Positions 1 to 64,000 of a stretch of 64,000 nucleotides of DNA are shown piece by piece. Position numbers and translations under genes: made by a program. This DNA comes from Candidatus Culexmicrobium cathedralense. Lineage in GTDB: Archaea; Thermoproteota; Methanomethylicia; Culexarchaeales; Culexmicrobiaceae. Where the stretch lies: NCBI GenBank assembly GCA_025061115.1, contig JANZKC010000001.1, positions 64,001-128,000 on the forward strand, in the 5' to 3' direction. Below the pieces are notes generated by a model that worked only from the letters and a program-made list of their open reading frames with translations, did no database searches and was not told the origin of the DNA. Every line of letters starts with the position of its first letter. Position 1 is the first letter of the stretch.

Positions 1-332
1 TCGTACAAGTCGCTTAAAACCGGATTATCACCGGGCAAAATGCCTATAGCCCAGTAGCCGAAGCCAACAATAATCGTCGTGAACATTATGCCTAATAGCA
101 TCAAGCTTTCAACCCATCCACGCCTTCGCTTAATAACCCTATAGATGTGGATTCTGGCTAATGCGATAGTTGAAATTAGAATTGTTAAACTTGCAATTAC
201 ACTTGCTGATTGAGTTACTGATCCCGCTATTGCATTGTACTCCGGCCACTCTAGAACTCCATCAAGAATTATGAAAACTGCAGTTAAAGTTGTAATTATT
301 AGGGGGATATCTCGAGTGTAAACTCTAGACAT
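1..332 (-). CDS. Membrane protein, partial (runs off window start); downstream partner of the DUF6754-like gene
   Basis: Read by hand: ATG at 332, MSRVYTRDIPLIITTLTAVFIILDGVLEW..., open to position 1, several hydrophobic segments; AGGTGG RBS overlaps the upstream stop. Confidence 0.75.
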   Translation of the reverse strand, partial: MSRVYTRDIPLIITTLTAVFIILDGVLEWPEYNAIAGSVTQSASVIASLTILISTIALARIHIYRVIKRRRGWVESLMLLGIMFTTIIVGFGYWAIGILPGDNPVLSDLY

Positions 333-340
333 GATCCCAC

Positions 341-1162
341 CTACATTTTAATTATGTCAACGATAATATTCATTCCAAAGGATAACAGTATTGCTCCTAG
401 AAGCAATATTGCTAGCGATATGACTCTGAGAATATCCTGTGAAAACACTGTTCCAACTTGGTGGGGATCGCCTGAAATGTATGCTCCGGCAGTCATCAGC
501 TCTTCAGATATCAACGTGTAATCGCATGCAGCTACGAAGAAGGGTATTTGATAGCTATTTGCAGTTCCAGCTATTTGAATAGCTCCAACTAGGTTTCCGG
601 ATTCAGCTATCAATAGAGATTCTGCTGCGAAGTAGCCTAGAAGCATGCTTGCAGCAACTCGCTCTCTTTGAATTATTCCCATTACTCCGCTTGCAAAGGC
701 GAATTGCCTTGAAGTCACCCAAATAATGTTTTCAGGTTTGAATTTCTCAGGCTTGCCAGCTTCAAGGTAAGCTTGACGTACAACTTCCGTTGCAATCATT
801 TGGAGGCCAGGCCACCTAAATGTAACTATTAAAGGAGTATCATATTCAGCGCATTTCCTTGCAACATATTGGAGTATACTCAGTGAAGCTATTGTTTGAG
901 GCACGTCATAACCTGAAACTAGGTCTCCCAATCCAAGGCAGTAATGCACTGGCCTCCCCATCTCAGTTGCCCTTCCGATAGCCTCATCTAATGCATCAAT
1001 AGCTGCAAGTCTCCTAATTTTTGGAATGTATATATTCCTCTTAATCAGTGTAAGTGCTATGCCGAATGCTATCACTGTAATGATGAACAGCGCAAAAGGT
1101 GTTGCATATCCCTCTTTGAAAGCTACTTCTCCAATGATTGAGGGGAATTGCATCAATGGCAT
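341..1162 (-). CDS. DUF6754-like membrane protein
   Basis: IRRLAAIDALDEAIGRATEMGRPVHY, GYFAAESLLIAE and QIPFFVAACDYTLISEEL match the family as I recall it; N- and C-terminal TM helices. Confidence 0.75.
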   Translation of the reverse strand: MPLMQFPSIIGEVAFKEGYATPFALFIITVIAFGIALTLIKRNIYIPKIRRLAAIDALDEAIGRATEMGRPVHYCLGLGDLVSGYDVPQTIASLSILQYVARKCAEYDTPLIVTFRWPGLQMIATEVVRQAYLEAGKPEKFKPENIIWVTSRQFAFASGVMGIIQRERVAASMLLGYFAAESLLIAESGNLVGAIQIAGTANSYQIPFFVAACDYTLISEELMTAGAYISGDPHQVGTVFSQDILRVISLAILLLGAILLSFGMNIIVDIIKM

Positions 1163-1353
1163 CTCCCCTCTTACTTTTAAAAATTTGCCAAATTATATAT
1201 CTTTGCAGCCATTTATAAATTTCTATTATTAAATCAATGTTTCCGAATCGAAATTTTACAATAGCAAAGACGACAAATGTTCACCAAGTGACCACTTTTA
1301 TTATTAAAAATCTAAGTAGGTGATCATTGCATTATCATATGGAGGTGATTTAA

Positions 1354-1704
1354 ATGGGCGAAGAGTTTGAAGAAAAGAGAGAGAATATTGAGGAGCTGAA
1401 AAAGGTATTCTCAACCATTGTAAACTTCGTAAAGGAAGTGAAAACACCTCTCATAGATCTGATAAAGTCAATAATGACAGTAGTAAGTGGAAGTGACCTA
1501 GGTGAAGACGTAGCGACTTTTTATAAGAAGTTGAAGGAAAGTGGAATGCCTCAAGAAGTAGCAGTAAACTTAACCAGCAACTATCTTTCAGCTAGACTAA
1601 GCATTCTTAAGGAGTTCGGATCAATAATTTCAAATCTTGCATCGAAGAAAAAGTGGAGCCCAGAAGAAATAGAGGAGCTAATTAAAGAAGCTAAGGAAAA
1701 ATAA
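1354..1704 (+). CDS. Conserved hypothetical helical protein
   Basis: 116 aa, strong GGAGGTGA RBS, motif VATFYKKLKESGMP. Confidence 0.8.
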   Translation: MGEEFEEKRENIEELKKVFSTIVNFVKEVKTPLIDLIKSIMTVVSGSDLGEDVATFYKKLKESGMPQEVAVNLTSNYLSARLSILKEFGSIISNLASKKKWSPEEIEELIKEAKEK

Positions 1705-1753
1705 AGAAGAAGGAATAGGAAAACGATAAGCAAGTCGTATAAAAGAATAATGT

Positions 1754-2191
1754 GTGATCCAATTGAAAAGTGAAAGAGAGACACTTGAAGGATTCAGAGA
1801 ACTTTTAAAAGCGATACTTCAAAGACTCGAGCGAATAGAGAAAATGCTTTATGCAACTGGAGTGAGTGATGCCGAAGTAGTGAGTATAGCAAGTAAGCTT
1901 ATTTTGGCCTTTTCACTCCCAGCTTTAAGGGCATATGAAATTACATCTAGAATATTGAACTTGATAGGAAGCAGAAGATTAGACGACATTTCAAAAACCA
2001 TTATCGAAGTTTTAGCAGTTAAAGGTCCACAAACAATATCTGAACTAACAAGAAATGTAAGAGAAATTAGGGGAACAGCTTCTAGAAGAATCATAGGTGA
2101 AAGGATTAGAAAGCTTGAGGAAATAGGGATAATAGAAACTGAGAGAAGAGGCACCAGAGTTATAGTTAAGCTAAGTGATGAAAATGGCTAA
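1754..2191 (+). CDS. Winged-HTH transcriptional regulator with N-terminal coiled coil
   Basis: IIEVLAVKGPQTISELTRNVRE...RIRKLEEIGIIETERRG wHTH pattern. Confidence 0.8.
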   Translation: MIQLKSERETLEGFRELLKAILQRLERIEKMLYATGVSDAEVVSIASKLILAFSLPALRAYEITSRILNLIGSRRLDDISKTIIEVLAVKGPQTISELTRNVREIRGTASRRIIGERIRKLEEIGIIETERRGTRVIVKLSDENG

Positions 2192-2432
2192 AATCATACA
2201 AGCAATTAAAGCAATAATTTTATTAATTTACCTTTCAGTCGAAGTAGGTTTAATATACTTGAAATTTAAACTGTGGTTCTTAATTAACAGAATGAGACTT
2301 GTAAGAGAATTTAAGAAGCAATTAAAAAAGCAAGGATTAGAAGGCGATAATCTAAATGAATTAGTAAAAATATATTCAAAATATTTAAAAGAAATAGAAA
2401 TAAGCATATTAAAACAATTTAAAATTAAATAA
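2175..2432 (+). CDS. Small basic hypothetical protein with N-terminal hydrophobic helix
   Basis: 85 aa, overlaps the end of the HTH gene (coupled); hydrophobic N-terminus followed by FKKQLKKQGL. Confidence 0.65.
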   Translation: MMKMAKIIQAIKAIILLIYLSVEVGLIYLKFKLWFLINRMRLVREFKKQLKKQGLEGDNLNELVKIYSKYLKEIEISILKQFKIK

Positions 2433-2614
2433 AAATATTATCTTGCTTCCTTAAGTAAATTATTATTGATTAAAGTCTTTGAATAGGTATTCTTCGAGCT
2501 AATTAAGCCATATTTCGCATACTTAAAACTTCACATAGTGTAAATCATTTAAGCAAAATTGTCGCTATAATTTAAAGATTCATATTGAGCAACGGTTGAT
2601 GCGAGGAGTAAGTT

Positions 2615-3781
2615 ATGGACGAGAAGACAAGTGCATTAATGAAAATAAAGGAAATTGCACTTCTTTCAATCGCTCTTTCATTTACAGTTCTAATTAGCAT
2701 GAATGTTGTTCTACCAAACTACATAGCGAATCTTGGCGCCGACATTGCTTTGATTGGCTTAGCATTCTCGCTTCGCTCCATAGTTAGATGCATTGCTAGG
2801 TTAATTTGTGGGTTCGGCTCTAATTTTCTAACTAGGAGACTGATTATTTTACTTGGCTTATTCATTAAGGCTTTAGCGTTCTTCATAATTTACTCTGCAA
2901 TTAATGTTATTATGGTTGCTGTCGGCATGATGTTTTTAGCCTTTTCTGAAGGACTGATTGAGCCTATATTTTTGTCTAGTACTGCTGATGTTTTCGCGGA
3001 AACCTCAATGGCTGCAATGGCTTTTGGCATTGCATTTTCCATAAGGAGAAGCCCAAGCGTTATTGCTCCAGCATTTACTGGCTTTATAGCGGATAACTTA
3101 GGGGTTAGATTTACCTTTCTACTTGGCGTGATATTTTCAATTCTTGGAGCAATTGTTTCTTTGAAAATCAAGTTTGAGAACTACAATCATGGTAATGAGA
3201 ATAAAATTAATTTGATCAACATTAAAAGTTTAATGAATAGGCCATTTATTTTACTGCTCTTATCATCAGTTTTCCTATTTATGGCTGTAGGCGCGTTGGG
3301 ACCAATATTTTCTTATTGGGTTGTAAATGAACTTGGATATAGTTACACAATTCTAGGCATGATTCTTACTGCAGGAGCTTTCGTGGGACTACTATCTAGA
3401 ATTTATATTGGTTACGTTTCAGATAAAATTGGTCATATAAATACGCTAATTATTGTAGGTTTAATTAGAATACTTTCAGTTTTACTTTTAATCTTTGTAA
3501 GAGATCCTGTTTTAATAGCAGTTTCCTATTTGCTTAGAGTTTCAGTTGTGGCGGCGCCACCTAGAAATGCTCTAATTTCTACTCTTTGTGAACGTGAATT
3601 CTATAATTTAGCGTATAGTGTTGTTGGAATGTTTATTGATGTTGGTAGAATTATAGGCCCCGTATTTGTTGGATACATCATAGATCTATATGGGTTTAGT
3701 TTTGGATTCATAGTCATCTCGCTTTTTCTGTTTGCTTTCATTTTAGCCCTATTATTTCTCAAAATAATTCTACAAAAATAA
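2615..3781 (+). CDS. MFS transporter
   Basis: 388 aa, about 12 TM segments, GYVSDKIG loop motif. Confidence 0.9.
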   Translation: MDEKTSALMKIKEIALLSIALSFTVLISMNVVLPNYIANLGADIALIGLAFSLRSIVRCIARLICGFGSNFLTRRLIILLGLFIKALAFFIIYSAINVIMVAVGMMFLAFSEGLIEPIFLSSTADVFAETSMAAMAFGIAFSIRRSPSVIAPAFTGFIADNLGVRFTFLLGVIFSILGAIVSLKIKFENYNHGNENKINLINIKSLMNRPFILLLLSSVFLFMAVGALGPIFSYWVVNELGYSYTILGMILTAGAFVGLLSRIYIGYVSDKIGHINTLIIVGLIRILSVLLLIFVRDPVLIAVSYLLRVSVVAAPPRNALISTLCEREFYNLAYSVVGMFIDVGRIIGPVFVGYIIDLYGFSFGFIVISLFLFAFILALLFLKIILQK

Positions 3782-3959
3782 AAATGTTGATATTTGATTG
3801 TGGCGACTTCCATTTCGTGCACCTTGAGTGAGGTTGACTTGGGTCTAGATTAGATTGAGGAAATAGGCGAATTCCTTTGGTTGAATCAACTTCTTCAGGC
3901 GACGCAACTGATGTACAGAGATATTTGTTATTTTCCTTCTTTAGCCAAGGACATGGCAT
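3759..3959 (-). CDS. Small Cys-containing hypothetical protein
   Basis: MPCPW...YLCTS...RCTKW; upstream AT-rich promoter-like tract; overlaps the MFS 3' end by 23 nt. Confidence 0.4.
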   Translation of the reverse strand: MPCPWLKKENNKYLCTSVASPEEVDSTKGIRLFPQSNLDPSQPHSRCTKWKSPQSNINIFIFVELF

Positions 3960-4029
3960 AAACAGACCCGATAGAATCCCATCATTTACATATTTAAATA
4001 TATCTTTTTACTTAAATTAAGTTTCAATT

Positions 4030-4260
4030 TTAGAATGAAGTCATCAATGACATCATCGATTTAAATTGAATTGTTCCGCCGAGAGCTTTAATACATCTTA
4101 TATCGAAGTTCTTTCCTACTTTAATTATTACCCTAACCTTCTCGTCAAATTTAATTGCATTCGCAAATTCAATTGTTGAAGCTAATACTAGCAGCATTAC
4201 TAAGAAATACGATATTTTTAATATTTTTAGCCAAGAAAGTCCCCATACATTACTGCCATT
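4030..4260 (-). pseudogene. Remnant resembling a signal peptide plus subtilase (S8) propeptide
   Basis: Open frame ...KISYFLVMLLVLASTIEFANA-IKFDEKVRVIIKVGKNFDIRCIKALGGTIQFK; no in-frame start upstream of the hydrophobic stretch; no catalytic domain follows. Confidence 0.35.
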
Positions 4261-4373
4261 ATTGATATTTAAAAATAGCGAAATTTAACACTATAGTAAC
4301 TTCACTCATTACATACATCAAGTTGTAAAGCAAAAAATTGTAAGTTACTGTTGAAACTAAAGGTATCCAATAG

Positions 4374-5795
4374 CTATTTTTGCCAAATGTCCAGTGGCGG
4401 CTTTACTTCTGGCGGAATTGGCGACCTATACTTTCTGCCTCTAAGTCTTCTTCTATGTTCCTCTTGTGCTTTTTGAAGTATTTCAGGTTTAGTTAGTAGG
4501 TCTAATGCTGTTGCAGCCATGATTTTAGCAGCAAAGATAAGCGATTTACGGGATATGCCTGCTCCGCTTTGAGCAGTAGCTTGCCATGAGTGGCCAGGCG
4601 TTCCCAGAACCCAAGATGCTGTGCTAAATTCCACTGTTGGAGCCTGCCAGCTTACATCTGCTACATCAGTTGAACCATACATTACTTCTCCTTCGCCCCA
4701 TGGATCTGGAACTTCATCATCTATAAGTTTATCAACTAATCTCTCCCATCCGGGTCTCTTAGATTTTCTAAGTTGATTTATTTTCATCTCGGGAGTTATT
4801 GTCTTAGCTATTTCCTTTGCAAAATTCAGCTCTTCCTCATCATATTTTGGTAAGCCTATTTCCCTCATGTTCTTAACTATAAGCTCGGCTATTGTTCTGT
4901 TAGGTATTAAGTTGTAGGCTCCTCCAATAAATTCAATTTTAACTTCAGTTCTTGTCATTAATGCAGCTCCTTTAGCTATATCAAGGATCCAATTGTAAAT
5001 GTGTTCTACTTGATCTCTTTCAGGTGCTCTTATGTAATACCAGCTTCGGGCATAGTCTGGAACTATGTTTGGCTGGGCTCCGCCCTTCTCGATTACGTAA
5101 TGGATTCTTGCTTCTTGGCTTACATGCTCGCGCAGGTAGTTTACTCCTATATTCATGAGCTCAACAGCGTCAAGCGCACTTCTACCTTCTTCTGGCGATG
5201 CAGCAGCGTGACTTGCTTTACCGTAGAAGTGGAATTTAACTGAATTTACTGCTAAGCAGCTTTTCAGGGTTACTGCATTCATCGTTCCTGGATGATGACT
5301 TATGATTGCATCTACATCCTTGAAGCATCCTTCCCTCACCATGTAGACTTTTCCATCGAAGTTTTCTTCCGCTGGGCATCCGAAGAACTTTATCGTTCCC
5401 TTCAATCCATGCTTCTTCATAGCTATTTTAACGGCTATGGCAGCTGCAGCTCCAGAAGTTCCATGCAAATTGTGTCCGCAGCCATGGCCTGGGGCTCCTG
5501 GAACTAAAGGCTCTTTCCATGGAACTTTCTTTTGTGATAGTCCTGGTAGTGCGTCGTATTCTCCCATTATTCCTATTACTGGTTTTCCTTCACCCCACGT
5601 GGCAATGAAGGCTGTTGGCATACCAGCAACTCCACGCTCAACCTTAAAGCCGTGGCGCTCCAATTCATCAGCTAATAGTGCTGATGATTTGAATTCAATT
5701 AGTCCTAGTTCTGCATACTCCCAAATTTTATCGCTGATCTCAATAATTCGACCCTTATTCTCCTCAATCCACTTAAAGGCGGTTTCCTTAACCAT
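4374..5795 (-). CDS. M20 amidohydrolase, AbgB-like (p-aminobenzoyl-glutamate hydrolase subunit B family)
   Basis: GEYDALPGL, GHGCGHN, GCPAEE, GSTDVADVSW, PGHSWQ motifs. Confidence 0.9.
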   Translation of the reverse strand: MVKETAFKWIEENKGRIIEISDKIWEYAELGLIEFKSSALLADELERHGFKVERGVAGMPTAFIATWGEGKPVIGIMGEYDALPGLSQKKVPWKEPLVPGAPGHGCGHNLHGTSGAAAAIAVKIAMKKHGLKGTIKFFGCPAEENFDGKVYMVREGCFKDVDAIISHHPGTMNAVTLKSCLAVNSVKFHFYGKASHAAASPEEGRSALDAVELMNIGVNYLREHVSQEARIHYVIEKGGAQPNIVPDYARSWYYIRAPERDQVEHIYNWILDIAKGAALMTRTEVKIEFIGGAYNLIPNRTIAELIVKNMREIGLPKYDEEELNFAKEIAKTITPEMKINQLRKSKRPGWERLVDKLIDDEVPDPWGEGEVMYGSTDVADVSWQAPTVEFSTASWVLGTPGHSWQATAQSGAGISRKSLIFAAKIMAATALDLLTKPEILQKAQEEHRRRLRGRKYRSPIPPEVKPPLDIWQK

Positions 5796-5879
5796 TAAAA
5801 TTCACCTGGAGTTGACTATATTAGCTTAGCTAATAAAGCTTTAAGATTTGACATTATCAACTAAATTTTATTTCTCTGC

Positions 5880-6485
5880 TCACATTCTCCGATACAACTT
5901 CAGTGCAGTATGGATATTCCAGATGGAAGCTGATATTGAAGATAGAAGTTCAGGTATTGCTACACCATGTATTCCATAAGTTTTCCATGGAATCAGCCAT
6001 GGAAAGATTGCGAGTACTGCAAGTATGAGGGTTGCTGCACCCAACTTAATCTCCCTGCATTCTTTAATTAGAGAAATTGCAAAAAAGATTAGCGAAATTG
6101 GAGTTAAAGTAAAGAATGAAAGCGAAACGTAAAAGTGAATTCTCCCAGCACTTTCTGGAAATACGCCTATTAATGCTAGGGATGTTGATGAAGCGAAATA
6201 AAAAGTAGATCCAATAACGCCTATAAGGCCATTAAAGTAATTTGAAAGGCTGAATGTAAAAATAATTTGTATCGCTCCAGCTAAAATCAATCCAAAATTA
6301 AATATATATGCGGAGCTCTTCCACACACCTAAATCGCTTAAAGCATTTTTAAACCAGGAGAAATGCGGCATTTGCATGATCGCTAAGGCTATGGACGAAT
6401 ATGCAATTGCAGGAGCAATAAATCCGCAGATAGCAAAGTACTTTAATTTCATGCTCAAAATCATAACCTCAAATGAAATTATCAT
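5880..6485 (-). CDS. DUF998 membrane protein
   Basis: FSWFKNALSDLG, FNFGLI, LIGVFPE, H...S..FF, AIPE motifs. Confidence 0.85.
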   Translation of the reverse strand: MIISFEVMILSMKLKYFAICGFIAPAIAYSSIALAIMQMPHFSWFKNALSDLGVWKSSAYIFNFGLILAGAIQIIFTFSLSNYFNGLIGVIGSTFYFASSTSLALIGVFPESAGRIHFYVSLSFFTLTPISLIFFAISLIKECREIKLGAATLILAVLAIFPWLIPWKTYGIHGVAIPELLSSISASIWNIHTALKLYRRM

Positions 6486-6536
6486 ATGCTACTTAAAATT
6501 TAAATTTTGAATTGCGATTGATAAGTTTTAATTTGG

Positions 6537-7715
6537 CTAGTGACTTGCAAACCTATTAGCAAGGTCTACCAATTGAACCGTAATTAATGATGCCGCTGGA
6601 AATATTGGGAGAAGCCACAAGATGGACGTATAGCCGCCACTATATTCAATTAGTAAGCCGAAGAGGATTGGTCCAATTAGGAAGCCAAGTTCAAATGCGA
6701 TTGAATATATGCCGGACCCTAGGCCACGCATTTCAGATGGAAGCCCCCCTAAAGCTAGTAATTGAATTGCTGGAACGGTTAGTCCTAAACCCACGCCAAA
6801 TATCGTAGCACATAGATATGCAGTTGGCGGTAAGTAGTTTGAAGTTAACAGCACGTATGCTAGGGTAATCAGAGCTAATCCACTGGAAGCAATGTGTATC
6901 GGTCCTTTGCGATCTGCAATTTTTCCACTAGTAGCTCTAGCTATGATGCTTGAGCCCCCTTGAACACTAGCATAAATACCGTAAATACTAGCTCCAAATC
7001 CAATTTCATTATAAATTGCTGGAAGAAAAGTGTTTAAGGCACTATATGAAGTGGCGTAAAGTGCAACAGCAATCATTGCACCGGTGAAATTTAATGTTAG
7101 AAGCTTCTTGACATTCCTAACCTTACTTCCAAAAAGTTTATCGTTTGATTTTAGCATCCCCTTCGCCCACCGAGCTGCCAGAGAGAGAATTAGAATTGAA
7201 ACTAAAGTTAAGGCAAATGAGCTAATGAAAGTTGCTCTATAATCTAAAATGTCCGACAAGTAGCCACCCAATCCAGGGCCTAAAAGCTGGCTTACACCAA
7301 ACATCGTGCTCCTCCAACCCAAAATTTCGCCAATGCGATTTAGTGGAGCTAGATCCATAGCTGTTGAAATTGAAGAGGGCAAAAATGAGGCTGAAGCTAA
7401 ACCTTGAATTATCCTAGCAACGGCAAATAGCAGTAGGTTGTTTGAAGCAGCATAAATGAGTGAGGCAATGCAGCTTAATATGCAGCCTAACATCATCATC
7501 TCAAATCTATGACCTCTATCACTTATGAAGCCGAAGATTGGCCTCATAATAATTGCAGTGGCTGATGTAAGAGCGGATAATAATCCTAGAACTGCTGGAG
7601 TAGCACCCAGATTAATAGCGTATGGCGAAATTATGGGAGCTATAACCGTAACTGCGAAAAAGTACGTAAACGTCGCTAGTAAAACTGACCATATTGCTTT
7701 CGGCTGACTGCCCAT
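6537..7715 (-). CDS. MFS transporter
   Basis: 392 aa, GFISDRG and GKIADRKG motifs, about 12 TM segments. Confidence 0.9.
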   Translation of the reverse strand: MGSQPKAIWSVLLATFTYFFAVTVIAPIISPYAINLGATPAVLGLLSALTSATAIIMRPIFGFISDRGHRFEMMMLGCILSCIASLIYAASNNLLLFAVARIIQGLASASFLPSSISTAMDLAPLNRIGEILGWRSTMFGVSQLLGPGLGGYLSDILDYRATFISSFALTLVSILILSLAARWAKGMLKSNDKLFGSKVRNVKKLLTLNFTGAMIAVALYATSYSALNTFLPAIYNEIGFGASIYGIYASVQGGSSIIARATSGKIADRKGPIHIASSGLALITLAYVLLTSNYLPPTAYLCATIFGVGLGLTVPAIQLLALGGLPSEMRGLGSGIYSIAFELGFLIGPILFGLLIEYSGGYTSILWLLPIFPAASLITVQLVDLANRFASH

Positions 7716-7807
7716 GGGAAGTCCCCGTCATTGATGGATTAACTAGATTAATCGAAGGTGAATTATAAAGATTTTCCAGCAAGCTATCCTTTATGCGCAA
7801 TGCATAC

Positions 7808-9004
7808 TTACATGAAGCTGAAAATTGCAATTGCAAACAATATTGTAGAAATCATGCTTGGAAGCAAATACTTATAAACTTTATCCATTGAGCATTCAAA
7901 GTACTGAGCGGTGTACACAAAACAGAGGTGAGCTGGGGATCCGATGTAACTAACATAGGATGATACAAACAGAATATTCACATCATTAATTAGCAGGTGT
8001 TTAAATCCACTCATAATTGGCAGCGAAATTACTATGCCAGTTAATGGAGATCCAGTTGAAATGCTTATAACGGCCGGCATAAGTATCTCCAACACAATTA
8101 ACGGAACACCGCTTGAAGAAAGTGCTTCAGTTATTAGCTGAGAAGCTCCAGACAATATAAATGCCTTTTGTATGTACATTATGCCAAATGCAGCCAAACC
8201 GATGCCCAAAACTCTCCTATTAAGGAAAGAGTTGCACAGCATACTCTTGCAGGGCTTTACAATTAAAGTTAAAATTAAAATACCTAGAAAGATTCCTAGA
8301 ACCATACCCCAATCGCCTACACATATTTTTAGGAGAATAGCTGAAACTAAAGCTGTTATTAATGGGGCAGATGTCATGCTCAACGGCTTAGAATTAACTT
8401 TTAGTGAAGCCTTACCAGAGGATTTTGCGCTTCTCAAAGCAAGTAGGTAACCAACCATTATCATAAATATTGCAACTGGAAGCTGCCTCAAAATCAAGCT
8501 TTCAATGGAATAGCCTGATAGCGTTGCAGTTACAATAACTAGTTGGCTTATCGGATATACGAGAAATATCGTGTGCCTGAACCAGACGTTAGAGTAAACG
8601 GCTAAAGAGCTGGTGAAGCCCAGATCGGAGCTTAATACACCTATTATGGGGGCTGACATTAATGCTCCACCAGCAACTGGAAGCAAACCTATAACAGCTG
8701 GAGTTAAAATTACTGCAATCTTCGAATTTCTCAATGTACGAATAATTCCCAGCCCTAAGTCCTCTATTAGCTTGCTCAACCGATAAAGCTCAGCCAGTGA
8801 AGCAATGCCGATGGAAATTGCAATTAAAAACCAAGTTCTGTTGGAACTCAATGTCACCGCCAATATATCTAGAAAGTTTTCGGGTGAAAGCGCTAATGTA
8901 ATAATAGCGGCTGCCGTGATGAGGGCGAAGCCAATTTCAATTCCCAATTTAATTAGGATTAAGGCCAACGCTAGAGCCACTATTACTATGGCCAGCATTA
9001 GCAT
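7808..9004 (-). CDS. DUF401 family membrane protein (putative transporter)
   Basis: PAVIGLLPVAGGALMSAP, NVWFRH, SPAHLC motifs. Confidence 0.85.
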   Translation of the reverse strand: MLMLAIVIVALALALILIKLGIEIGFALITAAAIITLALSPENFLDILAVTLSSNRTWFLIAISIGIASLAELYRLSKLIEDLGLGIIRTLRNSKIAVILTPAVIGLLPVAGGALMSAPIIGVLSSDLGFTSSLAVYSNVWFRHTIFLVYPISQLVIVTATLSGYSIESLILRQLPVAIFMIMVGYLLALRSAKSSGKASLKVNSKPLSMTSAPLITALVSAILLKICVGDWGMVLGIFLGILILTLIVKPCKSMLCNSFLNRRVLGIGLAAFGIMYIQKAFILSGASQLITEALSSSGVPLIVLEILMPAVISISTGSPLTGIVISLPIMSGFKHLLINDVNILFVSSYVSYIGSPAHLCFVYTAQYFECSMDKVYKYLLPSMISTILFAIAIFSFM

Positions 9005-9175
9005 GGAATTTGCACCTCAACTACTAGCTGCGCATTAACTTAACAAAATGCGGCAAAATCCACTCAAAAAACTTTTGGTTCAATATATTATAATACATTT
9101 ACATTATCATAATATTTTAATTTTTACTAAAAATAAATATAAAAGTGTTATAGTGAGAAATTATGATCTACACTT

Positions 9176-11050
9176 TCATACTGACATGCCAAGCACGTTG
9201 TAGATAAATGCCAGTATATCGGCGTTCTCTTTAATTTTTGTTTTGGGCGTTGCTCCTGAATGTCCACTTGAGGTTTCTACTCTCAAGTAGATTGGAGCGT
9301 TTACTTCCTTGAGTTTTGCCACGAATTTGAAGGCATGTGCTGGATGTACTCTGTCGTCGTGGAGTCCAGTGTATACTATTGTTGGTGGGTACTTGGCTCT
9401 ACGAACGTTATGATATGGAGAATACTTAATGAGAAATTCCGCATCCTTCGGATTTTCTGGATCCCCATACTCTGGAATCCAGGCTTTACCAATGTAGAGC
9501 TTGTGGAACCTTAACATATCTATGACAGGATATCCTATAACTGCTCCATCCAATAGTTCGGGTTTTTGAGTGAGAACTGCACTTACTAGTAAGCCGCCGT
9601 TACTTCTACCTGTAGCTACTACTTTAGCGCCCTTATCTTTAAAGTACTTTATTGCTGCCATGAAGTCGTTGAAAACGTTTTGCTTTTTATCTCTCATTCC
9701 ATCCTTATGCCACTTTTCGCCATATTCTAGCCCTCCACGTATATTGGCTACTACATACACTCCTCCATCCTCAATGAAGGGCATTATACTTGGCTCAAAA
9801 ACAGGTGTTTTTGAAATTCTAAAGCCACCATACCCGTAAATTAGCACATTATCAAGCTTCGCATCACTCTTCTTTGCAATGAACATGTGTATTTTTGTTC
9901 CATCAGTTGATGTTGTCCATGCTTCTTCAATTACGTAATCACCTCTAATTTCTTTTGAGTCTATTAGCCTGAACGCCTCGCCGTTATAAGCGTACAATCG
10001 ATATGGCGTGAAGAATGATTCGTAAATGAAAGCTGCTTCATCTTCAATTGAATTTAAAGATCGAATTGTTCCTGGAACAGGAAAATTCACTTCATCTACA
10101 AGCTTGCCCGTAAATGTGAATGATTTGATAAGTGATGCTGCGTCTTTGAGGTAGTGGACGATTATCCTTCCATTAGCTGTGACTGCTTCTTGAAGTGGAC
10201 ATTTCTGCTCATCAATGATTGTCTCGATCACATTGTCAGATACTTTTAATATTTTGCCAAGTCCGTCATCCTCATAAGAAGCTATCAAGTATGCTTGATC
10301 CACATAATCTATGGGATTTGCAATAAATTTGCCACCATAAATTTTATTCCAGCTTTCGGGATTCTTCAATTCTCCTCCATAAACAGTGCTTTTACTCCAG
10401 CCGTATCTGACTGTAACGAGAGCCTTTGAATCATCGCTTGAAGATTTTATGTCAATGAAGTGTGAGGTAGGGATACCTTCACCCCAAACTACTTCATCTT
10501 TGCCATTTTCTCTAATTAATACTCTAGTAGTTGGAGGGGAAACTCCGTCAGGAGGAGGCTCTTCACGGAATAACTTGACGTAATAATAACTGTCTTTGTT
10601 AAGCCAAACTATCCCCCAAATAACGCCCTTTAGCTCGTCTACTACCTCTCTAGTATCTACATCAATTATCTTCAATGCTCCTACATCTGCACCTCCATAA
10701 GAGTAGGAGAATGCCAGTCGATCTCCTTCTTTAGATGCATGAATTCTCTGAATAACTGCATCTTCACCTAGATCTCTTGAATCTATGAGCTCTATAATTT
10801 CGCCGCTTCGCTTGTAAAGTTTGATTTTGAAGGATTCTTCTTCACGTATAAGTGCAAAGTATCCTCGCCTTGATATTGAAGTCATGACGATATGGAGAAT
10901 TGAATAGTACTTGGCTATTCTAGGCTCAAGCTTGCGGGATAATTGCCTTAAGAAATCACTTGTACGCTTGTGCTCATTTAAAGCCCAATTTAAAACCTTA
11001 GGGTCTTTAAGATTCTCCATCCATAAATAAGGATCTTCCAGTACGCTCAT
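9176..11050 (-). CDS. Prolyl oligopeptidase (S9A)
   Basis: EDPYLWMENL N-terminus, GYGGF, NIRGG, GRSNGG nucleophile, DDRV Asp, SGH His. Confidence 0.95.
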   Translation of the reverse strand: MSVLEDPYLWMENLKDPKVLNWALNEHKRTSDFLRQLSRKLEPRIAKYYSILHIVMTSISRRGYFALIREEESFKIKLYKRSGEIIELIDSRDLGEDAVIQRIHASKEGDRLAFSYSYGGADVGALKIIDVDTREVVDELKGVIWGIVWLNKDSYYYVKLFREEPPPDGVSPPTTRVLIRENGKDEVVWGEGIPTSHFIDIKSSSDDSKALVTVRYGWSKSTVYGGELKNPESWNKIYGGKFIANPIDYVDQAYLIASYEDDGLGKILKVSDNVIETIIDEQKCPLQEAVTANGRIIVHYLKDAASLIKSFTFTGKLVDEVNFPVPGTIRSLNSIEDEAAFIYESFFTPYRLYAYNGEAFRLIDSKEIRGDYVIEEAWTTSTDGTKIHMFIAKKSDAKLDNVLIYGYGGFRISKTPVFEPSIMPFIEDGGVYVVANIRGGLEYGEKWHKDGMRDKKQNVFNDFMAAIKYFKDKGAKVVATGRSNGGLLVSAVLTQKPELLDGAVIGYPVIDMLRFHKLYIGKAWIPEYGDPENPKDAEFLIKYSPYHNVRRAKYPPTIVYTGLHDDRVHPAHAFKFVAKLKEVNAPIYLRVETSSGHSGATPKTKIKENADILAFIYNVLGMSV

Positions 11051-11126
11051 ACTGATCTACCACTTTCACATTACTAACTTGAAACTTGCTGATTATAAGT
11101 ATTAGATAATTAAAGATAAATAGCAT

Positions 11127-11957
11127 CTAATTTTGTTTACGCTCAAGCTTCTTCATTATTTCGTCTGCTATTTGTAGAATTATCTTTGCTGCAGGCGCGT
11201 TTTCATATTTTAGTAAGAAGAGTTCACCCTTATCGTTGCACTCGCTTATCCTTGGGTCGATGGGTATTGATCCCAAATATGGAATGTTCATTTCCAAGGC
11301 TATTCTTCTTCCAGCGCCCTCACCAAATATATTATATGTTGTTCCGCATTTGGGGCAGGTGAAGCCATTCATGTTCTCTACTATTCCTAATATAGGCACA
11401 TTCAGTTTTTGGCAGAATTTAATTGCCTTTTTAACCACTAGCCTCGAAAGGTCTGAAGGTATGGTTATGATTACTGCTCCCGACATACTTTTAATGTATT
11501 GAGCAATGCTTAGCGGCTCATCACCAGTTCCAGGTGGAAGATCTATATATAGGTAATCCAATGCTCCCCAATTCACGTTAGCTAGGAACTCTGCAATTAG
11601 CCTCCCTTTAAGCGGTCCTCTCCATATTATTGGAGCATCCTCCTCTGGGAGCATAAATTGGGTTGATACTACCTTCAAGTTTAATGGCCCCAGAACTGGA
11701 GCTATGCCCAAAGGACTTATTAGCAATTTAGATTTTTCCAATCCCAGAATTTTGGGAATTGAAGGCCCATGAATATCTGCATCTAACAATCCCACCTTCC
11801 TGCCTTTAACTGCAGTTGCTAGTGCTAATGAAGCTGCAACAGAACTCTTCCCCACACCGCCCTTTCCGCTGACAATCATTATTTTGTGGGTTATTCCACT
11901 CATTTTACTTTCAATCATTTTAAGTAACTCTTCATAGGAGCGAGCAGCTTTACTCAA
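11127..11957 (-). CDS. apbC: Mrp/NBP35 (ApbC) Fe-S cluster carrier ATPase
   Basis: SGKGGVGKS, DADIHGPS, WRGP, DLPPGTGD, ENM..F.CPKC. Confidence 0.95.
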   Translation of the reverse strand: MSKAARSYEELLKMIESKMSGITHKIMIVSGKGGVGKSSVAASLALATAVKGRKVGLLDADIHGPSIPKILGLEKSKLLISPLGIAPVLGPLNLKVVSTQFMLPEEDAPIIWRGPLKGRLIAEFLANVNWGALDYLYIDLPPGTGDEPLSIAQYIKSMSGAVIITIPSDLSRLVVKKAIKFCQKLNVPILGIVENMNGFTCPKCGTTYNIFGEGAGRRIALEMNIPYLGSIPIDPRISECNDKGELFLLKYENAPAAKIILQIADEIMKKLERKQN

Positions 11958-12015
11958 GCAATCACCTCTTGAAATTGCATGTCAAATATAAAAATGGTGA
12001 ATTTAGCAGTTGCGC

Positions 12016-12285
12016 TTACCATCCATACATTTGACTTAGCCACAAGGAAGTAGGCACCCTATAACCCATAAAAGGCATCCGCATTTGCCATGGCATCATG
12101 TATGGACGATAAATCCATGGATATCCGTAGCTCATATACCCATATTGCCAAGGCGCTCCAAATAGCCACCAACATGATCCTCTGCCAAATAGCCATCCAG
12201 GCCTCATCCATGGCGGTAAATGGCTGAATGGACCCCTGCCAGGCCATTGTCCAATCCAACCTCTCCTACCCCAGCCCCACGCCAT
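12016..12285 (-). CDS. Trp/Gly/Arg/Pro/Tyr-rich low-complexity protein (DUF5320-like N-terminal motif)
   Basis: WPGRGPFSHLPPWMRPGWLFGRGSCWW; GGAGGTGA RBS; TATA TTTATATC at 12330-12323. Confidence 0.8.
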   Translation of the reverse strand: MAWGWGRRGWIGQWPGRGPFSHLPPWMRPGWLFGRGSCWWLFGAPWQYGYMSYGYPWIYRPYMMPWQMRMPFMGYRVPTSLWLSQMYGW

Positions 12286-12325
12286 TAGCCCTCACCTCCT
12301 CATCAGGCATACTATAAAAGGAGAT

Positions 12326-12355
12326 ATAAATTTTGTGCTATTGCACAAAATTTAT
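12326..12355. promoter_or_regulatory. Palindromic operator overlapping the BRE/TATA of the 12285 gene
   Basis: ATAAATTTTGTGC-TATT-GCACAAAATTTAT, a perfect 13-bp inverted repeat; core repeated at 38914-38933. Confidence 0.8.
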
Positions 12356-12377
12356 GTGGTCATTACAGCAATAGAAG

Positions 12378-12437
12378 TGAAGGCTGCAGCCTTCATTTTC
12401 ATTAGAACCACTCCTACGATTACGGGTAGACGTAATC
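12378..12437. repeat. Two further inverted repeats in the divergent intergenic region
   Basis: TGAAGGCTGCAGCCTTCA (perfect 18-bp palindrome, 12378-12395) and GATTACG-GGTAGA-CGTAATC (12418-12437). Confidence 0.7.
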
Positions 12438-12475
12438 AATAAATTTTGTAAACAACATGTGGTATTGGTGGTTAA

Positions 12476-13924
12476 ATGAGCTTAAAAACTTGGTCAAGGA
12501 AATATGAAGATGTTAGAGCAGCTCTAGTGGAGCAGTATTATAACCAAAGGGCAGGACTACCATACGACAAGGAGCTCATGGAGAAACTATCTAAGGATAT
12601 GGCAAAACTATGTAGAGAATTCCTAGAAAAATTCAATGAGCCAAGAAGCATGTATCTCGCATGCATATCTGAAGTAGCAAGAGATGAAAGGCTTAAAATT
12701 GAAATAGAATTTGAAGAGAAGAGAATGGAAATAATCAAAAGCGAGACATTCACGCTTAATGGCGCTCCCGTTAACTGGGGAAGTTGGCGTAAATTTAACG
12801 CTAGAGTTGATAATCCTGAGAAGAGGAAAAAGTTATTTGATGAATTCATTTCCAAGGCAAATCAATTAGCACACCTCGTCAATGAGAGAATGAGAATTTC
12901 AAGGGAAGTATATGCAAGATATGGATTAACGCCATTAGATGCATATCTTGAATTGGAAAAATTGACTTATGAAGAGCTTTACTCGATTGTTGAGAAAATA
13001 GGATTGGGTGCTAAGGAAGCATACCTGAAAGCCGCTGAGCAATATGCACCAGAAGTTCTCGGCAAAAGCAAAGTAGAGTATTACGATGACTACTATACTT
13101 GGAGAGGCAGAATCTACAGGCCTCTAAACAAATACTTTGAGCATATAGATCCAGTATCAAAAGTAATCGAACTACTTAGAGACTTGCAAGTTGATCCAAC
13201 AAAAATCAAAGTAGATGCAGAAGATAGAGAAAAGAAAAGTCCAAGTGCATTTTGCTTCTGGATAAGAGTTCCCGATGACGTTAGAGTAGTATACAGGAGA
13301 GTAGCTCCATTTACGGATTTCGGCTCAGTGTTCCACGAGTTTGGCCATGGACTACACGGCGTTTCAGCTAGGCGTGAAGATCCAGTATGGAAGAGATATG
13401 TCGTTCCAATGAGTGTAGCTGAGACGTTCAGCTACCTATTGGAATACCTACTGGAAGACGAATTCTTCCTAAAAGAAGAACTGAAACTGCCCAATGAAGC
13501 AGTTAGGGAAATTATTGATAGAAGAAGATTCATGCATCTAGTCTTCGCCACATTCTATGCAGCGAACAGCTTGATGAAATTAGAGTTCTGGAAATATGAA
13601 TACAATGCTGAAAAGGCAGCTGAAAGATATCAGGAATTAACAAGGAAGTTCTTCGTTGAAGTCCCAGGAGAGTATTGGCTGCTTCACCACGTGATGCCAA
13701 GCTATGACATATATTCTCCAAGCTACGTAGTAGCTGCCGTCAGAATGGCTGCTATAAAAAGGAAGCTTAAAGAGGAGTTTGGAGAGGCATGGTGGAGAAA
13801 CAGAAAAGCTGCTGAAATGATCAGAGAAATGGCATCAGCAAGAGGAGAATTCGACGTAAAAGCTTGGAAACTTGAACCAAAATTATACTTAGAGGAAATC
13901 AAAGAAATAAGCATTTTAAAGTAA
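12476..13924 (+). CDS. M3/M32-like (gluzincin) zinc metallopeptidase
   Basis: FHEFGHGLH (HExxH) plus downstream AETFS Glu ligand. Confidence 0.8.
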   Translation: MSLKTWSRKYEDVRAALVEQYYNQRAGLPYDKELMEKLSKDMAKLCREFLEKFNEPRSMYLACISEVARDERLKIEIEFEEKRMEIIKSETFTLNGAPVNWGSWRKFNARVDNPEKRKKLFDEFISKANQLAHLVNERMRISREVYARYGLTPLDAYLELEKLTYEELYSIVEKIGLGAKEAYLKAAEQYAPEVLGKSKVEYYDDYYTWRGRIYRPLNKYFEHIDPVSKVIELLRDLQVDPTKIKVDAEDREKKSPSAFCFWIRVPDDVRVVYRRVAPFTDFGSVFHEFGHGLHGVSARREDPVWKRYVVPMSVAETFSYLLEYLLEDEFFLKEELKLPNEAVREIIDRRRFMHLVFATFYAANSLMKLEFWKYEYNAEKAAERYQELTRKFFVEVPGEYWLLHHVMPSYDIYSPSYVVAAVRMAAIKRKLKEEFGEAWWRNRKAAEMIREMASARGEFDVKAWKLEPKLYLEEIKEISILK

Positions 13925-13939
13925 AAACATAAAATTATT

Positions 13940-15103
13940 TTATATTTTTATTATTTGAACTATAATTAAACATAAAATGAATAATAAAATTGAAATTGGA
14001 AAAATTATCCAAATACCAAATAAGTCTACGAGTAACGATGCGATTATTGGCATTACAATTCCAGAAATGCTTACAGGCATGAAGAAGGCGCTGTAGGCTG
14101 TGCCTCTAGCTTCTGGAGGGATTATAAAGGCAACGAGGGAGCTTGAAATGGGCATGGTCATAGCGTTAAACAAGCCGTAAGCCAAATAGAAAATCACAAT
14201 TAGAAATGGAGCTGGAGATAAGAAGATCATAGTTAAAGTCAATGAGATTGATATGAAAATAATTGTAAATGATCTCCTCCATCCCAATTTATCTCCTAGA
14301 AATCCCCCTAAAATTGAGCCAACTAAGCCGATTAGAGGACTTAAGCCAAAAATTATGCTTGCAGTGCCTGGATCAATACCCTTACCCATCGATAAGTACG
14401 TTGTCATGAAAGTTGAGATACTTGAACTAGCGGCAGTTCTTACTGAAATAAAAATTAACAGCGAGATAAAAGTAAATGAAAGTATACTCCTTAACGGTGT
14501 AGAGATGCTTCGCACTGCTTCACTTTCAACACTATGCTTCAAATTAAACTTTAATAGTAGAGCAGAAATTGCAACTATAAATATTGGAATTAACCAAAAT
14601 GCGAAAACAAATTTCCAACCAAGCCAATGCAAAATTAAGCCAAGAGTGATTGGACCTAATGAAACCCCCAAAGTTCCACATGCACCATGTAGTCCAAGAC
14701 CCCTTCCTCTATAATTTTCAGGTAAAACACTTGTTGTAGCACTTAAAGCAGGCGGATGGTAAAAAGTTGAAGATAAAGCAATCAGAGTGAAGCCGACAAA
14801 TAAACTCCAAATAGAAGGATATAGATATATTAGAAGCCCAGCTAAACCTTCTAAAAACAAACTTGTTGAGATAAGCTTTCTAGCATTAAATCTATCTGCT
14901 ATGAGTCCACTGGGAAGCGACATCAGAAGTTGAATGAAGCGCGGAATCGAGACAAGTAGTCCTGCTTGAAAAACTGATAAATTGAATTCATCCATGAGAA
15001 TGGGTATTAAAGCGAAGGGCGCGTTAGTATAAACGTGAATCAACGTGTGCGTTGAGCATAGAAATGCCAATTTAAACTTAAAGCTACTGCGCAATCGAAT
15101 CAC
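13940..15103 (-). CDS. MFS transporter
   Basis: GLIADRF, YHPPA, GFLGDKLG; about 12 TM segments. Confidence 0.9.
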   Translation of the reverse strand: MIRLRSSFKFKLAFLCSTHTLIHVYTNAPFALIPILMDEFNLSVFQAGLLVSIPRFIQLLMSLPSGLIADRFNARKLISTSLFLEGLAGLLIYLYPSIWSLFVGFTLIALSSTFYHPPALSATTSVLPENYRGRGLGLHGACGTLGVSLGPITLGLILHWLGWKFVFAFWLIPIFIVAISALLLKFNLKHSVESEAVRSISTPLRSILSFTFISLLIFISVRTAASSSISTFMTTYLSMGKGIDPGTASIIFGLSPLIGLVGSILGGFLGDKLGWRRSFTIIFISISLTLTMIFLSPAPFLIVIFYLAYGLFNAMTMPISSSLVAFIIPPEARGTAYSAFFMPVSISGIVMPIIASLLVDLFGIWIIFPISILLFILCLIIVQIIKI

Positions 15104-15226
15104 CTTCTCAACCCAAGTATTTCATTAAATATACAGCGATTGCTTTAAATCATTTACTATTCCAACTTTAAACATTAACATCTTCAACTTAAACTAAGCA
15201 ATTAATCTTAATAATTAAACGAATAT

Positions 15227-15625
15227 TCAATTCTTTGCTGAATTTTGAACGCATCTCTCCTTTAATGTTCCTATTGAATGTGTATTTTCAGATTTTAGGT
15301 AGAGGATGCATGGTTGAAGGGAATACTCAATATAAGGTAGGCGTGCAAGAAATGCAATTATAATTGCACCTGCACCTGCCCAATCTGATGGTTTTAAATC
15401 TTTTTTATAATTAAGAGAACCCCTCCTTAGCAGGGCGTTCCAAAACGGTTTGAAGCGCTCCTTCTTCAGCACTCTGCGCTTTCCAGTTCGCTCAGAATAA
15501 ACAATTATTCTGTCATCTTTAACATCCTCGATTTTAACTGTGACGCCTAATCCTAAAGTTGAAATTGAACTCAACTTTTTAGCAATTTGCAAAATATCAC
15601 GCCAAACATACTCGAAACTGTCCAT
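15227..15625 (-). CDS. Hypothetical protein
   Basis: 132-aa ORF with GGAGG RBS; no family recognised. Confidence 0.65.
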   Translation of the reverse strand: MDSFEYVWRDILQIAKKLSSISTLGLGVTVKIEDVKDDRIIVYSERTGKRRVLKKERFKPFWNALLRRGSLNYKKDLKPSDWAGAGAIIIAFLARLPYIEYSLQPCILYLKSENTHSIGTLKERCVQNSAKN

Positions 15626-15862
15626 GGAAACCTTTCCTCCGCACTAGAATATATACTTGACATAAAGGATATTAAATATTTTTACAATCTATGAATTCAA
15701 TCTTCATAAATGATTATAATCTTAATAATACATCATCCAAATAAGTGAAATAATTTAATTGACAGTTTAACCTTAATACGATTAAGTTTATTTAAAAATT
15801 AGTATAATTGTAATTTTTACTTGATTACAATAACATTAATAACTATTTATGAGAGAATCTAG

Positions 15863-16831
15863 TTAGAAGTATTTCCATAAAGTTAATGGAGTCATCTTCC
15901 CATTCGCAGTTGTTGGAATTAAATGCTTCACGCGTATTCTCCTCAGAGCTGAAGTTAATGGTTCAGCATCTAAGGCCAAAGTTGTTATTATTGCAGCAAG
16001 GCCACCCCACCTACTCCATCTTCTAATCCACTCTCTTTCAGCATCACGCTCAGAAACTCCATAAACTTCGCATATGATTTTCTTTAACCATCTATCGACA
16101 GGAGCCAATTCATATTTCTTAGCTGAAAGAACGAGAGCTAGCCTTGCTGTATATGGGCCAACGCCCTTAATCTTAACGAAATCTTCTTCGCTATATTTAG
16201 CATAGTAGCTTAAATCGCTATTTCGCATCTTTTCAGCAATTCTAATAATAGTTTCAGCACGATATCCCAGTTTACAAGCTTTCAAAGTTTCGTAGCTTGT
16301 TTCCAAAATTTTATTTGGGGATGGAGGTATAAGCGTTGGACCCCAATCGTTAACATGAATCTTCATGCCAAGCTTTCTGTAAAGAGAAGCGAGCATGGTC
16401 CATCCTTGCTTGAAACTTGCATTCTGCTGACAAACGCCAATAAGAAGCCCAAGCCATGGCGAAACCCTCCTAACTCTAAAACCTCGCAGATGAACGAGAG
16501 ATGCTGATAGAAGCTTATCTTTTTGCCAGATTTTATAGAATTCACTTAAATCCTCATTGACACCAAGAATGTCTTCAATTAATTCGAAGTATTCTGAATT
16601 TATGGTCACATTGGATTTGGAATATATTGTTGCCTTAAACTTTCTAGGAGCAGCCTCCTCTATTAATGACACTATCGGCGCATCATAATCTAAAATGAGC
16701 AGCAATTTTGAGCCATTAAAATACCATGAGAAATTATATGCTGAAGCAGTTAAATAAAAGCTATAATCTTTAATTGAAGATTCGATCATTCGCGTTGAAA
16801 TGCTTGTTAATCTCAATTCACCCACCAACAA
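15863..16831 (-). CDS. HhH-GPD DNA glycosylase (AlkA/OGG1-like)
   Basis: QQNAS, KLGYRA, IKGVGPYTA HhH motif, APVDRW catalytic Asp. Confidence 0.85.
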   Translation of the reverse strand: MLVGELRLTSISTRMIESSIKDYSFYLTASAYNFSWYFNGSKLLLILDYDAPIVSLIEEAAPRKFKATIYSKSNVTINSEYFELIEDILGVNEDLSEFYKIWQKDKLLSASLVHLRGFRVRRVSPWLGLLIGVCQQNASFKQGWTMLASLYRKLGMKIHVNDWGPTLIPPSPNKILETSYETLKACKLGYRAETIIRIAEKMRNSDLSYYAKYSEEDFVKIKGVGPYTARLALVLSAKKYELAPVDRWLKKIICEVYGVSERDAEREWIRRWSRWGGLAAIITTLALDAEPLTSALRRIRVKHLIPTTANGKMTPLTLWKYF

Positions 16832-17104
16832 TTATCAAGTAGAATAATCCTTGAATTATGTTTCTACAAGCTAACTTAATTTAAAAACGATGAAAGAGAA
16901 TTATTAGGAGAGTTTAAGAAAAGGTTCATTGATCTAAATATTGACGATCATTAAATTAGGGCCCATTATGCTTAAGCATCAGTGAAATGTATTAATTGCT
17001 TTGAATTGCGCATTCTTTTTTAGATTGTTAGTATTCTCCTTATATGGTGCCCATCAAACATCGAGACTACTTTTAAACTAAAACTCAATCTTAGGTGATT
17101 AGCT

Positions 17105-17908
17105 TTGTTGGATGCGACAGCAAGGTTGATGTGGAGAAGAGTTAAGCGAGCAGTTGAACTAGCGGATGTAGTTCTTGAAGTTGTCGATGCACGTGATCCA
17201 TTAGGGACTAGGTGTAGAGAGGCTGAAAGACTGGTTAGGTTGATGGGTAAGAAGCTTATAATAGTAATCAATAAAGCCGACTTGGTTCCAAAGGAAATTC
17301 TTGAAGAATGGAAGAGGATTTTTCAAAAAGAGTATCCAACAGTTTACTTAAGTGCTAAGCATAGGCTTGGAACTAGAAAGCTTTGGATTGCAATTAAGAA
17401 AAATGCGCCAAAATTTCCAGTTAAGGTTGCTGTCGTGGGTTATCCTAAAGTTGGCAAATCCACGGTGATCAACGTTATTAAAGGGCGAAGTTCAGCTGAA
17501 ACTTCACCTAGACCTGGAGCGACTAGAGCTGAGAGGCTCGTTGCTGCAACAACTTGGCTTAAGCTTGTTGACAGCCCTGGAGTGATTCCCATTAGAGAAA
17601 ATGAAGTAAATTTAGCTTTAAAATGCATAGTCCCACCAGAAGAACTCAAAGACCCAGTAATACCTGCCATGGAGCTCATTAAAAGGGCTTTAGAGAAGAG
17701 GCCTGAAGCACTTCATGAAAAATACGGCTTTATAGTTGATGATCCATATGTGTTTCTAATTAAGCTCGCTAGGCGGCGAGGGCTCCTATCTAAAGGTGGC
17801 AAGCTCATCATAGAAGAAGCTGCAAAAATAGTAATAAGAGATTGGCAGGCGGGAGAACTTGTATTCTATTATACTCCACAGGATTATTGCTTTAAAAAGG
17901 AGGATTGA
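17105..17908 (+). CDS. Circularly permuted ribosome-biogenesis GTPase (YlqF/RbgA/Nog2 family)
   Basis: DARDP, NKAD (G4) before GYPKVGKST (G1), DSPG (G3). Confidence 0.9.
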   Translation: MLDATARLMWRRVKRAVELADVVLEVVDARDPLGTRCREAERLVRLMGKKLIIVINKADLVPKEILEEWKRIFQKEYPTVYLSAKHRLGTRKLWIAIKKNAPKFPVKVAVVGYPKVGKSTVINVIKGRSSAETSPRPGATRAERLVAATTWLKLVDSPGVIPIRENEVNLALKCIVPPEELKDPVIPAMELIKRALEKRPEALHEKYGFIVDDPYVFLIKLARRRGLLSKGGKLIIEEAAKIVIRDWQAGELVFYYTPQDYCFKKED

Positions 17909-17989
17909 ATTGCATTATTTAATAGAATTTAATCTTTCATAATCCACTTAAACTTCTTTGATCCACAAAAATCATTATTGGCTTTTAAT

Positions 17990-18027
17990 TTTACATTTGA
18001 ATAATGTAAATTTATATAATGTAAATT
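17990..18027. promoter_or_regulatory. Inverted and direct repeats around the TATA box of the ferredoxin gene
   Basis: TTTACATT-N5-AATGTAAA (17990-18010); ATAATGTAAATT twice (18001, 18016); TTTATATA at 18011-18018. Confidence 0.45.
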
Positions 18028-18066
18028 CGCAAAATTTTTACAGTTCTATGATAAGTTTCTTATAAG

Positions 18067-18330
18067 GTGTTAATCGTGACGAAAAAAAGCAAGAAAAATT
18101 TTGAGGTTGTCGTTATCGCAGACAGATGTAAAGGTTGCGGCATATGCATTGGCATTTGCCCGGTTGGCGTCTTAGAGTTTAGTGCTCAATTCAATAGACG
18201 CGGATATCACTATTCAGAAGCCAAATATCCTGAAAAATGCATTGGATGTAAAAATTGTGAATTACACTGTCCAGACTTTGCCATATTTGTTAAGCCTTCT
18301 CATAAGCCCAAGTTCACTTTAATTCAATAA
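18067..18330 (+). CDS. 2[4Fe-4S] ferredoxin (2-oxoacid oxidoreductase delta-like)
   Basis: CKGCGICIGICP and CIGCKNCELHCPDFAI. Confidence 0.9.
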   Translation: MLIVTKKSKKNFEVVVIADRCKGCGICIGICPVGVLEFSAQFNRRGYHYSEAKYPEKCIGCKNCELHCPDFAIFVKPSHKPKFTLIQ

Positions 18331-18737
18331 TTTGTTGGGTTTTCAATTGGTTTAAAGTAGTATCTAGGCCAATGCGGCCATCCTTCACCTTCAGCCTCTT
18401 CGAACTCAACTTTCACTTTTAAGCCAACTTTCAGCTTGTTTAGCTCTACATCCTTAATCATTCCCGGCAGCTTAACTCCGTCTTCCAATTCAACGATACC
18501 AACGGCATATGGTGCAAGGGACGCGAATTGCTGAGGGGCAACGTGAATTATGGTGAAAGTTTTAACCTCTCCTTTCCTCTTCAATTCAACCCACATAAAT
18601 TTCCTCGAACCACAGATTGGGCATGTCGGCTTAGGTGGCACTAGAATTTTCCCGCACTTGTTGCACTTTGCACCCATAAACTTTCCTTCACTACAAAACT
18701 GGTAGAAGCTTTCTATGGTAAATGGCTTCTCTTCCAC
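18324..18737 (-). CDS. DUF35 Zn-ribbon/OB-fold protein (thiolase partner)
   Basis: CNKCG...PP...CPICG, PYAVGIVEL. Confidence 0.9.
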   Translation of the reverse strand: MEEKPFTIESFYQFCSEGKFMGAKCNKCGKILVPPKPTCPICGSRKFMWVELKRKGEVKTFTIIHVAPQQFASLAPYAVGIVELEDGVKLPGMIKDVELNKLKVGLKVKVEFEEAEGEGWPHWPRYYFKPIENPTNY

Positions 18738-18738
18738 T

Positions 18739-19917
18739 TTAATCCCCCCTCACGTAAATGTGGACAACAGATGTGGCTCCGGACCCCCCTAAATTATGAG
18801 TTAAACCTATTTCTGCATTTTTAACCTGTCTTCTACCCGCTTCTCCAGTTAATTGAAGATATATTTCGTATGCTTGAGCAGCACCAGTAGCTCCAACAGG
18901 ATGACCCTTAGCCTTTAAACCTCCACTCGTATTAACCGGAACATCACCGTCCAGGAAGGTTACTCCTTCCTCAATTAACCTTCCTCCCTCGCCAGGCCTG
19001 CAAAAACCTAGGTCCTCATACTCAATTATTTCTGCAATTGTAAAGCAGTCATGCACTTCAGCTACATCAACATCCTTAGGCTCAACTTTAGCCATCTTAT
19101 ATGCTCTCTCAGCAGCAATTCTAGTAGACTTCATCGTAGTCAAGTCTTCCCTCTCATACAACCCAATAGTATCGTGGCCTTGGCCTGAACCAATAATGTA
19201 AACAGGAGTGTCGGTGTATTTTCTAGCTATTTCAGGTTTGGTTAGTATTAGGCATGAAGCGCCATCTGAAATCAATGAGCAGTCGTAAAGCTTAAGAGGC
19301 CAAGCTATAATCCGTGAAGAAAGCACTTTTTCAACAGTTACCTCCTTATGCATGTGAGCCTTTGGATTTAGAAGAGCATTTCTGTGGTTTTTAACTGCAA
19401 CTAAAGCCATTTGCTCCTCCGTAGTTCCATATTTATGCATGTGAGCAACAGCCATCAAGGCAAATAGACCTGGAAACGTTAAACCATGCCACTGCTCAAA
19501 CGGAAAGTCTGCGGCCATCGCTAGTATGTCCGTAACTTCAGGAGTGCTTCTATGGGTCATCTTTTCAACGCCACCGATGAGAACAACATCATAAAAGCCT
19601 GAAGCTATGGCCATTACGCCTAGGCGAAGAGCAGTGCCTGAAGATGCACATGCATTTTCAACCCTAATTCCTTCAGCTAATAGTAGATTGATCCACTCCA
19701 ACATTATCGGTGCATTGTGCTCTTGGTGTTCGAAGGAGCCGCTCATTTGACCAATGTATGCTACTTTAATTTCCTTAGGGTCAAGATTGGGGCATCGATC
19801 CAAAGCTTCTTGAAAAGCCTGAGCGAAAAGCTCCCTAGCATATTTACCATCAATTTTACCGAACTTCGATAAACCTGCGGAAACAATGGCAGCCAGAGGC
19901 TCTCTCATGCTCACCAC
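18739..19917 (-). CDS. Thiolase (archaeal acetyl-CoA acetyltransferase/SCP2-thiolase type)
   Basis: ENACASS, EVHDCF, GHPVGATG, HNLGG; coupled to DUF35. Confidence 0.92.
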   Translation of the reverse strand: MVSMREPLAAIVSAGLSKFGKIDGKYARELFAQAFQEALDRCPNLDPKEIKVAYIGQMSGSFEHQEHNAPIMLEWINLLLAEGIRVENACASSGTALRLGVMAIASGFYDVVLIGGVEKMTHRSTPEVTDILAMAADFPFEQWHGLTFPGLFALMAVAHMHKYGTTEEQMALVAVKNHRNALLNPKAHMHKEVTVEKVLSSRIIAWPLKLYDCSLISDGASCLILTKPEIARKYTDTPVYIIGSGQGHDTIGLYEREDLTTMKSTRIAAERAYKMAKVEPKDVDVAEVHDCFTIAEIIEYEDLGFCRPGEGGRLIEEGVTFLDGDVPVNTSGGLKAKGHPVGATGAAQAYEIYLQLTGEAGRRQVKNAEIGLTHNLGGSGATSVVHIYVRGD

Positions 19918-20074
19918 CGCATTGCTGTAGCTAATAATAAATATTTTAGTTAATTAATTTGGTTTACGACTAAAGCAAAGCAAAAACGTTTTAAGTCCAA
20001 AATGATTGGGCGAAACACATTCACGTGAAATGATGATCATGTTATATTTTTAAGCAAGTGAAAGTTCACTATAA

Positions 20075-21007
20075 TTGGTGATTAAAGTGGCACAAGCAAA
20101 CAAGAGGAACTATGTGACATTAATTGCCGTTGTGAGTATATTGATAAATGCGTTCTTAGCTCCGCTAACGTTCATGTTATGGATAAGAAATGCTGAACTT
20201 TCAAATACCATTGAATTACTTTCTCAAGAAGTTAATAATTTATCAGGACAATTAAATTCGATTATTAAAGAGCTAAACTTTACTAAGCAGCAATTGGAGT
20301 ACTATAAATCCCAAGCAAAATACTATTCATCTCTAATTCATCGGGCTAGCGGAAACTTGACGTTTTTCGGCAAAACAATAATAAGCATAGTTGCTGTAAA
20401 GGCTGTTCCTAAAGGATTCTTCACAGTTACTTATGAAGGCGCAACACTTCGCTGTGAAGTAGAAATAATTGAAGGAGAGGGAAGGGTACTGGTAAATACA
20501 TCACCTAAAATTGGTATAGATTTGCAGGCAAGCGCAAGAACAGCAGTTTTAGTTGCTGAAAAAATCACTGAAACATCACTGGCTAATGCAGATGTTATAA
20601 TATCAATTTTTGCAGATGAGCCGATAGAGGTTGTGGACGGTCCAAGTGCAGGTGCAGCAATTACAGCTGCTATAATAGCAACAATTAATGGTGAAAAGCT
20701 TAACAGCAGCGTTTACATAACTGGGACAATAAATGCAGATGGGTCGATAGGGCAAGTTGGAGGAGTGCTTGAGAAGGCAATTGCAGCTGCGGAGTCCGGC
20801 TGCAAAATCTTTCTAGTTCCTCCTGGGCAATCAATGGTTACAGTGGCAATTCCCAAGGAATATCAAATTGCTCCAGGAGTTAAGATTGTAACGTATAAAT
20901 ATGAACAGGTAAGCTTAGAGCAATACTTGCTGGACTTAGGTTATTCAGTAAAAGTTTTTGAAGTTAGTAGCATCACTGAGGCGTACAAGTACTTCATCTC
21001 CAGTTAA
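20075..21007 (+). CDS. Membrane-anchored S16 (Lon C-terminal type) serine protease lacking the AAA+ domain
   Basis: N-terminal TM, coiled coil, DGPSAGAA (Ser), TGTI...IGQVGG..EK (Lys). Confidence 0.88.
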   Translation: MVIKVAQANKRNYVTLIAVVSILINAFLAPLTFMLWIRNAELSNTIELLSQEVNNLSGQLNSIIKELNFTKQQLEYYKSQAKYYSSLIHRASGNLTFFGKTIISIVAVKAVPKGFFTVTYEGATLRCEVEIIEGEGRVLVNTSPKIGIDLQASARTAVLVAEKITETSLANADVIISIFADEPIEVVDGPSAGAAITAAIIATINGEKLNSSVYITGTINADGSIGQVGGVLEKAIAAAESGCKIFLVPPGQSMVTVAIPKEYQIAPGVKIVTYKYEQVSLEQYLLDLGYSVKVFEVSSITEAYKYFISS

Positions 21008-21558
21008 AACTTGGATTGTAAGCATATTGTTTTTCAATACTGCCATAGTGAGATTCAAGCTGGAAATAGGGAGTTAAAAGCAAGCGGGTTAGGTTAAGAT
21101 ATGAGGAAGGGTTTTAGAGCATACCTTGAAAATCCTTGAAATGCTTAGAATACCGTACTTCGAGGTAATTCTGATGAACTAACATGCATTTCATGCAAGA
21201 GAAACATGCATAGAGTAGCTGAAAAATAGCTTTAAAATTCAGGGCTGAAGCAATAGTTGCAGTTGAAGATGCAGGAGAGTAGGCAAACCAAACAATCTGG
21301 AACTAGGAAGTTTATAGCTTCAGCAATATCCGCAATTCCAGTTCTGCGCCCAATTCTAACTTCGATAAACCTAAAAATGATAAGTTAGCACGTAAAAATA
21401 AACATATGAAATTTCAGCTAGAAATGTAGGTTGCCGCCAAGCATATTCTAGGAAAACCGCAACGAAAACTTCACTTAAAGAGGTTTTGGAAGCTGAAGCT
21501 AAAATAAATGTGGATCACCTAGTATATTATGCAGTTGAAAATGTAAAGGTGATTCCCA

Positions 21559-22383
21559 TTGGATGAGTCGGGTCAAGGCAAATATATAAATGCTATAGTT
21601 GACAGTCTAAAAGAAGCTCGCAAAGCAATTCTACATGGATTAAAGAGGCCTGATGCAGGAATAGCTCTAAAAACAGTTATGGGAGATGTAACCAAGTTAA
21701 TTGACAAAATCGCTGAAGACACCATCATAAACTGTCTAAAGAAGCACCTGAAAGACTTTCAAATATTAAGTGAGGAAGCTGGAAGAATAAGATTTGGAAG
21801 TGGATCGGGACCTATATTCATCATAGACCCGCTTGATGGAAGCACAAACGCCCTAAGAGGATATCCATGCTTTTCGGTTTCAATCGCAGCAGCACTTAAA
21901 CCTAGACTATCAAGCATAATTGCTGGTGGAGTAATTAATGTTGTTACTGGAGACATTTTTATAGCAGTTAAGGGTAAAGGTGCAAAACTAAATGGAAAGC
22001 CAATTAAGCCCTCTAAAGTCACTAAAATTGAAGACGCACTTATTGCTGCAGATTTAAATATTAGGTCTAAAATTCCAAATTACCTTGCTAAAGTGTGTAA
22101 GGTGATTGAAAAGGCCAAGCACTTTAGATTCATCGGTACGGATGCACTAGAAACGTGCTTTGTCGCTGCAGGAATATGCGATGCATTCATGGATTTAAGA
22201 GGATCCCTAAGAATCACCGACTTTGCAGCAGCATGCTTCATCGTAAAAGAAGCTGGAGGATTAGTAGTAAATGAAAAAGGCGAACCTCTAGACTTAGAGT
22301 TCGAAGGCAATGTTAGAGGGAAGTACATCGCTGCATGTACATCCGACCTCTTAAATGAAATCTTAAATAAACTTGAGGATTAG
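21559..22383 (+). CDS. suhB: Inositol monophosphatase / FBPase class IV
   Basis: SEE, IIDPLDGSTN, DFAAA..IVKEAGG. Confidence 0.9.
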   Translation: MDESGQGKYINAIVDSLKEARKAILHGLKRPDAGIALKTVMGDVTKLIDKIAEDTIINCLKKHLKDFQILSEEAGRIRFGSGSGPIFIIDPLDGSTNALRGYPCFSVSIAAALKPRLSSIIAGGVINVVTGDIFIAVKGKGAKLNGKPIKPSKVTKIEDALIAADLNIRSKIPNYLAKVCKVIEKAKHFRFIGTDALETCFVAAGICDAFMDLRGSLRITDFAAACFIVKEAGGLVVNEKGEPLDLEFEGNVRGKYIAACTSDLLNEILNKLED

Positions 22384-22385
22384 TT

Positions 22386-23216
22386 TCATCCTCTAAAGAA
22401 TATCACAATGGTAATATTTAGATACGCAATTAAGAAGCCAATCAGCAACGCTCTCTCACTCCTCAAGTTCTTAGCAACACCTATTGCCGCTGAAAAAAGT
22501 AGACATGCAATAATTTGAGCAATAAACATTACAATGCTTAATAGATAATAATTATTGTTAAATAATTGAGTCAACGTAAGTGCCGGACATATTAGAAGCG
22601 GAATAGTCGAAAGCGCTAAGCCGGTAAATAATAATCGATAACCTCCAACTCTACCATGAAGTAGAAATGGAATAAGATTCGCTAAACCATAAATTGCTAG
22701 CCAACTTAAAATGAATTTTATAGCAGTTATCCAAGCCGGTTGCATAGGCCGGAAAGCAACGGTAAATAAAGTTAGTTCAGTTTTAGTATAAGCACAAAGC
22801 CAAGATCCAAAAGCCAAAATGAATAGAGAGATAATAATTGACTCATTCTTCATCTCAGAAAATGTCATAAAAATCCATCTCGGATGAAAAATTAGCCCAA
22901 ATCTGGATCTTAATTTGAAGGGAAAAGAGTATTTTCTATAGAATTTAGCATCTAAGATGCTTTCCCTACCATTTTTAAGCATGTTAAACGCAATCCAACC
23001 AAGCTCTGTTAAAGAATACTTCTTATCAACATCTCTATATATCAAGTCGCCTAATAAGTCCAAATTATAGTACAATGAGCCAGTGCTAATTTTTAATGCC
23101 CTTTTAATTTCAGTTACACTTGCCTTACCTCTTGAACCTAGGAACTCTATTATTCTCTGCCTAAGAGGATTGCTCAGCACTTGATATATCTTCGCTATTT
23201 CATCCTTGCTTGACAA
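22386..23216 (-). CDS. ArsR-type wHTH fused to a multi-TM domain (membrane-tethered regulator)
   Basis: LSNPLRQRIIEFL...STGSLYYNL..L N-terminus; about 5 TM helices at the C-terminus. Confidence 0.8.
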   Translation of the reverse strand: MSSKDEIAKIYQVLSNPLRQRIIEFLGSRGKASVTEIKRALKISTGSLYYNLDLLGDLIYRDVDKKYSLTELGWIAFNMLKNGRESILDAKFYRKYSFPFKLRSRFGLIFHPRWIFMTFSEMKNESIIISLFILAFGSWLCAYTKTELTLFTVAFRPMQPAWITAIKFILSWLAIYGLANLIPFLLHGRVGGYRLLFTGLALSTIPLLICPALTLTQLFNNNYYLLSIVMFIAQIIACLLFSAAIGVAKNLRSERALLIGFLIAYLNITIVIFFRG

Positions 23217-23326
23217 TGTCTATAGCACCAGCCCACCAAGAATACTCAAATGCACAATAATAAGACACGGAAAAATAAGTTCTTCGCAAAAAAAGAGTTT
23301 AAAGACTATTGACTTCGATGTGCACT

Positions 23327-23470
23327 CTATTTAATGCCTGCTCTAAAGTAAGCTCCACAGTTTGGACACTTAAACAGACCAATAGTGACTCCTTTCCTTC
23401 CTTTTGGAGCAAGAGTCCAAGTCTTCATTGGAGAGCCAACATCAGTACCGCATTTCGGGCATTTAGCCAT
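23327..23470 (-). CDS. cren7: Chromatin protein Cren7 (47 aa, CxxC/CxxC variant); not in the ORF track
   Basis: [47 protein letters not shown] contains the Cren7 signature KxWxLxPKGRKGVxIGLF; GGGGTG RBS. Confidence 0.92.
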
Positions 23471-23728
23471 TTTTCAACACCCCATTTATTGATGTTCAAT
23501 GAATCATGGTATTGTTAATGAATATAAATCTTACGATGGTTAACTTCAATTAACTCATCACAATTAAGATTCGAAATTATTTCTTTAATCTATTTACAAA
23601 ATAATATAAAAATATTTTAAAATTTTAATAATATTTCATGTATTCGTCAGCTAAAGCATTTCGACGATTGTCAGAAAAACTCATGTTCACTTTAAAGTTT
23701 AAATCAATTCAAATCGACAATCATCACG

Positions 23729-24229
23729 CTATGAAGGTTTCTTCTTGATTTTCTGAAGAGCTAGATTGAGGACATCAATGAAACTCAGTTCGCCAATCAA
23801 CTTGCCATTATCAGTAATAACTGGAATTTCATCCATTATTTTTTCCACCATTTTCCTGCAAGCCTCTGCAATTGAGTCATCAGGCTTCACTGAAACCAGC
23901 TCACCTACATAATCTTTAGCTGTAGTGCCAATTAGAAATCTTAGTCCAATAGCTTCTCCTTCACGCTTTAATACATCCGTCTTCCCAACTTTAAGCGCTA
24001 TGAATTCGAGTAAACGCCTTGGAGTTATTATACCTATAAGCCTGCCATCTCGCACCACGTAGAACACTCGCCTCCTTGGTTCGCTTGCCATGAGCTCTAA
24101 AACGTTAACTATTGGAGTTCCATCATCGATTACGCCGCCGTGAACAGGACGCATGATATCTTTAACTAAAATTCTCTCTAGATCCTTAAGTTTATTCAAA
24201 TCTTGCTTTTCCAATTCGGCCATCTCCAC
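23729..24229 (-). CDS. CBS domain pair protein
   Basis: VKDIM, GRLIGIIT, IPVITDNGKLIG. Confidence 0.88.
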   Translation of the reverse strand: MEMAELEKQDLNKLKDLERILVKDIMRPVHGGVIDDGTPIVNVLELMASEPRRRVFYVVRDGRLIGIITPRRLLEFIALKVGKTDVLKREGEAIGLRFLIGTTAKDYVGELVSVKPDDSIAEACRKMVEKIMDEIPVITDNGKLIGELSFIDVLNLALQKIKKKPS

Positions 24230-24343
24230 TAGGGAGACAAATGCTTATTAATTGATGTTCTATCTATAGTCTTGCAAAGCATTATTTAAGTGCTAGCGTA
24301 AAAATATTTTGCTTCAAAAACCAGCAACGGAGGGATTGTACCA

Positions 24344-25807
24344 TTGGAGAAAACTGGAAGACGAGTGGAGACTAAGATTCAACCTACATTCGCAGAAGTA
24401 CTGTTGGGTGTGCTGATAAAGAGGCAGCGTCCCTTAGTGTTAATCTTAGCTCCAATCATATCAGTACTTTTTACGCTTAACATGGGATTTGATTTAATGC
24501 AAATAGTAGCAGCTTCAGCATTTCTAATCTCCGTTTTGGGAGCATTTCTATATTGGAGGTACAAGTTGATAATTGCATTTGCAAGTATAACGATCTTGCT
24601 TATGCTTGGCGTAATGGATGTACATACTCTTGTCGAGTCCGCTGAGTTTGATATCATCCTATTTCTAATAGCGATGACGCTGGTTATAACTCCTTTAAAA
24701 AGATCTGGATTCTTCAGATGGCTAACAATTTTGCTTTTAAAGTGGTCTAACTTTAGTATTTCCAGGCTTTTAACCTATTTCATGTTCACCTCCATGATTT
24801 TAGCTGCACTCATGGGCGCTGTAACATCCATAGTCCTCACGTCAACCATGATAATGGAGTTCTGCAGCTACTTCGAATTAAATCCAATCATACTTCTAAT
24901 AGCCATAATTTTATCTACTAATATTGGAAGCAGCGCAACTGCCCTGGGAAATCCAGTTGGCTTAATACTTGCACTTGGAGCTGGATTGAGCTTCGAAGAA
25001 TTCTTGAGATGGGCAACTCCGCCAGCCATCTTAAGCTTGATAGTGTTAATTCTAATTTTTAGATGGAGGTTCTGGAGAGAGCTAAGAGAAATGCAGGTGA
25101 AGTTGCAGAGGATCGTTAAAGAAAGAGGGATAGTGCTGGATGTTTGGGCTGCAGTTGAAGATGTAAAGCGCTTCTCAATTTCAGTCTTCATATTTACGGC
25201 AACGATAATTACAATTGCACTTCACAAGTCCATAGAGTCAATTCTACACTTGAAAGGCATGACCATGCTTGTTGGAATATCATTTCTCGGTGCAGCAGTT
25301 GCTTTATACCTTTATAGAGATGAAAGCAAGGAGATCGTTGAAAGGGAAGTGGATTGGTGGTCAATTCTATTTATAGCATTTCTATTCAGCCAGACAGGCG
25401 CATTAAAATATACTGGCGTAACAGATAGAATTGCTGAAATAATCGTAAATGTGGTTGGAAGCAACGAATACCTATTAATTGCAATTGTAGCAATCTCAGC
25501 TTTTGGCCTTTCAGCATTCCTAGATAACGTGCCTACAGTAGCTGCATTCATACCCATAATTTTAAGTTTATCCCAAAGAGGATTGGAAGTTTATCCTCAG
25601 TGGTGGATACTATTAATTGCTGGGTGCTATGCAGGAAACTTGACGCCACTAGCATCAGCTGCCAACATAATTGCACTAGGAATACTTGAAAAAGGAAAAG
25701 TTAAGATTACGCTTAAAGATTGGATTAAAATGAGCCTATTCCCATCAATAATTACCTTCGCATTAGCACTGGCCATGATAATAACTCAATTTTACTTACT
25801 ACCATAG
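24344..25807 (+). CDS. ArsB/NhaD/SLC13 (IT superfamily) permease
   Basis: STNIGSSATALGNP, SAFLDNVP, AGNLTPLASAAN. Confidence 0.9.
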   Translation: MEKTGRRVETKIQPTFAEVLLGVLIKRQRPLVLILAPIISVLFTLNMGFDLMQIVAASAFLISVLGAFLYWRYKLIIAFASITILLMLGVMDVHTLVESAEFDIILFLIAMTLVITPLKRSGFFRWLTILLLKWSNFSISRLLTYFMFTSMILAALMGAVTSIVLTSTMIMEFCSYFELNPIILLIAIILSTNIGSSATALGNPVGLILALGAGLSFEEFLRWATPPAILSLIVLILIFRWRFWRELREMQVKLQRIVKERGIVLDVWAAVEDVKRFSISVFIFTATIITIALHKSIESILHLKGMTMLVGISFLGAAVALYLYRDESKEIVEREVDWWSILFIAFLFSQTGALKYTGVTDRIAEIIVNVVGSNEYLLIAIVAISAFGLSAFLDNVPTVAAFIPIILSLSQRGLEVYPQWWILLIAGCYAGNLTPLASAANIIALGILEKGKVKITLKDWIKMSLFPSIITFALALAMIITQFYLLP

Positions 25808-25871
25808 CTAAGATAGGTCAATTAGCTCAAGTTAAAATTAATTTCAACGTTTATACGCCTAATTATACTCA

Positions 25872-27221
25872 TCATTTCTGGAAGGGCTCGGTGTGCACAA
25901 CTACCTTGACATCTCCAAGGACCTTTTTAATCTCCTCTTCAAGCTTAGTAGCTACTTCATGAGCTTCTTCAACAGTTAATTCTTCATCTACTAAGCAAGT
26001 TATATCCACTACATGCTTACCTTTAATCTCATACGCTAAAATCCTGTTTATACCTTTAACTTCAGGATGCATGCTGACAAGCTCATGAATTTTGGATGCA
26101 ATCTTCTCCACGTCAACTAGCTTCACAGATTTCATGTAGCTTGAAGGCTCAATATGAATAGTTACGTTTAGTACTTCAGGTATTTCAGCTTTAATTGCCT
26201 TCTCAATTTCATCAATAATTTTATGGGCATCCTTCAAAGAGATTTCAGGACTTAATTCAACATGAAAAGAAACTATGATTTTTCCATTTAAAGTTGATAT
26301 GTTTAGATCGTGCATGGACTTAACGTCTTTAAAGAAGGATATTATTCGCCTAACTCTTGACGACATTTCCTCCCTATGCTGAGGTTCTACATGAATTGTC
26401 ACAACCGCATTTCTCAACTCTCTCCTAATTTTCTCCTCAATTCTCGTTGCAACTAGATGAGCCCTATTAATATCCATATCATCGACAACAATAACGGTGG
26501 CTTCAACAAAGTACATTTTACCTGCCTTTCTAACTCTTAAATCCCTATGTTCAAGCACATCTTCAACCTCACCAATAATTTCCCTAAGCCTATGAACTGA
26601 AACGCCGATGACAGCATCACTAAGCTCCATCGCAGAATTGTACATGAGCTTTACACTTAAAACTCCTAGAAAAGTAGCAAGAAATAATGAAGCTAACGAG
26701 TCTCCATTAGCAGATCCAAATTTCGCCGAAAATAGTCCCAAAAAGGCTATTAAGGTGGATGCGAAGTCGGTGATAGCATGCATATAACCTGCTTTAGTAG
26801 AGTGACTCAAGCTACATCTTTCATGCCTAAATAACGACACTCTAAAAACATCTATGCAAAGCGTATAAGCTATAGCTATAAAACCCCAATCATTCACTTG
26901 AAAGATAAATCCCTTCCAAATACGATTAATTGATTCAAAGCCGATAAAAACTGAAATTATAATTAAAAACACTCCGCCAACAAAGCCTCCTAAAGCATCG
27001 ATTTTCCCATGTCCATAGGTGTGGTTCTCATCTGGAGGCTTCATCGACAACTTGGCCGCAACGAAAATTATCAAGCTCGAAATAGCATCCAGGAGAGCAT
27101 GAGCCGCATCACTAATGAGAGCTAAACTTCCAATGTAAAAGCCTATGATCCCTTCAACAAAAAGCGTGGAAGCAATAGCTATACTCGACAATTTCAATGC
27201 TCTAAGCTCGGAGCTGCTCAT
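25872..27221 (-). CDS. Cation diffusion facilitator with three C-terminal ZT_dimer-like domains
   Basis: SLALISDAAHALLD, HTYGHGK, HAITD; three repeats ending IHVEP / IHIEP / VHTEP. Confidence 0.92.
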   Translation of the reverse strand: MSSSELRALKLSSIAIASTLFVEGIIGFYIGSLALISDAAHALLDAISSLIIFVAAKLSMKPPDENHTYGHGKIDALGGFVGGVFLIIISVFIGFESINRIWKGFIFQVNDWGFIAIAYTLCIDVFRVSLFRHERCSLSHSTKAGYMHAITDFASTLIAFLGLFSAKFGSANGDSLASLFLATFLGVLSVKLMYNSAMELSDAVIGVSVHRLREIIGEVEDVLEHRDLRVRKAGKMYFVEATVIVVDDMDINRAHLVATRIEEKIRRELRNAVVTIHVEPQHREEMSSRVRRIISFFKDVKSMHDLNISTLNGKIIVSFHVELSPEISLKDAHKIIDEIEKAIKAEIPEVLNVTIHIEPSSYMKSVKLVDVEKIASKIHELVSMHPEVKGINRILAYEIKGKHVVDITCLVDEELTVEEAHEVATKLEEEIKKVLGDVKVVVHTEPFQK

Positions 27222-27510
27222 TGTATCAATTGAAAAGGGTAAACAAACCTAAAGGCTTTTCTATCGAGCTTTTAGTAATATATAAAAAATGAGTAAATAT
27301 AGTATAAAATCACAATTACCCGAAGTACCCCTAACTTCACGGACGAGTTAAATAGTAGAATCATTACCAAATTAATTCCCGATTCTCAGCAGCCCCGCTG
27401 GGCAATAAGAGTTTTAAGTAAATTTGCTTGAATAAATGAAGCTCTCAACACAACATTGAGCTGCGACGCTACTCTACTTTAAGCTACAAAATTGCCTCAC
27501 GGGTGAGACC

Positions 27511-29043
27511 ATGCCACAGTTTAAAAGCATAATTGAAGAGGAAGTTGAGGAACCATCCTTGAAGAGGGGATTAAGCCTATACAGCCTATTCTCCATAGGA
27601 TATGCGGATGTTGGAGCAGATGTCTATATTGCGTTAGGCGTAACTGCCATGTTTGCCGCTGGCGGTACACCTCTAGCATTTTTAATTGGATCAATACTCT
27701 ATATCTGCATTGGATTAGCCTACGCTGAACTAGCTTCAACCTATCCATATGCAGGCGGCGCTTCAGTTTACGCAATGATGGCCACAAATGACTTAATAGG
27801 CTTTCTCGCAGGATGGCTCGTAATGCTTGACTACGTTATAGATATTGCATTATTTTCGGTGGCAGCTGCAGGTTACTTGGGATTTGTATTTCCATGGCTT
27901 CTTAAATCGTCTCTGCCAACTCCATTAGGCGTAAGCTTATCTATGATAGGTATAGCGGCTATCGCGATCATAGCAGGTCTTGTGATCGTAAATTACATTG
28001 GGATCAAGCCTTCTGCAGCATTAACAGTTATCCTAGTAACTGGTAATCTTGCCATTTTATCGATGGTCCTAGGCTTAGGATATACAACAACTTGGAACTT
28101 TGAAAAATTCGTTACCAATTTAGCCGAAATTGGTGGCGACTTCATCAGCGAAGAAGTGGGCTATACAGGTTTACTAAGTGTACGTTTTGAGAATTTCCTT
28201 TACGGCTTAACGCTAGCCATGTCATCATTCATTGGAATAGAATCAATCGCACAAGCAGCTGAAGAAGCTGAAAAGCCTTACAAGAATTTATCTAAAGCAG
28301 CTGGAATTTCAGTTATCATGGTCGTAGTGTCAGTATTGAGTTGCTCTATACTTGGGTTAGGAGTACTAGGATGGAGAGGACTTGCAGAAGCTCAATTCAA
28401 TCCAGTTGCAGCCATCGTTGAGCGAGTCCCAATCATTGGATCACATGCAGCTATGCTGGTAGCTATAGTTGCTTTTGCCATGACAGTAGCATCAACAAAT
28501 ACAGGCGTAATAGGAGTTTCAAGACTAGTATTCTCAATGGGGAAATTCCTCCTACTTCCAAGGTGGTTTTACAAAGTTCATCCAAAATTTAGAACGCCAA
28601 CAAGAAGCATACTAATGTTCTCTGCAATAGCAATAGTTGTGGTTCTTTGGGGAGCACTTCAGCCGAACATTCTAGTGTTCATTTCAAGCCTATACAATTT
28701 CGGAGCACTCCTATCGTACATACTCGTCCTACTAGCACTCATCATACTTAGAAATGATGATAGAAAAACTAAGAGGCTCTACAAAGCACCAGGCACAATA
28801 ATAGTAAGGAGAAATGGCAAAATAATTGAGCTCCCAATTCTAGGCATTATTGGACTCATAGGAATTGGGAGCGTATGGCTATTAGTAGTTATATACCATA
28901 CAACTGCGAGAATTATGGGCTTCACATGGATCCTAATTGGATTGATCATCTACTCAATCTATAGGAGAAGAATCAACCTCTCAATAACTTCAAAGTTTGG
29001 AAGAGAAATGCTCGGTATTAAAGAGAACAACAATTCAAATTAA
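27511..29043 (+). CDS. APC family amino acid permease
   Basis: YAELASTYPYAGG, GIESIAQAAEE, SRLVFSM, HPKFRTP. Confidence 0.92.
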   Translation: MPQFKSIIEEEVEEPSLKRGLSLYSLFSIGYADVGADVYIALGVTAMFAAGGTPLAFLIGSILYICIGLAYAELASTYPYAGGASVYAMMATNDLIGFLAGWLVMLDYVIDIALFSVAAAGYLGFVFPWLLKSSLPTPLGVSLSMIGIAAIAIIAGLVIVNYIGIKPSAALTVILVTGNLAILSMVLGLGYTTTWNFEKFVTNLAEIGGDFISEEVGYTGLLSVRFENFLYGLTLAMSSFIGIESIAQAAEEAEKPYKNLSKAAGISVIMVVVSVLSCSILGLGVLGWRGLAEAQFNPVAAIVERVPIIGSHAAMLVAIVAFAMTVASTNTGVIGVSRLVFSMGKFLLLPRWFYKVHPKFRTPTRSILMFSAIAIVVVLWGALQPNILVFISSLYNFGALLSYILVLLALIILRNDDRKTKRLYKAPGTIIVRRNGKIIELPILGIIGLIGIGSVWLLVVIYHTTARIMGFTWILIGLIIYSIYRRRINLSITSKFGREMLGIKENNNSN

Positions 29044-29158
29044 CATTAAAATAAATTCTTCAAAATATTTAATAAATCAATGACGCTTAACTATAATGCG
29101 CAGGACATAATATTATTTTATAGCAATACAAGGTTAAACTTGAAGAATTGGTGATAAC

Positions 29159-29674
29159 ATGAAAAAGTTAAAGCTCAAAGGTGCCTTAAAACCAATAGGA
29201 GTAGTTCACGTCCAGCATAGTGATGAAGAAGTGTCATCATCACTCAATGGAGTTGATGGAATAGTCGAAGTTTATCCAGAGTACGCTGATGGACTCAAAG
29301 GAATTGACGGATTCAGCCACATAATATTATTAGCATACCTCCACAAAGTTAGAAGTGATCAAAGAAAAATTCTCGTAGTAAGATTCAGGAAATTTCTGAG
29401 GTTCGGATTTAAATTTGAAGAGCTACCTGAAGCAGGAGTTTTTGCTTCCGACTCTCCGGTGAGGCCTAACCCTATAGCAGTAAGCATAGTTAAACTTGTT
29501 GGAAGAACTGGCAGATTTCTACGCGTTTCCGGACTAGACCTCTTTGATGGAACGCCCATTTTGGACATTAAACCTTACACGCCTGATAGAGTTATAAATA
29601 ATTATCACCTACCTTATTGGTATGAAAGATTTTTGATAAAAGTAAGAAATAAATTAAATATTAAAGGGATATAA
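29159..29674 (+). CDS. tsaA: tRNA m6t6A37 methyltransferase TrmO/TsaA
   Basis: GFSHI, GVFASDSPVRPNPI, GLDLFDGTPILDIKPY. Confidence 0.9.
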   Translation: MKKLKLKGALKPIGVVHVQHSDEEVSSSLNGVDGIVEVYPEYADGLKGIDGFSHIILLAYLHKVRSDQRKILVVRFRKFLRFGFKFEELPEAGVFASDSPVRPNPIAVSIVKLVGRTGRFLRVSGLDLFDGTPILDIKPYTPDRVINNYHLPYWYERFLIKVRNKLNIKGI

Positions 29675-29764
29675 GCACATTCAGGACCTATGCCAGTAAA
29701 ATTTAAATTTAAGAAGTTATTGTTTATGCTGGCAGCTTCAACGCATTCACCCATTCGCTGTTAA

Positions 29765-30979
29765 ATGCTAGCAACAATTGTAATTCTCACCTTTTGGAGG
29801 ACGAGTAGGATGAGAGTAGACTCCCTACTCCAAATAGTTCTTCCATATGTGGAAGTGATCCGTGAAAGTATAGTTAGAATAGTGGAGCTCGGCTTAAGTA
29901 GAGTTCACCACGAGTTTGTTTCAGTTGCATTGGCAAGTGTGATTATCCTATTTGCTGCTATGATCAGCTTAAAAGTGGAGGTTACCTCAGCAATACTTGA
30001 AATTTCATTTGGAGCAATAGCAGCTACGCTGGGATTTGCACCATCCCATAGCCTCCACACCCTTTCATCTATGGGAGCAGTCTTGCTGATGTTTATTGCC
30101 GGCTCTGAAATAGATGTTAAATTACTTCAAAAATATGGGTTGAAATGCCTGGTAATCGGGATGATTAGCTTCACTGCACCCATGATAATAATAACCATGC
30201 TACTACATTATTCCGGTCATGAAATTGCTCAAGCAGTTTTAATTGCAACTGCCCTTTCAACGACTAGCGTTGCCATTGTCTACTCATTTATTGATCAAGC
30301 CAATTTAAGGGGTACCAAGCTTGGCGTAATAATGATTGCATCAGCCATGGTAGCTGACGTTTTAAGCATGGTTACGTTAACAGTTATATTCATTGGCGCA
30401 AACATAGCTACAGCGCTATATGTGCTAATAATACTGGCAATATTATACTTGCCAAGGATATTCAAGCGAGTTGCAGGGTTAAGATATGAATTCGAGCTTA
30501 AATTCATAGTTATGGTGTTAATATCGCTAGCAATTTTATCCGAATTTCTAGGTGTTCACGCAATCCTTACGGCGTTCATTCTAGGCATGTTCATATCAGA
30601 AATATTCCGCGAACACAGAATTCTCGAGGCAAAGATCAGGGGGTTGGCGCTTGGCTTTCTCACTCCATTTTTCTTCTTCGTAGCAGGAACCAACATCAAT
30701 TTAACGAAAATATTTGATTACACTGAAATCGCGCTTCTTTACACTGCACTTTCAATAATGCTAAAATACATATTCACTGCAATACCAATGGCATTTTATG
30801 CTAAAATTAAGAGCTCGAAAATGCCGATGATATTTGCAGCAAGGTTAACTTTGTCAACAATAGCTGCAATAACAGGATTAAATCAAGGAATAATAAGTGC
30901 AGATATTTACTCGTCAATTTTAATATCTTCACTCCTTTCAACAATGATTGTAGCTTTCATACTTAATAAAAATGAGTAA
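29765..30979 (+). CDS. CPA2 cation:proton antiporter (true start probably ATG 29810)
   Basis: MFIAGSEID, LSTTSVAIV, TPFFF; GGAGG upstream of the second ATG. Confidence 0.88.
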   Translation: MLATIVILTFWRTSRMRVDSLLQIVLPYVEVIRESIVRIVELGLSRVHHEFVSVALASVIILFAAMISLKVEVTSAILEISFGAIAATLGFAPSHSLHTLSSMGAVLLMFIAGSEIDVKLLQKYGLKCLVIGMISFTAPMIIITMLLHYSGHEIAQAVLIATALSTTSVAIVYSFIDQANLRGTKLGVIMIASAMVADVLSMVTLTVIFIGANIATALYVLIILAILYLPRIFKRVAGLRYEFELKFIVMVLISLAILSEFLGVHAILTAFILGMFISEIFREHRILEAKIRGLALGFLTPFFFFVAGTNINLTKIFDYTEIALLYTALSIMLKYIFTAIPMAFYAKIKSSKMPMIFAARLTLSTIAAITGLNQGIISADIYSSILISSLLSTMIVAFILNKNE

Positions 30980-31015
30980 ATAATATTATGCTAAAATAAG
31001 TAAAATTTATTTAAC

Positions 31016-31705
31016 CTAAACTTCTCCCGATTCCTTTTCAATTACTGCTTCAATGTCCTTTAGTACTCTTTCAGCTTCCTCTATTTTTGCTGTTTCACCA
31101 GCTTTCAATACCTCAGCAATATTCTCAGAGAGTAAATCGTCAATGGACCTTCCCGATAGCATTAACCTACCTCTCTTAATGATCACGGGTGCAGGCTCTA
31201 TAACAGCCCCCCTAATGAAGGCCATTTCCTCATTAATTGGAGTTACAATGAGGCTGCCTACAGTTCTATCGTCCAGCTTGATGTGATATATGTGGTCGCC
31301 GTAAGCAGTTGTGAGCACCTTTTCCAGCGAGTAATCTACAGCCTTCTCTATTAATGCTGACACATTGGATACTACGCTCTCAACAACTTTACTTACTTCC
31401 TCATCTGCCACTCTTTTGAAGTACTCTAGCCTCAAAGTGCCGTAAAGCCATTGAATTTTTCCATTCTTAACTTCATATTCAATTCTAGCTCTAATCACAT
31501 CGCCCTTATCAGACTTCAGCTTATCGACAATGATATAGTAAAGTATTCTGTTTAGCTCTGCAGATGCCCTGGCAATTTCTTGAGGAGCTACTTCTCCACG
31601 CTTAATAAAGTCTCTAAGCTGAGCAAACAGCGTCTTCCTAATTTTATCTGCATAAGCCCCTGCAATTATCAGTCCAGTACTCAGTTGCATCTTACGCTCA
31701 CCCAC
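31016..31705 (-). CDS. DUF2258 ThermoDBP-related ssDNA/nucleic acid-binding protein (long form)
   Basis: LSTGLIIAGAYADKIRKTLFAQL...AELNRILY...KGDVIRARIEY. Confidence 0.85.
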   Translation of the reverse strand: MGERKMQLSTGLIIAGAYADKIRKTLFAQLRDFIKRGEVAPQEIARASAELNRILYYIIVDKLKSDKGDVIRARIEYEVKNGKIQWLYGTLRLEYFKRVADEEVSKVVESVVSNVSALIEKAVDYSLEKVLTTAYGDHIYHIKLDDRTVGSLIVTPINEEMAFIRGAVIEPAPVIIKRGRLMLSGRSIDDLLSENIAEVLKAGETAKIEEAERVLKDIEAVIEKESGEV

Positions 31706-31905
31706 ATTAAGTTATACATACATCGCTCAAAAACATTTCACTTAAATACGGTTAGCACAACGTCCGCTCAGACCACAACAACAATTAATTCAAGGTACAA
31801 CCGTGAATTCTAAGATAAGTAAACCTTAATTTAAAATGAGATAATTACAATGAGAAGCAAAATGCAGCGAAGCTAATATTTATCCAAAGGATGCTAAAAT
31901 GAATT

Positions 31906-32982
31906 GTGCTATACATAATACACACGACAGGCAAGTGCAATTTGAACTGCAAATATTGTGGGGGAAGCTTTCCGCCAGAAATCGTTCCTTGGAAAGTTCA
32001 TTATTCCATCAAAGATCTAAGAAAATTTATTGAAGGAGATAATGAAGTAATAATAGCGTTTTATGGCGGCGAACCGCTAATCAACTCAAAATTTATAATG
32101 CAAGTAATGGATGAAATCCCTCATGCTAAATTCGTAATTCAAACCAATGGCACGTTAATCTCGAAGCTCGATGAAGAATACTGGCGAAAATTCAAAGCCA
32201 TACTTCTATCAATTGATGGGAGAAAGGAAGTAAATGATTACTATAGGGGGGCTAAAACTTATCAAAAAGTCATTAAAGCTGCAAGATGGCTGAAGTCCAT
32301 AGGATTTAATGGAGATTTAGTTGCTAGAATGACAGTGTCCGAAGCAAGCGACATCTACAAAGAAGTAACTCACCTTCTCTCCCTAAAACTATTCGACCAT
32401 ATTCACTGGCAATTAGATGTTGTGTGGAGTAACAGATGGAAAAACTTTGATGAATGGTGTAGGCACTCATATAAGCCTGGAATAAATAGATTGGCAAAAT
32501 TATGGGTCAAGGAAGCCAAAAAAGGCAAAATTTTAGGTTTAGTTCCATTTCTAGGGATTTTGAAAGCAATGATTTTTGCTGGAAAGCTCGAATCTCCACC
32601 ATGCGGAGCAGGCACTTCCGCAATAGCCATTTCAACCGATGGAAGAATACTCGCATGCCCCATAGCAGTTGACGTTAAATGGGCTGAACTCGGAAATATA
32701 TGGAACTGCAAATGGATGGATGTCATAAATAAGGTTAGAATTGAGGAGCCATGCACTTCATGCGCATACTTCAAATATTGTGGAGGAAGATGCCTTTACG
32801 CCTACTTTGAAAAGCTTTGGGGCGAGGAAGGATTTAGGAAAATTTGCAATCTCACCATTCACACAATAAAAGAACTACTTAAAATAAAAGATGAATTGTT
32901 AAAATTAATAGATGAGAAAGTTGTTTCTACTGAAAGCATCATCTATCCAAAATTCAACAATACAACCGAAATAATACCCTAA
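31906..32982 (+). CDS. Radical SAM/SPASM protein (AF0577/TIGR04084-like)
   Basis: CNLNCKYC, YGGEPL, QTNG, SPASM C..G...CP / CxxCxxxxxCGGRC, C-terminal TEIIP. Confidence 0.88.
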   Translation: MLYIIHTTGKCNLNCKYCGGSFPPEIVPWKVHYSIKDLRKFIEGDNEVIIAFYGGEPLINSKFIMQVMDEIPHAKFVIQTNGTLISKLDEEYWRKFKAILLSIDGRKEVNDYYRGAKTYQKVIKAARWLKSIGFNGDLVARMTVSEASDIYKEVTHLLSLKLFDHIHWQLDVVWSNRWKNFDEWCRHSYKPGINRLAKLWVKEAKKGKILGLVPFLGILKAMIFAGKLESPPCGAGTSAIAISTDGRILACPIAVDVKWAELGNIWNCKWMDVINKVRIEEPCTSCAYFKYCGGRCLYAYFEKLWGEEGFRKICNLTIHTIKELLKIKDELLKLIDEKVVSTESIIYPKFNNTTEIIP

Positions 32983-32986
32983 ACCG

Positions 32987-33247
32987 CTACTTCTTCACAC
33001 TTTCAACAACCATCATTGTAAGAGTAGACCTAACTTTTGGCAAGCGCCTTATTCTCCAAGAGATTATTTCTTTAAGCTTATCCATATCTTCAGCTCGAAT
33101 CTTAGTAATGATATCGTAAACGCCATACACTATGTACGCTTCTTCAACTCCTTCAATATTCATCAACTCGTCCAGGAGCTCACCTTCAGTTCCAGTTTCA
33201 GCATTAATTAAAACATATGCTAGCGCCACCACAAACCCCTCTCCCAA
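32987..33247 (-). CDS. Stand-alone Lrp/AsnC ligand-binding (RAM) domain
   Basis: AYVLIN...VYGVYDII...IRRLPKVRSTLT. Confidence 0.9.
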   Translation of the reverse strand: MGEGFVVALAYVLINAETGTEGELLDELMNIEGVEEAYIVYGVYDIITKIRAEDMDKLKEIISWRIRRLPKVRSTLTMMVVESVKK

Positions 33248-33334
33248 CTACCTAAAGCTAAATTAATTCTGCATTTAAGGATTTTGCTAAACTATGACAT
33301 TAAATTTTAAAGGTACAATTCAATTTTACAATTT

Positions 33335-33390
33335 GGCGATGAAGAGCCGCTAGTGGGCCGAATTAAATGTGGAGCGCGTCCTTTACTGAG
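33335..33390 (+). ncRNA. C/D box guide sRNA #1
   Basis: C GCGATGA (33336-42), guide AGAGCCGCTAGTGGG, D' CCGA, C' ATGTGGA, guide GCGCGTCCTTTA, D CTGA (33386-89); GC-rich island; TTTTAAAG about 25 nt upstream. Confidence 0.75.
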
Positions 33391-33393
33391 CGC

Positions 33394-33449
33394 GGAATGA
33401 TGGACGGTCTCCCTTACTGAAAAGATGATGATTGTGGACCTCACTGACC
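33394..33449 (+). ncRNA. C/D box guide sRNA #2
   Basis: GG, C ATGATGG, guide ACGGTCTCCCTTA, D' CTGA (33417-20), C' ATGATGA (33425-31), guide TTGTGGACCTCA, D CTGA (33444-47), CC. Confidence 0.85.
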
Positions 33450-33526
33450 GAGAATCCTTTTCCAACTTCCAACTGCTTTAGTTTTGCAAATTCAGCTAGC
33501 ATTTGCGCAGGCACACTCGTAAGGCC

Positions 33527-34020
33527 TCAGATGAACTTGGACATCATTATGAAATCCAATTTCATCCAGTGCTTTCTTAAGTAGCACTCCGGCACGAAAC
33601 CCATTTTTAGGTAAAATGATATTGTAGGTATGGCTATTGGAAAAGTATAAGCTATTATTTTGTGACATCCCTGCTTTTCGAGTACTCTATAATTGTTTCA
33701 AGAATCTTTCTACCAATGCCTTCCCCCTGCCATTCTGGGTCTACTGCTATCCATGAAATATCTGAAATTCCATATGTAACTTTGCCTAATGCAAGGCCCA
33801 CTACTTCATCCTCAACTTCAGCTACAAAGGCGTACTTATCTTTATCATCAATGAACTTCCTCAAAATGGCTGGCTTGTACAGCTTTAATTTCTCTTTCAA
33901 GTATTTACGCGGATAAATCGTATGATCGTACTTTTCCCATAAGTCAATTCTTGCTTTAATTGAAATTTTTGAACAAGCGTCTAAATCATTATAATTCATT
34001 TGCCTTACAATTAGATTCAA
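33527..34020 (-). pseudogene. GNAT acetyltransferase interrupted by a 1-nt frameshift (or sequencing error)
   Basis: AVDPEWQGEGIG motif A; after the GGG run (33669-71) a second frame continues GCHKIIAYTFP..TISFYLKMGFVPEC... to TGA at 33527. Confidence 0.8.
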
Positions 34021-34165
34021 ACATTCACCTACGATATGGAAAGTAAGCTTATTTCAAAAAGCTTTTCATGAAATTTTAGAAGCTAATTTTCAAAACTGCT
34101 ATTTTTAAAGTGCATTTTAAAATGCGAAGTTATTTGGAAATTTACTGTTTTAAGCTATGCATAGC

Positions 34166-34636
34166 TTAAAGTTTGATGAGCTTCCAACGTTCAATAGCTC
34201 TACCATCTGGTAGAAATTTTGGGTCGCCAACCATTTTCGCTTTTAGTCCAAACTGCTTTAATGCCGCAAACATGAGTGCGGTAGAAATGTGAGCTGGAAC
34301 TCGACCTTGCTTTACAAGTCTTTTCGCTCCAGGCGTAATTATTGGATTAAGCATTGTGTACTCGACTTCATTTTCAGACACTTTTCTAACATCTATATTT
34401 TCAACATAACCTACCTTTTTGAGCCAACTTGCCAATTTCCTTAATGCTTCGAAGGGATCTTTAGCTGTTGACGCGCCAATGCTATCCTTAATTTCATTGT
34501 AGACTATTTCTCCAGCTCTCCAAACTATTTCCCAAGTCTTTTCACCGAGCAAATCATATGCCGCATGGTATATTGCATAGATTTCTAGATCGAAGAATTC
34601 GGGGTCCACGCAAATCTTATTTTCAACTTTCTTCAT
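34166..34636 (-). CDS. Hypothetical protein, possibly V4R/H-NOX-like fold
   Basis: 156 aa with GGTGA RBS; helix-rich N-terminal half, beta-rich C-terminal half. Confidence 0.7.
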   Translation of the reverse strand: MKKVENKICVDPEFFDLEIYAIYHAAYDLLGEKTWEIVWRAGEIVYNEIKDSIGASTAKDPFEALRKLASWLKKVGYVENIDVRKVSENEVEYTMLNPIITPGAKRLVKQGRVPAHISTALMFAALKQFGLKAKMVGDPKFLPDGRAIERWKLIKL

Positions 34637-34721
34637 CGATAATCACCAATTCACCATATGAATGCATTAGATTAATAAGTTATATCACTCCTTAGAATCA
34701 TTTAAAGGTAAGCCATTTAAA

Positions 34722-34764
34722 ATTACATGTTTGCACTTAAGTTTAAGTACCCCGAACATGTAAT
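34722..34764. promoter_or_regulatory. Long imperfect palindrome over the ppa promoter region
   Basis: ATTACATGTT...AACATGTAAT (10-bp arms) enclosing ACTTAA-GT-TTAAGT. Confidence 0.55.
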
Positions 34765-34796
34765 GGAAGAAGAGTGTAGGTAAATGGTGCCAGGAA

Positions 34797-35327
34797 ATGA
34801 GTAGAATACCAGCCGGCCCGAATCCCCCAAACGAGCTTTATGTAATAGTTGAAATTCCAAAGGGGTCCAAAGTTAAGTATGAATTAAAGTTTGAATTGAG
34901 CATATTATGTGTAGATAGAATATTATTTACTGCAATGGCTTACCCATACAACTATGGAATTATTCCCTGCACCCTCATGCCCGACGGAGAACCGCTGGAC
35001 GCCCTTATAATTACAAATGAAGAATTGCTTCCCGGATCTCTAGTTAAAGTTAGACCCATTGGCATACTTGAAATGGAAGATGAAAAGGGCGTTGACCACA
35101 AATTAATAACAGTACCATCAAGCGAAATTGATCCAACTACTGAAAATATCAATGATGTTGGCGATCTATCTGTAGCCACGCTAAATCAAATTAGGCACTT
35201 CTTTGAACATTACAAGGATCTCGAACCTGGGAAATGGTCTAAAGTTAAACGCTTCTTAGGGATTGATGAGGCAAAGAAAATGATTATTGAGGCTATAACT
35301 AGGTTCAAGGAGCATCATAACAAATAG
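34797..35327 (+). CDS. ppa: Inorganic pyrophosphatase (family I)
   Basis: EIPKGS.VKYE, YPYNYG, DGEPLD, DEKGVDHK, HFFEHYKDLE. Confidence 0.93.
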   Translation: MSRIPAGPNPPNELYVIVEIPKGSKVKYELKFELSILCVDRILFTAMAYPYNYGIIPCTLMPDGEPLDALIITNEELLPGSLVKVRPIGILEMEDEKGVDHKLITVPSSEIDPTTENINDVGDLSVATLNQIRHFFEHYKDLEPGKWSKVKRFLGIDEAKKMIIEAITRFKEHHNK

Positions 35328-35355
35328 GAAATTAGTTTAAGCGAATGATGCTGGG

Positions 35356-35622
35356 GTGGCTGTATTGAGAATAAAAGTCAGATTCCTATCATATTTGATG
35401 GAAATTTTGGGCATTAAAGAACAAGAAATTGAGGCTCCAGATGGAATAAATCTTGGAGAACTAGTTGAAATAATAAAGGGAAAGTGGCCTCAACTACGCA
35501 AATTGGACATTGAAAGCGAAGGCCCAATAATAGTGCTTCTAAATGGAGCAACTGCAAAACTTGCAACAAAAATCAAAGAGGGAGATGAAATATCCATTTT
35601 GCCGCCCGCAACCGGAGGTTAG
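35356..35622 (+). CDS. MoaD/ThiS/SAMP ubiquitin-like protein
   Basis: Beta-grasp pattern, C-terminal LPPATGG. Confidence 0.9.
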   Translation: MAVLRIKVRFLSYLMEILGIKEQEIEAPDGINLGELVEIIKGKWPQLRKLDIESEGPIIVLLNGATAKLATKIKEGDEISILPPATGG

Positions 35623-35623
35623 G

Positions 35624-36274
35624 TTAGCCTAACATTAATAATTCAATAAGCAAATATAATCCAAATATGATGAAGGATGCTGATGATAAAAGCTTAATCC
35701 ACTTAAACCTTAAAGCTCGAATGAGCTTAGCTCCAATCGCTACGCTTATGCTCATCACCAACAATGCGGATAATAAAACCCCAATAAAAGCGTGAAATGG
35801 AGAAGTACTTTCCAATGAAATTGCCAAGACAGCTAAATTCGTTTTATCAGCCAACTCCATAGAGGATACTAGTATGAATGTAGTTAAGAAAATGGAGCTA
35901 TTATCACTCTTAAGTTGCAATTCGTCATCTTCAAAGCCGCCCCTTAATGAAAGTATTCCAAACGCGATGAAAAGCACAGCGGCGCACATTTTAGCTAAGA
36001 AAGAGGAAATATGGATGTTCGCAAAATATCCTAGGGCAAAGCATATGACATTAACTGCTAGAAAGCCGGTAATGCTACCAATTAAAACGGGGATTGGCTT
36101 AAATCTTGATGAAAGCATGATGGTTGCAATTTGGGTTTTATCACCCAATTCAGCCAATGTAACTAATGTGAATGAAGCTATGATGGATGTTAGGTCGATG
36201 TTCATGGCCCAACTTCCACCTACATCATTCGCTAAATAATTGCATTGATCCATTTTAATATTATTGCCATTCAA
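35624..36274 (-). CDS. TMEM165/GDT1 (UPF0016) Mn/Ca transporter (start probably ATG 36205)
   Basis: ELGDKTQ and ELADKT motifs. Confidence 0.9.
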   Translation of the reverse strand: MNGNNIKMDQCNYLANDVGGSWAMNIDLTSIIASFTLVTLAELGDKTQIATIMLSSRFKPIPVLIGSITGFLAVNVICFALGYFANIHISSFLAKMCAAVLFIAFGILSLRGGFEDDELQLKSDNSSIFLTTFILVSSMELADKTNLAVLAISLESTSPFHAFIGVLLSALLVMSISVAIGAKLIRALRFKWIKLLSSASFIIFGLYLLIELLMLG

Positions 36275-36284
36275 TGTTAATTAG

Positions 36285-37169
36285 CTACATCTGCTCTATG
36301 TAATTAGCTATCTTCATTAGAGCTTTAGCGCCATGGGAAGTTGGAGCTAAGTTTACTAGTGGAATGCCTTTAACGGATGCTTCAACGAATTTATCATCAT
36401 ATGGAACTTCAAATACGCCTTCAAAATCATTACTCAAAGCTACTTCAATTACTTCATCCTTAACGGAGCTTGGAATATCTGCCCTATTTAATATTAAGCT
36501 TCTATGGAGATTTAGCTTATTGAGTGCATTGCTAATCAACCTCAAAGTGTAGGCGCCAAGCGGAGTTGGCTCAGATACGACAAATGCCCATTCCACTCGA
36601 ATTAATGCTTGAATTACGGTATTTTGTATTCCAGGTGAAGTATCAACTATGATGAATTTATATTGATCTAAATCTTCTCTGCTGAAAACTGCGTCCATGA
36701 GAAGCTTTGCTACAATTGGAGATCTAGCCTCGCCAATCTTCAATTGAGCTCCAATTAAGGTTAGATTTCCGCTTTCAGCTTCGAAAAGCTCACCAATAAC
36801 TTTTCCTGCATCAGATATTGCATTAACTGGACACATAATAATGCAGGCTTTGCAGCCTGAACACCTTTCTATAAGAGGCATTGGAGGACTTCCTGGCTTC
36901 ATAATTAGTGCATGCTCCGGACAATTCTTAACACACTCACCACATGCTACGCACTTTAACTCATCAATATGCGGTGCAAATATCTTCAATTCTCCCACAA
37001 TTGAAGGCTTCATTTGAAGTAGCATAGCATCATTTGGGTTATCCACATCAGCATCCACTAAAAGTACTTTACACTTCCTACTTAGAAGAGTAGCTAAATT
37101 CACTGCAATAGTGGATTTCCCAGTGCCGCCCTTCCCACCGGTTACTGCAATCACCTTAGGCTTGCTCAT
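36285..37169 (-). CDS. MinD-superfamily P-loop ATPase with inserted 2[4Fe-4S] ferredoxin
   Basis: GGKGGTGKS, DADVDNPN, CVACGEC..CP, CSGCKAC...CP, EPTP. Confidence 0.92.
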   Translation of the reverse strand: MSKPKVIAVTGGKGGTGKSTIAVNLATLLSRKCKVLLVDADVDNPNDAMLLQMKPSIVGELKIFAPHIDELKCVACGECVKNCPEHALIMKPGSPPMPLIERCSGCKACIIMCPVNAISDAGKVIGELFEAESGNLTLIGAQLKIGEARSPIVAKLLMDAVFSREDLDQYKFIIVDTSPGIQNTVIQALIRVEWAFVVSEPTPLGAYTLRLISNALNKLNLHRSLILNRADIPSSVKDEVIEVALSNDFEGVFEVPYDDKFVEASVKGIPLVNLAPTSHGAKALMKIANYIEQM

Positions 37170-38071
37170 AAATTTAAAACCTCCAATAAGCTTTCAAATG
37201 CTTTAGTTAAGGCTTTAGATGCCCGCGAATCCGGATTAAATTCCAATACCGGCTTTCTTTGGGCAACCGACCTTAGAACTTCAAAGTCAAAGGGCACTTT
37301 GCCCAGCACATCGACTTCATAAGTGGATTTAAGCTCCTTCTCAATTTCAGTAATATAATTGCTGATATCAAATTTGTTAATTATAATTCCCACAGGCACT
37401 TTGAAGTGATGAGCAACTTCAATAACTCTCAATGCCCCCTTGAAGGATTGCGGAGTTGGCTCAACAATTACAATCGCATAGCTCGCACCTAGAAGAGCTG
37501 CAATCACTGGACATCCGATTCCTGGAGCCCCATCAGTTAAAATTAAATCTGCATTTATGCTTTTAGCCAACTCTCCTGCTTCATTCTTAACTACACCAAC
37601 AAGCAGCCCCGAGTTATGCTCTCCAACTTCAAGCTGAGCAGTTGCCATTGGAAAGCCATGAATAGTTTCGCCCGTAATTAGCTCTCCAGTCCTCACCATA
37701 ACTAGGTTAATCGCATTTACTGGACAAACTAATTTACATACTCCACAACCTTCGCACATAAAATGCGCAACTTCCAGCATCCCTGATTCATTTCGAGTTA
37801 TAGCGCCGTAAGCGCAGTGCTCCAAGCATTTCCCACACCCAATGCATTTCAAGTAGTCGATAACCGCCTTTCTAGATATTTTCACTTCAAATTTTTTAGT
37901 TATGTTTTTAAGTGGAATCAGCAACTTCAAACTGGGAGTATCAACATCAGCGTCTGAAGCTACTATTTTATATCCATTTGAATGTAGGAAGAAAGCTAAG
38001 CTAGCAGATATTGTTGTTTTGCCTACTCCGCCCTTACCACTTACAATTACAACCTCTCGTCTAGAATTCAA
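37166..38071 (-). CDS. MinD-superfamily P-loop ATPase with inserted 2[4Fe-4S] ferredoxin (paralog)
   Basis: SGKGGVGKT, CIGCGKC..HC, CEGCGVC...CP, DGAPGIGCPV. Confidence 0.92.
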   Translation of the reverse strand: MNSRREVVIVSGKGGVGKTTISASLAFFLHSNGYKIVASDADVDTPSLKLLIPLKNITKKFEVKISRKAVIDYLKCIGCGKCLEHCAYGAITRNESGMLEVAHFMCEGCGVCKLVCPVNAINLVMVRTGELITGETIHGFPMATAQLEVGEHNSGLLVGVVKNEAGELAKSINADLILTDGAPGIGCPVIAALLGASYAIVIVEPTPQSFKGALRVIEVAHHFKVPVGIIINKFDISNYITEIEKELKSTYEVDVLGKVPFDFEVLRSVAQRKPVLEFNPDSRASKALTKAFESLLEVLNL

Positions 38072-38874
38072 GATACGTACCTCAGTGCATCTTTAACTTT
38101 AATGTTTGGAGGTACAGTTACCATTCTAATCCCAAGGCTTTGAAGTACACTTGAAGCATTTGGACCAAACCTTCCAGCTATCACGACTTGAACTCCTTTA
38201 TTAGCTAAATACTGAGAAACTGCTATTCCAACTCCATGCGGCTGATAAATGTATTGATTAGGCTCTACAGCAACGTTCTTAACCTGTCCTTCCTCCAGGT
38301 CAATTATCGTAAATGCTGGAGCTCTACCAAATTGCATTGAAACGAAGTCATCAAGCCCACCTCGCCCAATACATGCAACTGCAACTCTTAGCATACCCGA
38401 CTTGACCCTAGGTCTTTGAGCAGTAGTTCGGGCAGTAGGAAACAGCGGCATCATTGGAGGAGGAAGTTGATAGGGCATAAATGGATATCCCCTCCTTCTA
38501 CCTCTACCATAAGCCATTCCGCTACATGAAGAAATTTGAGGATTATATGGAGTTAATTTCTGCTGCTTAACTTCATCAATAACTTCTCCAAGAGTCTTAG
38601 AGTTCGTTAAATATATTGATATACCTTTAGATTGGAATGCCGATGCAGCTCTAACACCAATACCCTTAACAATCACCGCATCTACACTTAGCTCATTCAA
38701 CAAGTCAATAACACCGCACCTATCTCCATGCTCAAGCATCACATTCTCAATTTTAAATGTCACATGACCATCACTGGTTAAAGCCACAATAGCATGAAAT
38801 GAAGCCCTACCAAAGTGATCTGACACTGGAGAGTCGAGTCCACAGTCATCGTCGAGGGGCACCAGAAACCTCAT
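38068..38874 (-). CDS. Tandem NifB/NifX-family (IssA/SipA-like) domain protein with Arg/Gly/aromatic/Pro-rich linker
   Basis: Two domains (HFGRA...GIGVRA; FGRAP...GRFGPNA) joined by CSGMAYGRGRRRGYPFMPYQLPPPMMP; start re-assigned to ATG 38874 (GGTGA RBS, TATA 38913-38906). Confidence 0.88.
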   Translation of the reverse strand: MRFLVPLDDDCGLDSPVSDHFGRASFHAIVALTSDGHVTFKIENVMLEHGDRCGVIDLLNELSVDAVIVKGIGVRAASAFQSKGISIYLTNSKTLGEVIDEVKQQKLTPYNPQISSCSGMAYGRGRRRGYPFMPYQLPPPMMPLFPTARTTAQRPRVKSGMLRVAVACIGRGGLDDFVSMQFGRAPAFTIIDLEEGQVKNVAVEPNQYIYQPHGVGIAVSQYLANKGVQVVIAGRFGPNASSVLQSLGIRMVTVPPNIKVKDALRYVS

Positions 38875-38907
38875 GAAATCACCAAAACATACCGAAATAG
38901 CTGATCT

Positions 38908-38933
38908 TATAAATTTTGTGCCATAGCACAAAA
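38908..38933. promoter_or_regulatory. Second copy of the palindromic operator, adjoining the TATA box
   Basis: TATAAA-TTTTGTGC-CATA-GCACAAAA; first 14 nt identical to 12325-12338. Confidence 0.8.
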
Positions 38934-38942
38934 CAACAACTA

Positions 38943-39269
38943 CTAATAAGATAAGATTATCGGCCTACCCTCAATAATAGCTTGAACAAGCTTTCTCCTA
39001 CCAGTTTCAAGACACCTCCAAAGAGAGCCTCGAGATAACCCCATTTTCTTGGCAGCCTCCTCCTGCGTCAGCTTTTCCACGTAGACAAGCCTCAAAGCCT
39101 CAACTTCATCCGGAGAAAGATGAATGGGCTCACCTTGAATTGGAATTCTAAATTCGTCAAGAGGAATGAACATCATGGCTTTAGGTTGAACTCCAATTAA
39201 TCTAGGCTTAGGTGGGCGGCCTGGTCCACCACGCCTCCAGCGCCATCTCCAGGGACCCTGATGCCTCAT
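38943..39269 (-). CDS. DUF134 family HTH DNA-binding protein
   Basis: GRPPKPR...EVEALRLVY..KLTQEEAAKKMGLSRGSLWRCL..GRRKLV.AI.EG; start ATG 39269 with AGGTG RBS. Confidence 0.9.
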   Translation of the reverse strand: MRHQGPWRWRWRRGGPGRPPKPRLIGVQPKAMMFIPLDEFRIPIQGEPIHLSPDEVEALRLVYVEKLTQEEAAKKMGLSRGSLWRCLETGRRKLVQAIIEGRPIILSY

Positions 39270-39423
39270 TCTAACACCTATTCCAAAGTACACTCTCAAG
39301 CAATATAAATAATGTCATGTAAATGAAATTCGCTCATGAAAACAGACTAAGTAAATTTAACCATGAAAAGCTTCATTAAAAATCCTTAAAAGCAATAGCA
39401 ATCACCTTTTAGTTGGTGATGCC

Positions 39424-39771
39424 ATGAAGGGGAAGGCCGTGCACTTCACAGAAATTGAACTTGAAAAGGTCACTGCTCCAGGAGCTAAGAATACAGCCGT
39501 TAGATGGCTCATATCTGATAAGGACGGCGCTCCAACATTTGCCATGAGACTATTCGAAGTTGGAGTAAATGGAAATACTCCACTTCACAACCACCCATGG
39601 GAGCATGAAATATTCATACTTGAAGGCGAAGCAAAAGTGAAAATGGGAAATGAAGAATTTCACGTAAAGCCAGGATACGCCATTTACATTCCTCCAAACA
39701 TTAAGCACACCATAGTGAATACTGGAGAAGGCACATTGAAGTTTCTATGTATGATACCAATAAAAAAGTGA
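39424..39771 (+). CDS. Cupin domain protein
   Basis: TPLHNHPWEHE..ILEG...IPPNIKH. Confidence 0.92.
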   Translation: MKGKAVHFTEIELEKVTAPGAKNTAVRWLISDKDGAPTFAMRLFEVGVNGNTPLHNHPWEHEIFILEGEAKVKMGNEEFHVKPGYAIYIPPNIKHTIVNTGEGTLKFLCMIPIKK

Positions 39772-39792
39772 TTTAAAGTTGAATAAAGCGCA

Positions 39793-40920
39793 TCAACTAA
39801 ACAACTTCCATGCCAAGTTTACGTATATTTTACTCATCTTAATCAATTCTTTAATTGAAATGTACTCGTCAGCTCTATGAGCAGCTCCAAGCGCTCCCGG
39901 CCCAAAGGTAATTATCTCAACGCCCCCCTCAACAAAGTACCTCATGTCAAGGCCGCCAATGCACATCGTAGGCTTTGGAGCAACTCCCAAAATTTTACAT
40001 GCAGCTTCATCCGCAAGCTTAACTATCCTTGAATTTGGATCAGTTACACAAGCATTTGACTTGCCAAGCACTTCGAGTTCAACCTTCAATTGAGGATCCT
40101 TAAGCCTCATCTCTTCAAGGAAAAGCGTTATTTCCTCCAATGCCTCATCAGGCGACTCCTCTGGAACTATCCTTCTATCAATGGTGAAGCTGCATATTAA
40201 CGGAACAACATTTTTAGCTCCACCAAAAACTTCTCCCGCGATATTCATCGTTGCTTTAGCACCTCTAGGATCAATGTAATCGTAATTGCTCTTCTTTGCT
40301 TCAACTCATTAATCATTGCATGCGCAACTTCAAGCATTTCCTCGAAGGCATTAACTCCAAGCCATGGAGTAGAGCCATGCGCAGCCTTACCCTTAACCAC
40401 AACTCTAACCCACAGCACCCCCTTATGACTAAACCATATGCACTCGGTTGAAGAAGGCTCTGCTATTATGCAGTAATCAGGAAAAGCGATTCCCCTACTC
40501 AAGATATATCCGACGCTTGTTGCACCGCCTAACTCTTCATCAGGAGTGAAGGAAAGCTCAATAGACCCATTGAAGTTTGAGCAAATCTCTGCTAACGCCT
40601 TAGAAGCAATGAGAATTGAAGTTATGCCGCACTTCATGTCAGTTGAGCCTCTTCCATAAATTCTCCCACTCGCAACCTTGGCCTTGAAAGGCTCAGTTAT
40701 GCTCCAACCAGAACCCGGAGGAACCACATCATAATAGCCATTGAAATGCAAAACCGGCCTATCGCTGACCCCCTTCAACCTCGCAAGGGCAATGAAACGT
40801 GGGTAATCAACCAAATTAGGGTAGAATCGGACATTCCTTATAGTGCTCTCCAGGAGGCACAACTGTTGGAAAACCTATTAAGTCACTTAGTATCCTAATG
40901 ACCTCACCTTCCAATTTCAT
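39793..40920 (-). pseudogene. ArgE/DapE-family M20 peptidase pseudogene
   Basis: Three frames: MKLEGEVIRILSDLIGFPTVVPPGEHYKEC (from 40920), HFNGYYDVVP...DMK..DEE..EP, then ...NVVP...DRR...AHRADE; two frameshifts and a metal-ligand His to Tyr change. Confidence 0.85.
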
Positions 40921-41077
40921 CGACAATTGAAAAGGCTTTCCTCAACAATTAGACTCGCCTAAAAATGCTGAGGAATATTAAGCATTTATAATTTGGCAAA
41001 ATCAGAAAGCATACTTTTAATAATCATCAAGCCAATATTTTAGTTGATGCCGCCAATTAATTAGGGAAAGTGAGAAA

Positions 41078-42130
41078 ATGGGTGGAATACTATTCATTGG
41101 AGCGGGAAGCGGCGGTGAAAGAATACTTTCAATAGCATATGGCACATTTAAAAATTTAAGAAGTCCTGAAAACTACTTCGTCGCTTTAAACACTAGCAGA
41201 AAAGATCATGAAAGGGTTAAGTCATACTTTGAAGAGAGGAGAATATCCTCATACCCAAACTTCATATTTGAAACCATTGGTCAAGCCGTTTTAAGTGGAT
41301 ATGGTGCTGGAAAAGACCCAAAATTGGGTTTAAAAGCTTATGAAACTGATAGAGAGCAAGTCGTTAACATGCTTAAAAAGCTACATAAAAAGCATAACTT
41401 CAAAATTGCAATTCCCATAGCAAGCCTAGGTGGCGGATGCGGAACGATGATTTTAGGGGAAATAGCCAATGACATTAGGGAGGAGCTTTCCCTTAGAGTT
41501 ATACCCCTATGCACCGTGCCATTTAGAAGGGAAGGAGACCTACTAATTGAAAATGCAATATTAGGGTTAAAGAACCTTTTGAGTAAGGGATTGAGCCCGC
41601 TCATATTTGATAATGAGCTTATGATGAGATTTAGCCAGACAGTTGGAGAAGGAGTTGACAGAGCCAACATAATAATTACTTCATTAATTTCAAGCCTAGT
41701 AGACTTGGTGGAGTTCGGAGGATTCGCAAACCCACCCATAGACATCATCGATTTAACGAGGCTGATACTGCCACAATGCGGCTTCTTTACAGTAGTCTAC
41801 CTAGACAATTACAGGGACTTTAAGAAGAAGTGGAAAGATTTCTTTGAATATCATAAGTCACTAATTTCAAGACCGATCGATGGAACAAACGCCTTTGTGA
41901 TGTTCAAGGCCAGAAGCTTTCCACATGAAATGGCTGAAAAAGTTCTTTCATACCTTCGAGTCAAGTATAAAGCTAAGGAGATAATACCCTCAACGCTTGA
42001 AGATAGGTCTTTCGGAGGATACACCATAGTTGCAATGGTTTGGGGAATGTCCATAAAAGACATGAAACCTAGACTAAAAACAAAGAGGCCACTTAGCGAA
42101 GAAATACTAAAGGCTTTGAGGCTAAGCTAA
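41078..42130 (+). CDS. Divergent FtsZ/tubulin-superfamily GTPase
   Basis: IGAGSGG (T1), LNT (T2), GYGAGKDP (T3), SLGGGCG (T4), TVPFRREG, FDNE, IDIID (T7). Confidence 0.85.
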   Translation: MGGILFIGAGSGGERILSIAYGTFKNLRSPENYFVALNTSRKDHERVKSYFEERRISSYPNFIFETIGQAVLSGYGAGKDPKLGLKAYETDREQVVNMLKKLHKKHNFKIAIPIASLGGGCGTMILGEIANDIREELSLRVIPLCTVPFRREGDLLIENAILGLKNLLSKGLSPLIFDNELMMRFSQTVGEGVDRANIIITSLISSLVDLVEFGGFANPPIDIIDLTRLILPQCGFFTVVYLDNYRDFKKKWKDFFEYHKSLISRPIDGTNAFVMFKARSFPHEMAEKVLSYLRVKYKAKEIIPSTLEDRSFGGYTIVAMVWGMSIKDMKPRLKTKRPLSEEILKALRLS

Positions 42131-42210
42131 TTCAACTTTTCTTTTTAAGTAAGATATTTAATTTAGATATCCAATTAATATTCTCGATTCTCACCTACAG
42201 CTATCTGGAG

Positions 42211-42543
42211 GTGGCGGCTGTGGGTGGGAAGCATAAGAAAAGCATTTCTCAAATGGAGAAGCAGCAGAGGTTAGCGCAACTAAGAGTACTAAGAGGTAAA
42301 AGGCGATTCGAAGCTATGGAAAAGACGGTAAGGGACATACTCGTTACAGATGAAACCATCAGTCAAATGAAGAGAGAAATACTTAAAATGTCATGCATAA
42401 CCCCCTCAGCAGTTGCATTAAAATTCAATTTGAGGTTAAGCGTAGCTAAAGACCTACTAGAAGAAATGGAGAAGAAAGGAGAAATAATTTTGATTTCGAA
42501 GAACAGGAGACTTTCAATATATAAGCCAGCAGCTGCATCCTAA
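42211..42543 (+). CDS. rps25e: 30S ribosomal protein S25e (eS25); start likely GTG 42220
   Basis: GGKHKKSISQMEK, ITPSAVALKFNLRLSVAKDLLEEM...IY. Confidence 0.88.
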   Translation: MAAVGGKHKKSISQMEKQQRLAQLRVLRGKRRFEAMEKTVRDILVTDETISQMKREILKMSCITPSAVALKFNLRLSVAKDLLEEMEKKGEIILISKNRRLSIYKPAAAS

Positions 42544-43193
42544 ATGAATTCACTTAGCCTACGAGAACGCTTAACTTTAGGAAGCTTACCAGTAGCATTA
42601 ACAACGCCAATGGGAGAGTAAGTCACATAACCTAAATCAACAAGCTTCCTCAAAACCAAATCCGGCTTAGAAATGCCAAGCATCTTCAAATCCTCCAAAA
42701 ACCTTATGATTCCAACACTCCAGTAATCATTGAGATACTCTATGGCTTTCTCAAGATCTTCATCAGCCACATGCTCTTCAGCCTCTTCAATTACTGGCTT
42801 AAGCTCAGTTTTCTCCGCTTCTTTAACCTCCAATACCTTATCTAAACTCTCAATTTTCTCCTCAGCAGCTCCACACATGGAAGAGCTAGTTTGAACCTCT
42901 TCAACTGAAGAAGCCTCAGTTGACTTCTCGACTTCAATGCCTTTCCGTATTGCAACAATACGTGGCACAGGATAAGCTACAATATAATCTTCAGGCTCGA
43001 AAAAACCCTCAGGAGCAGAAATTTTCCCCTCTTCAATTAAGTCGTTCAACGCGATGCTCAAAGTTATACTTCCAACATTATTTTCCTCAGCCCACTTAGC
43101 TAACTCACTAAAGGAAACTCTGCCTCCAGCTTTCTCAATAAACCTGTAAAGTTCATTCACAATTCTCTTATAGTAGTCTTCAGCATTCATCAA
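42540..43193 (-). CDS. Hypothetical protein: two wHTH-like domains joined by a Glu-rich linker
   Basis: GGRVSFSELAKWA...LNDLIEEGKI; AIEYLNDYWSVG...VLRKLVDLGYV; C-terminal RRLSEFI. Confidence 0.8.
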   Translation of the reverse strand: MMNAEDYYKRIVNELYRFIEKAGGRVSFSELAKWAEENNVGSITLSIALNDLIEEGKISAPEGFFEPEDYIVAYPVPRIVAIRKGIEVEKSTEASSVEEVQTSSSMCGAAEEKIESLDKVLEVKEAEKTELKPVIEEAEEHVADEDLEKAIEYLNDYWSVGIIRFLEDLKMLGISKPDLVLRKLVDLGYVTYSPIGVVNATGKLPKVKRSRRLSEFI

Positions 43194-43288
43194 TCAGCTT
43201 CACCGCCAACCATATAAAGCTTAATTTCAAGCTTAACCTCAATCAGCAATCTATTTCACTAACAACTATAAAGTTATTCTGGTGAACC

Positions 43289-43693
43289 ATGCCGAGAAAA
43301 CTTGAGAGAAAAGAGAGAAGAGCAGGGTACATGTACTTCAAATCCTCAGAAGTCAGAAGTAACATGAGACTTGAAGACATATTAAATATAGTGTTCACAA
43401 GAGCTGAGAAGTATAAGCACGCTGCACTAATAATACTTGAGGGAATTAAGGAAATCGCAAAATCGAGAAATAGAAAGCCACTATGGATAAGCGATAGCGA
43501 AATGTCCTTGCTAATTCATGAAAGACTTGGAGAGAAAAAGAAGAGCTTAGCTTATAGAGTAATCTCTGAATTCTTGGTTCCAATGGGATTCGTAAGCTAT
43601 AGGCCGGACGAGGGAAGATACTTCATAAGTAAGAGCTTTCAACTAGCATTAATAAGACTTGGAAATGCCTATGCAAGGTGGATTAAAAGTTGA
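43289..43693 (+). CDS. Hypothetical basic wHTH-like protein
   Basis: GGTGA RBS; YRVISEFLVPMGFVSY...GRYFIS; stop overlaps the next gene. Confidence 0.8.
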   Translation: MPRKLERKERRAGYMYFKSSEVRSNMRLEDILNIVFTRAEKYKHAALIILEGIKEIAKSRNRKPLWISDSEMSLLIHERLGEKKKSLAYRVISEFLVPMGFVSYRPDEGRYFISKSFQLALIRLGNAYARWIKS

Positions 43694-44772
43694 AAGTAAA
43701 CTTGGAAAATTTAGCTTATAGGATAGCTAAAGTAAAAGCAAAATTCACAGTCACAGCAATGCCGGACTTCTTCATCGACCACTTCATAATATTCCCGTCA
43801 AGCATAGAAGAATTAGTGATGGAGATTAAGGAGGCTGCAAAACGTCATGGAGGAAACATCTTCAAGGGACACCAATACCTGCTAAGAGGAGGATGTGCAG
43901 CTAACTTCGCCTCAGCACTAGCCAAACTTGGAGTTAAAGTTAAATTAATAGCAGAAACCAACATCATCGGACGCCATATACTTGAAGTGTTCGCTGAAAA
44001 CGTGGACTTAAATCACCTGAAAATTGGAGATGAATATTCAATTACAGCAGCATTGGAAGTTAAAGTTCATGATAAAAATGTGAATATAATGATTAGCTAC
44101 CCCGGCCCGGCTAGCAACTTCGGGCCGGAGAAACTTAATGAAAGCGATTATGAGACAATCATGAAATCCGACTTCATTGCAATTTTCAGCTGGAATATGA
44201 ACAAAAGAGCAAACAACCTAATAAAGGAGGTATTCAGTAGAGCTAAAAACTCCGGTAAAAGTAAAACATACTTGGACCTTGGAGATCCAACTTCAAAGAA
44301 GGATGAACTGAAAAAGCTGATTCGAGAAGTACTTGTCAAAGACCTGGTTGACGCATTAAGTGTTAATGAAAATGAGTTAATTCAATTGGCAAGTGCAATT
44401 AACGTAAATATAGGTGGAGACCACCAAGGAAGATTGATAGGCACCTTAAAGGCAGTTTCAATGAAATTGAACTTGAGAATAGACCTTCACACAGCATGTT
44501 TTGCAGCAACTGCCTATGAAGGCGAAATCAAAGTTGTCCCAACATTTGCTGTTAAAGTGCTTAGAGTTACTGGAGCTGGAGATGCTTGGAACGCAGGTAA
44601 CATATTTGGTTGGGGCATAAACCTAACTGATGTAGAGAGATTGATGGTAGCAAACGCAGTAGCAGCATACTATATATCTAACGAGCACGCTGAGCACCCT
44701 TCATTAAGCGATCTAGCTCGATTCCTCATAAATAATAAATCAAATCTCCATAAACTTAATGCAAATTGCTGA
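43690..44772 (+). CDS. PfkB family carbohydrate kinase
   Basis: GGCAANFASALAKLG, NENE, TGAGDAWNAG. Confidence 0.9.
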   Translation: MKVNLENLAYRIAKVKAKFTVTAMPDFFIDHFIIFPSSIEELVMEIKEAAKRHGGNIFKGHQYLLRGGCAANFASALAKLGVKVKLIAETNIIGRHILEVFAENVDLNHLKIGDEYSITAALEVKVHDKNVNIMISYPGPASNFGPEKLNESDYETIMKSDFIAIFSWNMNKRANNLIKEVFSRAKNSGKSKTYLDLGDPTSKKDELKKLIREVLVKDLVDALSVNENELIQLASAINVNIGGDHQGRLIGTLKAVSMKLNLRIDLHTACFAATAYEGEIKVVPTFAVKVLRVTGAGDAWNAGNIFGWGINLTDVERLMVANAVAAYYISNEHAEHPSLSDLARFLINNKSNLHKLNANC

Positions 44773-44783
44773 TAAAATCATAT

Positions 44784-45698
44784 TTAGGTAATAACTATGA
44801 CCTCCTTCTTTAAAACGACAACTGTATGTTCTGCCTGAGCAACCGGCTGCTCATTAACTTCAATCATCATTGGATACTCGCTGATAAAGCCCTTATCCAT
44901 AAGATACTTAAATGCTCTCTCAAATCGAGGGTTCCTGCTACTCTTTGTTAACCACCTCTTCGTAAATGGCAGAGTCTTGTAATTTCTCTGAATCTCTAGG
45001 AATAAACTTCGGGCAGCACCCATTTTGGGAGGCTTTTCGCTAACCAGCTTAAGTATGTTTCCTCCTCGCCTCCCAATAACTTCACCCTTCCCCTTCTTCG
45101 TTGTTGCGAAAGGCTCGATTGCATAGGCATTTTCAGGCTCCAATCTATTAAAAACATCTCTAAAAGACCTGACGTTTGGAATTATAATTCCCGTATGAAC
45201 CTTGTACTGGGCTAATTTATGACCGGCCAAATTAACAATGGGCTTAAAACCATAATATTTGATGGTCTTCTCAATGATCCTGCTGATCTTCGAGACCCTC
45301 ATTCTTGGCTCCAACTCTTTAACTACATTATCTAAGGCTTCCTCAACAGCAATGATCAGCTCTTCATGTTCAGAATTAACATTAACTGTAATTGCGGAGT
45401 CTGCAATAAATCCGCTGTAATGAGCGCCAACATCAACTTTGACGAGAGAGCCTTCCGGAATGGTTTTAATGCTATTTGCAGGAGGAGTGTAATGTGCTGC
45501 AACATGATCTATGCAAATATTACATGGAAAAGCAGGCTTACAGCCTAAACGCTCAACTATTCGCTCAACTTCCTCGCAGATACTTAACAGCTTAGCTCCA
45601 CTTCTCACAGCATTCTTTGCCCAATGCTTAGCTCTTTTAACTGCTTCGCCAGCTTTCAAGTAGTATTCGACAACCTCGTCCATACTCAATTTAATCAC
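44784..45698 (-). CDS. map: Methionine aminopeptidase type II
   Basis: AFPCN, AAHYTP, KVDVGAH..G.IADSA, NLAGH, AIEPFAT, AQAEHT. Confidence 0.95.
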   Translation of the reverse strand: MIKLSMDEVVEYYLKAGEAVKRAKHWAKNAVRSGAKLLSICEEVERIVERLGCKPAFPCNICIDHVAAHYTPPANSIKTIPEGSLVKVDVGAHYSGFIADSAITVNVNSEHEELIIAVEEALDNVVKELEPRMRVSKISRIIEKTIKYYGFKPIVNLAGHKLAQYKVHTGIIIPNVRSFRDVFNRLEPENAYAIEPFATTKKGKGEVIGRRGGNILKLVSEKPPKMGAARSLFLEIQRNYKTLPFTKRWLTKSSRNPRFERAFKYLMDKGFISEYPMMIEVNEQPVAQAEHTVVVLKKEVIVIT

Positions 45699-45827
45699 GA
45701 TTAATTATTTGCCCACACGAGACTTAAAATCTTATTTGAGAAGAAAGCAGCTTCAATGCCTAATGATAATCGCTAAATAATAAAAGTTAATGGTTTAGGG
45801 CTCAGCCCTGAAATGATTGTTGTCAAT

Positions 45828-46285
45828 CTAGTAAAAGAATGGTACATCCTTCCAAGCTACGTCCATCCAGTCAAACTCGGTTACAACTTCACGTTTTGAA
45901 ACCACTTTATGCATTCCCTTAAGCAAAGCATGATGTCTAACCTCATCATCCAAAATATACCTCAATACATATGATATGCGCTTATCCTCTATGTCGCCTA
46001 ATAGCTCTTTAATAACTTCAACCATCTCAGCTTCAACTTTAATATGCTTATCAATAACCTTCTCAAGCGATAAATACTCTTCATCAGTTAATGGTTTGCT
46101 CAAACCTTTCAAGTGAATTATTAGGGCGCGAATTAGCTCGGCATGCTTCAACGAATCATGAACAACGCTTTTAATCAGCACCTTTACCAGCTCATTCCCC
46201 AGGGAAGACGTTGCCTCATCCAAAGAAAGTGCATTTTCCTTCTCAATTAACATTTGTCTTTCTAATATTTCTATGAATTTTTCAT
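45828..46285 (-). CDS. Ferritin/rubrerythrin-like four-helix di-iron protein; likely start ATG 46285 needs one extra base in an A5 run
   Basis: DSLKH and DEVRHH motifs; helix 1 (KFIEILERQMLIEKE) lies upstream of the annotated ATG 46253; TATA about 25 nt before ATG 46285. Confidence 0.8.
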
Positions 46286-46287
46286 AT

Positions 46288-46308
46288 TTAATGATAATTC
46301 ATCATTAA
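46288..46308. promoter_or_regulatory. Palindrome between the TATA box and start of the ferritin-like gene
   Basis: TTAATGAT-AATTC-ATCATTAA. Confidence 0.55.
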
Positions 46309-46355
46309 CTTAAATATTTAATGCAAGTTACAGCACCCGCAAGCCTAAATTGAAA

Positions 46356-47438
46356 TTACTTAAGTTTCATCACTGGAGCTCTACCTAAGAAACCCAAGTC
46401 AGCCATTTCTCCTGGCTCATTCTCAGTAAGTACAACTCTAATCCCTGAAGGCTTACCCTTAGATTTCAATAGAGCATATATGTCAAGCAGAAAATTTCTC
46501 AAAATCTTACTACTCATTTTAGGTAAAACTGCCATATCAAAACCAGCTACGCAAACCGCTGAAAGAGAAAGCAAGTTATATGCAGTTAATTTACCCTCTT
46601 TACCCAATTCCATAAGCCTAGAATCCTCCGCATATGGCAACATGACCTCATTGAAGCCAATGCACTTGAAACCTTCATTGACTATTTCTCTTATTCTTTC
46701 ATTTAGCTTAAAAATGGCATGGTATGTAGCCGGCTCATAGAAATCTTCACCACTAACCATTTCAATTAGTCTCGCAACGCTATCATCCATCCATGGTGAA
46801 ATCGATAAGTCAATGCCAAAATTATCAATACTAAGTTTATTAGAAATGAAATTTAAAATACACATCGCAGCATTATAACAAGCTTTAATTTCAGCAGTTA
46901 AAGATCCATTATTTCTTAGCGCACTAACTAAATTTCCAACATAAAGCAGTGCTGCTGAAACCCCTATTCTTCCCTTAACCGCTGAAGCAGCTGGAAAGTA
47001 GGGAGTTAATATGTGACTTTTAATTGAAAATGAAACTTTAACGAAGTGCTCTGGACTCAATCTATTCAAAATTAATTCAAGAAGCTTTTGAAAAACTCTT
47101 AATTGAACTTCATTTCCAGAGAGTGAAATAAAAATGCGTCTATGCATAGATAAAACTTCCAGTATTTTCGGTATATCATCTTCATTTGCATTTACTATAG
47201 GGATGGCAATGTAGTCGATTTCATCTGAAAGTCCCCTTTCAAGTTTTTCAGCTATCATAGCTACGCGCCCTGCTGGTTGTGGAGCTAAAGCTAATCTCTT
47301 TGTCCAAATTTCAATGCCAAATTTGCCATAAACATCGTTGATTAAATCGCTTAAGGTTGGACTAAATCGGCTTAAGTCACCCTTAAGCAACTCGGGATCG
47401 ACGTGAAATGTCAACGCGCGAATCTTCATTCGAATCAC
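46356..47438 (-). CDS. DUF711 family protein
   Basis: MKIRALT, TPYFP, GIDLSISPW, GFNEVMLPYAED, SAVCVAGFDM. Confidence 0.85.
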   Translation of the reverse strand: MIRMKIRALTFHVDPELLKGDLSRFSPTLSDLINDVYGKFGIEIWTKRLALAPQPAGRVAMIAEKLERGLSDEIDYIAIPIVNANEDDIPKILEVLSMHRRIFISLSGNEVQLRVFQKLLELILNRLSPEHFVKVSFSIKSHILTPYFPAASAVKGRIGVSAALLYVGNLVSALRNNGSLTAEIKACYNAAMCILNFISNKLSIDNFGIDLSISPWMDDSVARLIEMVSGEDFYEPATYHAIFKLNERIREIVNEGFKCIGFNEVMLPYAEDSRLMELGKEGKLTAYNLLSLSAVCVAGFDMAVLPKMSSKILRNFLLDIYALLKSKGKPSGIRVVLTENEPGEMADLGFLGRAPVMKLK

Positions 47439-47522
47439 TACTTAAATTGAAAGCATGTAAATAAATAAAATGTTTTCGAGAACAAGACATTAGCACCTTC
47501 TAAAGCACGCTATAAACTTGTT

Positions 47523-48665
47523 CTAGAGTAAGCCCGCAGTAAAAATGCCAGCGAATTTTAATGCCTTTGAAGGATTTAATAATAATTGAACCAGACTAGA
47601 AATATGATTATCATAATCAAATTCACGCATAACTTTATCTTGAAACTTTAATCTTTCTGCACCCTTAGCCATAATTTTTACAGGCAAGTAATCGTGAGCT
47701 CCAAGTACTCTAAAAGCGATATACGCAGCTCTTAACCCATTAATTAATGGCTTCACACTAGTGCAATACTCTCCTACAGCTCTTTTCCAGTCCAGTTCGC
47801 TGTTCAACAATTTATTCAGCTTATCAGCCATTAATTTTGCAGCAATAGTGATTGGGTATAGCCCACCTCCACTCAAAGGCTTTGTCATTTGAATGCAATC
47901 CCCAATACCAACAATTCTTCCTAAAGCTATTTTGCCAGCAACTCCGCGAATAATCGTGCCTCCGAAAAAGTATTTTAACTTCGATTTTCGAAGCTTGCCT
48001 TGGATTTCAAGCATTTTCTGAAAAGCCAGTAACCTCCTCTGCAATTTAGCGCTAGACTTTGAAGCTAATCCTATTATAGCTTCGCGCTTATCCTTTAATG
48101 GTATGAACCACGAGAAAAAACCATCGGCGAACTTATTTAAGTAAACTTCAATGCAATCACAATCAACTACACCTTTAATTTTCGCCTGCAAACCGTAATA
48201 ATCGTCGCTTTGACTTATCAAATTAAGATTTCTGGAGTGCAGCCTACTAGCTCCTTCAGCCAAAACAATGACTTCACCATTAAACTTCTCACCTCCTGCA
48301 ATCAAAAAACCCCGATCACTTACATGAGTAACTTTAAAATTCAGCTTAACTTCAGCACCTGCACTTAGGCTTTCATGATATAAGTGCTGCTCCAACCCAA
48401 CCCTATCAACTTTAACTGCCAGTGGGTTCCCCCTCCAAACAAGCGCACCACTCCCAGTGAAAATCTTCATCTCATTGAATGTCTCTTCCACAAGGAATTT
48501 TGGAAGCCGTAAAAGCCTGGCAGTTCTACTGCTAATTATACCTGCGCAATGCTCTGGACGACCAACTCTTCCATGCTCCTCAAAAACAACTACCCCATCT
48601 CCTAAAAAACTAGCTATCAAGAGTCCTGAAAATCCTCCACCGACAATGAGCACTCTTCCCTGCAA
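47523..48665 (-). CDS. Geranylgeranyl reductase-family FAD oxidoreductase
   Basis: IVGGGFSG, PEHCAG, FSWFIP, GD...TKPLSGGGL. Confidence 0.85.
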   Translation of the reverse strand: MQGRVLIVGGGFSGLLIASFLGDGVVVFEEHGRVGRPEHCAGIISSRTARLLRLPKFLVEETFNEMKIFTGSGALVWRGNPLAVKVDRVGLEQHLYHESLSAGAEVKLNFKVTHVSDRGFLIAGGEKFNGEVIVLAEGASRLHSRNLNLISQSDDYYGLQAKIKGVVDCDCIEVYLNKFADGFFSWFIPLKDKREAIIGLASKSSAKLQRRLLAFQKMLEIQGKLRKSKLKYFFGGTIIRGVAGKIALGRIVGIGDCIQMTKPLSGGGLYPITIAAKLMADKLNKLLNSELDWKRAVGEYCTSVKPLINGLRAAYIAFRVLGAHDYLPVKIMAKGAERLKFQDKVMREFDYDNHISSLVQLLLNPSKALKFAGIFTAGLL

Positions 48666-48766
48666 CGTTACTCAATAAACTTAAATGCATAACCTAAAAT
48701 AGCTTTACTTTATCGTTAAATTAATTTTATATTTTAAGTGAAAACTTAATTTAACTGGGTGATTCG

Positions 48767-49522
48767 GTGCATAATAAGCTCAAAAGAATGCTGAAAAAAG
48801 GGTTGAACGCAATTGGTTTATGGGTTACGATAGATTCACCAGATGTTGCTGAGCTACTTTCAAACGTTGGATTTGACTGGCTTGTCATCGATATGGAGCA
48901 TTCTCACCTAACCATAAGTGATGTACAAAACTTAGTTCAAGTCATAGATGAGAATAATACTACACCAATAGTTAGGACTGCATGGAATGACCCAGTATTA
49001 ATTAAAATGGTTTTGGACGTAGGAGTTCATGGAGTTCTAGTACCATGGGTTAATAGTAGGGAGGAAGCCGAACTAGCAGTAAAGTCTGTCAGATATCCTC
49101 CTCAAGGCATTAGAGGTTATGGACCTAGAAGAGCTGCAATGTACGGCTTAAAGTTAAAGGAATACCTCAAAACTGCCGATCAGGAAGTTATGGTGATTCC
49201 TCAAATTGAAACCGCTAAAGCAGTAGATAATCTTGAAGAAATATTGTCGGTTGAGGGCATAGATGCGATATTTATTGGCCCATATGACTTAGCAGCATCA
49301 CTAGGATACCTGGGAAATCCAAGCCACCCAGTAGTTCAGGAAAAAATCAAATTAATATTAGATAAAAGCAGAACTGCAGGTGTGCCTGCAGGAATTTTCA
49401 CGTCACCTGAAGAAGCAAAAAGGTACATTGAAATGGGATTTCAGCTAATAGCTGCTGGAAGCGACATAGGGATACTCGCAAATAAATGCATGGAAATTTT
49501 AAGAAAACTAAAGAATCAATGA
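48767..49522 (+). CDS. HpcH/HpaI class II aldolase
   Basis: GFDWLVIDMEH, RYPPQGIRG, QIET, FIGPYDL. Confidence 0.93.
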   Translation: MHNKLKRMLKKGLNAIGLWVTIDSPDVAELLSNVGFDWLVIDMEHSHLTISDVQNLVQVIDENNTTPIVRTAWNDPVLIKMVLDVGVHGVLVPWVNSREEAELAVKSVRYPPQGIRGYGPRRAAMYGLKLKEYLKTADQEVMVIPQIETAKAVDNLEEILSVEGIDAIFIGPYDLAASLGYLGNPSHPVVQEKIKLILDKSRTAGVPAGIFTSPEEAKRYIEMGFQLIAAGSDIGILANKCMEILRKLKNQ

Positions 49523-49610
49523 GTTCGCAACCCCATTTATTTAATTTAAAACTAAGTTAAGAGCCACGGCTACTAAGCAAGCTTTAAGTTAAATTTAATG
49601 CAAGTTTTAA

Positions 49611-49856
49611 GTGGTGGTCAGGTTGAATGATTATGAACTCATAAAGCATCCAAAGTTCATTGAATTTCTTTCAGGCATGCTTCTAACATTAGACAAATTT
49701 TACAAGCTTGACGAGGAAATGAGGAAGCTTATAATAAGGAGCTTTGAAAGCTGGCTTAGACGAGTAGGAGAATCGCCGCCTGCAAGAGCTGTCATTAGGT
49801 GTCCGTACTGCGGCAGACCCATTGAAGTCCAACTAACTGCTAGAAGCTTAGCTTAA
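49611..49856 (+). CDS. Hypothetical protein with C-terminal CPYCG
   Basis: 81-aa ORF between convergent genes. Confidence 0.6.
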   Translation: MVVRLNDYELIKHPKFIEFLSGMLLTLDKFYKLDEEMRKLIIRSFESWLRRVGESPPARAVIRCPYCGRPIEVQLTARSLA

Positions 49857-49864
49857 TCGAAGCT

Positions 49865-51325
49865 TTAAGCCAGCCTCTTATGCATATATGGGCTGTTGGG
49901 AAGCCTCCTATACCCAAATCTCCTATAATAATCTCTAACGCCAATTCCTGAAAGAACTAGCATGCGGCTTCTATCATACTCTTCTAAAGCCACCCTTTCA
50001 GCTTCAGCCAGAAGCTTGGTCCCCCAACCTCTATGCTGCCACTCAATCACCGGCTTCAAACCCACAGGCAACTGAGGGCCGTAAACGTGCAACTCCCGTA
50101 TAATTGCAGTCTTCGAATTCACCTCTCTTCTATGAGCTCTATCAGAAGGTATTCTTAACCTCAAAAAGCCTATTAGAATGTCTTGAACTACATCCTCAAA
50201 TGAGAGGAATATTTCAATTCCACCACTAGCCTCATAGGAAATTTTAAGCAGCCTTATGTTCTCAAGCTTTGGAACCAAGCCCTTCTTAAGCATTACATGT
50301 CCAACTTCACGGCACCTTATACAACTGCACTTCAAACCCCTTCTTTCAAGTTCCCAATGAACTAATTGCCTTAGATGCCCCTTATCAACTCCAGCTTCAA
50401 CAACGTTCACCGGAATATCCCTTTGAATTCTCTGAATTCTAACCCACCTTGGAATCTTAGGCAAAATTTTTACTAGAAATTCTATTGCATCCCCAGTCGT
50501 CATCGGCTTATAATCGCCTCTCAACCACATATCATAAAGCTTTGTCCCCTTAACTACAATTGTAGGATAGATTTTGAGCATGTCCGGCATAAAGTTTGGA
50601 TCACTAAAAATTACATTGAAAACCTCCTCATCCATGCTTAGGTCGCTTCCAGGGAGCCCCGGCATGATGTGATAGCAAACCTTGAATCCCGAATCCTTCA
50701 AAATCCTCGTTGCTTCAATGGTGTCCTCAACCGTATGCCCTCTTTCAAGACGAGATAACACCTCCTCAAAAACTGTTTGCACTCCAATTTCAACTCTTGT
50801 TCCTCCTAGGCGAAGCATTCTGTCAGCTTGTGCCTCCTTCGCCCAGTCAGGCCTAGTTTCAAATGTCATTCCGACGCATCTTATCTTTGCATGCTCGTTT
50901 CTCTTCTGAGCGCTTTCAAGGCTAATCCACCTTTTGGGCTTATCCCTAGGATACCTGTTCATGGCTTCAAGACACATAGTTACGAACCACTCTTGATAGT
51001 CAAGTGGAGTTGCCGGAAACGTTCCGCCCATAATTATTAGCTCAACTTTTGATGGCGTATGCCCGAGAAGCTCATATTGGCTTAGTCGAACTTTAACCTG
51101 CTCATAGGGATCATAATTACACATCTGCGCTCTCATCAATGCAGGCTCTTTACCATAATAGCTTTGCGGAGTACCATAATTCGGACCTCCAGGACAATAA
51201 ATGCATCTACCATGCGGGCAGGGGTATGGCTTAGACATTACTGCAACTACAGTTACCCCTGAAATAATTCTGACAGGCTTCCTCCTAGACCTTAAAAGCC
51301 TCTGTATGTTTTTGGCATCCAACAA
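49865..51325 (-). CDS. elp3: tRNA U34 carboxymethyltransferase Elp3 (radical SAM + KAT)
   Basis: CPHGRCIYCPGG, GGTF, ETRPD, KIYP, RIQRDIP, CIRCRE, RELHVYG, QHRGWG. Confidence 0.96.
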   Translation of the reverse strand: MLDAKNIQRLLRSRRKPVRIISGVTVVAVMSKPYPCPHGRCIYCPGGPNYGTPQSYYGKEPALMRAQMCNYDPYEQVKVRLSQYELLGHTPSKVELIIMGGTFPATPLDYQEWFVTMCLEAMNRYPRDKPKRWISLESAQKRNEHAKIRCVGMTFETRPDWAKEAQADRMLRLGGTRVEIGVQTVFEEVLSRLERGHTVEDTIEATRILKDSGFKVCYHIMPGLPGSDLSMDEEVFNVIFSDPNFMPDMLKIYPTIVVKGTKLYDMWLRGDYKPMTTGDAIEFLVKILPKIPRWVRIQRIQRDIPVNVVEAGVDKGHLRQLVHWELERRGLKCSCIRCREVGHVMLKKGLVPKLENIRLLKISYEASGGIEIFLSFEDVVQDILIGFLRLRIPSDRAHRREVNSKTAIIRELHVYGPQLPVGLKPVIEWQHRGWGTKLLAEAERVALEEYDRSRMLVLSGIGVRDYYRRFGYRRLPNSPYMHKRLA

Positions 51326-51345
51326 TTTCGCACCACACTACTAAA

Positions 51346-52074
51346 TTATAAACAGCAATTTGAAGATGTCGGAGCTTTCACTCCAATTACAACATGATTT
51401 TCAGCGAAAAATCTCGATTTGAAGCTTTTACCATAAACCTTGATTACTTTAAATCCAGCCTCCCCAACCGTTTGAACAGCTTCTCTCCTCGAAAATAAGT
51501 GATAAAATCTATGAAATGTCCCTTTTCTAGACCTCCACGGAACATAAGTATCTCCGAATTCCCTGACTTTACCAGTAACGTATTTCCACAGCATGGCCGG
51601 AATTTTACTGAAAAATCGCGGTTGATATTTAGCCCACACGCTTAATACAAGCATTCCATTAGGCTTCAACGCTCTAAAAATCTCATTTAAAGCGGCGATC
51701 CTCGCACTTTTTGATGGTATGTGATGAATAGTAGCTAGACAAGCCGCACCATCGATGACCTCACCTCTTAATGGCATAAAATTCATATCGCAAAGAATTG
51801 GATGTAACAAGTACGATTTACCAATAACCCTAGACTTGTTAAGAGCTATTCTTAACATATCACGCGATAAGTCTATAGCTAAAACTTCGGATCCACATTC
51901 AATTGCAGCTATAGCATGTCTTCCTGAGCCGCACCCCACATCTGCAATTAATTGATCCTTTTTAGCTATTAGGTAAATTTCATCCCAAGGTCTACGCCTA
52001 GTTGCATCGAATTCTCTTGAAATTTCATTGAAAATCATCATTAAATGCCGCTTAACTCTAAATAGATCATTCAC
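51346..52074 (-). CDS. trm9: Trm9/ALKBH8-like tRNA cm5U34 methyltransferase
   Basis: FDATRRRPW, DVGCGSGR, TIHHI, SVWA..Q, D.YVPW, RFYHLF; directly upstream of elp3. Confidence 0.8.
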   Translation of the reverse strand: MNDLFRVKRHLMMIFNEISREFDATRRRPWDEIYLIAKKDQLIADVGCGSGRHAIAAIECGSEVLAIDLSRDMLRIALNKSRVIGKSYLLHPILCDMNFMPLRGEVIDGAACLATIHHIPSKSARIAALNEIFRALKPNGMLVLSVWAKYQPRFFSKIPAMLWKYVTGKVREFGDTYVPWRSRKGTFHRFYHLFSRREAVQTVGEAGFKVIKVYGKSFKSRFFAENHVVIGVKAPTSSNCCL

Positions 52075-52077
52075 GAG

Positions 52078-52641
52078 TTAGCGTCCTCCCCAAAATTTTT
52101 CTCCAAGTCTAGACATGATTAGCGGAGCTGAAGCCAATGATCCTATCAAAATGAAGTATATTGAGGCACTTCTAACTCGCATTATTGGTATATTTCGTTT
52201 AGTTATCTTAATTCTGTAATCAACGGTCGCTATGCCTGAAAGCTCATTTGAAATCACGATTATTAACCTAACAGTTTGCTCGAAATTCACCTCACCAGAG
52301 TACGGCGAATCACCTTCAAATATCGCATTAAGCTGCCCAAGTGAATCCTTAATTTCACTAATATTGCATCGCCCACCAAGAAGGGGCGGCTCTAATATAA
52401 TGTCAGAGCTAGCAGTTACAATGTATATTTTAAGCCCATAACCTCGCACTTCAATTTCTATTTTATCCAATGGACTAAATATTTGAGAGCATATGACTTC
52501 TCCTTCCCCAACTATTAAGCTACTTGAGCCTGTGAACTCTGATGTGCTAAAGGGTATTTCTATCATGCTTGATGAGTAAAGCACTAAGCCAACTGTAAGT
52601 AGTATTAAACCTAATCTGCCGATGAAGTAGAGGATCCTCAT
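52078..52641 (-). CDS. Hypothetical membrane protein (two terminal TM helices)
   Basis: Overlaps the ABC permease stop; hydrophobic termini. Confidence 0.75.
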   Translation of the reverse strand: MRILYFIGRLGLILLTVGLVLYSSSMIEIPFSTSEFTGSSSLIVGEGEVICSQIFSPLDKIEIEVRGYGLKIYIVTASSDIILEPPLLGGRCNISEIKDSLGQLNAIFEGDSPYSGEVNFEQTVRLIIVISNELSGIATVDYRIKITKRNIPIMRVRSASIYFILIGSLASAPLIMSRLGEKFWGGR

Positions 52642-53453
52642 GTAGGCTCAAACCTCCTAATAAAATGTAAAGCAACAGCTGCAAGAACTCCAATTGAGAT
52701 GGCATAGTGAGCTATAAGGTACACCGCTGATTCTTCAAAGGTTAATGTTGGCAGATGAATGAAAGGAAGAAGAGACCCTCCAAAGTGAGAGGCAAAAGCA
52801 AAGAGAGGCTCAAGAATGAATAGAGCAACTTGATACTCATATCTTCTTGTTGTGCCCGCGAAGTAAAGCATTGCAATCTCGAGAATTGCAATGGCAAAAT
52901 ACAATGCAACCCCCATGCCAAGAGATGCGCCTCCTCTCTTAATTAAAAGTGAAGCTGCAACGACAATGGCTCCAAAAAGAATGCAGGGACCAGTGACCGA
53001 TAAAATTAGAAGAAGCAATTGAAAGCCGTAAAGATTGAAGACTTCTGGATATAATAAGTATGAAGCTAGCAGCAGCGTCAAGGTGAAGTATGTGAATGGA
53101 ATAAGAATGCAAGTCAAAATTTTAACGATAAATATATCCAAGCGCTTCAATGGGTACGTGAGGTAAGTTTGCATCAAGCCCTTCTCCACTTCACCTGCAA
53201 ATCCAAAAGCAATGTTCTTAGCCATTAAAATATTAGTTATAAACTTAGGCAGAACTGTTGAAAAGTACAGATATATGAGAAAAATCGTCATACCGCCTAT
53301 ACCACCAATATGGGGTATAGCCGAAACGATAAGGAAAAAGGCATACAATGCAGCGTAAAGCTCAGCCATTGGAAACCTGTAGGCTGAAGAAAGATCTATT
53401 GATAAAAGCTCTAGTAGAGCTTTAAGCCTACTATAGCCAGCTTTAACCTCCAT
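52638..53453 (-). CDS. ABC-2 type exporter permease
   Basis: AGEVEKG....LTYPLKR......K motif; about 6 TM segments. Confidence 0.88.
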   Translation of the reverse strand: MEVKAGYSRLKALLELLSIDLSSAYRFPMAELYAALYAFFLIVSAIPHIGGIGGMTIFLIYLYFSTVLPKFITNILMAKNIAFGFAGEVEKGLMQTYLTYPLKRLDIFIVKILTCILIPFTYFTLTLLLASYLLYPEVFNLYGFQLLLLILSVTGPCILFGAIVVAASLLIKRGGASLGMGVALYFAIAILEIAMLYFAGTTRRYEYQVALFILEPLFAFASHFGGSLLPFIHLPTLTFEESAVYLIAHYAISIGVLAAVALHFIRRFEPT

Positions 53454-54393
53454 TTGAAGCCACCCTCTTGTAAAGCTCTTCTAATGAAGCTGCCTTCAAG
53501 TCGACGCCGAAAAGCTTAACTCCCGCCTTTCTTGCAGCTTCAGCTACATCAGAGTAGAAGTGCTGCTCATATCCCTCCTTAACTTTCACTAAAACTTCAA
53601 TTCTAGTCATGCTTATCTGCTCAACATAGGGTAATTTAACTAGTTCTGCTACTAGCTTCCTAGGATCATTAGATGAAACTCTAAACATGGCTAAACCAAA
53701 CTGCTTAAATAGCTCGTCTAGGCTACCCTCGGCTTTTATCTCCCCCTCATGTATAAAAGCAACCCTATCACAAACCCTGGCAAGCTCTGGTAAAATATGA
53801 GAAGAAACTATGAAATCAACATCCTCCTCATCTCTCATCTTCCTCATTAAACTCAAGAAGTTTAATCTAGCAAGCGGATCCAAATTCGACGTAGGCTCAT
53901 CAGCAATGACCAACTTTGGCTTATGCACCAACGCCTGAGCAAGCCCAAGCCTTTGAAGCATACCTGCGGACAAGCCCCTAATTAATCTCGATTTCACTTC
54001 AAGCAACCCCACCAGCTTTAACACTTCCATAACTCGACGCTTAGGATTTTCAACGCCATAAATTCTCGCCACATGAAGCAAATACCTCTCGCAGGAAACA
54101 TAAAGAGGATACGCTAGCTCCTCATGCAAAACTCCAACCAAAACTTTAACCTTAGGATTATCCCAGGGATTTTCACCAAAAAGCTTGACTTCACCCTCAT
54201 CAGGCTTCAACAATCCTAATATAATTCTAAGAGCAGTAGTTTTACCTGCACCATTAGGGCCAATCAACCCGAAAAAAGAGTTTTTCGGTATGGTTAATGT
54301 TAAGCCTTTAAGTGCAACTACGTTGCCAAACCTCTTAACTAAACCTTTACACTCAACGACATTCATAATGCTGCCCTCATCGAGAAACATCAA
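53443..54393 (-). CDS. ABC transporter ATP-binding protein (start probably ATG 54366)
   Basis: GPNGAGKTT, LSAGM, DEPT, SSH. Confidence 0.95.
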   Translation of the reverse strand: MMFLDEGSIMNVVECKGLVKRFGNVVALKGLTLTIPKNSFFGLIGPNGAGKTTALRIILGLLKPDEGEVKLFGENPWDNPKVKVLVGVLHEELAYPLYVSCERYLLHVARIYGVENPKRRVMEVLKLVGLLEVKSRLIRGLSAGMLQRLGLAQALVHKPKLVIADEPTSNLDPLARLNFLSLMRKMRDEEDVDFIVSSHILPELARVCDRVAFIHEGEIKAEGSLDELFKQFGLAMFRVSSNDPRKLVAELVKLPYVEQISMTRIEVLVKVKEGYEQHFYSDVAEAARKAGVKLFGVDLKAASLEELYKRVASNGG

Positions 54394-54846
54394 CTAATAA
54401 TATACCTCAATCAGTATGGTACGCGCTCCTCCTTAATAGCTTTTTGAATCTGCTTTAAATTGGAATGAAAAGCTTAATGTTTAGCAGTAAAACTCTAATA
54501 AAGCATTTATATCAAATACAGTTAATTTAATCTCGCACCTTTCAAAATATTTGATAATAGAAATTTCAATGCAATTTAATTGGAAAGCTACTAGCAAACT
54601 TAAGCAAGAGCTATGTCAAGCATCCAATTAAGCATGCATTGAGGAGAAGGTCTTAAAGGATGAATGAGTTTAAAGCACCTCAATGCAGTTAAATGCTTCA
54701 CTGCAATATGTGGCATTTATTGAGCGTGCACATAGGCTACTTCTATTAAATTCAAGAGTACAATTAATTATCCAGGTAATAGTCGAAATCAATTTCAACC
54801 CACAAAATTATTTTGTTAGTAATAAAACTAATTTACATGATAAATA

Positions 54847-55371
54847 ATGGAACGCAAAATCGTTAAAAGCAAATACTTTATTTTTGCAGCATATGTTGGA
54901 GCGCTTATAGGCGTTCTAGCAGGCATTTTAACTATCATAGAAATGCTCATAATCAAAGCTTTAATTTCACCATCAAGAGAAGAAGGGATATTCATCTTGG
55001 CATGCATTTTAGCTCCAATCACTGAAGAAGTTTTAAAGCCAATTGGACTCATATCTTTTAGGCGCCATGCAAATCATATGCACCTAAAAGACTGGGCCGT
55101 TCTAGGCTCATTTATAGGAGTAGGATTTGCAGCTCTAGAAAATGCAATCTATTTCATGTCAGCATTATTGACTGGAGGTAAAGCTCTTGCAATAGCAACA
55201 GCCATATTCAGGACATTCACAACCTTACCGATGCACGCACTTACATCCACCATTTCAAGTTTAGGTTTTGGACTTTGGTTTTCTCTGAGAAAACCTCTTG
55301 CCATCCCAGTATTCTATGTTATTTCCATAGTAATTCACAGCACTTTTAACTTTGCCATAATTGCCATTTAG
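54847..55371 (+). CDS. PrsW family intramembrane glutamic protease
   Basis: APITEEVLK, GFAALEN, MHA, IHSTFN. Confidence 0.88.
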   Translation: MERKIVKSKYFIFAAYVGALIGVLAGILTIIEMLIIKALISPSREEGIFILACILAPITEEVLKPIGLISFRRHANHMHLKDWAVLGSFIGVGFAALENAIYFMSALLTGGKALAIATAIFRTFTTLPMHALTSTISSLGFGLWFSLRKPLAIPVFYVISIVIHSTFNFAIIAI

Positions 55372-55572
55372 CTCACCTAATTTTGCTTTTCGAACAATTT
55401 CAGCAATATCAGAATAATGGTCTGCGCCACCAACTATAACTCCCTTACTTACTTTAACCCTCCTACCACACCTAAAACACATAAAGGTCTTGACCTTGCA
55501 TGAAATAGCTCTATAGTCGCCGCAATACGGACATTTCACTGCTAAGTAACGGGGCCGCATTGCTCCAATCAC
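55261..55572 (-). CDS. Small Zn-ribbon protein (DUF1922-like)
   Basis: YLAVKCPYCG...CFRCG; 3' end overlaps the convergent PrsW gene by 111 nt. Confidence 0.65.
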   Translation of the reverse strand: MIGAMRPRYLAVKCPYCGDYRAISCKVKTFMCFRCGRRVKVSKGVIVGGADHYSDIAEIVRKAKLGELNGNYGKVKSAVNYYGNNIEYWDGKRFSQRKPKSKT

Positions 55573-56040
55573 AAAATTTCATAATAGATCACATATTTAA
55601 ATTGCAACTAACCTCTTCAACAAGAATGTTTAGGATTATTAAAATCATCACGGAAGAAGAATCGGCATATTATATTCACATCAAGATTACTCGCTGAAAT
55701 TTCAAGATTAAAACCCTAGCTCATATAGAAGTTAGCATCCACATCAATAAGTTAAACTCTAAAAAGCAAGTATAAAATTAAGATACTTTAAGTTATAAAT
55801 GGATTTAGATTATAAAAACTTTAATAAAAAACAAAAAATCAGATAATAGTTATCATCAATGCTAAAATTAGCAGCAATTAGTAGAAAGGTAAAAATGATG
55901 ACAATCAGCCACACTCATTTGAAAATTCTAACGCTGAAATAAATGCAAGTTAAATCACTAATCTTAAATCAAAAATAATTTTTAAATTTTTTATGCGTAA
56001 AACTAATTAATAATAATTAACATACAATTTTTCACAAAGC

Positions 56041-56844
56041 ATGGTGATGAATTTGGAAAAATACGTTCCCAAAGATGTCATGAGCTTTGTAAGCTTACCA
56101 AAAAGAAAGTTGGCTGAATTCATGGTTAAGTTGAAAAACGTTCCTGGGGCATTGGCTGAAACTTCAGATCTTCTATTTAGGTATGGAGTGAACATTTTAA
56201 CTGGTATGCATATAGTTACGGATCCTGAATTTGGATATTGGATATTCTTTGCAGATTTTACTCGTGCTAGGGAAAAAACAAGTCAAGTTGCCAAAGAATT
56301 GCGGAGCCTCGATAAAGTTCTAGACGTAAAGTATGAGGAAGCTGAAAACTTCATCGTCGAGAGCTTCCTCTACCCTGTGATGTCATGGGACTGGCGATTT
56401 GTAATCATGAATGCTGAAAGGCTAAGTGCAAGCTTTACCAGAATAAAGGAGCTTCTGGGAAGCGGCGCTGCAACAATTCTATTTTATCAGGGGTTTGAGT
56501 ATGGAGCAAATCTAGCTTATTGGATAAAAGAGTCAATGGACAACATAATAAATCCAAAAGAATTACTTGAAGTTATAGTGAAAATCTACAGGACAAATGG
56601 CTGGGGAGATGCAGAAATATCTAAGATGGACCTAAATAGCAAGGAATGCATAGTAAAAGTTTACAACTGCTTTGAAACGCTAAGTAGTGCAGTCGACACC
56701 ATGAATACTACCTGCGACTTCAATCGAGGATTTTGGAGCGGTGTATTCACAAAAATCCTCCAAACAAGAATGAAAGCTGAAGAAATTAAATGCGCTGGAA
56801 AGGGAGATGAACACTGCGAATTCGTGATAAAGCCTTGGACATAA
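56041..56844 (+). CDS. ACT + V4R domain protein
   Basis: LKNVPGALA ACT motif; GWG, NCFE, CDFNRG, EIKC...GDEHCEF. Confidence 0.88.
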   Translation: MVMNLEKYVPKDVMSFVSLPKRKLAEFMVKLKNVPGALAETSDLLFRYGVNILTGMHIVTDPEFGYWIFFADFTRAREKTSQVAKELRSLDKVLDVKYEEAENFIVESFLYPVMSWDWRFVIMNAERLSASFTRIKELLGSGAATILFYQGFEYGANLAYWIKESMDNIINPKELLEVIVKIYRTNGWGDAEISKMDLNSKECIVKVYNCFETLSSAVDTMNTTCDFNRGFWSGVFTKILQTRMKAEEIKCAGKGDEHCEFVIKPWT

Positions 56845-56898
56845 ATTATAAGCAACTAATAGAGAACCTAAATATTCCACGCACCATTAAAATAAAGC

Positions 56899-57765
56899 TT
56901 GATGACTAAAGAGCCCATAATGTTAAAAGCTGCTAGAAAAATCATGAAAGAGGAAGACGCCAAAAACGTCATTAAAGGCATAGATATTATTGGAGACATA
57001 GCAGTAATTAAGGTTCCACATAAACTTATGGATAAGCGATTTGAACTAGCTAAAGCATTACTTGAAACTATTCCAAACATAAGAGTTGTTTTAAGAAAAG
57101 CTTCGATCATCAGTGGATTGCATAGACTTATGGAGTTGGAGTGGCTTGCAGGAGAGAAGCGCTTTGAGACGACATACAGAGAGCATGGATGCATATTTAA
57201 AGTCGACTTAAGAAAAACATTCTTTACTCCACGATTATCAGGCGAGAGAATTAGAATCGCAAAGAAAGTCAAAGATGGAGAAGTAATAGTAAACATGTTT
57301 GCAGGAATTGGCACCTACTCAATAATAATTGCAAAACATGCAAATCCTCAAAAAATACTCTCCATAGACATTAATCCTCACGCATACAACCTCATGAAGA
57401 TTAACATTAATTTAAACAAAGTTGAGGATAAAGTAATTCCATTGCTTGGAGACGCTAGAGATATAGTACTTGAGAAGTGCGTTAACCTAGCCAACAGAGT
57501 ACTCATGCCACTACCCAAATTATCTATAGAGTATTTACCATACGCTGTTAAGGCATTAGAAAACGCCCGCGGATGGGTACATCCATACGAATTCATAAAG
57601 GCAGATAAAAGCGAAAACCCGGTAAAAAAGGCAGCTAAAAAATATGCTGAAAAACTAAATGAGATCGGAGTTAAATTTAACATAGCCTACGGCCGTACAG
57701 TAGGTGAAGTTGCACCTAGAAAATATAGGGTTGTGCTAGACATTAAAATTGAAGGATTCAAATAG
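56899..57765 (+). CDS. Trm5/Taw2 (Met-10+) family tRNA G37 methyltransferase
   Basis: DIIGDIA, EHGC.FKVD, ERIRI, NMFAGIG, DINP, RVLMPLP. Confidence 0.88.
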   Translation: MMTKEPIMLKAARKIMKEEDAKNVIKGIDIIGDIAVIKVPHKLMDKRFELAKALLETIPNIRVVLRKASIISGLHRLMELEWLAGEKRFETTYREHGCIFKVDLRKTFFTPRLSGERIRIAKKVKDGEVIVNMFAGIGTYSIIIAKHANPQKILSIDINPHAYNLMKININLNKVEDKVIPLLGDARDIVLEKCVNLANRVLMPLPKLSIEYLPYAVKALENARGWVHPYEFIKADKSENPVKKAAKKYAEKLNEIGVKFNIAYGRTVGEVAPRKYRVVLDIKIEGFK

Positions 57766-57805
57766 ATGAACTAGACCATCATTAACATAAAATTGAAAAT
57801 ATAAC

Positions 57806-58174
57806 TCAAGCCCTTGAACCTGGAAGAAAAAGCCTATAAACTATGCTTATAAACTTGCTCAATAAGCTTCTTAAAGTCTTCTTCCGATCATCCGCAGAAA
57901 TTTCCCCCTTAACGATTAAGTCGCGCAAGACCTCACCAGCACTTACACCTGCATAAGCTTGAATCTTCCGAATCAAGAGCATTAATTCACTCTTAGTGGC
58001 GTAATCTATGGGCTCACCTTTCTCCCCATTAAATTTCCATCTCTCATATAAATCATCATTCAACCTTGAGACTTCAGAGTCATTGTAAAATGCAGCCATA
58101 GCCCAGACATTTGACTCTAAATATATTTTGTGAAGGTCAATGAAGCGCTTCTTTAATTCATTTGAACTGCTCAA
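57806..58174 (-). CDS. Hypothetical protein
   Basis: 122 aa, LYERW...GEPIDYAT; amphipathic C-terminus. Confidence 0.7.
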   Translation of the reverse strand: MSSSNELKKRFIDLHKIYLESNVWAMAAFYNDSEVSRLNDDLYERWKFNGEKGEPIDYATKSELMLLIRKIQAYAGVSAGEVLRDLIVKGEISADDRKKTLRSLLSKFISIVYRLFLPGSRA

Positions 58175-58278
58175 TCAAAGCACCGTGAAATATTATGTGA
58201 TCCAACTAATAACATTGGCGCTATTAAATCTCACAACAAGCTATATTACGTATTTTCTGTAAATTAATTTAACATGAA

Positions 58279-58896
58279 ATGCACAGCAAGAGCATAGTTA
58301 GTATGGGCGTCGACTTGGCAGGAAGTGAAAGTAGGCCGACGGGCCTCTGCATATTAATTAATAACCTGGTTAGAGTCTACACAGTTCGCAGAGATCAAGA
58401 AATAATTCAAAAAGCTTTAAGCGTAAAGCCCGACGTGATAGCCATTGACGCTCCACTAGCACTACCTAAAGGTAAAAACTTGAACTCAAAAAACTGCATA
58501 CGAGAATGCGATAAAGCCCTTAGAAAAATGGGAATAAAATTTTTCCCAATCAATTTTGGAGGAATGAGAAAGCTAACCATTAGGGGAATTAGGCTGAGAG
58601 AAATTCTTATAAAATTAGGATTTGACGTTATTGAAACATACCCTGGAGCAGCTCAAGACATACTTGGACTTCCAAGAGCTAAAAGAAATTTAGAGGGGCT
58701 CAGGCTTGGGCTAATAAAAATGTTCAATTTGAAGGGAGATATCATTAAAAGTGTAACTAAGCATGAAGCTGATGCAATCACGTGCGCAATAGTAGGTAGG
58801 CTTTACTTGGAAGGAAAATATTTAGCCTTGGGAGATTCAAGTGAAATACTAATGATACTTCCAAACCTATCTATAGCAAATCAATCAATAAAATAA
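58279..58896 (+). CDS. DUF429 family (RNase H-like) protein
   Basis: GVDLA....TG, AIDAPL, RECD, IETYP, HEADA. Confidence 0.88.
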   Translation: MHSKSIVSMGVDLAGSESRPTGLCILINNLVRVYTVRRDQEIIQKALSVKPDVIAIDAPLALPKGKNLNSKNCIRECDKALRKMGIKFFPINFGGMRKLTIRGIRLREILIKLGFDVIETYPGAAQDILGLPRAKRNLEGLRLGLIKMFNLKGDIIKSVTKHEADAITCAIVGRLYLEGKYLALGDSSEILMILPNLSIANQSIK

Positions 58897-58948
58897 CATT
58901 AATAATATTAAACAAAATTAAATATAATTAAGAATATAAATGAAAAGC

Positions 58949-59970
58949 TCAAATTTTTAAACCAAGTAAAATTGCAATGAATATTGAAGATGCAAGAACA
59001 TCAGCTGTGGAACCTGGATTCAAGCCTTCAACTGCAAGGTCATTATCAAAAGCTATTAGAGCCTTTCTCCCCTCACTAGTTGCTAATCCACCTAAATCCA
59101 AAATTTTTCTAGCACGATCTGAAACTTCCATCGCTCTCTCAAGCCCAATCTCAACAGCTTTGACTATATCATCAGTGTATTTTAATCCAACTTTCCTCGC
59201 AATTAAAGTGTCAGGCCGAATTGAAAGTAACTTTAAAAACGTATTAACAATAGCTACGTTGATATCTCCGATTTGATCATAAAAGTTGATTAATGCTGGA
59301 TAGCCAATTTTAAAGGCAGTTTCCAGCCCATTCACCAACTCCCAAGCAACAATATCCCAGCCTGAAGCAAACTTCATCACGTCGTAAAGGGTCAGGTTCC
59401 GCTGAATAATTCTATTCTTGAAATCGTCATTCATTAAGTCAGGCATATATTCATGCTTAACTTGGCCCATCCCTCCAGGCTCTGCAATTCTTATAGCTAC
59501 ACAAGCTTCAATCGCATCGTCACAGGTAGTAGCCTTTACAATGCGCACGTAGTTTCTTTGCAAATCTGTAACTGAAAATCTCCGCGATCCACAATGCACA
59601 TCCCAGCTGAAATAGCCAATGGGGTGAACAGCATTATAATTCCAAGGTGCGTATTACCGCCCTTATGCCAACATTTCACATCTTCAACTGCTCTCCTCCA
59701 TAGTGAGCCTACGCCAACTTCGCTTAACCCTATTTCTCCTAATGCAACATTCATTCCAATTGTAGCTGCCCTTCTCATTGTAGGACCTATAGCTATTGAG
59801 CCTGCAATGAAATGTTCGAAGCGAGTGTCATGAAAATCACGCAGCCTATGAACATTACCAGGTTTTGGGTAGCCGCATACTTCAAGACAGGAGGCTAGTT
59901 GCGCTGCCCTCATGATGTCGTCTGCCTTCTTACTAAACTCCGAGCAGGAGGTTACTTTGCGCTTCGACAT
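58949..59970 (-). pseudogene. citG: Triphosphoribosyl-dephospho-CoA synthase (CitG family), split by a 1-nt frameshift (or sequencing error)
   Basis: N-half EV...PKPGNVH, NTHLG; C-half PDTLIARK, NPGSTAD; frames join if the T4 run at 59575-78 had one more base. Confidence 0.85.
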
Positions 59971-60052
59971 GATTAACCTCCAACTTCACCATCCCATGAA
60001 ATAAGAACCCGCACTTCCACATGCTAAATCAACTAAAAGCTTAAATTAAACT

Positions 60053-60763
60053 CTACAATTTTGCGTTCAACAATACTTTAACAGGCCTTTTCACCCTCAC
60101 TTCCAGAAATGGCACTGATAGTGAAGCGACATAAGCCAATATCGTTACTCCGCAATTATGTGCATTTAAAAGTGCTTTGGAAAATTTGGGGTCAGTATCC
60201 CAATTAGGCATGAAGAACTCGGCATCTTCACGCATTATCAAGAACATAATCATGGACTTAAAGCCTCGTTTAACTGCATCAATAAGGTGAAGCACATGCT
60301 TATACCCCCTACTCGTAGGAGCGTCCGGAAACAACGCTAAACCATCTTTAACGAGCGTACATCCTTTGACTTCCATTAAAGCTTTAAAGCCGCTTGGCGA
60401 CTGAAGCAGAAAGTCTATTCTACTGCCTTTAAGCTTAAACTCCCTTTTCAGAATAGCATAGCCTTCAAGCTCAGCAATCAAATTCTCCTTAATAGCCTCC
60501 TCAACAATTTTACTGTGAAGTGAAGAGTCAACTAAAACCCACAAGTCACCATGCCTAACTGCAAGTAAGTAGTAATCCGTCCTCCTATTAGGACTTTGAT
60601 GCTCCCTAATGAGAACTTCAGCGCCAAAATAAAGCAATTCAGTTAGTCTTCCAGGGTCATGAATATGAACTTTATGAATCTTGCCGTCAATTTCTACTAC
60701 TCCAACAAATCTATTCAACCTCCTAATAAACACGCCTTTAATCGGCTTCCAAAGCAATTTCAA
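60053..60763 (-). CDS. sfsA: SfsA family nuclease (sugar fermentation stimulation protein)
   Basis: RLNRF, HDPGRL.EL, SRIDF, EVKGCTL, FPDAPT.RG.KH. Confidence 0.93.
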   Translation of the reverse strand: MKLLWKPIKGVFIRRLNRFVGVVEIDGKIHKVHIHDPGRLTELLYFGAEVLIREHQSPNRRTDYYLLAVRHGDLWVLVDSSLHSKIVEEAIKENLIAELEGYAILKREFKLKGSRIDFLLQSPSGFKALMEVKGCTLVKDGLALFPDAPTSRGYKHVLHLIDAVKRGFKSMIMFLIMREDAEFFMPNWDTDPKFSKALLNAHNCGVTILAYVASLSVPFLEVRVKRPVKVLLNAKL

Positions 60764-60828
60764 AGCTTAACTACTCCTAGAGCGCACTTCAAAGTCATCG
60801 GCATCACATTCCTATGGAAATTAGATTT

Positions 60829-62232
60829 TCAGTACAAGATGAACTTCGGCCGTTTAGATACTAGGAGTGGATAGTACCTTGGCTTCCTAGGATACCCTTC
60901 AGTTTCTAATTCAAGAATCTTAACCAACTCTTTTATCGCCAACACTTTTTGCTCTCCAGTCCTTCTAAATCTTACATTAAGAGTCCCGCTCTTCAATTCT
61001 GTTTCTCCAACAACTGCAATATAGGGAATCCACTCCTTCTCAGCATCCACTATCTTCCTGGACAACGACCTGTTGGTATCATCAACATCAACCCTGAACC
61101 CTTTAGCTTCAATTTCGCGCGCAACGCTTAATGCATATTCGACATATTGGATTTTTACTGGAATAATTCTAACTTGAACAGGGGAAATCCAAACTGGCAG
61201 CATCGGCTTATTTAACCTTAGCGCGGAGTCAAAGAGAGCATAGATGTACCTTTCGATTCCCCCAATAATTGCTGTATGAAGAATTACTGGATATCTTTCT
61301 TCGCCATCTTCATCAACGTATTTAATGCCAAATCGCAAAGCATTTCCAACATCAATCTGAACTGTGCCGATTTCTTTAGGCCTGCCAAGTTTATCAATAA
61401 TAACATATTCGATGTTGAGCGTCCAGTAGTAGTTAAGTCCAGTTGCAGGATATATTGCAATTAAAATTGGCTTACCAACATCCTTCGCAAGCTCAACCAA
61501 AAAATGCTTGTAATGTTCATATTGCTTCGGGCTTACAACATTAACAAGAAGCTCATATTCCCTGCCAAGTTTCCTCATTTCATTCATGATCCTTCTATGA
61601 ATTTTGAGCATCCAGTGCTTAGCTTCCTCCTCATCCCTAACGAAAATGTGCAGGTCCGGCATGTAAAAGCGCCTCAACCTAAAGCACAGCTCAACTTCAC
61701 CGCTCTTCTCAAACCTATATGAATCAGCTACTTCAAACGCGCCGAAAGGGAGATCTCTATATGAGATGAACCAATCCTTAATCATTGAAAACTGCTGATG
61801 ACACGCAGCATACCTTAAAACAAAGCTGCTTTTATCCGTCTTTAAGACGTAAAGCCTATCGCCGTAAAGAGCAGCATGCTCCTTAACAGGCTTCATCTTC
61901 AAGTCAAAGAAAGCTGTGCCCTTTACCTCAAAAATAGGTAGATCAAAAGATCGCACAACTTGGCGAGCATACTCCAAAACGAGATCAAATATTAATGCAG
62001 CATATGGACCAAAGCGCATATGACCATAATCGGAGTAAGGCTCCCACTCAAATCCAAAGCGCTTCAGATATCGAACAATTTCCGGATGACCTCCAGCTAA
62101 CTCCTCCTTAAGAGCCTCCTTCTTAACTAGAATTTGAAAATCACCACTCAGCGATGAAAGAACTTCTGGGCTTGGTTCAACTTCCTCACCACTTGGATGC
62201 AATATCACGTATTTACGATCGCTCACAAACAT
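60829..62232 (-). CDS. thrS: Threonyl-tRNA synthetase, catalytic + anticodon-binding domains only
   Basis: RYAACH, SYRFE.SGE, RRFYMPDLH, TVQID, ILHTA.IG.IER, P.QVR; start re-assigned to ATG 62232 (GGAGG RBS). Confidence 0.93.
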   Translation of the reverse strand: MFVSDRKYVILHPSGEEVEPSPEVLSSLSGDFQILVKKEALKEELAGGHPEIVRYLKRFGFEWEPYSDYGHMRFGPYAALIFDLVLEYARQVVRSFDLPIFEVKGTAFFDLKMKPVKEHAALYGDRLYVLKTDKSSFVLRYAACHQQFSMIKDWFISYRDLPFGAFEVADSYRFEKSGEVELCFRLRRFYMPDLHIFVRDEEEAKHWMLKIHRRIMNEMRKLGREYELLVNVVSPKQYEHYKHFLVELAKDVGKPILIAIYPATGLNYYWTLNIEYVIIDKLGRPKEIGTVQIDVGNALRFGIKYVDEDGEERYPVILHTAIIGGIERYIYALFDSALRLNKPMLPVWISPVQVRIIPVKIQYVEYALSVAREIEAKGFRVDVDDTNRSLSRKIVDAEKEWIPYIAVVGETELKSGTLNVRFRRTGEQKVLAIKELVKILELETEGYPRKPRYYPLLVSKRPKFILY

Positions 62233-62514
62233 ACCTCCCAAATTAACTGCCAAACATTCTCTTCTAAACATTTGATATTTCGGATTAAAATAATATGCTA
62301 AAATGAAGTTAATAAAGCCATAAAGCGTAACTCAAGATGAAAATTCGAAATTTGAGCGAGGCAAGGTTTGCAAAATAAAAATAACAAAGGTAGTTGTAGG
62401 AGCTATTACTTCATAGTTGATTTCAATAGCTAATTTAAATGTACAATAAAGGTTGTAATGCACATTTCATCCGATAAAGCTAAAAGAATTAAGAAGAAAT
62501 GATTTGCAAAGAGG

Positions 62515-63249
62515 GTGGTTAGCTTGAAACCGATCATCGGAATAACCTGCTCCTATGACTGGAATAAGGGATATTTTAGGCTTAATAGAGCATATGTAAC
62601 TGCAATAGAAAGGGCAGGCGGAGTTCCAATAATACTTCCATCCATTTCCCCGGATAATATACGTGAAATAGTAGGTATTGTTGACGGAGTCCTACTATCA
62701 GGGGGAGTAGACATTGATCCCCACCTTTATGGCGAGAAGCCCATACATAAAATGGGGAAAATAGATCCAGATCGAGATTTATTCGAGATTGAATTGACAA
62801 AGGAAGTTCTAAGGAGAGAATTGCCTCTCCTAGCAATATGCAGAGGAATTCAGGTACTGAACGTAGCTGCAGGAGGAACTTTATATCAGGACATTGAAAG
62901 TCAAGTTAAAGGCTCAATCAAGCATAAGTGGCACACACCAAGTGGATTAGATGCCCCTCCATCATACCCAACGCACATAGTCAAAATCAAAGCCGGCTCA
63001 ATGCTTCACAAGATTTTTGGAAAGCAGGAATTAAGAGTAAACAGCTTCCACCACCAAGCAGTAAAAGATGTTGGGAAGAAATTCATAGCTACAGCTTGGG
63101 CTGAAGATGAAGTAATAGAAGCAATAGAATACACTGGAAGTAGCTTTATTCTCGGAGTGCAGTGGCATCCAGAGTGGATGATGAATAGTGAGATGATGAA
63201 GATATTCGAGGAATTCGTTAAAAGAGCCGCTGAGCTAGCTAGAAGTTAG
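62515..63249 (+). CDS. Peptidase C26 / gamma-glutamyl-gamma-aminobutyrate hydrolase (PuuD-like)
   Basis: LSGG.DIDP..Y, AICRG.Q, VNSFHHQ, GVQWHPE. Confidence 0.92.
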   Translation: MVSLKPIIGITCSYDWNKGYFRLNRAYVTAIERAGGVPIILPSISPDNIREIVGIVDGVLLSGGVDIDPHLYGEKPIHKMGKIDPDRDLFEIELTKEVLRRELPLLAICRGIQVLNVAAGGTLYQDIESQVKGSIKHKWHTPSGLDAPPSYPTHIVKIKAGSMLHKIFGKQELRVNSFHHQAVKDVGKKFIATAWAEDEVIEAIEYTGSSFILGVQWHPEWMMNSEMMKIFEEFVKRAAELARS

Positions 63250-63789
63250 CTCCAAAACCATGTGAATAACAAAATTGCTAGAAAGTTTTCTACTCTCATC
63301 AAATTCCTTCAGACCAACAATTCTAAATCCAAATTTTCTGTAGAAAAGATATTGACTATAATTTGAGTTGCTCACTTCAACATGAACATAGCGAGCACCA
63401 TGAAACCTACAGTAATTCAAAGCTCTTCTAAGCAAAAGCAATTCGATCCCCGCATCTTTATATGCATCATCAACAATAAGCCAATTAACTATTGCGTCGT
63501 CATTTGATAAATTTAAATCTAAGAAGCCTGCAAAACACTCATAATCCTTAACTACAAGTTGAAGCCCAGTTTTAGACTCAATTCTACGGCGAATCTCATT
63601 TAAATCGCTCTCTCCAAATTCTATCAAAGTAGTCTTAGGCTCATCAAGCAATTCTTCCCTCAAATTAAAAACGACACCAAATTGAGACTTTCGCTTCTCC
63701 AACATCAGCACAACGCTTGAAGTTGAAGATGAACTTATCCGACGAAGCTTAGAAAAATCCTCCAGCTTCAAGCGCTCAACTATAAACAT
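63235..63789 (-). CDS. GNAT acetyltransferase
   Basis: IVDDAYKDAGI, EVSNSN.....FYRKFGF. Confidence 0.8.
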   Translation of the reverse strand: MFIVERLKLEDFSKLRRISSSSTSSVVLMLEKRKSQFGVVFNLREELLDEPKTTLIEFGESDLNEIRRRIESKTGLQLVVKDYECFAGFLDLNLSNDDAIVNWLIVDDAYKDAGIELLLLRRALNYCRFHGARYVHVEVSNSNYSQYLFYRKFGFRIVGLKEFDESRKLSSNFVIHMVLELTSS

Positions 63790-64000
63790 GACGTGTCACA
63801 CAGTCAAAAATTATCAATTACCGAAACCAATAAATTTTGCCATTCAAATACGAATTGGTATAAATAAAAATATTGATTAGTGCAGGTAGATTCTACCACC
63901 TATAATTAAATTGCAACGCAAAGTGAAGTTCTCACCAAGAATCAACTCATAGGCAATGCTTAAAGGTTCCAATTTACATCATCTCATTTGAGGTGTAAAC

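Follow-up and report, generated by a model that had tools for sequence, protein, structure and literature searches.

The DNA analysed here, a stretch of 64,000 nucleotides (the window), carries the same palindrome in front of two separate operons for Fe-S-related proteins, and this raises the question of whether the palindrome is an operator that joins the two into one regulon and, if so, which protein reads it. Members of the DUF134 family (UPF0251, COG1342), one of which is encoded beside the second copy, are widespread small helix-turn-helix (HTH) proteins in anaerobes; a whole-word search of open-access text for DUF134, UPF0251, COG1342 and PF02001 found no description of their function. 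Five promoters in this genome share a 14-bp core, TGTGC-N4-GCACA, flanked by T/A-rich sequence, and the palindrome is probably the operator through which the single DUF134 protein (gene at 38943-39269) co-regulates the operons behind them.

The palindrome, TTTTGTGC-N4-GCACAAAA, occurs at 12331-12350 as TTTTGTGCTATTGCACAAAA and at 38914-38933 as TTTTGTGCCATAGCACAAAA, with 0 mismatches and at exactly the positions given in a preliminary description of the window. As that description also held, the 14-mer TATAAATTTTGTGC is common to both copies, each copy directly adjoins a minus-strand TATA box (TTTATATC and TTTATAAG, respectively), and the genes beside them are those originally assigned, to judge from Pfam matches (the W/G/R-rich peptide itself has none). 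Copy 2 had been placed 10 nt from the stop codon of the DUF134 gene; the adjacency holds, and the measured gap is 9 nt (stop codon at 38943-38945). A third exact copy lies upstream of a paralogous operon, WGRb-PY70-DUF5320, and these three are the only exact matches in the 1,982,293 bp of the genome, where our own arithmetic from base composition gives about 0.01 by chance. Each of the three directly joins a TATA box, with one promoter geometry throughout, and precedes an ORP-type operon, so that the motif is rare rather than abundant at random intergenic positions. Because the likeness between copies ends after about 26 bp (palindrome plus TATA box), they do not derive from a longer repeat.

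Table. Features of the two loci in the window (positions are those of the window; a dot marks a feature without strand)
Feature	Position	Strand	Basis
Putative operator copy 1, TTTTGTGC-TATT-GCACAAAA	12331..12350	.	Matrix (PWM) 32.2 bits; orthologous place kept in G001 (L008)
TATA box TTTATATC of W/G/R-peptide-Mrp operon	12323..12330	-	Sequence
W/G/R-rich peptide WGRa, 89 aa	12016..12285	-	Conserved archaeal family
Mrp/NBP35-type P-loop ATPase	11127..11957	-	Pfam PF10609 (NUBPL/Mrp-type ParA), 4.5e-93
GDT1/TMEM165-family divalent cation/proton antiporter, last operon gene	35624..36274	-	Pfam PF01169, 2e-32
Second MinD/CbiA-ferredoxin ATPase	36285..37169	-	CbiA/ParA + Fer4 dicluster; 4-nt overlap
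MinD/CbiA-type ATPase with 2x[4Fe-4S] ferredoxin insert (Orp3/Orp4-like)	37166..38071	-	CbiA/ParA + Fer4 dicluster
Tandem NifX-like protein (NifX2)	38068..38877	-	2 x Nitro_FeMo-Co (Di-Nase), 7.5e-37
TATA box TTTATAAG of NifX2 operon	38906..38913	-	Sequence; composite pattern GTG-N6-CACAAAAYTTATA
Putative operator copy 2, TTTTGTGC-CATA-GCACAAAA	38914..38933	.	Matrix (PWM) 27.7 bits; kept in G001 (L015)
DUF134 regulator gene, 108 aa from ATG 39269	38943..39269	-	Pfam PF02001; AF2 model pLDDT 85.8
Probable own TATA box of DUF134 gene, ATTTATATT	39302..39310	-	Sequence

At the first locus, copy 1 and its flanks extend to a 30-bp palindrome (ATAAATTTTGTGC...GCACAAAATTTAT), and the CAAAA of the operator just before the WGRa TATA box fits the B recognition element (BRE) consensus VRAAA, as quoted in PMC5937170. 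The operator core lies 48 nt from the WGRa start codon, with the Shine-Dalgarno sequence GGAGGTGA in between, and the Mrp gene follows 58 nt downstream of WGRa. The Mrp protein (276 aa), likely an Fe-S cluster carrier, consists of the NUBPL/ParA domain alone and is not the two-domain MrpORP, in which the P-loop NTPase is fused to a Di-Nase domain. The W/G/R family shares the core GPWPGRGPFS[YH]LPPWxRPGWxFGRGxCWW; WGRa and its paralogue WGRb have no match in Pfam or NCBIfam, DUF5320 included. A relation between W/G/R peptides and DUF5320 appears as a weak lead (0.77 in the atlas), and six of 25 family members, from other lineages and with a coiled-coil tail, match the DUF5320 coiled coil. The DUF5320 gene of the third-copy operon (L001:5811-6173) matches PF17253 at 28.3 bits (4.1e-06; gathering cut-off 27 bits), over the C-terminal coiled coil only. 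At the second locus, the NifX2 start is probably the ATG at 38877, since the TTG at 38931 given in the open reading frame list falls inside the operator; the first MinD/CbiA-ferredoxin gene overlaps NifX2 by 4 nt. The paired MinD-like Fe-S ATPases (37166-38071 and 36285-37169) correspond to the Orp3/Orp4 pair of the ORP-type gene set, and NifX2, with its two Nitro_FeMo-Co domains, to the Di-Nase member.

The regulon is larger than the two operons in the window. A 22-nt matrix, trained on 47 sites of other genomes alone (loci L063-L142), finds five matches above 20 bits in the genome (32.8, 32.2, 27.7, 24.6 and 22.4), the next scoring 14.8. The fourth and fifth precede a single NifX-like gene and feoA-feoA-feoB; the feoA site is a degraded form with two mismatches in one arm, and the single-domain NifX paralogue (contig C4) matches the C-terminal models of MrpORP and NifB. 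The five promoters therefore serve WGRa-Mrp, NifX2-MinDFd-MinDFd-GDT1, WGRb-PY70-DUF5320, the single NifX-like gene and feoAAB, at loci separated by as much as 100 kb or placed on other contigs. The earlier suggestion of a split but co-regulated cluster is probably right, and it has grown by the other promoters, feoAAB included.

The sites are also found upstream of orthologous genes. All three perfect-copy sites are kept in a genome of the same genus (G001), and sites are present before orthologous operons in four further relatives (G002-G005): at the WGRb operon all four have a perfect site, G002-G004 retain the one between DUF134 and NifX2 with one or two changes, and at Mrp there is a good site in G005 and a degenerate one in G003 and G004. 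G001, G002 and G003 have a good site at feoA, and G001 and G002 retain that of the single NifX gene. The composite of operator and TATA box, GTG-N6-CACAAAAYTTATA, has 18 matches in 10 of 61 genomes and none in the reversed control.

What ties the motif to DUF134 is the distribution of both across archaea. In relatives, GTG-N6-CAC occurs at 1.12/kb within about 340 bp of DUF134 vs 0.21/kb farther away, with a site in 21 of 29 loci. Across 80 loci from many archaeal phyla, TGTG-N6-CACA occurs at 0.49/kb within 400 bp of DUF134 (28 loci) vs 0.05/kb far from it, an enrichment of about tenfold, and the reversed control gives 0 near the gene. A separate matrix, built from the relatives, places sites near DUF134 in 38 of the 80 loci, with no match in reversed sequence, and a DUF134 or ORP-type gene starts within 300 bp of 35 of the 47 sites. 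In G016, which has DUF134 as a lone gene, the promoter of that gene has the order TATA-site-5 nt-ATG; the same TATA-site-ATG order is seen at DUF134's own gene in six loci (L023, L033, L035, L037, L039 and L040), and variant arrangements of TATA box, site and ATG in five (L025, L028, L031, L036 and L041). The commonest target of the motif is the W/G/R peptide. Of 61 genomes, 14 encode a member of its family; DUF134 is present in each of these, and none of the 20 genomes that lack DUF134 encodes one. The motif is thus enriched near DUF134 in the 29 loci of relatives and in the 80 multi-phylum loci, and it lies in the promoters of lone DUF134 genes; these comparative tests agree with the proposal in the preliminary description that the motif is the DUF134 binding site, which we likewise consider probable.

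The protein itself has a DNA-binding fold. DUF134, with a single gene in this genome, matches PF02001 at 74.7 bits (E 9.4e-21, profile positions 5-90 of 98), which passes the cut-off of 27 bits, and NCBIfam PRK04217 at 85.9 bits, which is under the equivalog cut-off of 115. It has an N-terminal W/R-rich arm with GPGRPPKPR, which lacks the N-terminal cysteines found in DUF134 of other lineages, and a C-terminal sigma-70 region-4-like HTH (Sigma70_r4 at 1.4e-07; helices 52-63, 68-75 and 79-99 in the AF2 model). The HTH model superposes on sigma region 4 and on DeoR with an rmsd of 0.5-0.7 Å over about 45 residues. DeoR of Bacillus subtilis (SorC family; PDB 7bhy/8r7y), which has been solved on its palindromic operator, is also the best sequence match of DUF134 among solved structures (E 4.1e-05 over the HTH); however, only about 40 HTH residues match, and the large sugar-phosphate-binding domain of DeoR is absent from DUF134. 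An archaeal parallel is EnfR/Tfx (TON_1525, PDB 8hno), which, according to PMC10570040, is a dimer with a sigma-70 region-4-like HTH; its pseudo-palindromic binding site spans the core promoter (-44 to +3), and its N-terminal loops aid DNA recognition. The two HTH structures agree with Z 7.0 and an rmsd of 1.5 Å over 52 residues, and no sequence-family relation between EnfR and DUF134 was detectable. EnfR, as described in that source, has an N-terminal HTH, an acidic C-terminal domain and the codh cluster as its target, whereas the HTH of DUF134 is C-terminal, behind the basic arm and a small beta region. DUF134 would bind its site as a two-fold symmetric dimer. The TGTG and CACA cores, separated by 10 bp, fall on the same face of the helix; the HTHs would read them, and the basic GRPPKPR arm may assist in the A/T-rich centre or the flanks.

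The direction of regulation is judged here from where the site lies. In the three perfect copies, the promoter-proximal arm, GCACAAAA, would itself serve as the BRE immediately ahead of TTTATA, so that DUF134 on this site is expected to keep TFB away and repress. The site of the single NifX gene (G000, G001 and G002) falls between TATA box and start codon, and DUF134 there would block RNA polymerase. The preliminary description had left TFB-blocking repression and TFB recruitment side by side, and the geometry now favours repression, because the operator includes a BRE of consensus sequence here and, in other lineages, is placed after the TATA box and before the start codon: among 37 sites of W/G/R genes, 17 lie 2-31 nt before the start codon, 12 of these with a TATA-like hexamer directly upstream. 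Repression at all sites is thus the somewhat likelier reading when set against a dual role. However, repression is a less safe reading for the three perfect sites, because in the TrmBL1 system of Pyrococcus furiosus a site upstream of the TATA box activates two of three templates (PMC4706686).

A dual action, by which DUF134 would activate through TFB/TBP recruitment where the site is directly upstream of the TATA box (the three perfect sites and feoA) and repress only where it lies between TATA box and start (the single NifX gene here and DUF134's own promoter in other lineages), is less likely and would be our second choice. Site-then-TATA (WGRa, NifX2, WGRb) and TATA-then-site (single NifX) do occur in one genome family, and the palindromic motif (TGM) of TrmBL1 likewise varies in position relative to BRE and TATA box, which sets the output (PMC4706686). 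TFB-RF1 (PF1088) of Pyrococcus furiosus, which has a very small regulon including its own operon, activates from a palindrome beside the BRE and TATA box, TCTG-N5-CAGA, according to PMC5937170. However, TFB-RF1 and the activating form of TrmBL1 bind upstream of the BRE, whereas the operator here overlaps it; TFB-RF1 serves promoters with weak BREs, whereas the CAAAA inside this operator matches the consensus and the TATA boxes (TTTATAT/TTTATAA) are near consensus. TrmBL1, moreover, belongs to the TrmB family, with another motif and with sugar metabolism and sugar sensing as its field (PMC4706686). Dual action would also entail a change of sign for the same target, since 17 of 37 sites at orthologous W/G/R genes lie on the other side of the TATA box.

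That another transcription factor, encoded elsewhere, binds a genuine operator of which DUF134 is a mere regulated cluster member appears improbable. The promoter of DUF134 in this genome (39270-39423) holds no operator and no matrix match, the autoregulation signature coming from other lineages; one genome (G052, 77% complete) has the composite motif and no detectable DUF134; and 42 of the 80 DUF134 loci have no matrix match within 400 bp. Yet the site follows DUF134 into its own core promoter even apart from all ORP genes, the enrichment near DUF134 extends across phyla, and DUF134 has a DNA-reading HTH. No other recurring regulator gene was found in the loci, where tblastn of the flanks returned ORP-type genes and a cupin only.

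An RNA hairpin, whether it ends or terminates the upstream transcript or acts as a 5' leader element, is very improbable. Copies 2 and 3 do sit 9 nt past the stop codon of a co-oriented gene, DUF134 and ThiW, respectively, and the palindrome would fold at -11 to -15 kcal/mol if transcribed; however, any perfect palindrome folds, no co-directional gene lies upstream of copy 1, whose intergenic region is divergent, and a terminator scan found none. The half-site sequence, beyond pairing alone, is kept across phyla, the register to the TATA box is fixed in 18 of 18 composite matches vs 0 in controls, and many sites have a TATA box on one side and, 2-31 nt from the other, a start codon. A chance coincidence or the remnants of a short repeated or mobile element can be dismissed: although at least two matches to TTTGTGC-N4-GCACAAA with up to 2 mismatches arose in 7 of 100 window shuffles (mean 0.44), the only two matches in the window at that setting are exact, the genome has 3 matches with 0, 0 with 1, 5 with 2 and 53 with 3 mismatches, the best scores in five simulated genomes (15.3-19.9) are far under those observed, the likeness ends so soon, and the sites are conserved in G001, from genera to phyla and with enrichment near DUF134.

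With DUF134 as the probable regulator, the system works like the orp regulon of Desulfovibrio vulgaris Hildenborough, outside the OrpR system. There, according to PMC6345978 and PMC8359166, separate units are co-regulated via one palindrome by the cluster-encoded OrpR, and the gene set, poorly understood even in Desulfovibrio (PMC8359166), includes two MinD-like Fe-S ATPases (Orp3/Orp4), Di-Nase/NifX proteins (Orp8) and an Mrp/NBP35 carrier (Orp9/MrpORP), to whose Di-Nase part the NifX domains here match. OrpR, as described there, belongs to the sigma-54 enhancer-binding proteins, carries an Fe-S PAS sensor and activates from GGGCGYRTTTTGCGCCC, whereas the regulator here is a 108-aa HTH protein and the motif TGTGC-N4-GCACA sits on BRE/TATA. 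The operons here are dispersed, have archaeal TATA/BRE promoters and an Mrp without Di-Nase fusion, and lack the divergent sigma-54/OrpR arrangement; to our knowledge, archaea have no sigma-54. The regulon also adds W/G/R/DUF5320 peptides, GDT1 and Feo. Its content, namely Fe-S carriers and scaffolds, ferrous-iron uptake and a divalent-cation antiporter, suggests iron or Fe-S status as the signal. Furthermore, the ORP proteins are linked here with the uptake of ferrous iron and, in one lineage, with a regulator of the DtxR type, which points to iron/Fe-S homeostasis rather than cell division as their archaeal context. A bolder view, which we consider improbable, is that DUF134 is an ancient pan-archaeal master regulator of the ORP-type iron/Fe-S module, for which the W/G/R-DUF5320 peptide, with its one invariant Cys, would be more than a passive product and act as the missing sensor, a small cluster- or metal-binding co-regulator reporting Fe-S status to a DUF134 without ligand domain, and the 14-bp operator on BRE or transcription start would turn one signal into opposite or graded outputs.

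These results provide the DUF134 family with a concrete, testable operator, TGTGC-N4-GCACA, a defined regulon (W/G/R-DUF5320 peptides, NifX-like proteins, MinD-ferredoxin ATPases, Mrp, GDT1 and Feo) and two promoter geometries with opposite predictions for TFB competition. Because Methanocaldococcus jannaschii and Methanosarcina acetivorans are genetically tractable and are among the control genomes with PF02001 matches, the prediction is directly testable. In one clade, the operator takes the variant form TGTGA-N4-TCACA. The recognition helix varies with base 4 of the operator: where the helix has SRG, this base is C in 71 of 90 half-sites, and where it has SRN or SRS, the base is A in 23 of 24. 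The correlation does not amount to a test, because it reflects a single change, and thus one independent pair, on the DUF134 tree.

The 20-bp palindrome that the preliminary description placed before two distant loci is present at both, as TTTTGTGCTATTGCACAAAA in copy 1 and TTTTGTGCCATAGCACAAAA in copy 2; the two have the 14-mer TATAAATTTTGTGC in common, and each is directly followed by a minus-strand TATA box (TTTATATC and TTTATAAG, respectively). A scan of the window for TTTGTGC-N4-GCACAAA with up to two mismatches returned these two copies only, both exact. The genome scan then proposed shows that the perfect motif is not frequent, with exactly three copies in 1.98 Mb (41% G+C, 25 contigs); there are no sites with one mismatch, 5 with two and 53 with three. 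Downstream of the third copy lie a paralogue of the W/G/R-rich peptide, a P/Y-rich 70-aa ORF and a DUF5320 protein. A position matrix trained on 47 sites from other organisms only (loci L063-L142) gives five matches above 20 bits in this genome, the sixth real match scoring 14.8, and peak scores across five simulated genomes are 15.3-19.9. The fourth and fifth matches, on contigs C4 and C2, belong to the sites with two mismatches. Palindromic operators on archaeal core promoters are a known type of element, and the gene calls made earlier at both window loci are all borne out by Pfam.

Features at and around the operator sites (window positions unless a contig, C, of this genome, G000, or a locus, L, is named)
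Feature	Position	Strand	Remarks
Operator copy 1	12331-12350
Operator copy 2	38914-38933
Third perfect operator	C1:193250, outside window	plus	palindrome, then TTTATAT
Matrix match	C4		immediately 5' of single-domain NifX-like gene (promoter near 101105)
Matrix match	C2		46 bp upstream of feoA-feoA-feoB
feoA-feoA-feoB	C2:74709-75017 (L143:2210-2518)		decayed operator copy
Extended palindrome at copy 1	12323-12358
M3-peptidase gene	12476-13924		divergent from copy 1, 128 nt from TATA-like element
W/G/R-rich peptide	12016-12285	minus	copy 1 locus; no family; then Mrp/NBP35 ATPase
W/G/R paralogue	C1:193309-193566 (L001:5310-5567)
DUF134	38943-39299		likelier start ATG 39269; Pfam
Tandem Nitro_FeMo-Co (NifX-like) protein	38068-38877	minus	DUF134 locus; Pfam
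Two MinD/CbiA ATPases with ferredoxin inserts			DUF134 locus; Pfam
GDT1/TMEM165 antiporter			DUF134 locus; Pfam
M20-family peptidase	39793-40862	minus
Tubulin/FtsZ-family protein	41078-42130	plus	PF00091, 4.5e-13

Copy 1 together with its flanks forms a 30-bp perfect palindrome, ATAAATTTTGTGC...GCACAAAATTTAT, so that a TATA-like element also faces the divergent M3-peptidase gene.

Sites are present upstream of the orthologous loci in relatives, as the earlier reading had expected: G001, of the same genus, keeps all three perfect sites at orthologous places, a perfect site precedes the operon of the W/G/R paralogue, the P/Y-rich ORF and DUF5320 in G002-G005, and the site between DUF134 and the tandem NifX gene is kept with one or two mismatches in G002-G004. 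At the Mrp promoter the site is good in G005 and decayed in G003 and G004, and G001 and G002 keep the one at the single NifX gene. At feoA one arm is degraded in this genome, and the site is well formed in G001, G002 and G003 (TTTGTGCAAT..CACATA, 7 nt, TATA box); the operator at feoA-feoA-feoB places ferrous-iron uptake in the regulon. The composite GTG-N6-CACAAAAYTTATA has 18 matches in 10 of 61 related genomes and its reversed form none, the new matches standing before single NifX-like genes (L050, L051) and a DtxR-type regulator (L060). The last of these is an operator-TATA composite (1501-1522) in G042:C57, a relative belonging to a different family; the gene that it precedes has a Fe_dep_repress match (1.9e-06), which suggests that a classical metal sensor takes part in a regulatory cascade.

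The interpretation of these genes as a DUF134 regulon is supported and extended by comparative evidence, and we regard the motif as the predicted DUF134 site. In 29 loci of relatives, the density of GTG-N6-CAC is 1.12 per kb up to about 340 bp from DUF134 vs 0.21 elsewhere, and 21 of the loci have a site; most control patterns give 0-0.3 per kb, the one exception being GTG-N8-CAC (0.72), which reads the same TGTGTG sites. A wider sample comprised 80 DUF134 loci from public genomes, assigned by record titles to Desulfurococcales, Thermofilaceae, Bathyarchaeia, Hadarchaeota, Methanomassiliicoccales, Archaeoglobales, Methanomethylicota, Promethearchaeota and others, including one bacterium. Here TGTG-N6-CACA is about tenfold denser near DUF134, so that the co-occurrence anticipated earlier is found: it occurs 31 times within 400 bp (28 loci, 0.49 per kb) and 16 times in the other 311 kb (0.05 per kb), the reversed control giving 0 and 4. 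The matrix built from relatives' sites matches near DUF134 in 38 of the 80 loci, and the reversed sequence in none. At 35 of the 47 sites in these loci, DUF134 or an orange protein complex (ORP)-type gene starts within 300 bp and points away; the gene types beside the sites are W/G/R peptide (27, the commonest target), DUF134 (14), NifX (9) and DUF5320 (7). The co-clustering that the preliminary description gave as established holds, 59 of the 80 loci having one or more ORP-type genes in their flanks.

The most telling part of the link comes from a genus (G013, G016, G035) in which unrelated genes flank DUF134. Its DUF134 promoter nevertheless reads TATA box, palindrome, 5 nt, ATG, and a second site lies elsewhere in the genome, before a NifX-like gene. 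DUF134 has a single gene in this genome and is present in 41 of the 61 related genomes, which are not independent and vary in completeness; the W/G/R family occurs in 14, all 14 with DUF134, and in 0 of the 20 genomes without a DUF134 match. Every W/G/R promoter inspected has a site or, in G014, a half-site.

The association has exceptions. The matrix finds no site within 400 bp of DUF134 in 42 of the 80 loci, the DUF134 promoter of this genome has a TATA box and no operator, the sole bacterial locus fetched (L128) has no comparable palindrome, and G052 (77% complete) has the motif and no DUF134 match. In the recognition helix, the residue that follows the conserved SR varies with operator base 4: where it is G, 71 of 90 half-sites have C, and where it is N or S, 23 of 24 have A. 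However, in a tree of 105 DUF134 proteins this residue changed once only; the correlation is therefore a single event and no test of direct reading, with which it is consistent, and we rejected it as proof. In the same genus that has unrelated DUF134 neighbors, GTGATCGATCAC occurs once per genome (L171, L173, L174, near position 1501); because this second GTGAT-N2-ATCAC codes for V-I-D-H within a conserved ORF of 311 aa, it was rejected as a regulatory site and is a coding coincidence.

DUF134 here has 108 aa and comprises a W/R-rich N-terminus, the invariant G-R-x-P-K-P, a short beta region and an HTH of three helices. In sequence this HTH matches the DNA-binding domain of B. subtilis DeoR (E 4e-5), and in fold it matches sigma-70 region 4 and the archaeal regulator EnfR; no solved structure of DUF134 was found. 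Among longer proteins, a single-sequence query, which is weak evidence, found no fused sensor domain, and long DUF134 ORFs in the loci were rejected as fusions, being upstream over-extensions. In alignment A1 the N-terminal 20 residues have 2-4 cysteines in some lineages, e.g., C-x2-C-x3-C in the genus of G013, G016 and G035; this genome's family has tryptophans at those positions (WRWRWRRGG), so that the cysteines are not a conserved ligand set. Homology of this arm to the W/G/R peptides was rejected (hhalign probability 1.9%), the likeness being compositional only. A DUF134 protein and a DUF5320 protein of M. mazei are each listed with an RG motif (PMC7565180).

The TGTG core lies 10 bp from the CACA core, which would suit a symmetric dimer on one DNA face. 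Of 37 sites at W/G/R genes, 17 end 2-31 nt short of the start codon, usually with a TATA-like hexamer just before the palindrome, a placement that lets archaeal repressors such as TrmBL1 keep polymerase from being recruited (PMC4706686). Another 16, the three perfect sites of this genome among them, have TTTATA directly after the palindrome and a start codon 42-68 nt away; the last five operator bases in this class, CAAAA, fit the BRE consensus VRAAA (as quoted in PMC5937170), so that the operator contains a good BRE beside a good TATA box. DUF134 bound over the BRE of a strong core promoter would repress by excluding TFB. Both the strength of the promoter whose BRE the regulator would cover and the repressing position of the site at orthologous genes elsewhere argue for repression. 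The alternative is a dual function, with activation at some sites and repression at others, which we consider less likely. It is kept because the two geometries coexist in one genome family, where the single NifX gene has the TATA box before the site, and upstream sites activate in TrmBL1 and TFB-RF1 (PMC4706686, PMC5937170).

The putative regulon comprises Fe-S carrier/scaffold-type proteins (Mrp, NifX-like, MinD-ferredoxin), the divalent-cation antiporter GDT1, ferrous-iron uptake (Feo), the conserved W/G/R-DUF5320 peptides and, in one relative, a DtxR-type regulator. With this content, the signal would probably be iron or Fe-S status. The closest described system is the orp regulon of Desulfovibrio vulgaris, in which two operons with one common palindrome encode proteins of these kinds but are driven by the sigma-54 activator OrpR with its Fe-S PAS sensor (PMC8359166, PMC6345978). 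The archaeal system would work like the orp regulon, although regulator, motif and promoter logic differ. A search of open-access literature returned no function or binding site for DUF134 (UPF0251, COG1342, PF02001) or DUF5320 (PF17253), and a search for sequencing runs with this DNA listed 10 DNA sources and no RNA source. What is new is a predicted operator and regulon for an orphan, widely distributed regulator family and a putative link of ORP-type genes to iron uptake.

The W/G/R family is widely conserved in archaea and has a strongly conserved 35-residue core with one invariant cysteine (alignment A2), GPWPGRGPFS[YH]LPPWxRPGWxFGRGxCWW, followed by a tail that is aromatic-rich (Y/W/P) or, in certain lineages, is a DUF5320 coiled coil. 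Fusions of core and coiled coil make up 6 of 25 members (Archaeoglobales, some Bathyarchaeia and others); in this genome the two are separate genes of one operon.

Two neighbors of the DUF134 locus deserve mention. A 350-aa tubulin/FtsZ-family protein is encoded 1.8 kb away, with no operator before its gene in the matrix scan; a role in cell division has been proposed for the bacterial ORP complex (PMC6345978). The M20-family peptidase consists of two ORFs (205 and 151 aa) with a 4-nt overlap, each covering one half of the Peptidase_M20 and M20_dimer profiles, and represents a sequencing error, a frameshift or a gene that is truly split.
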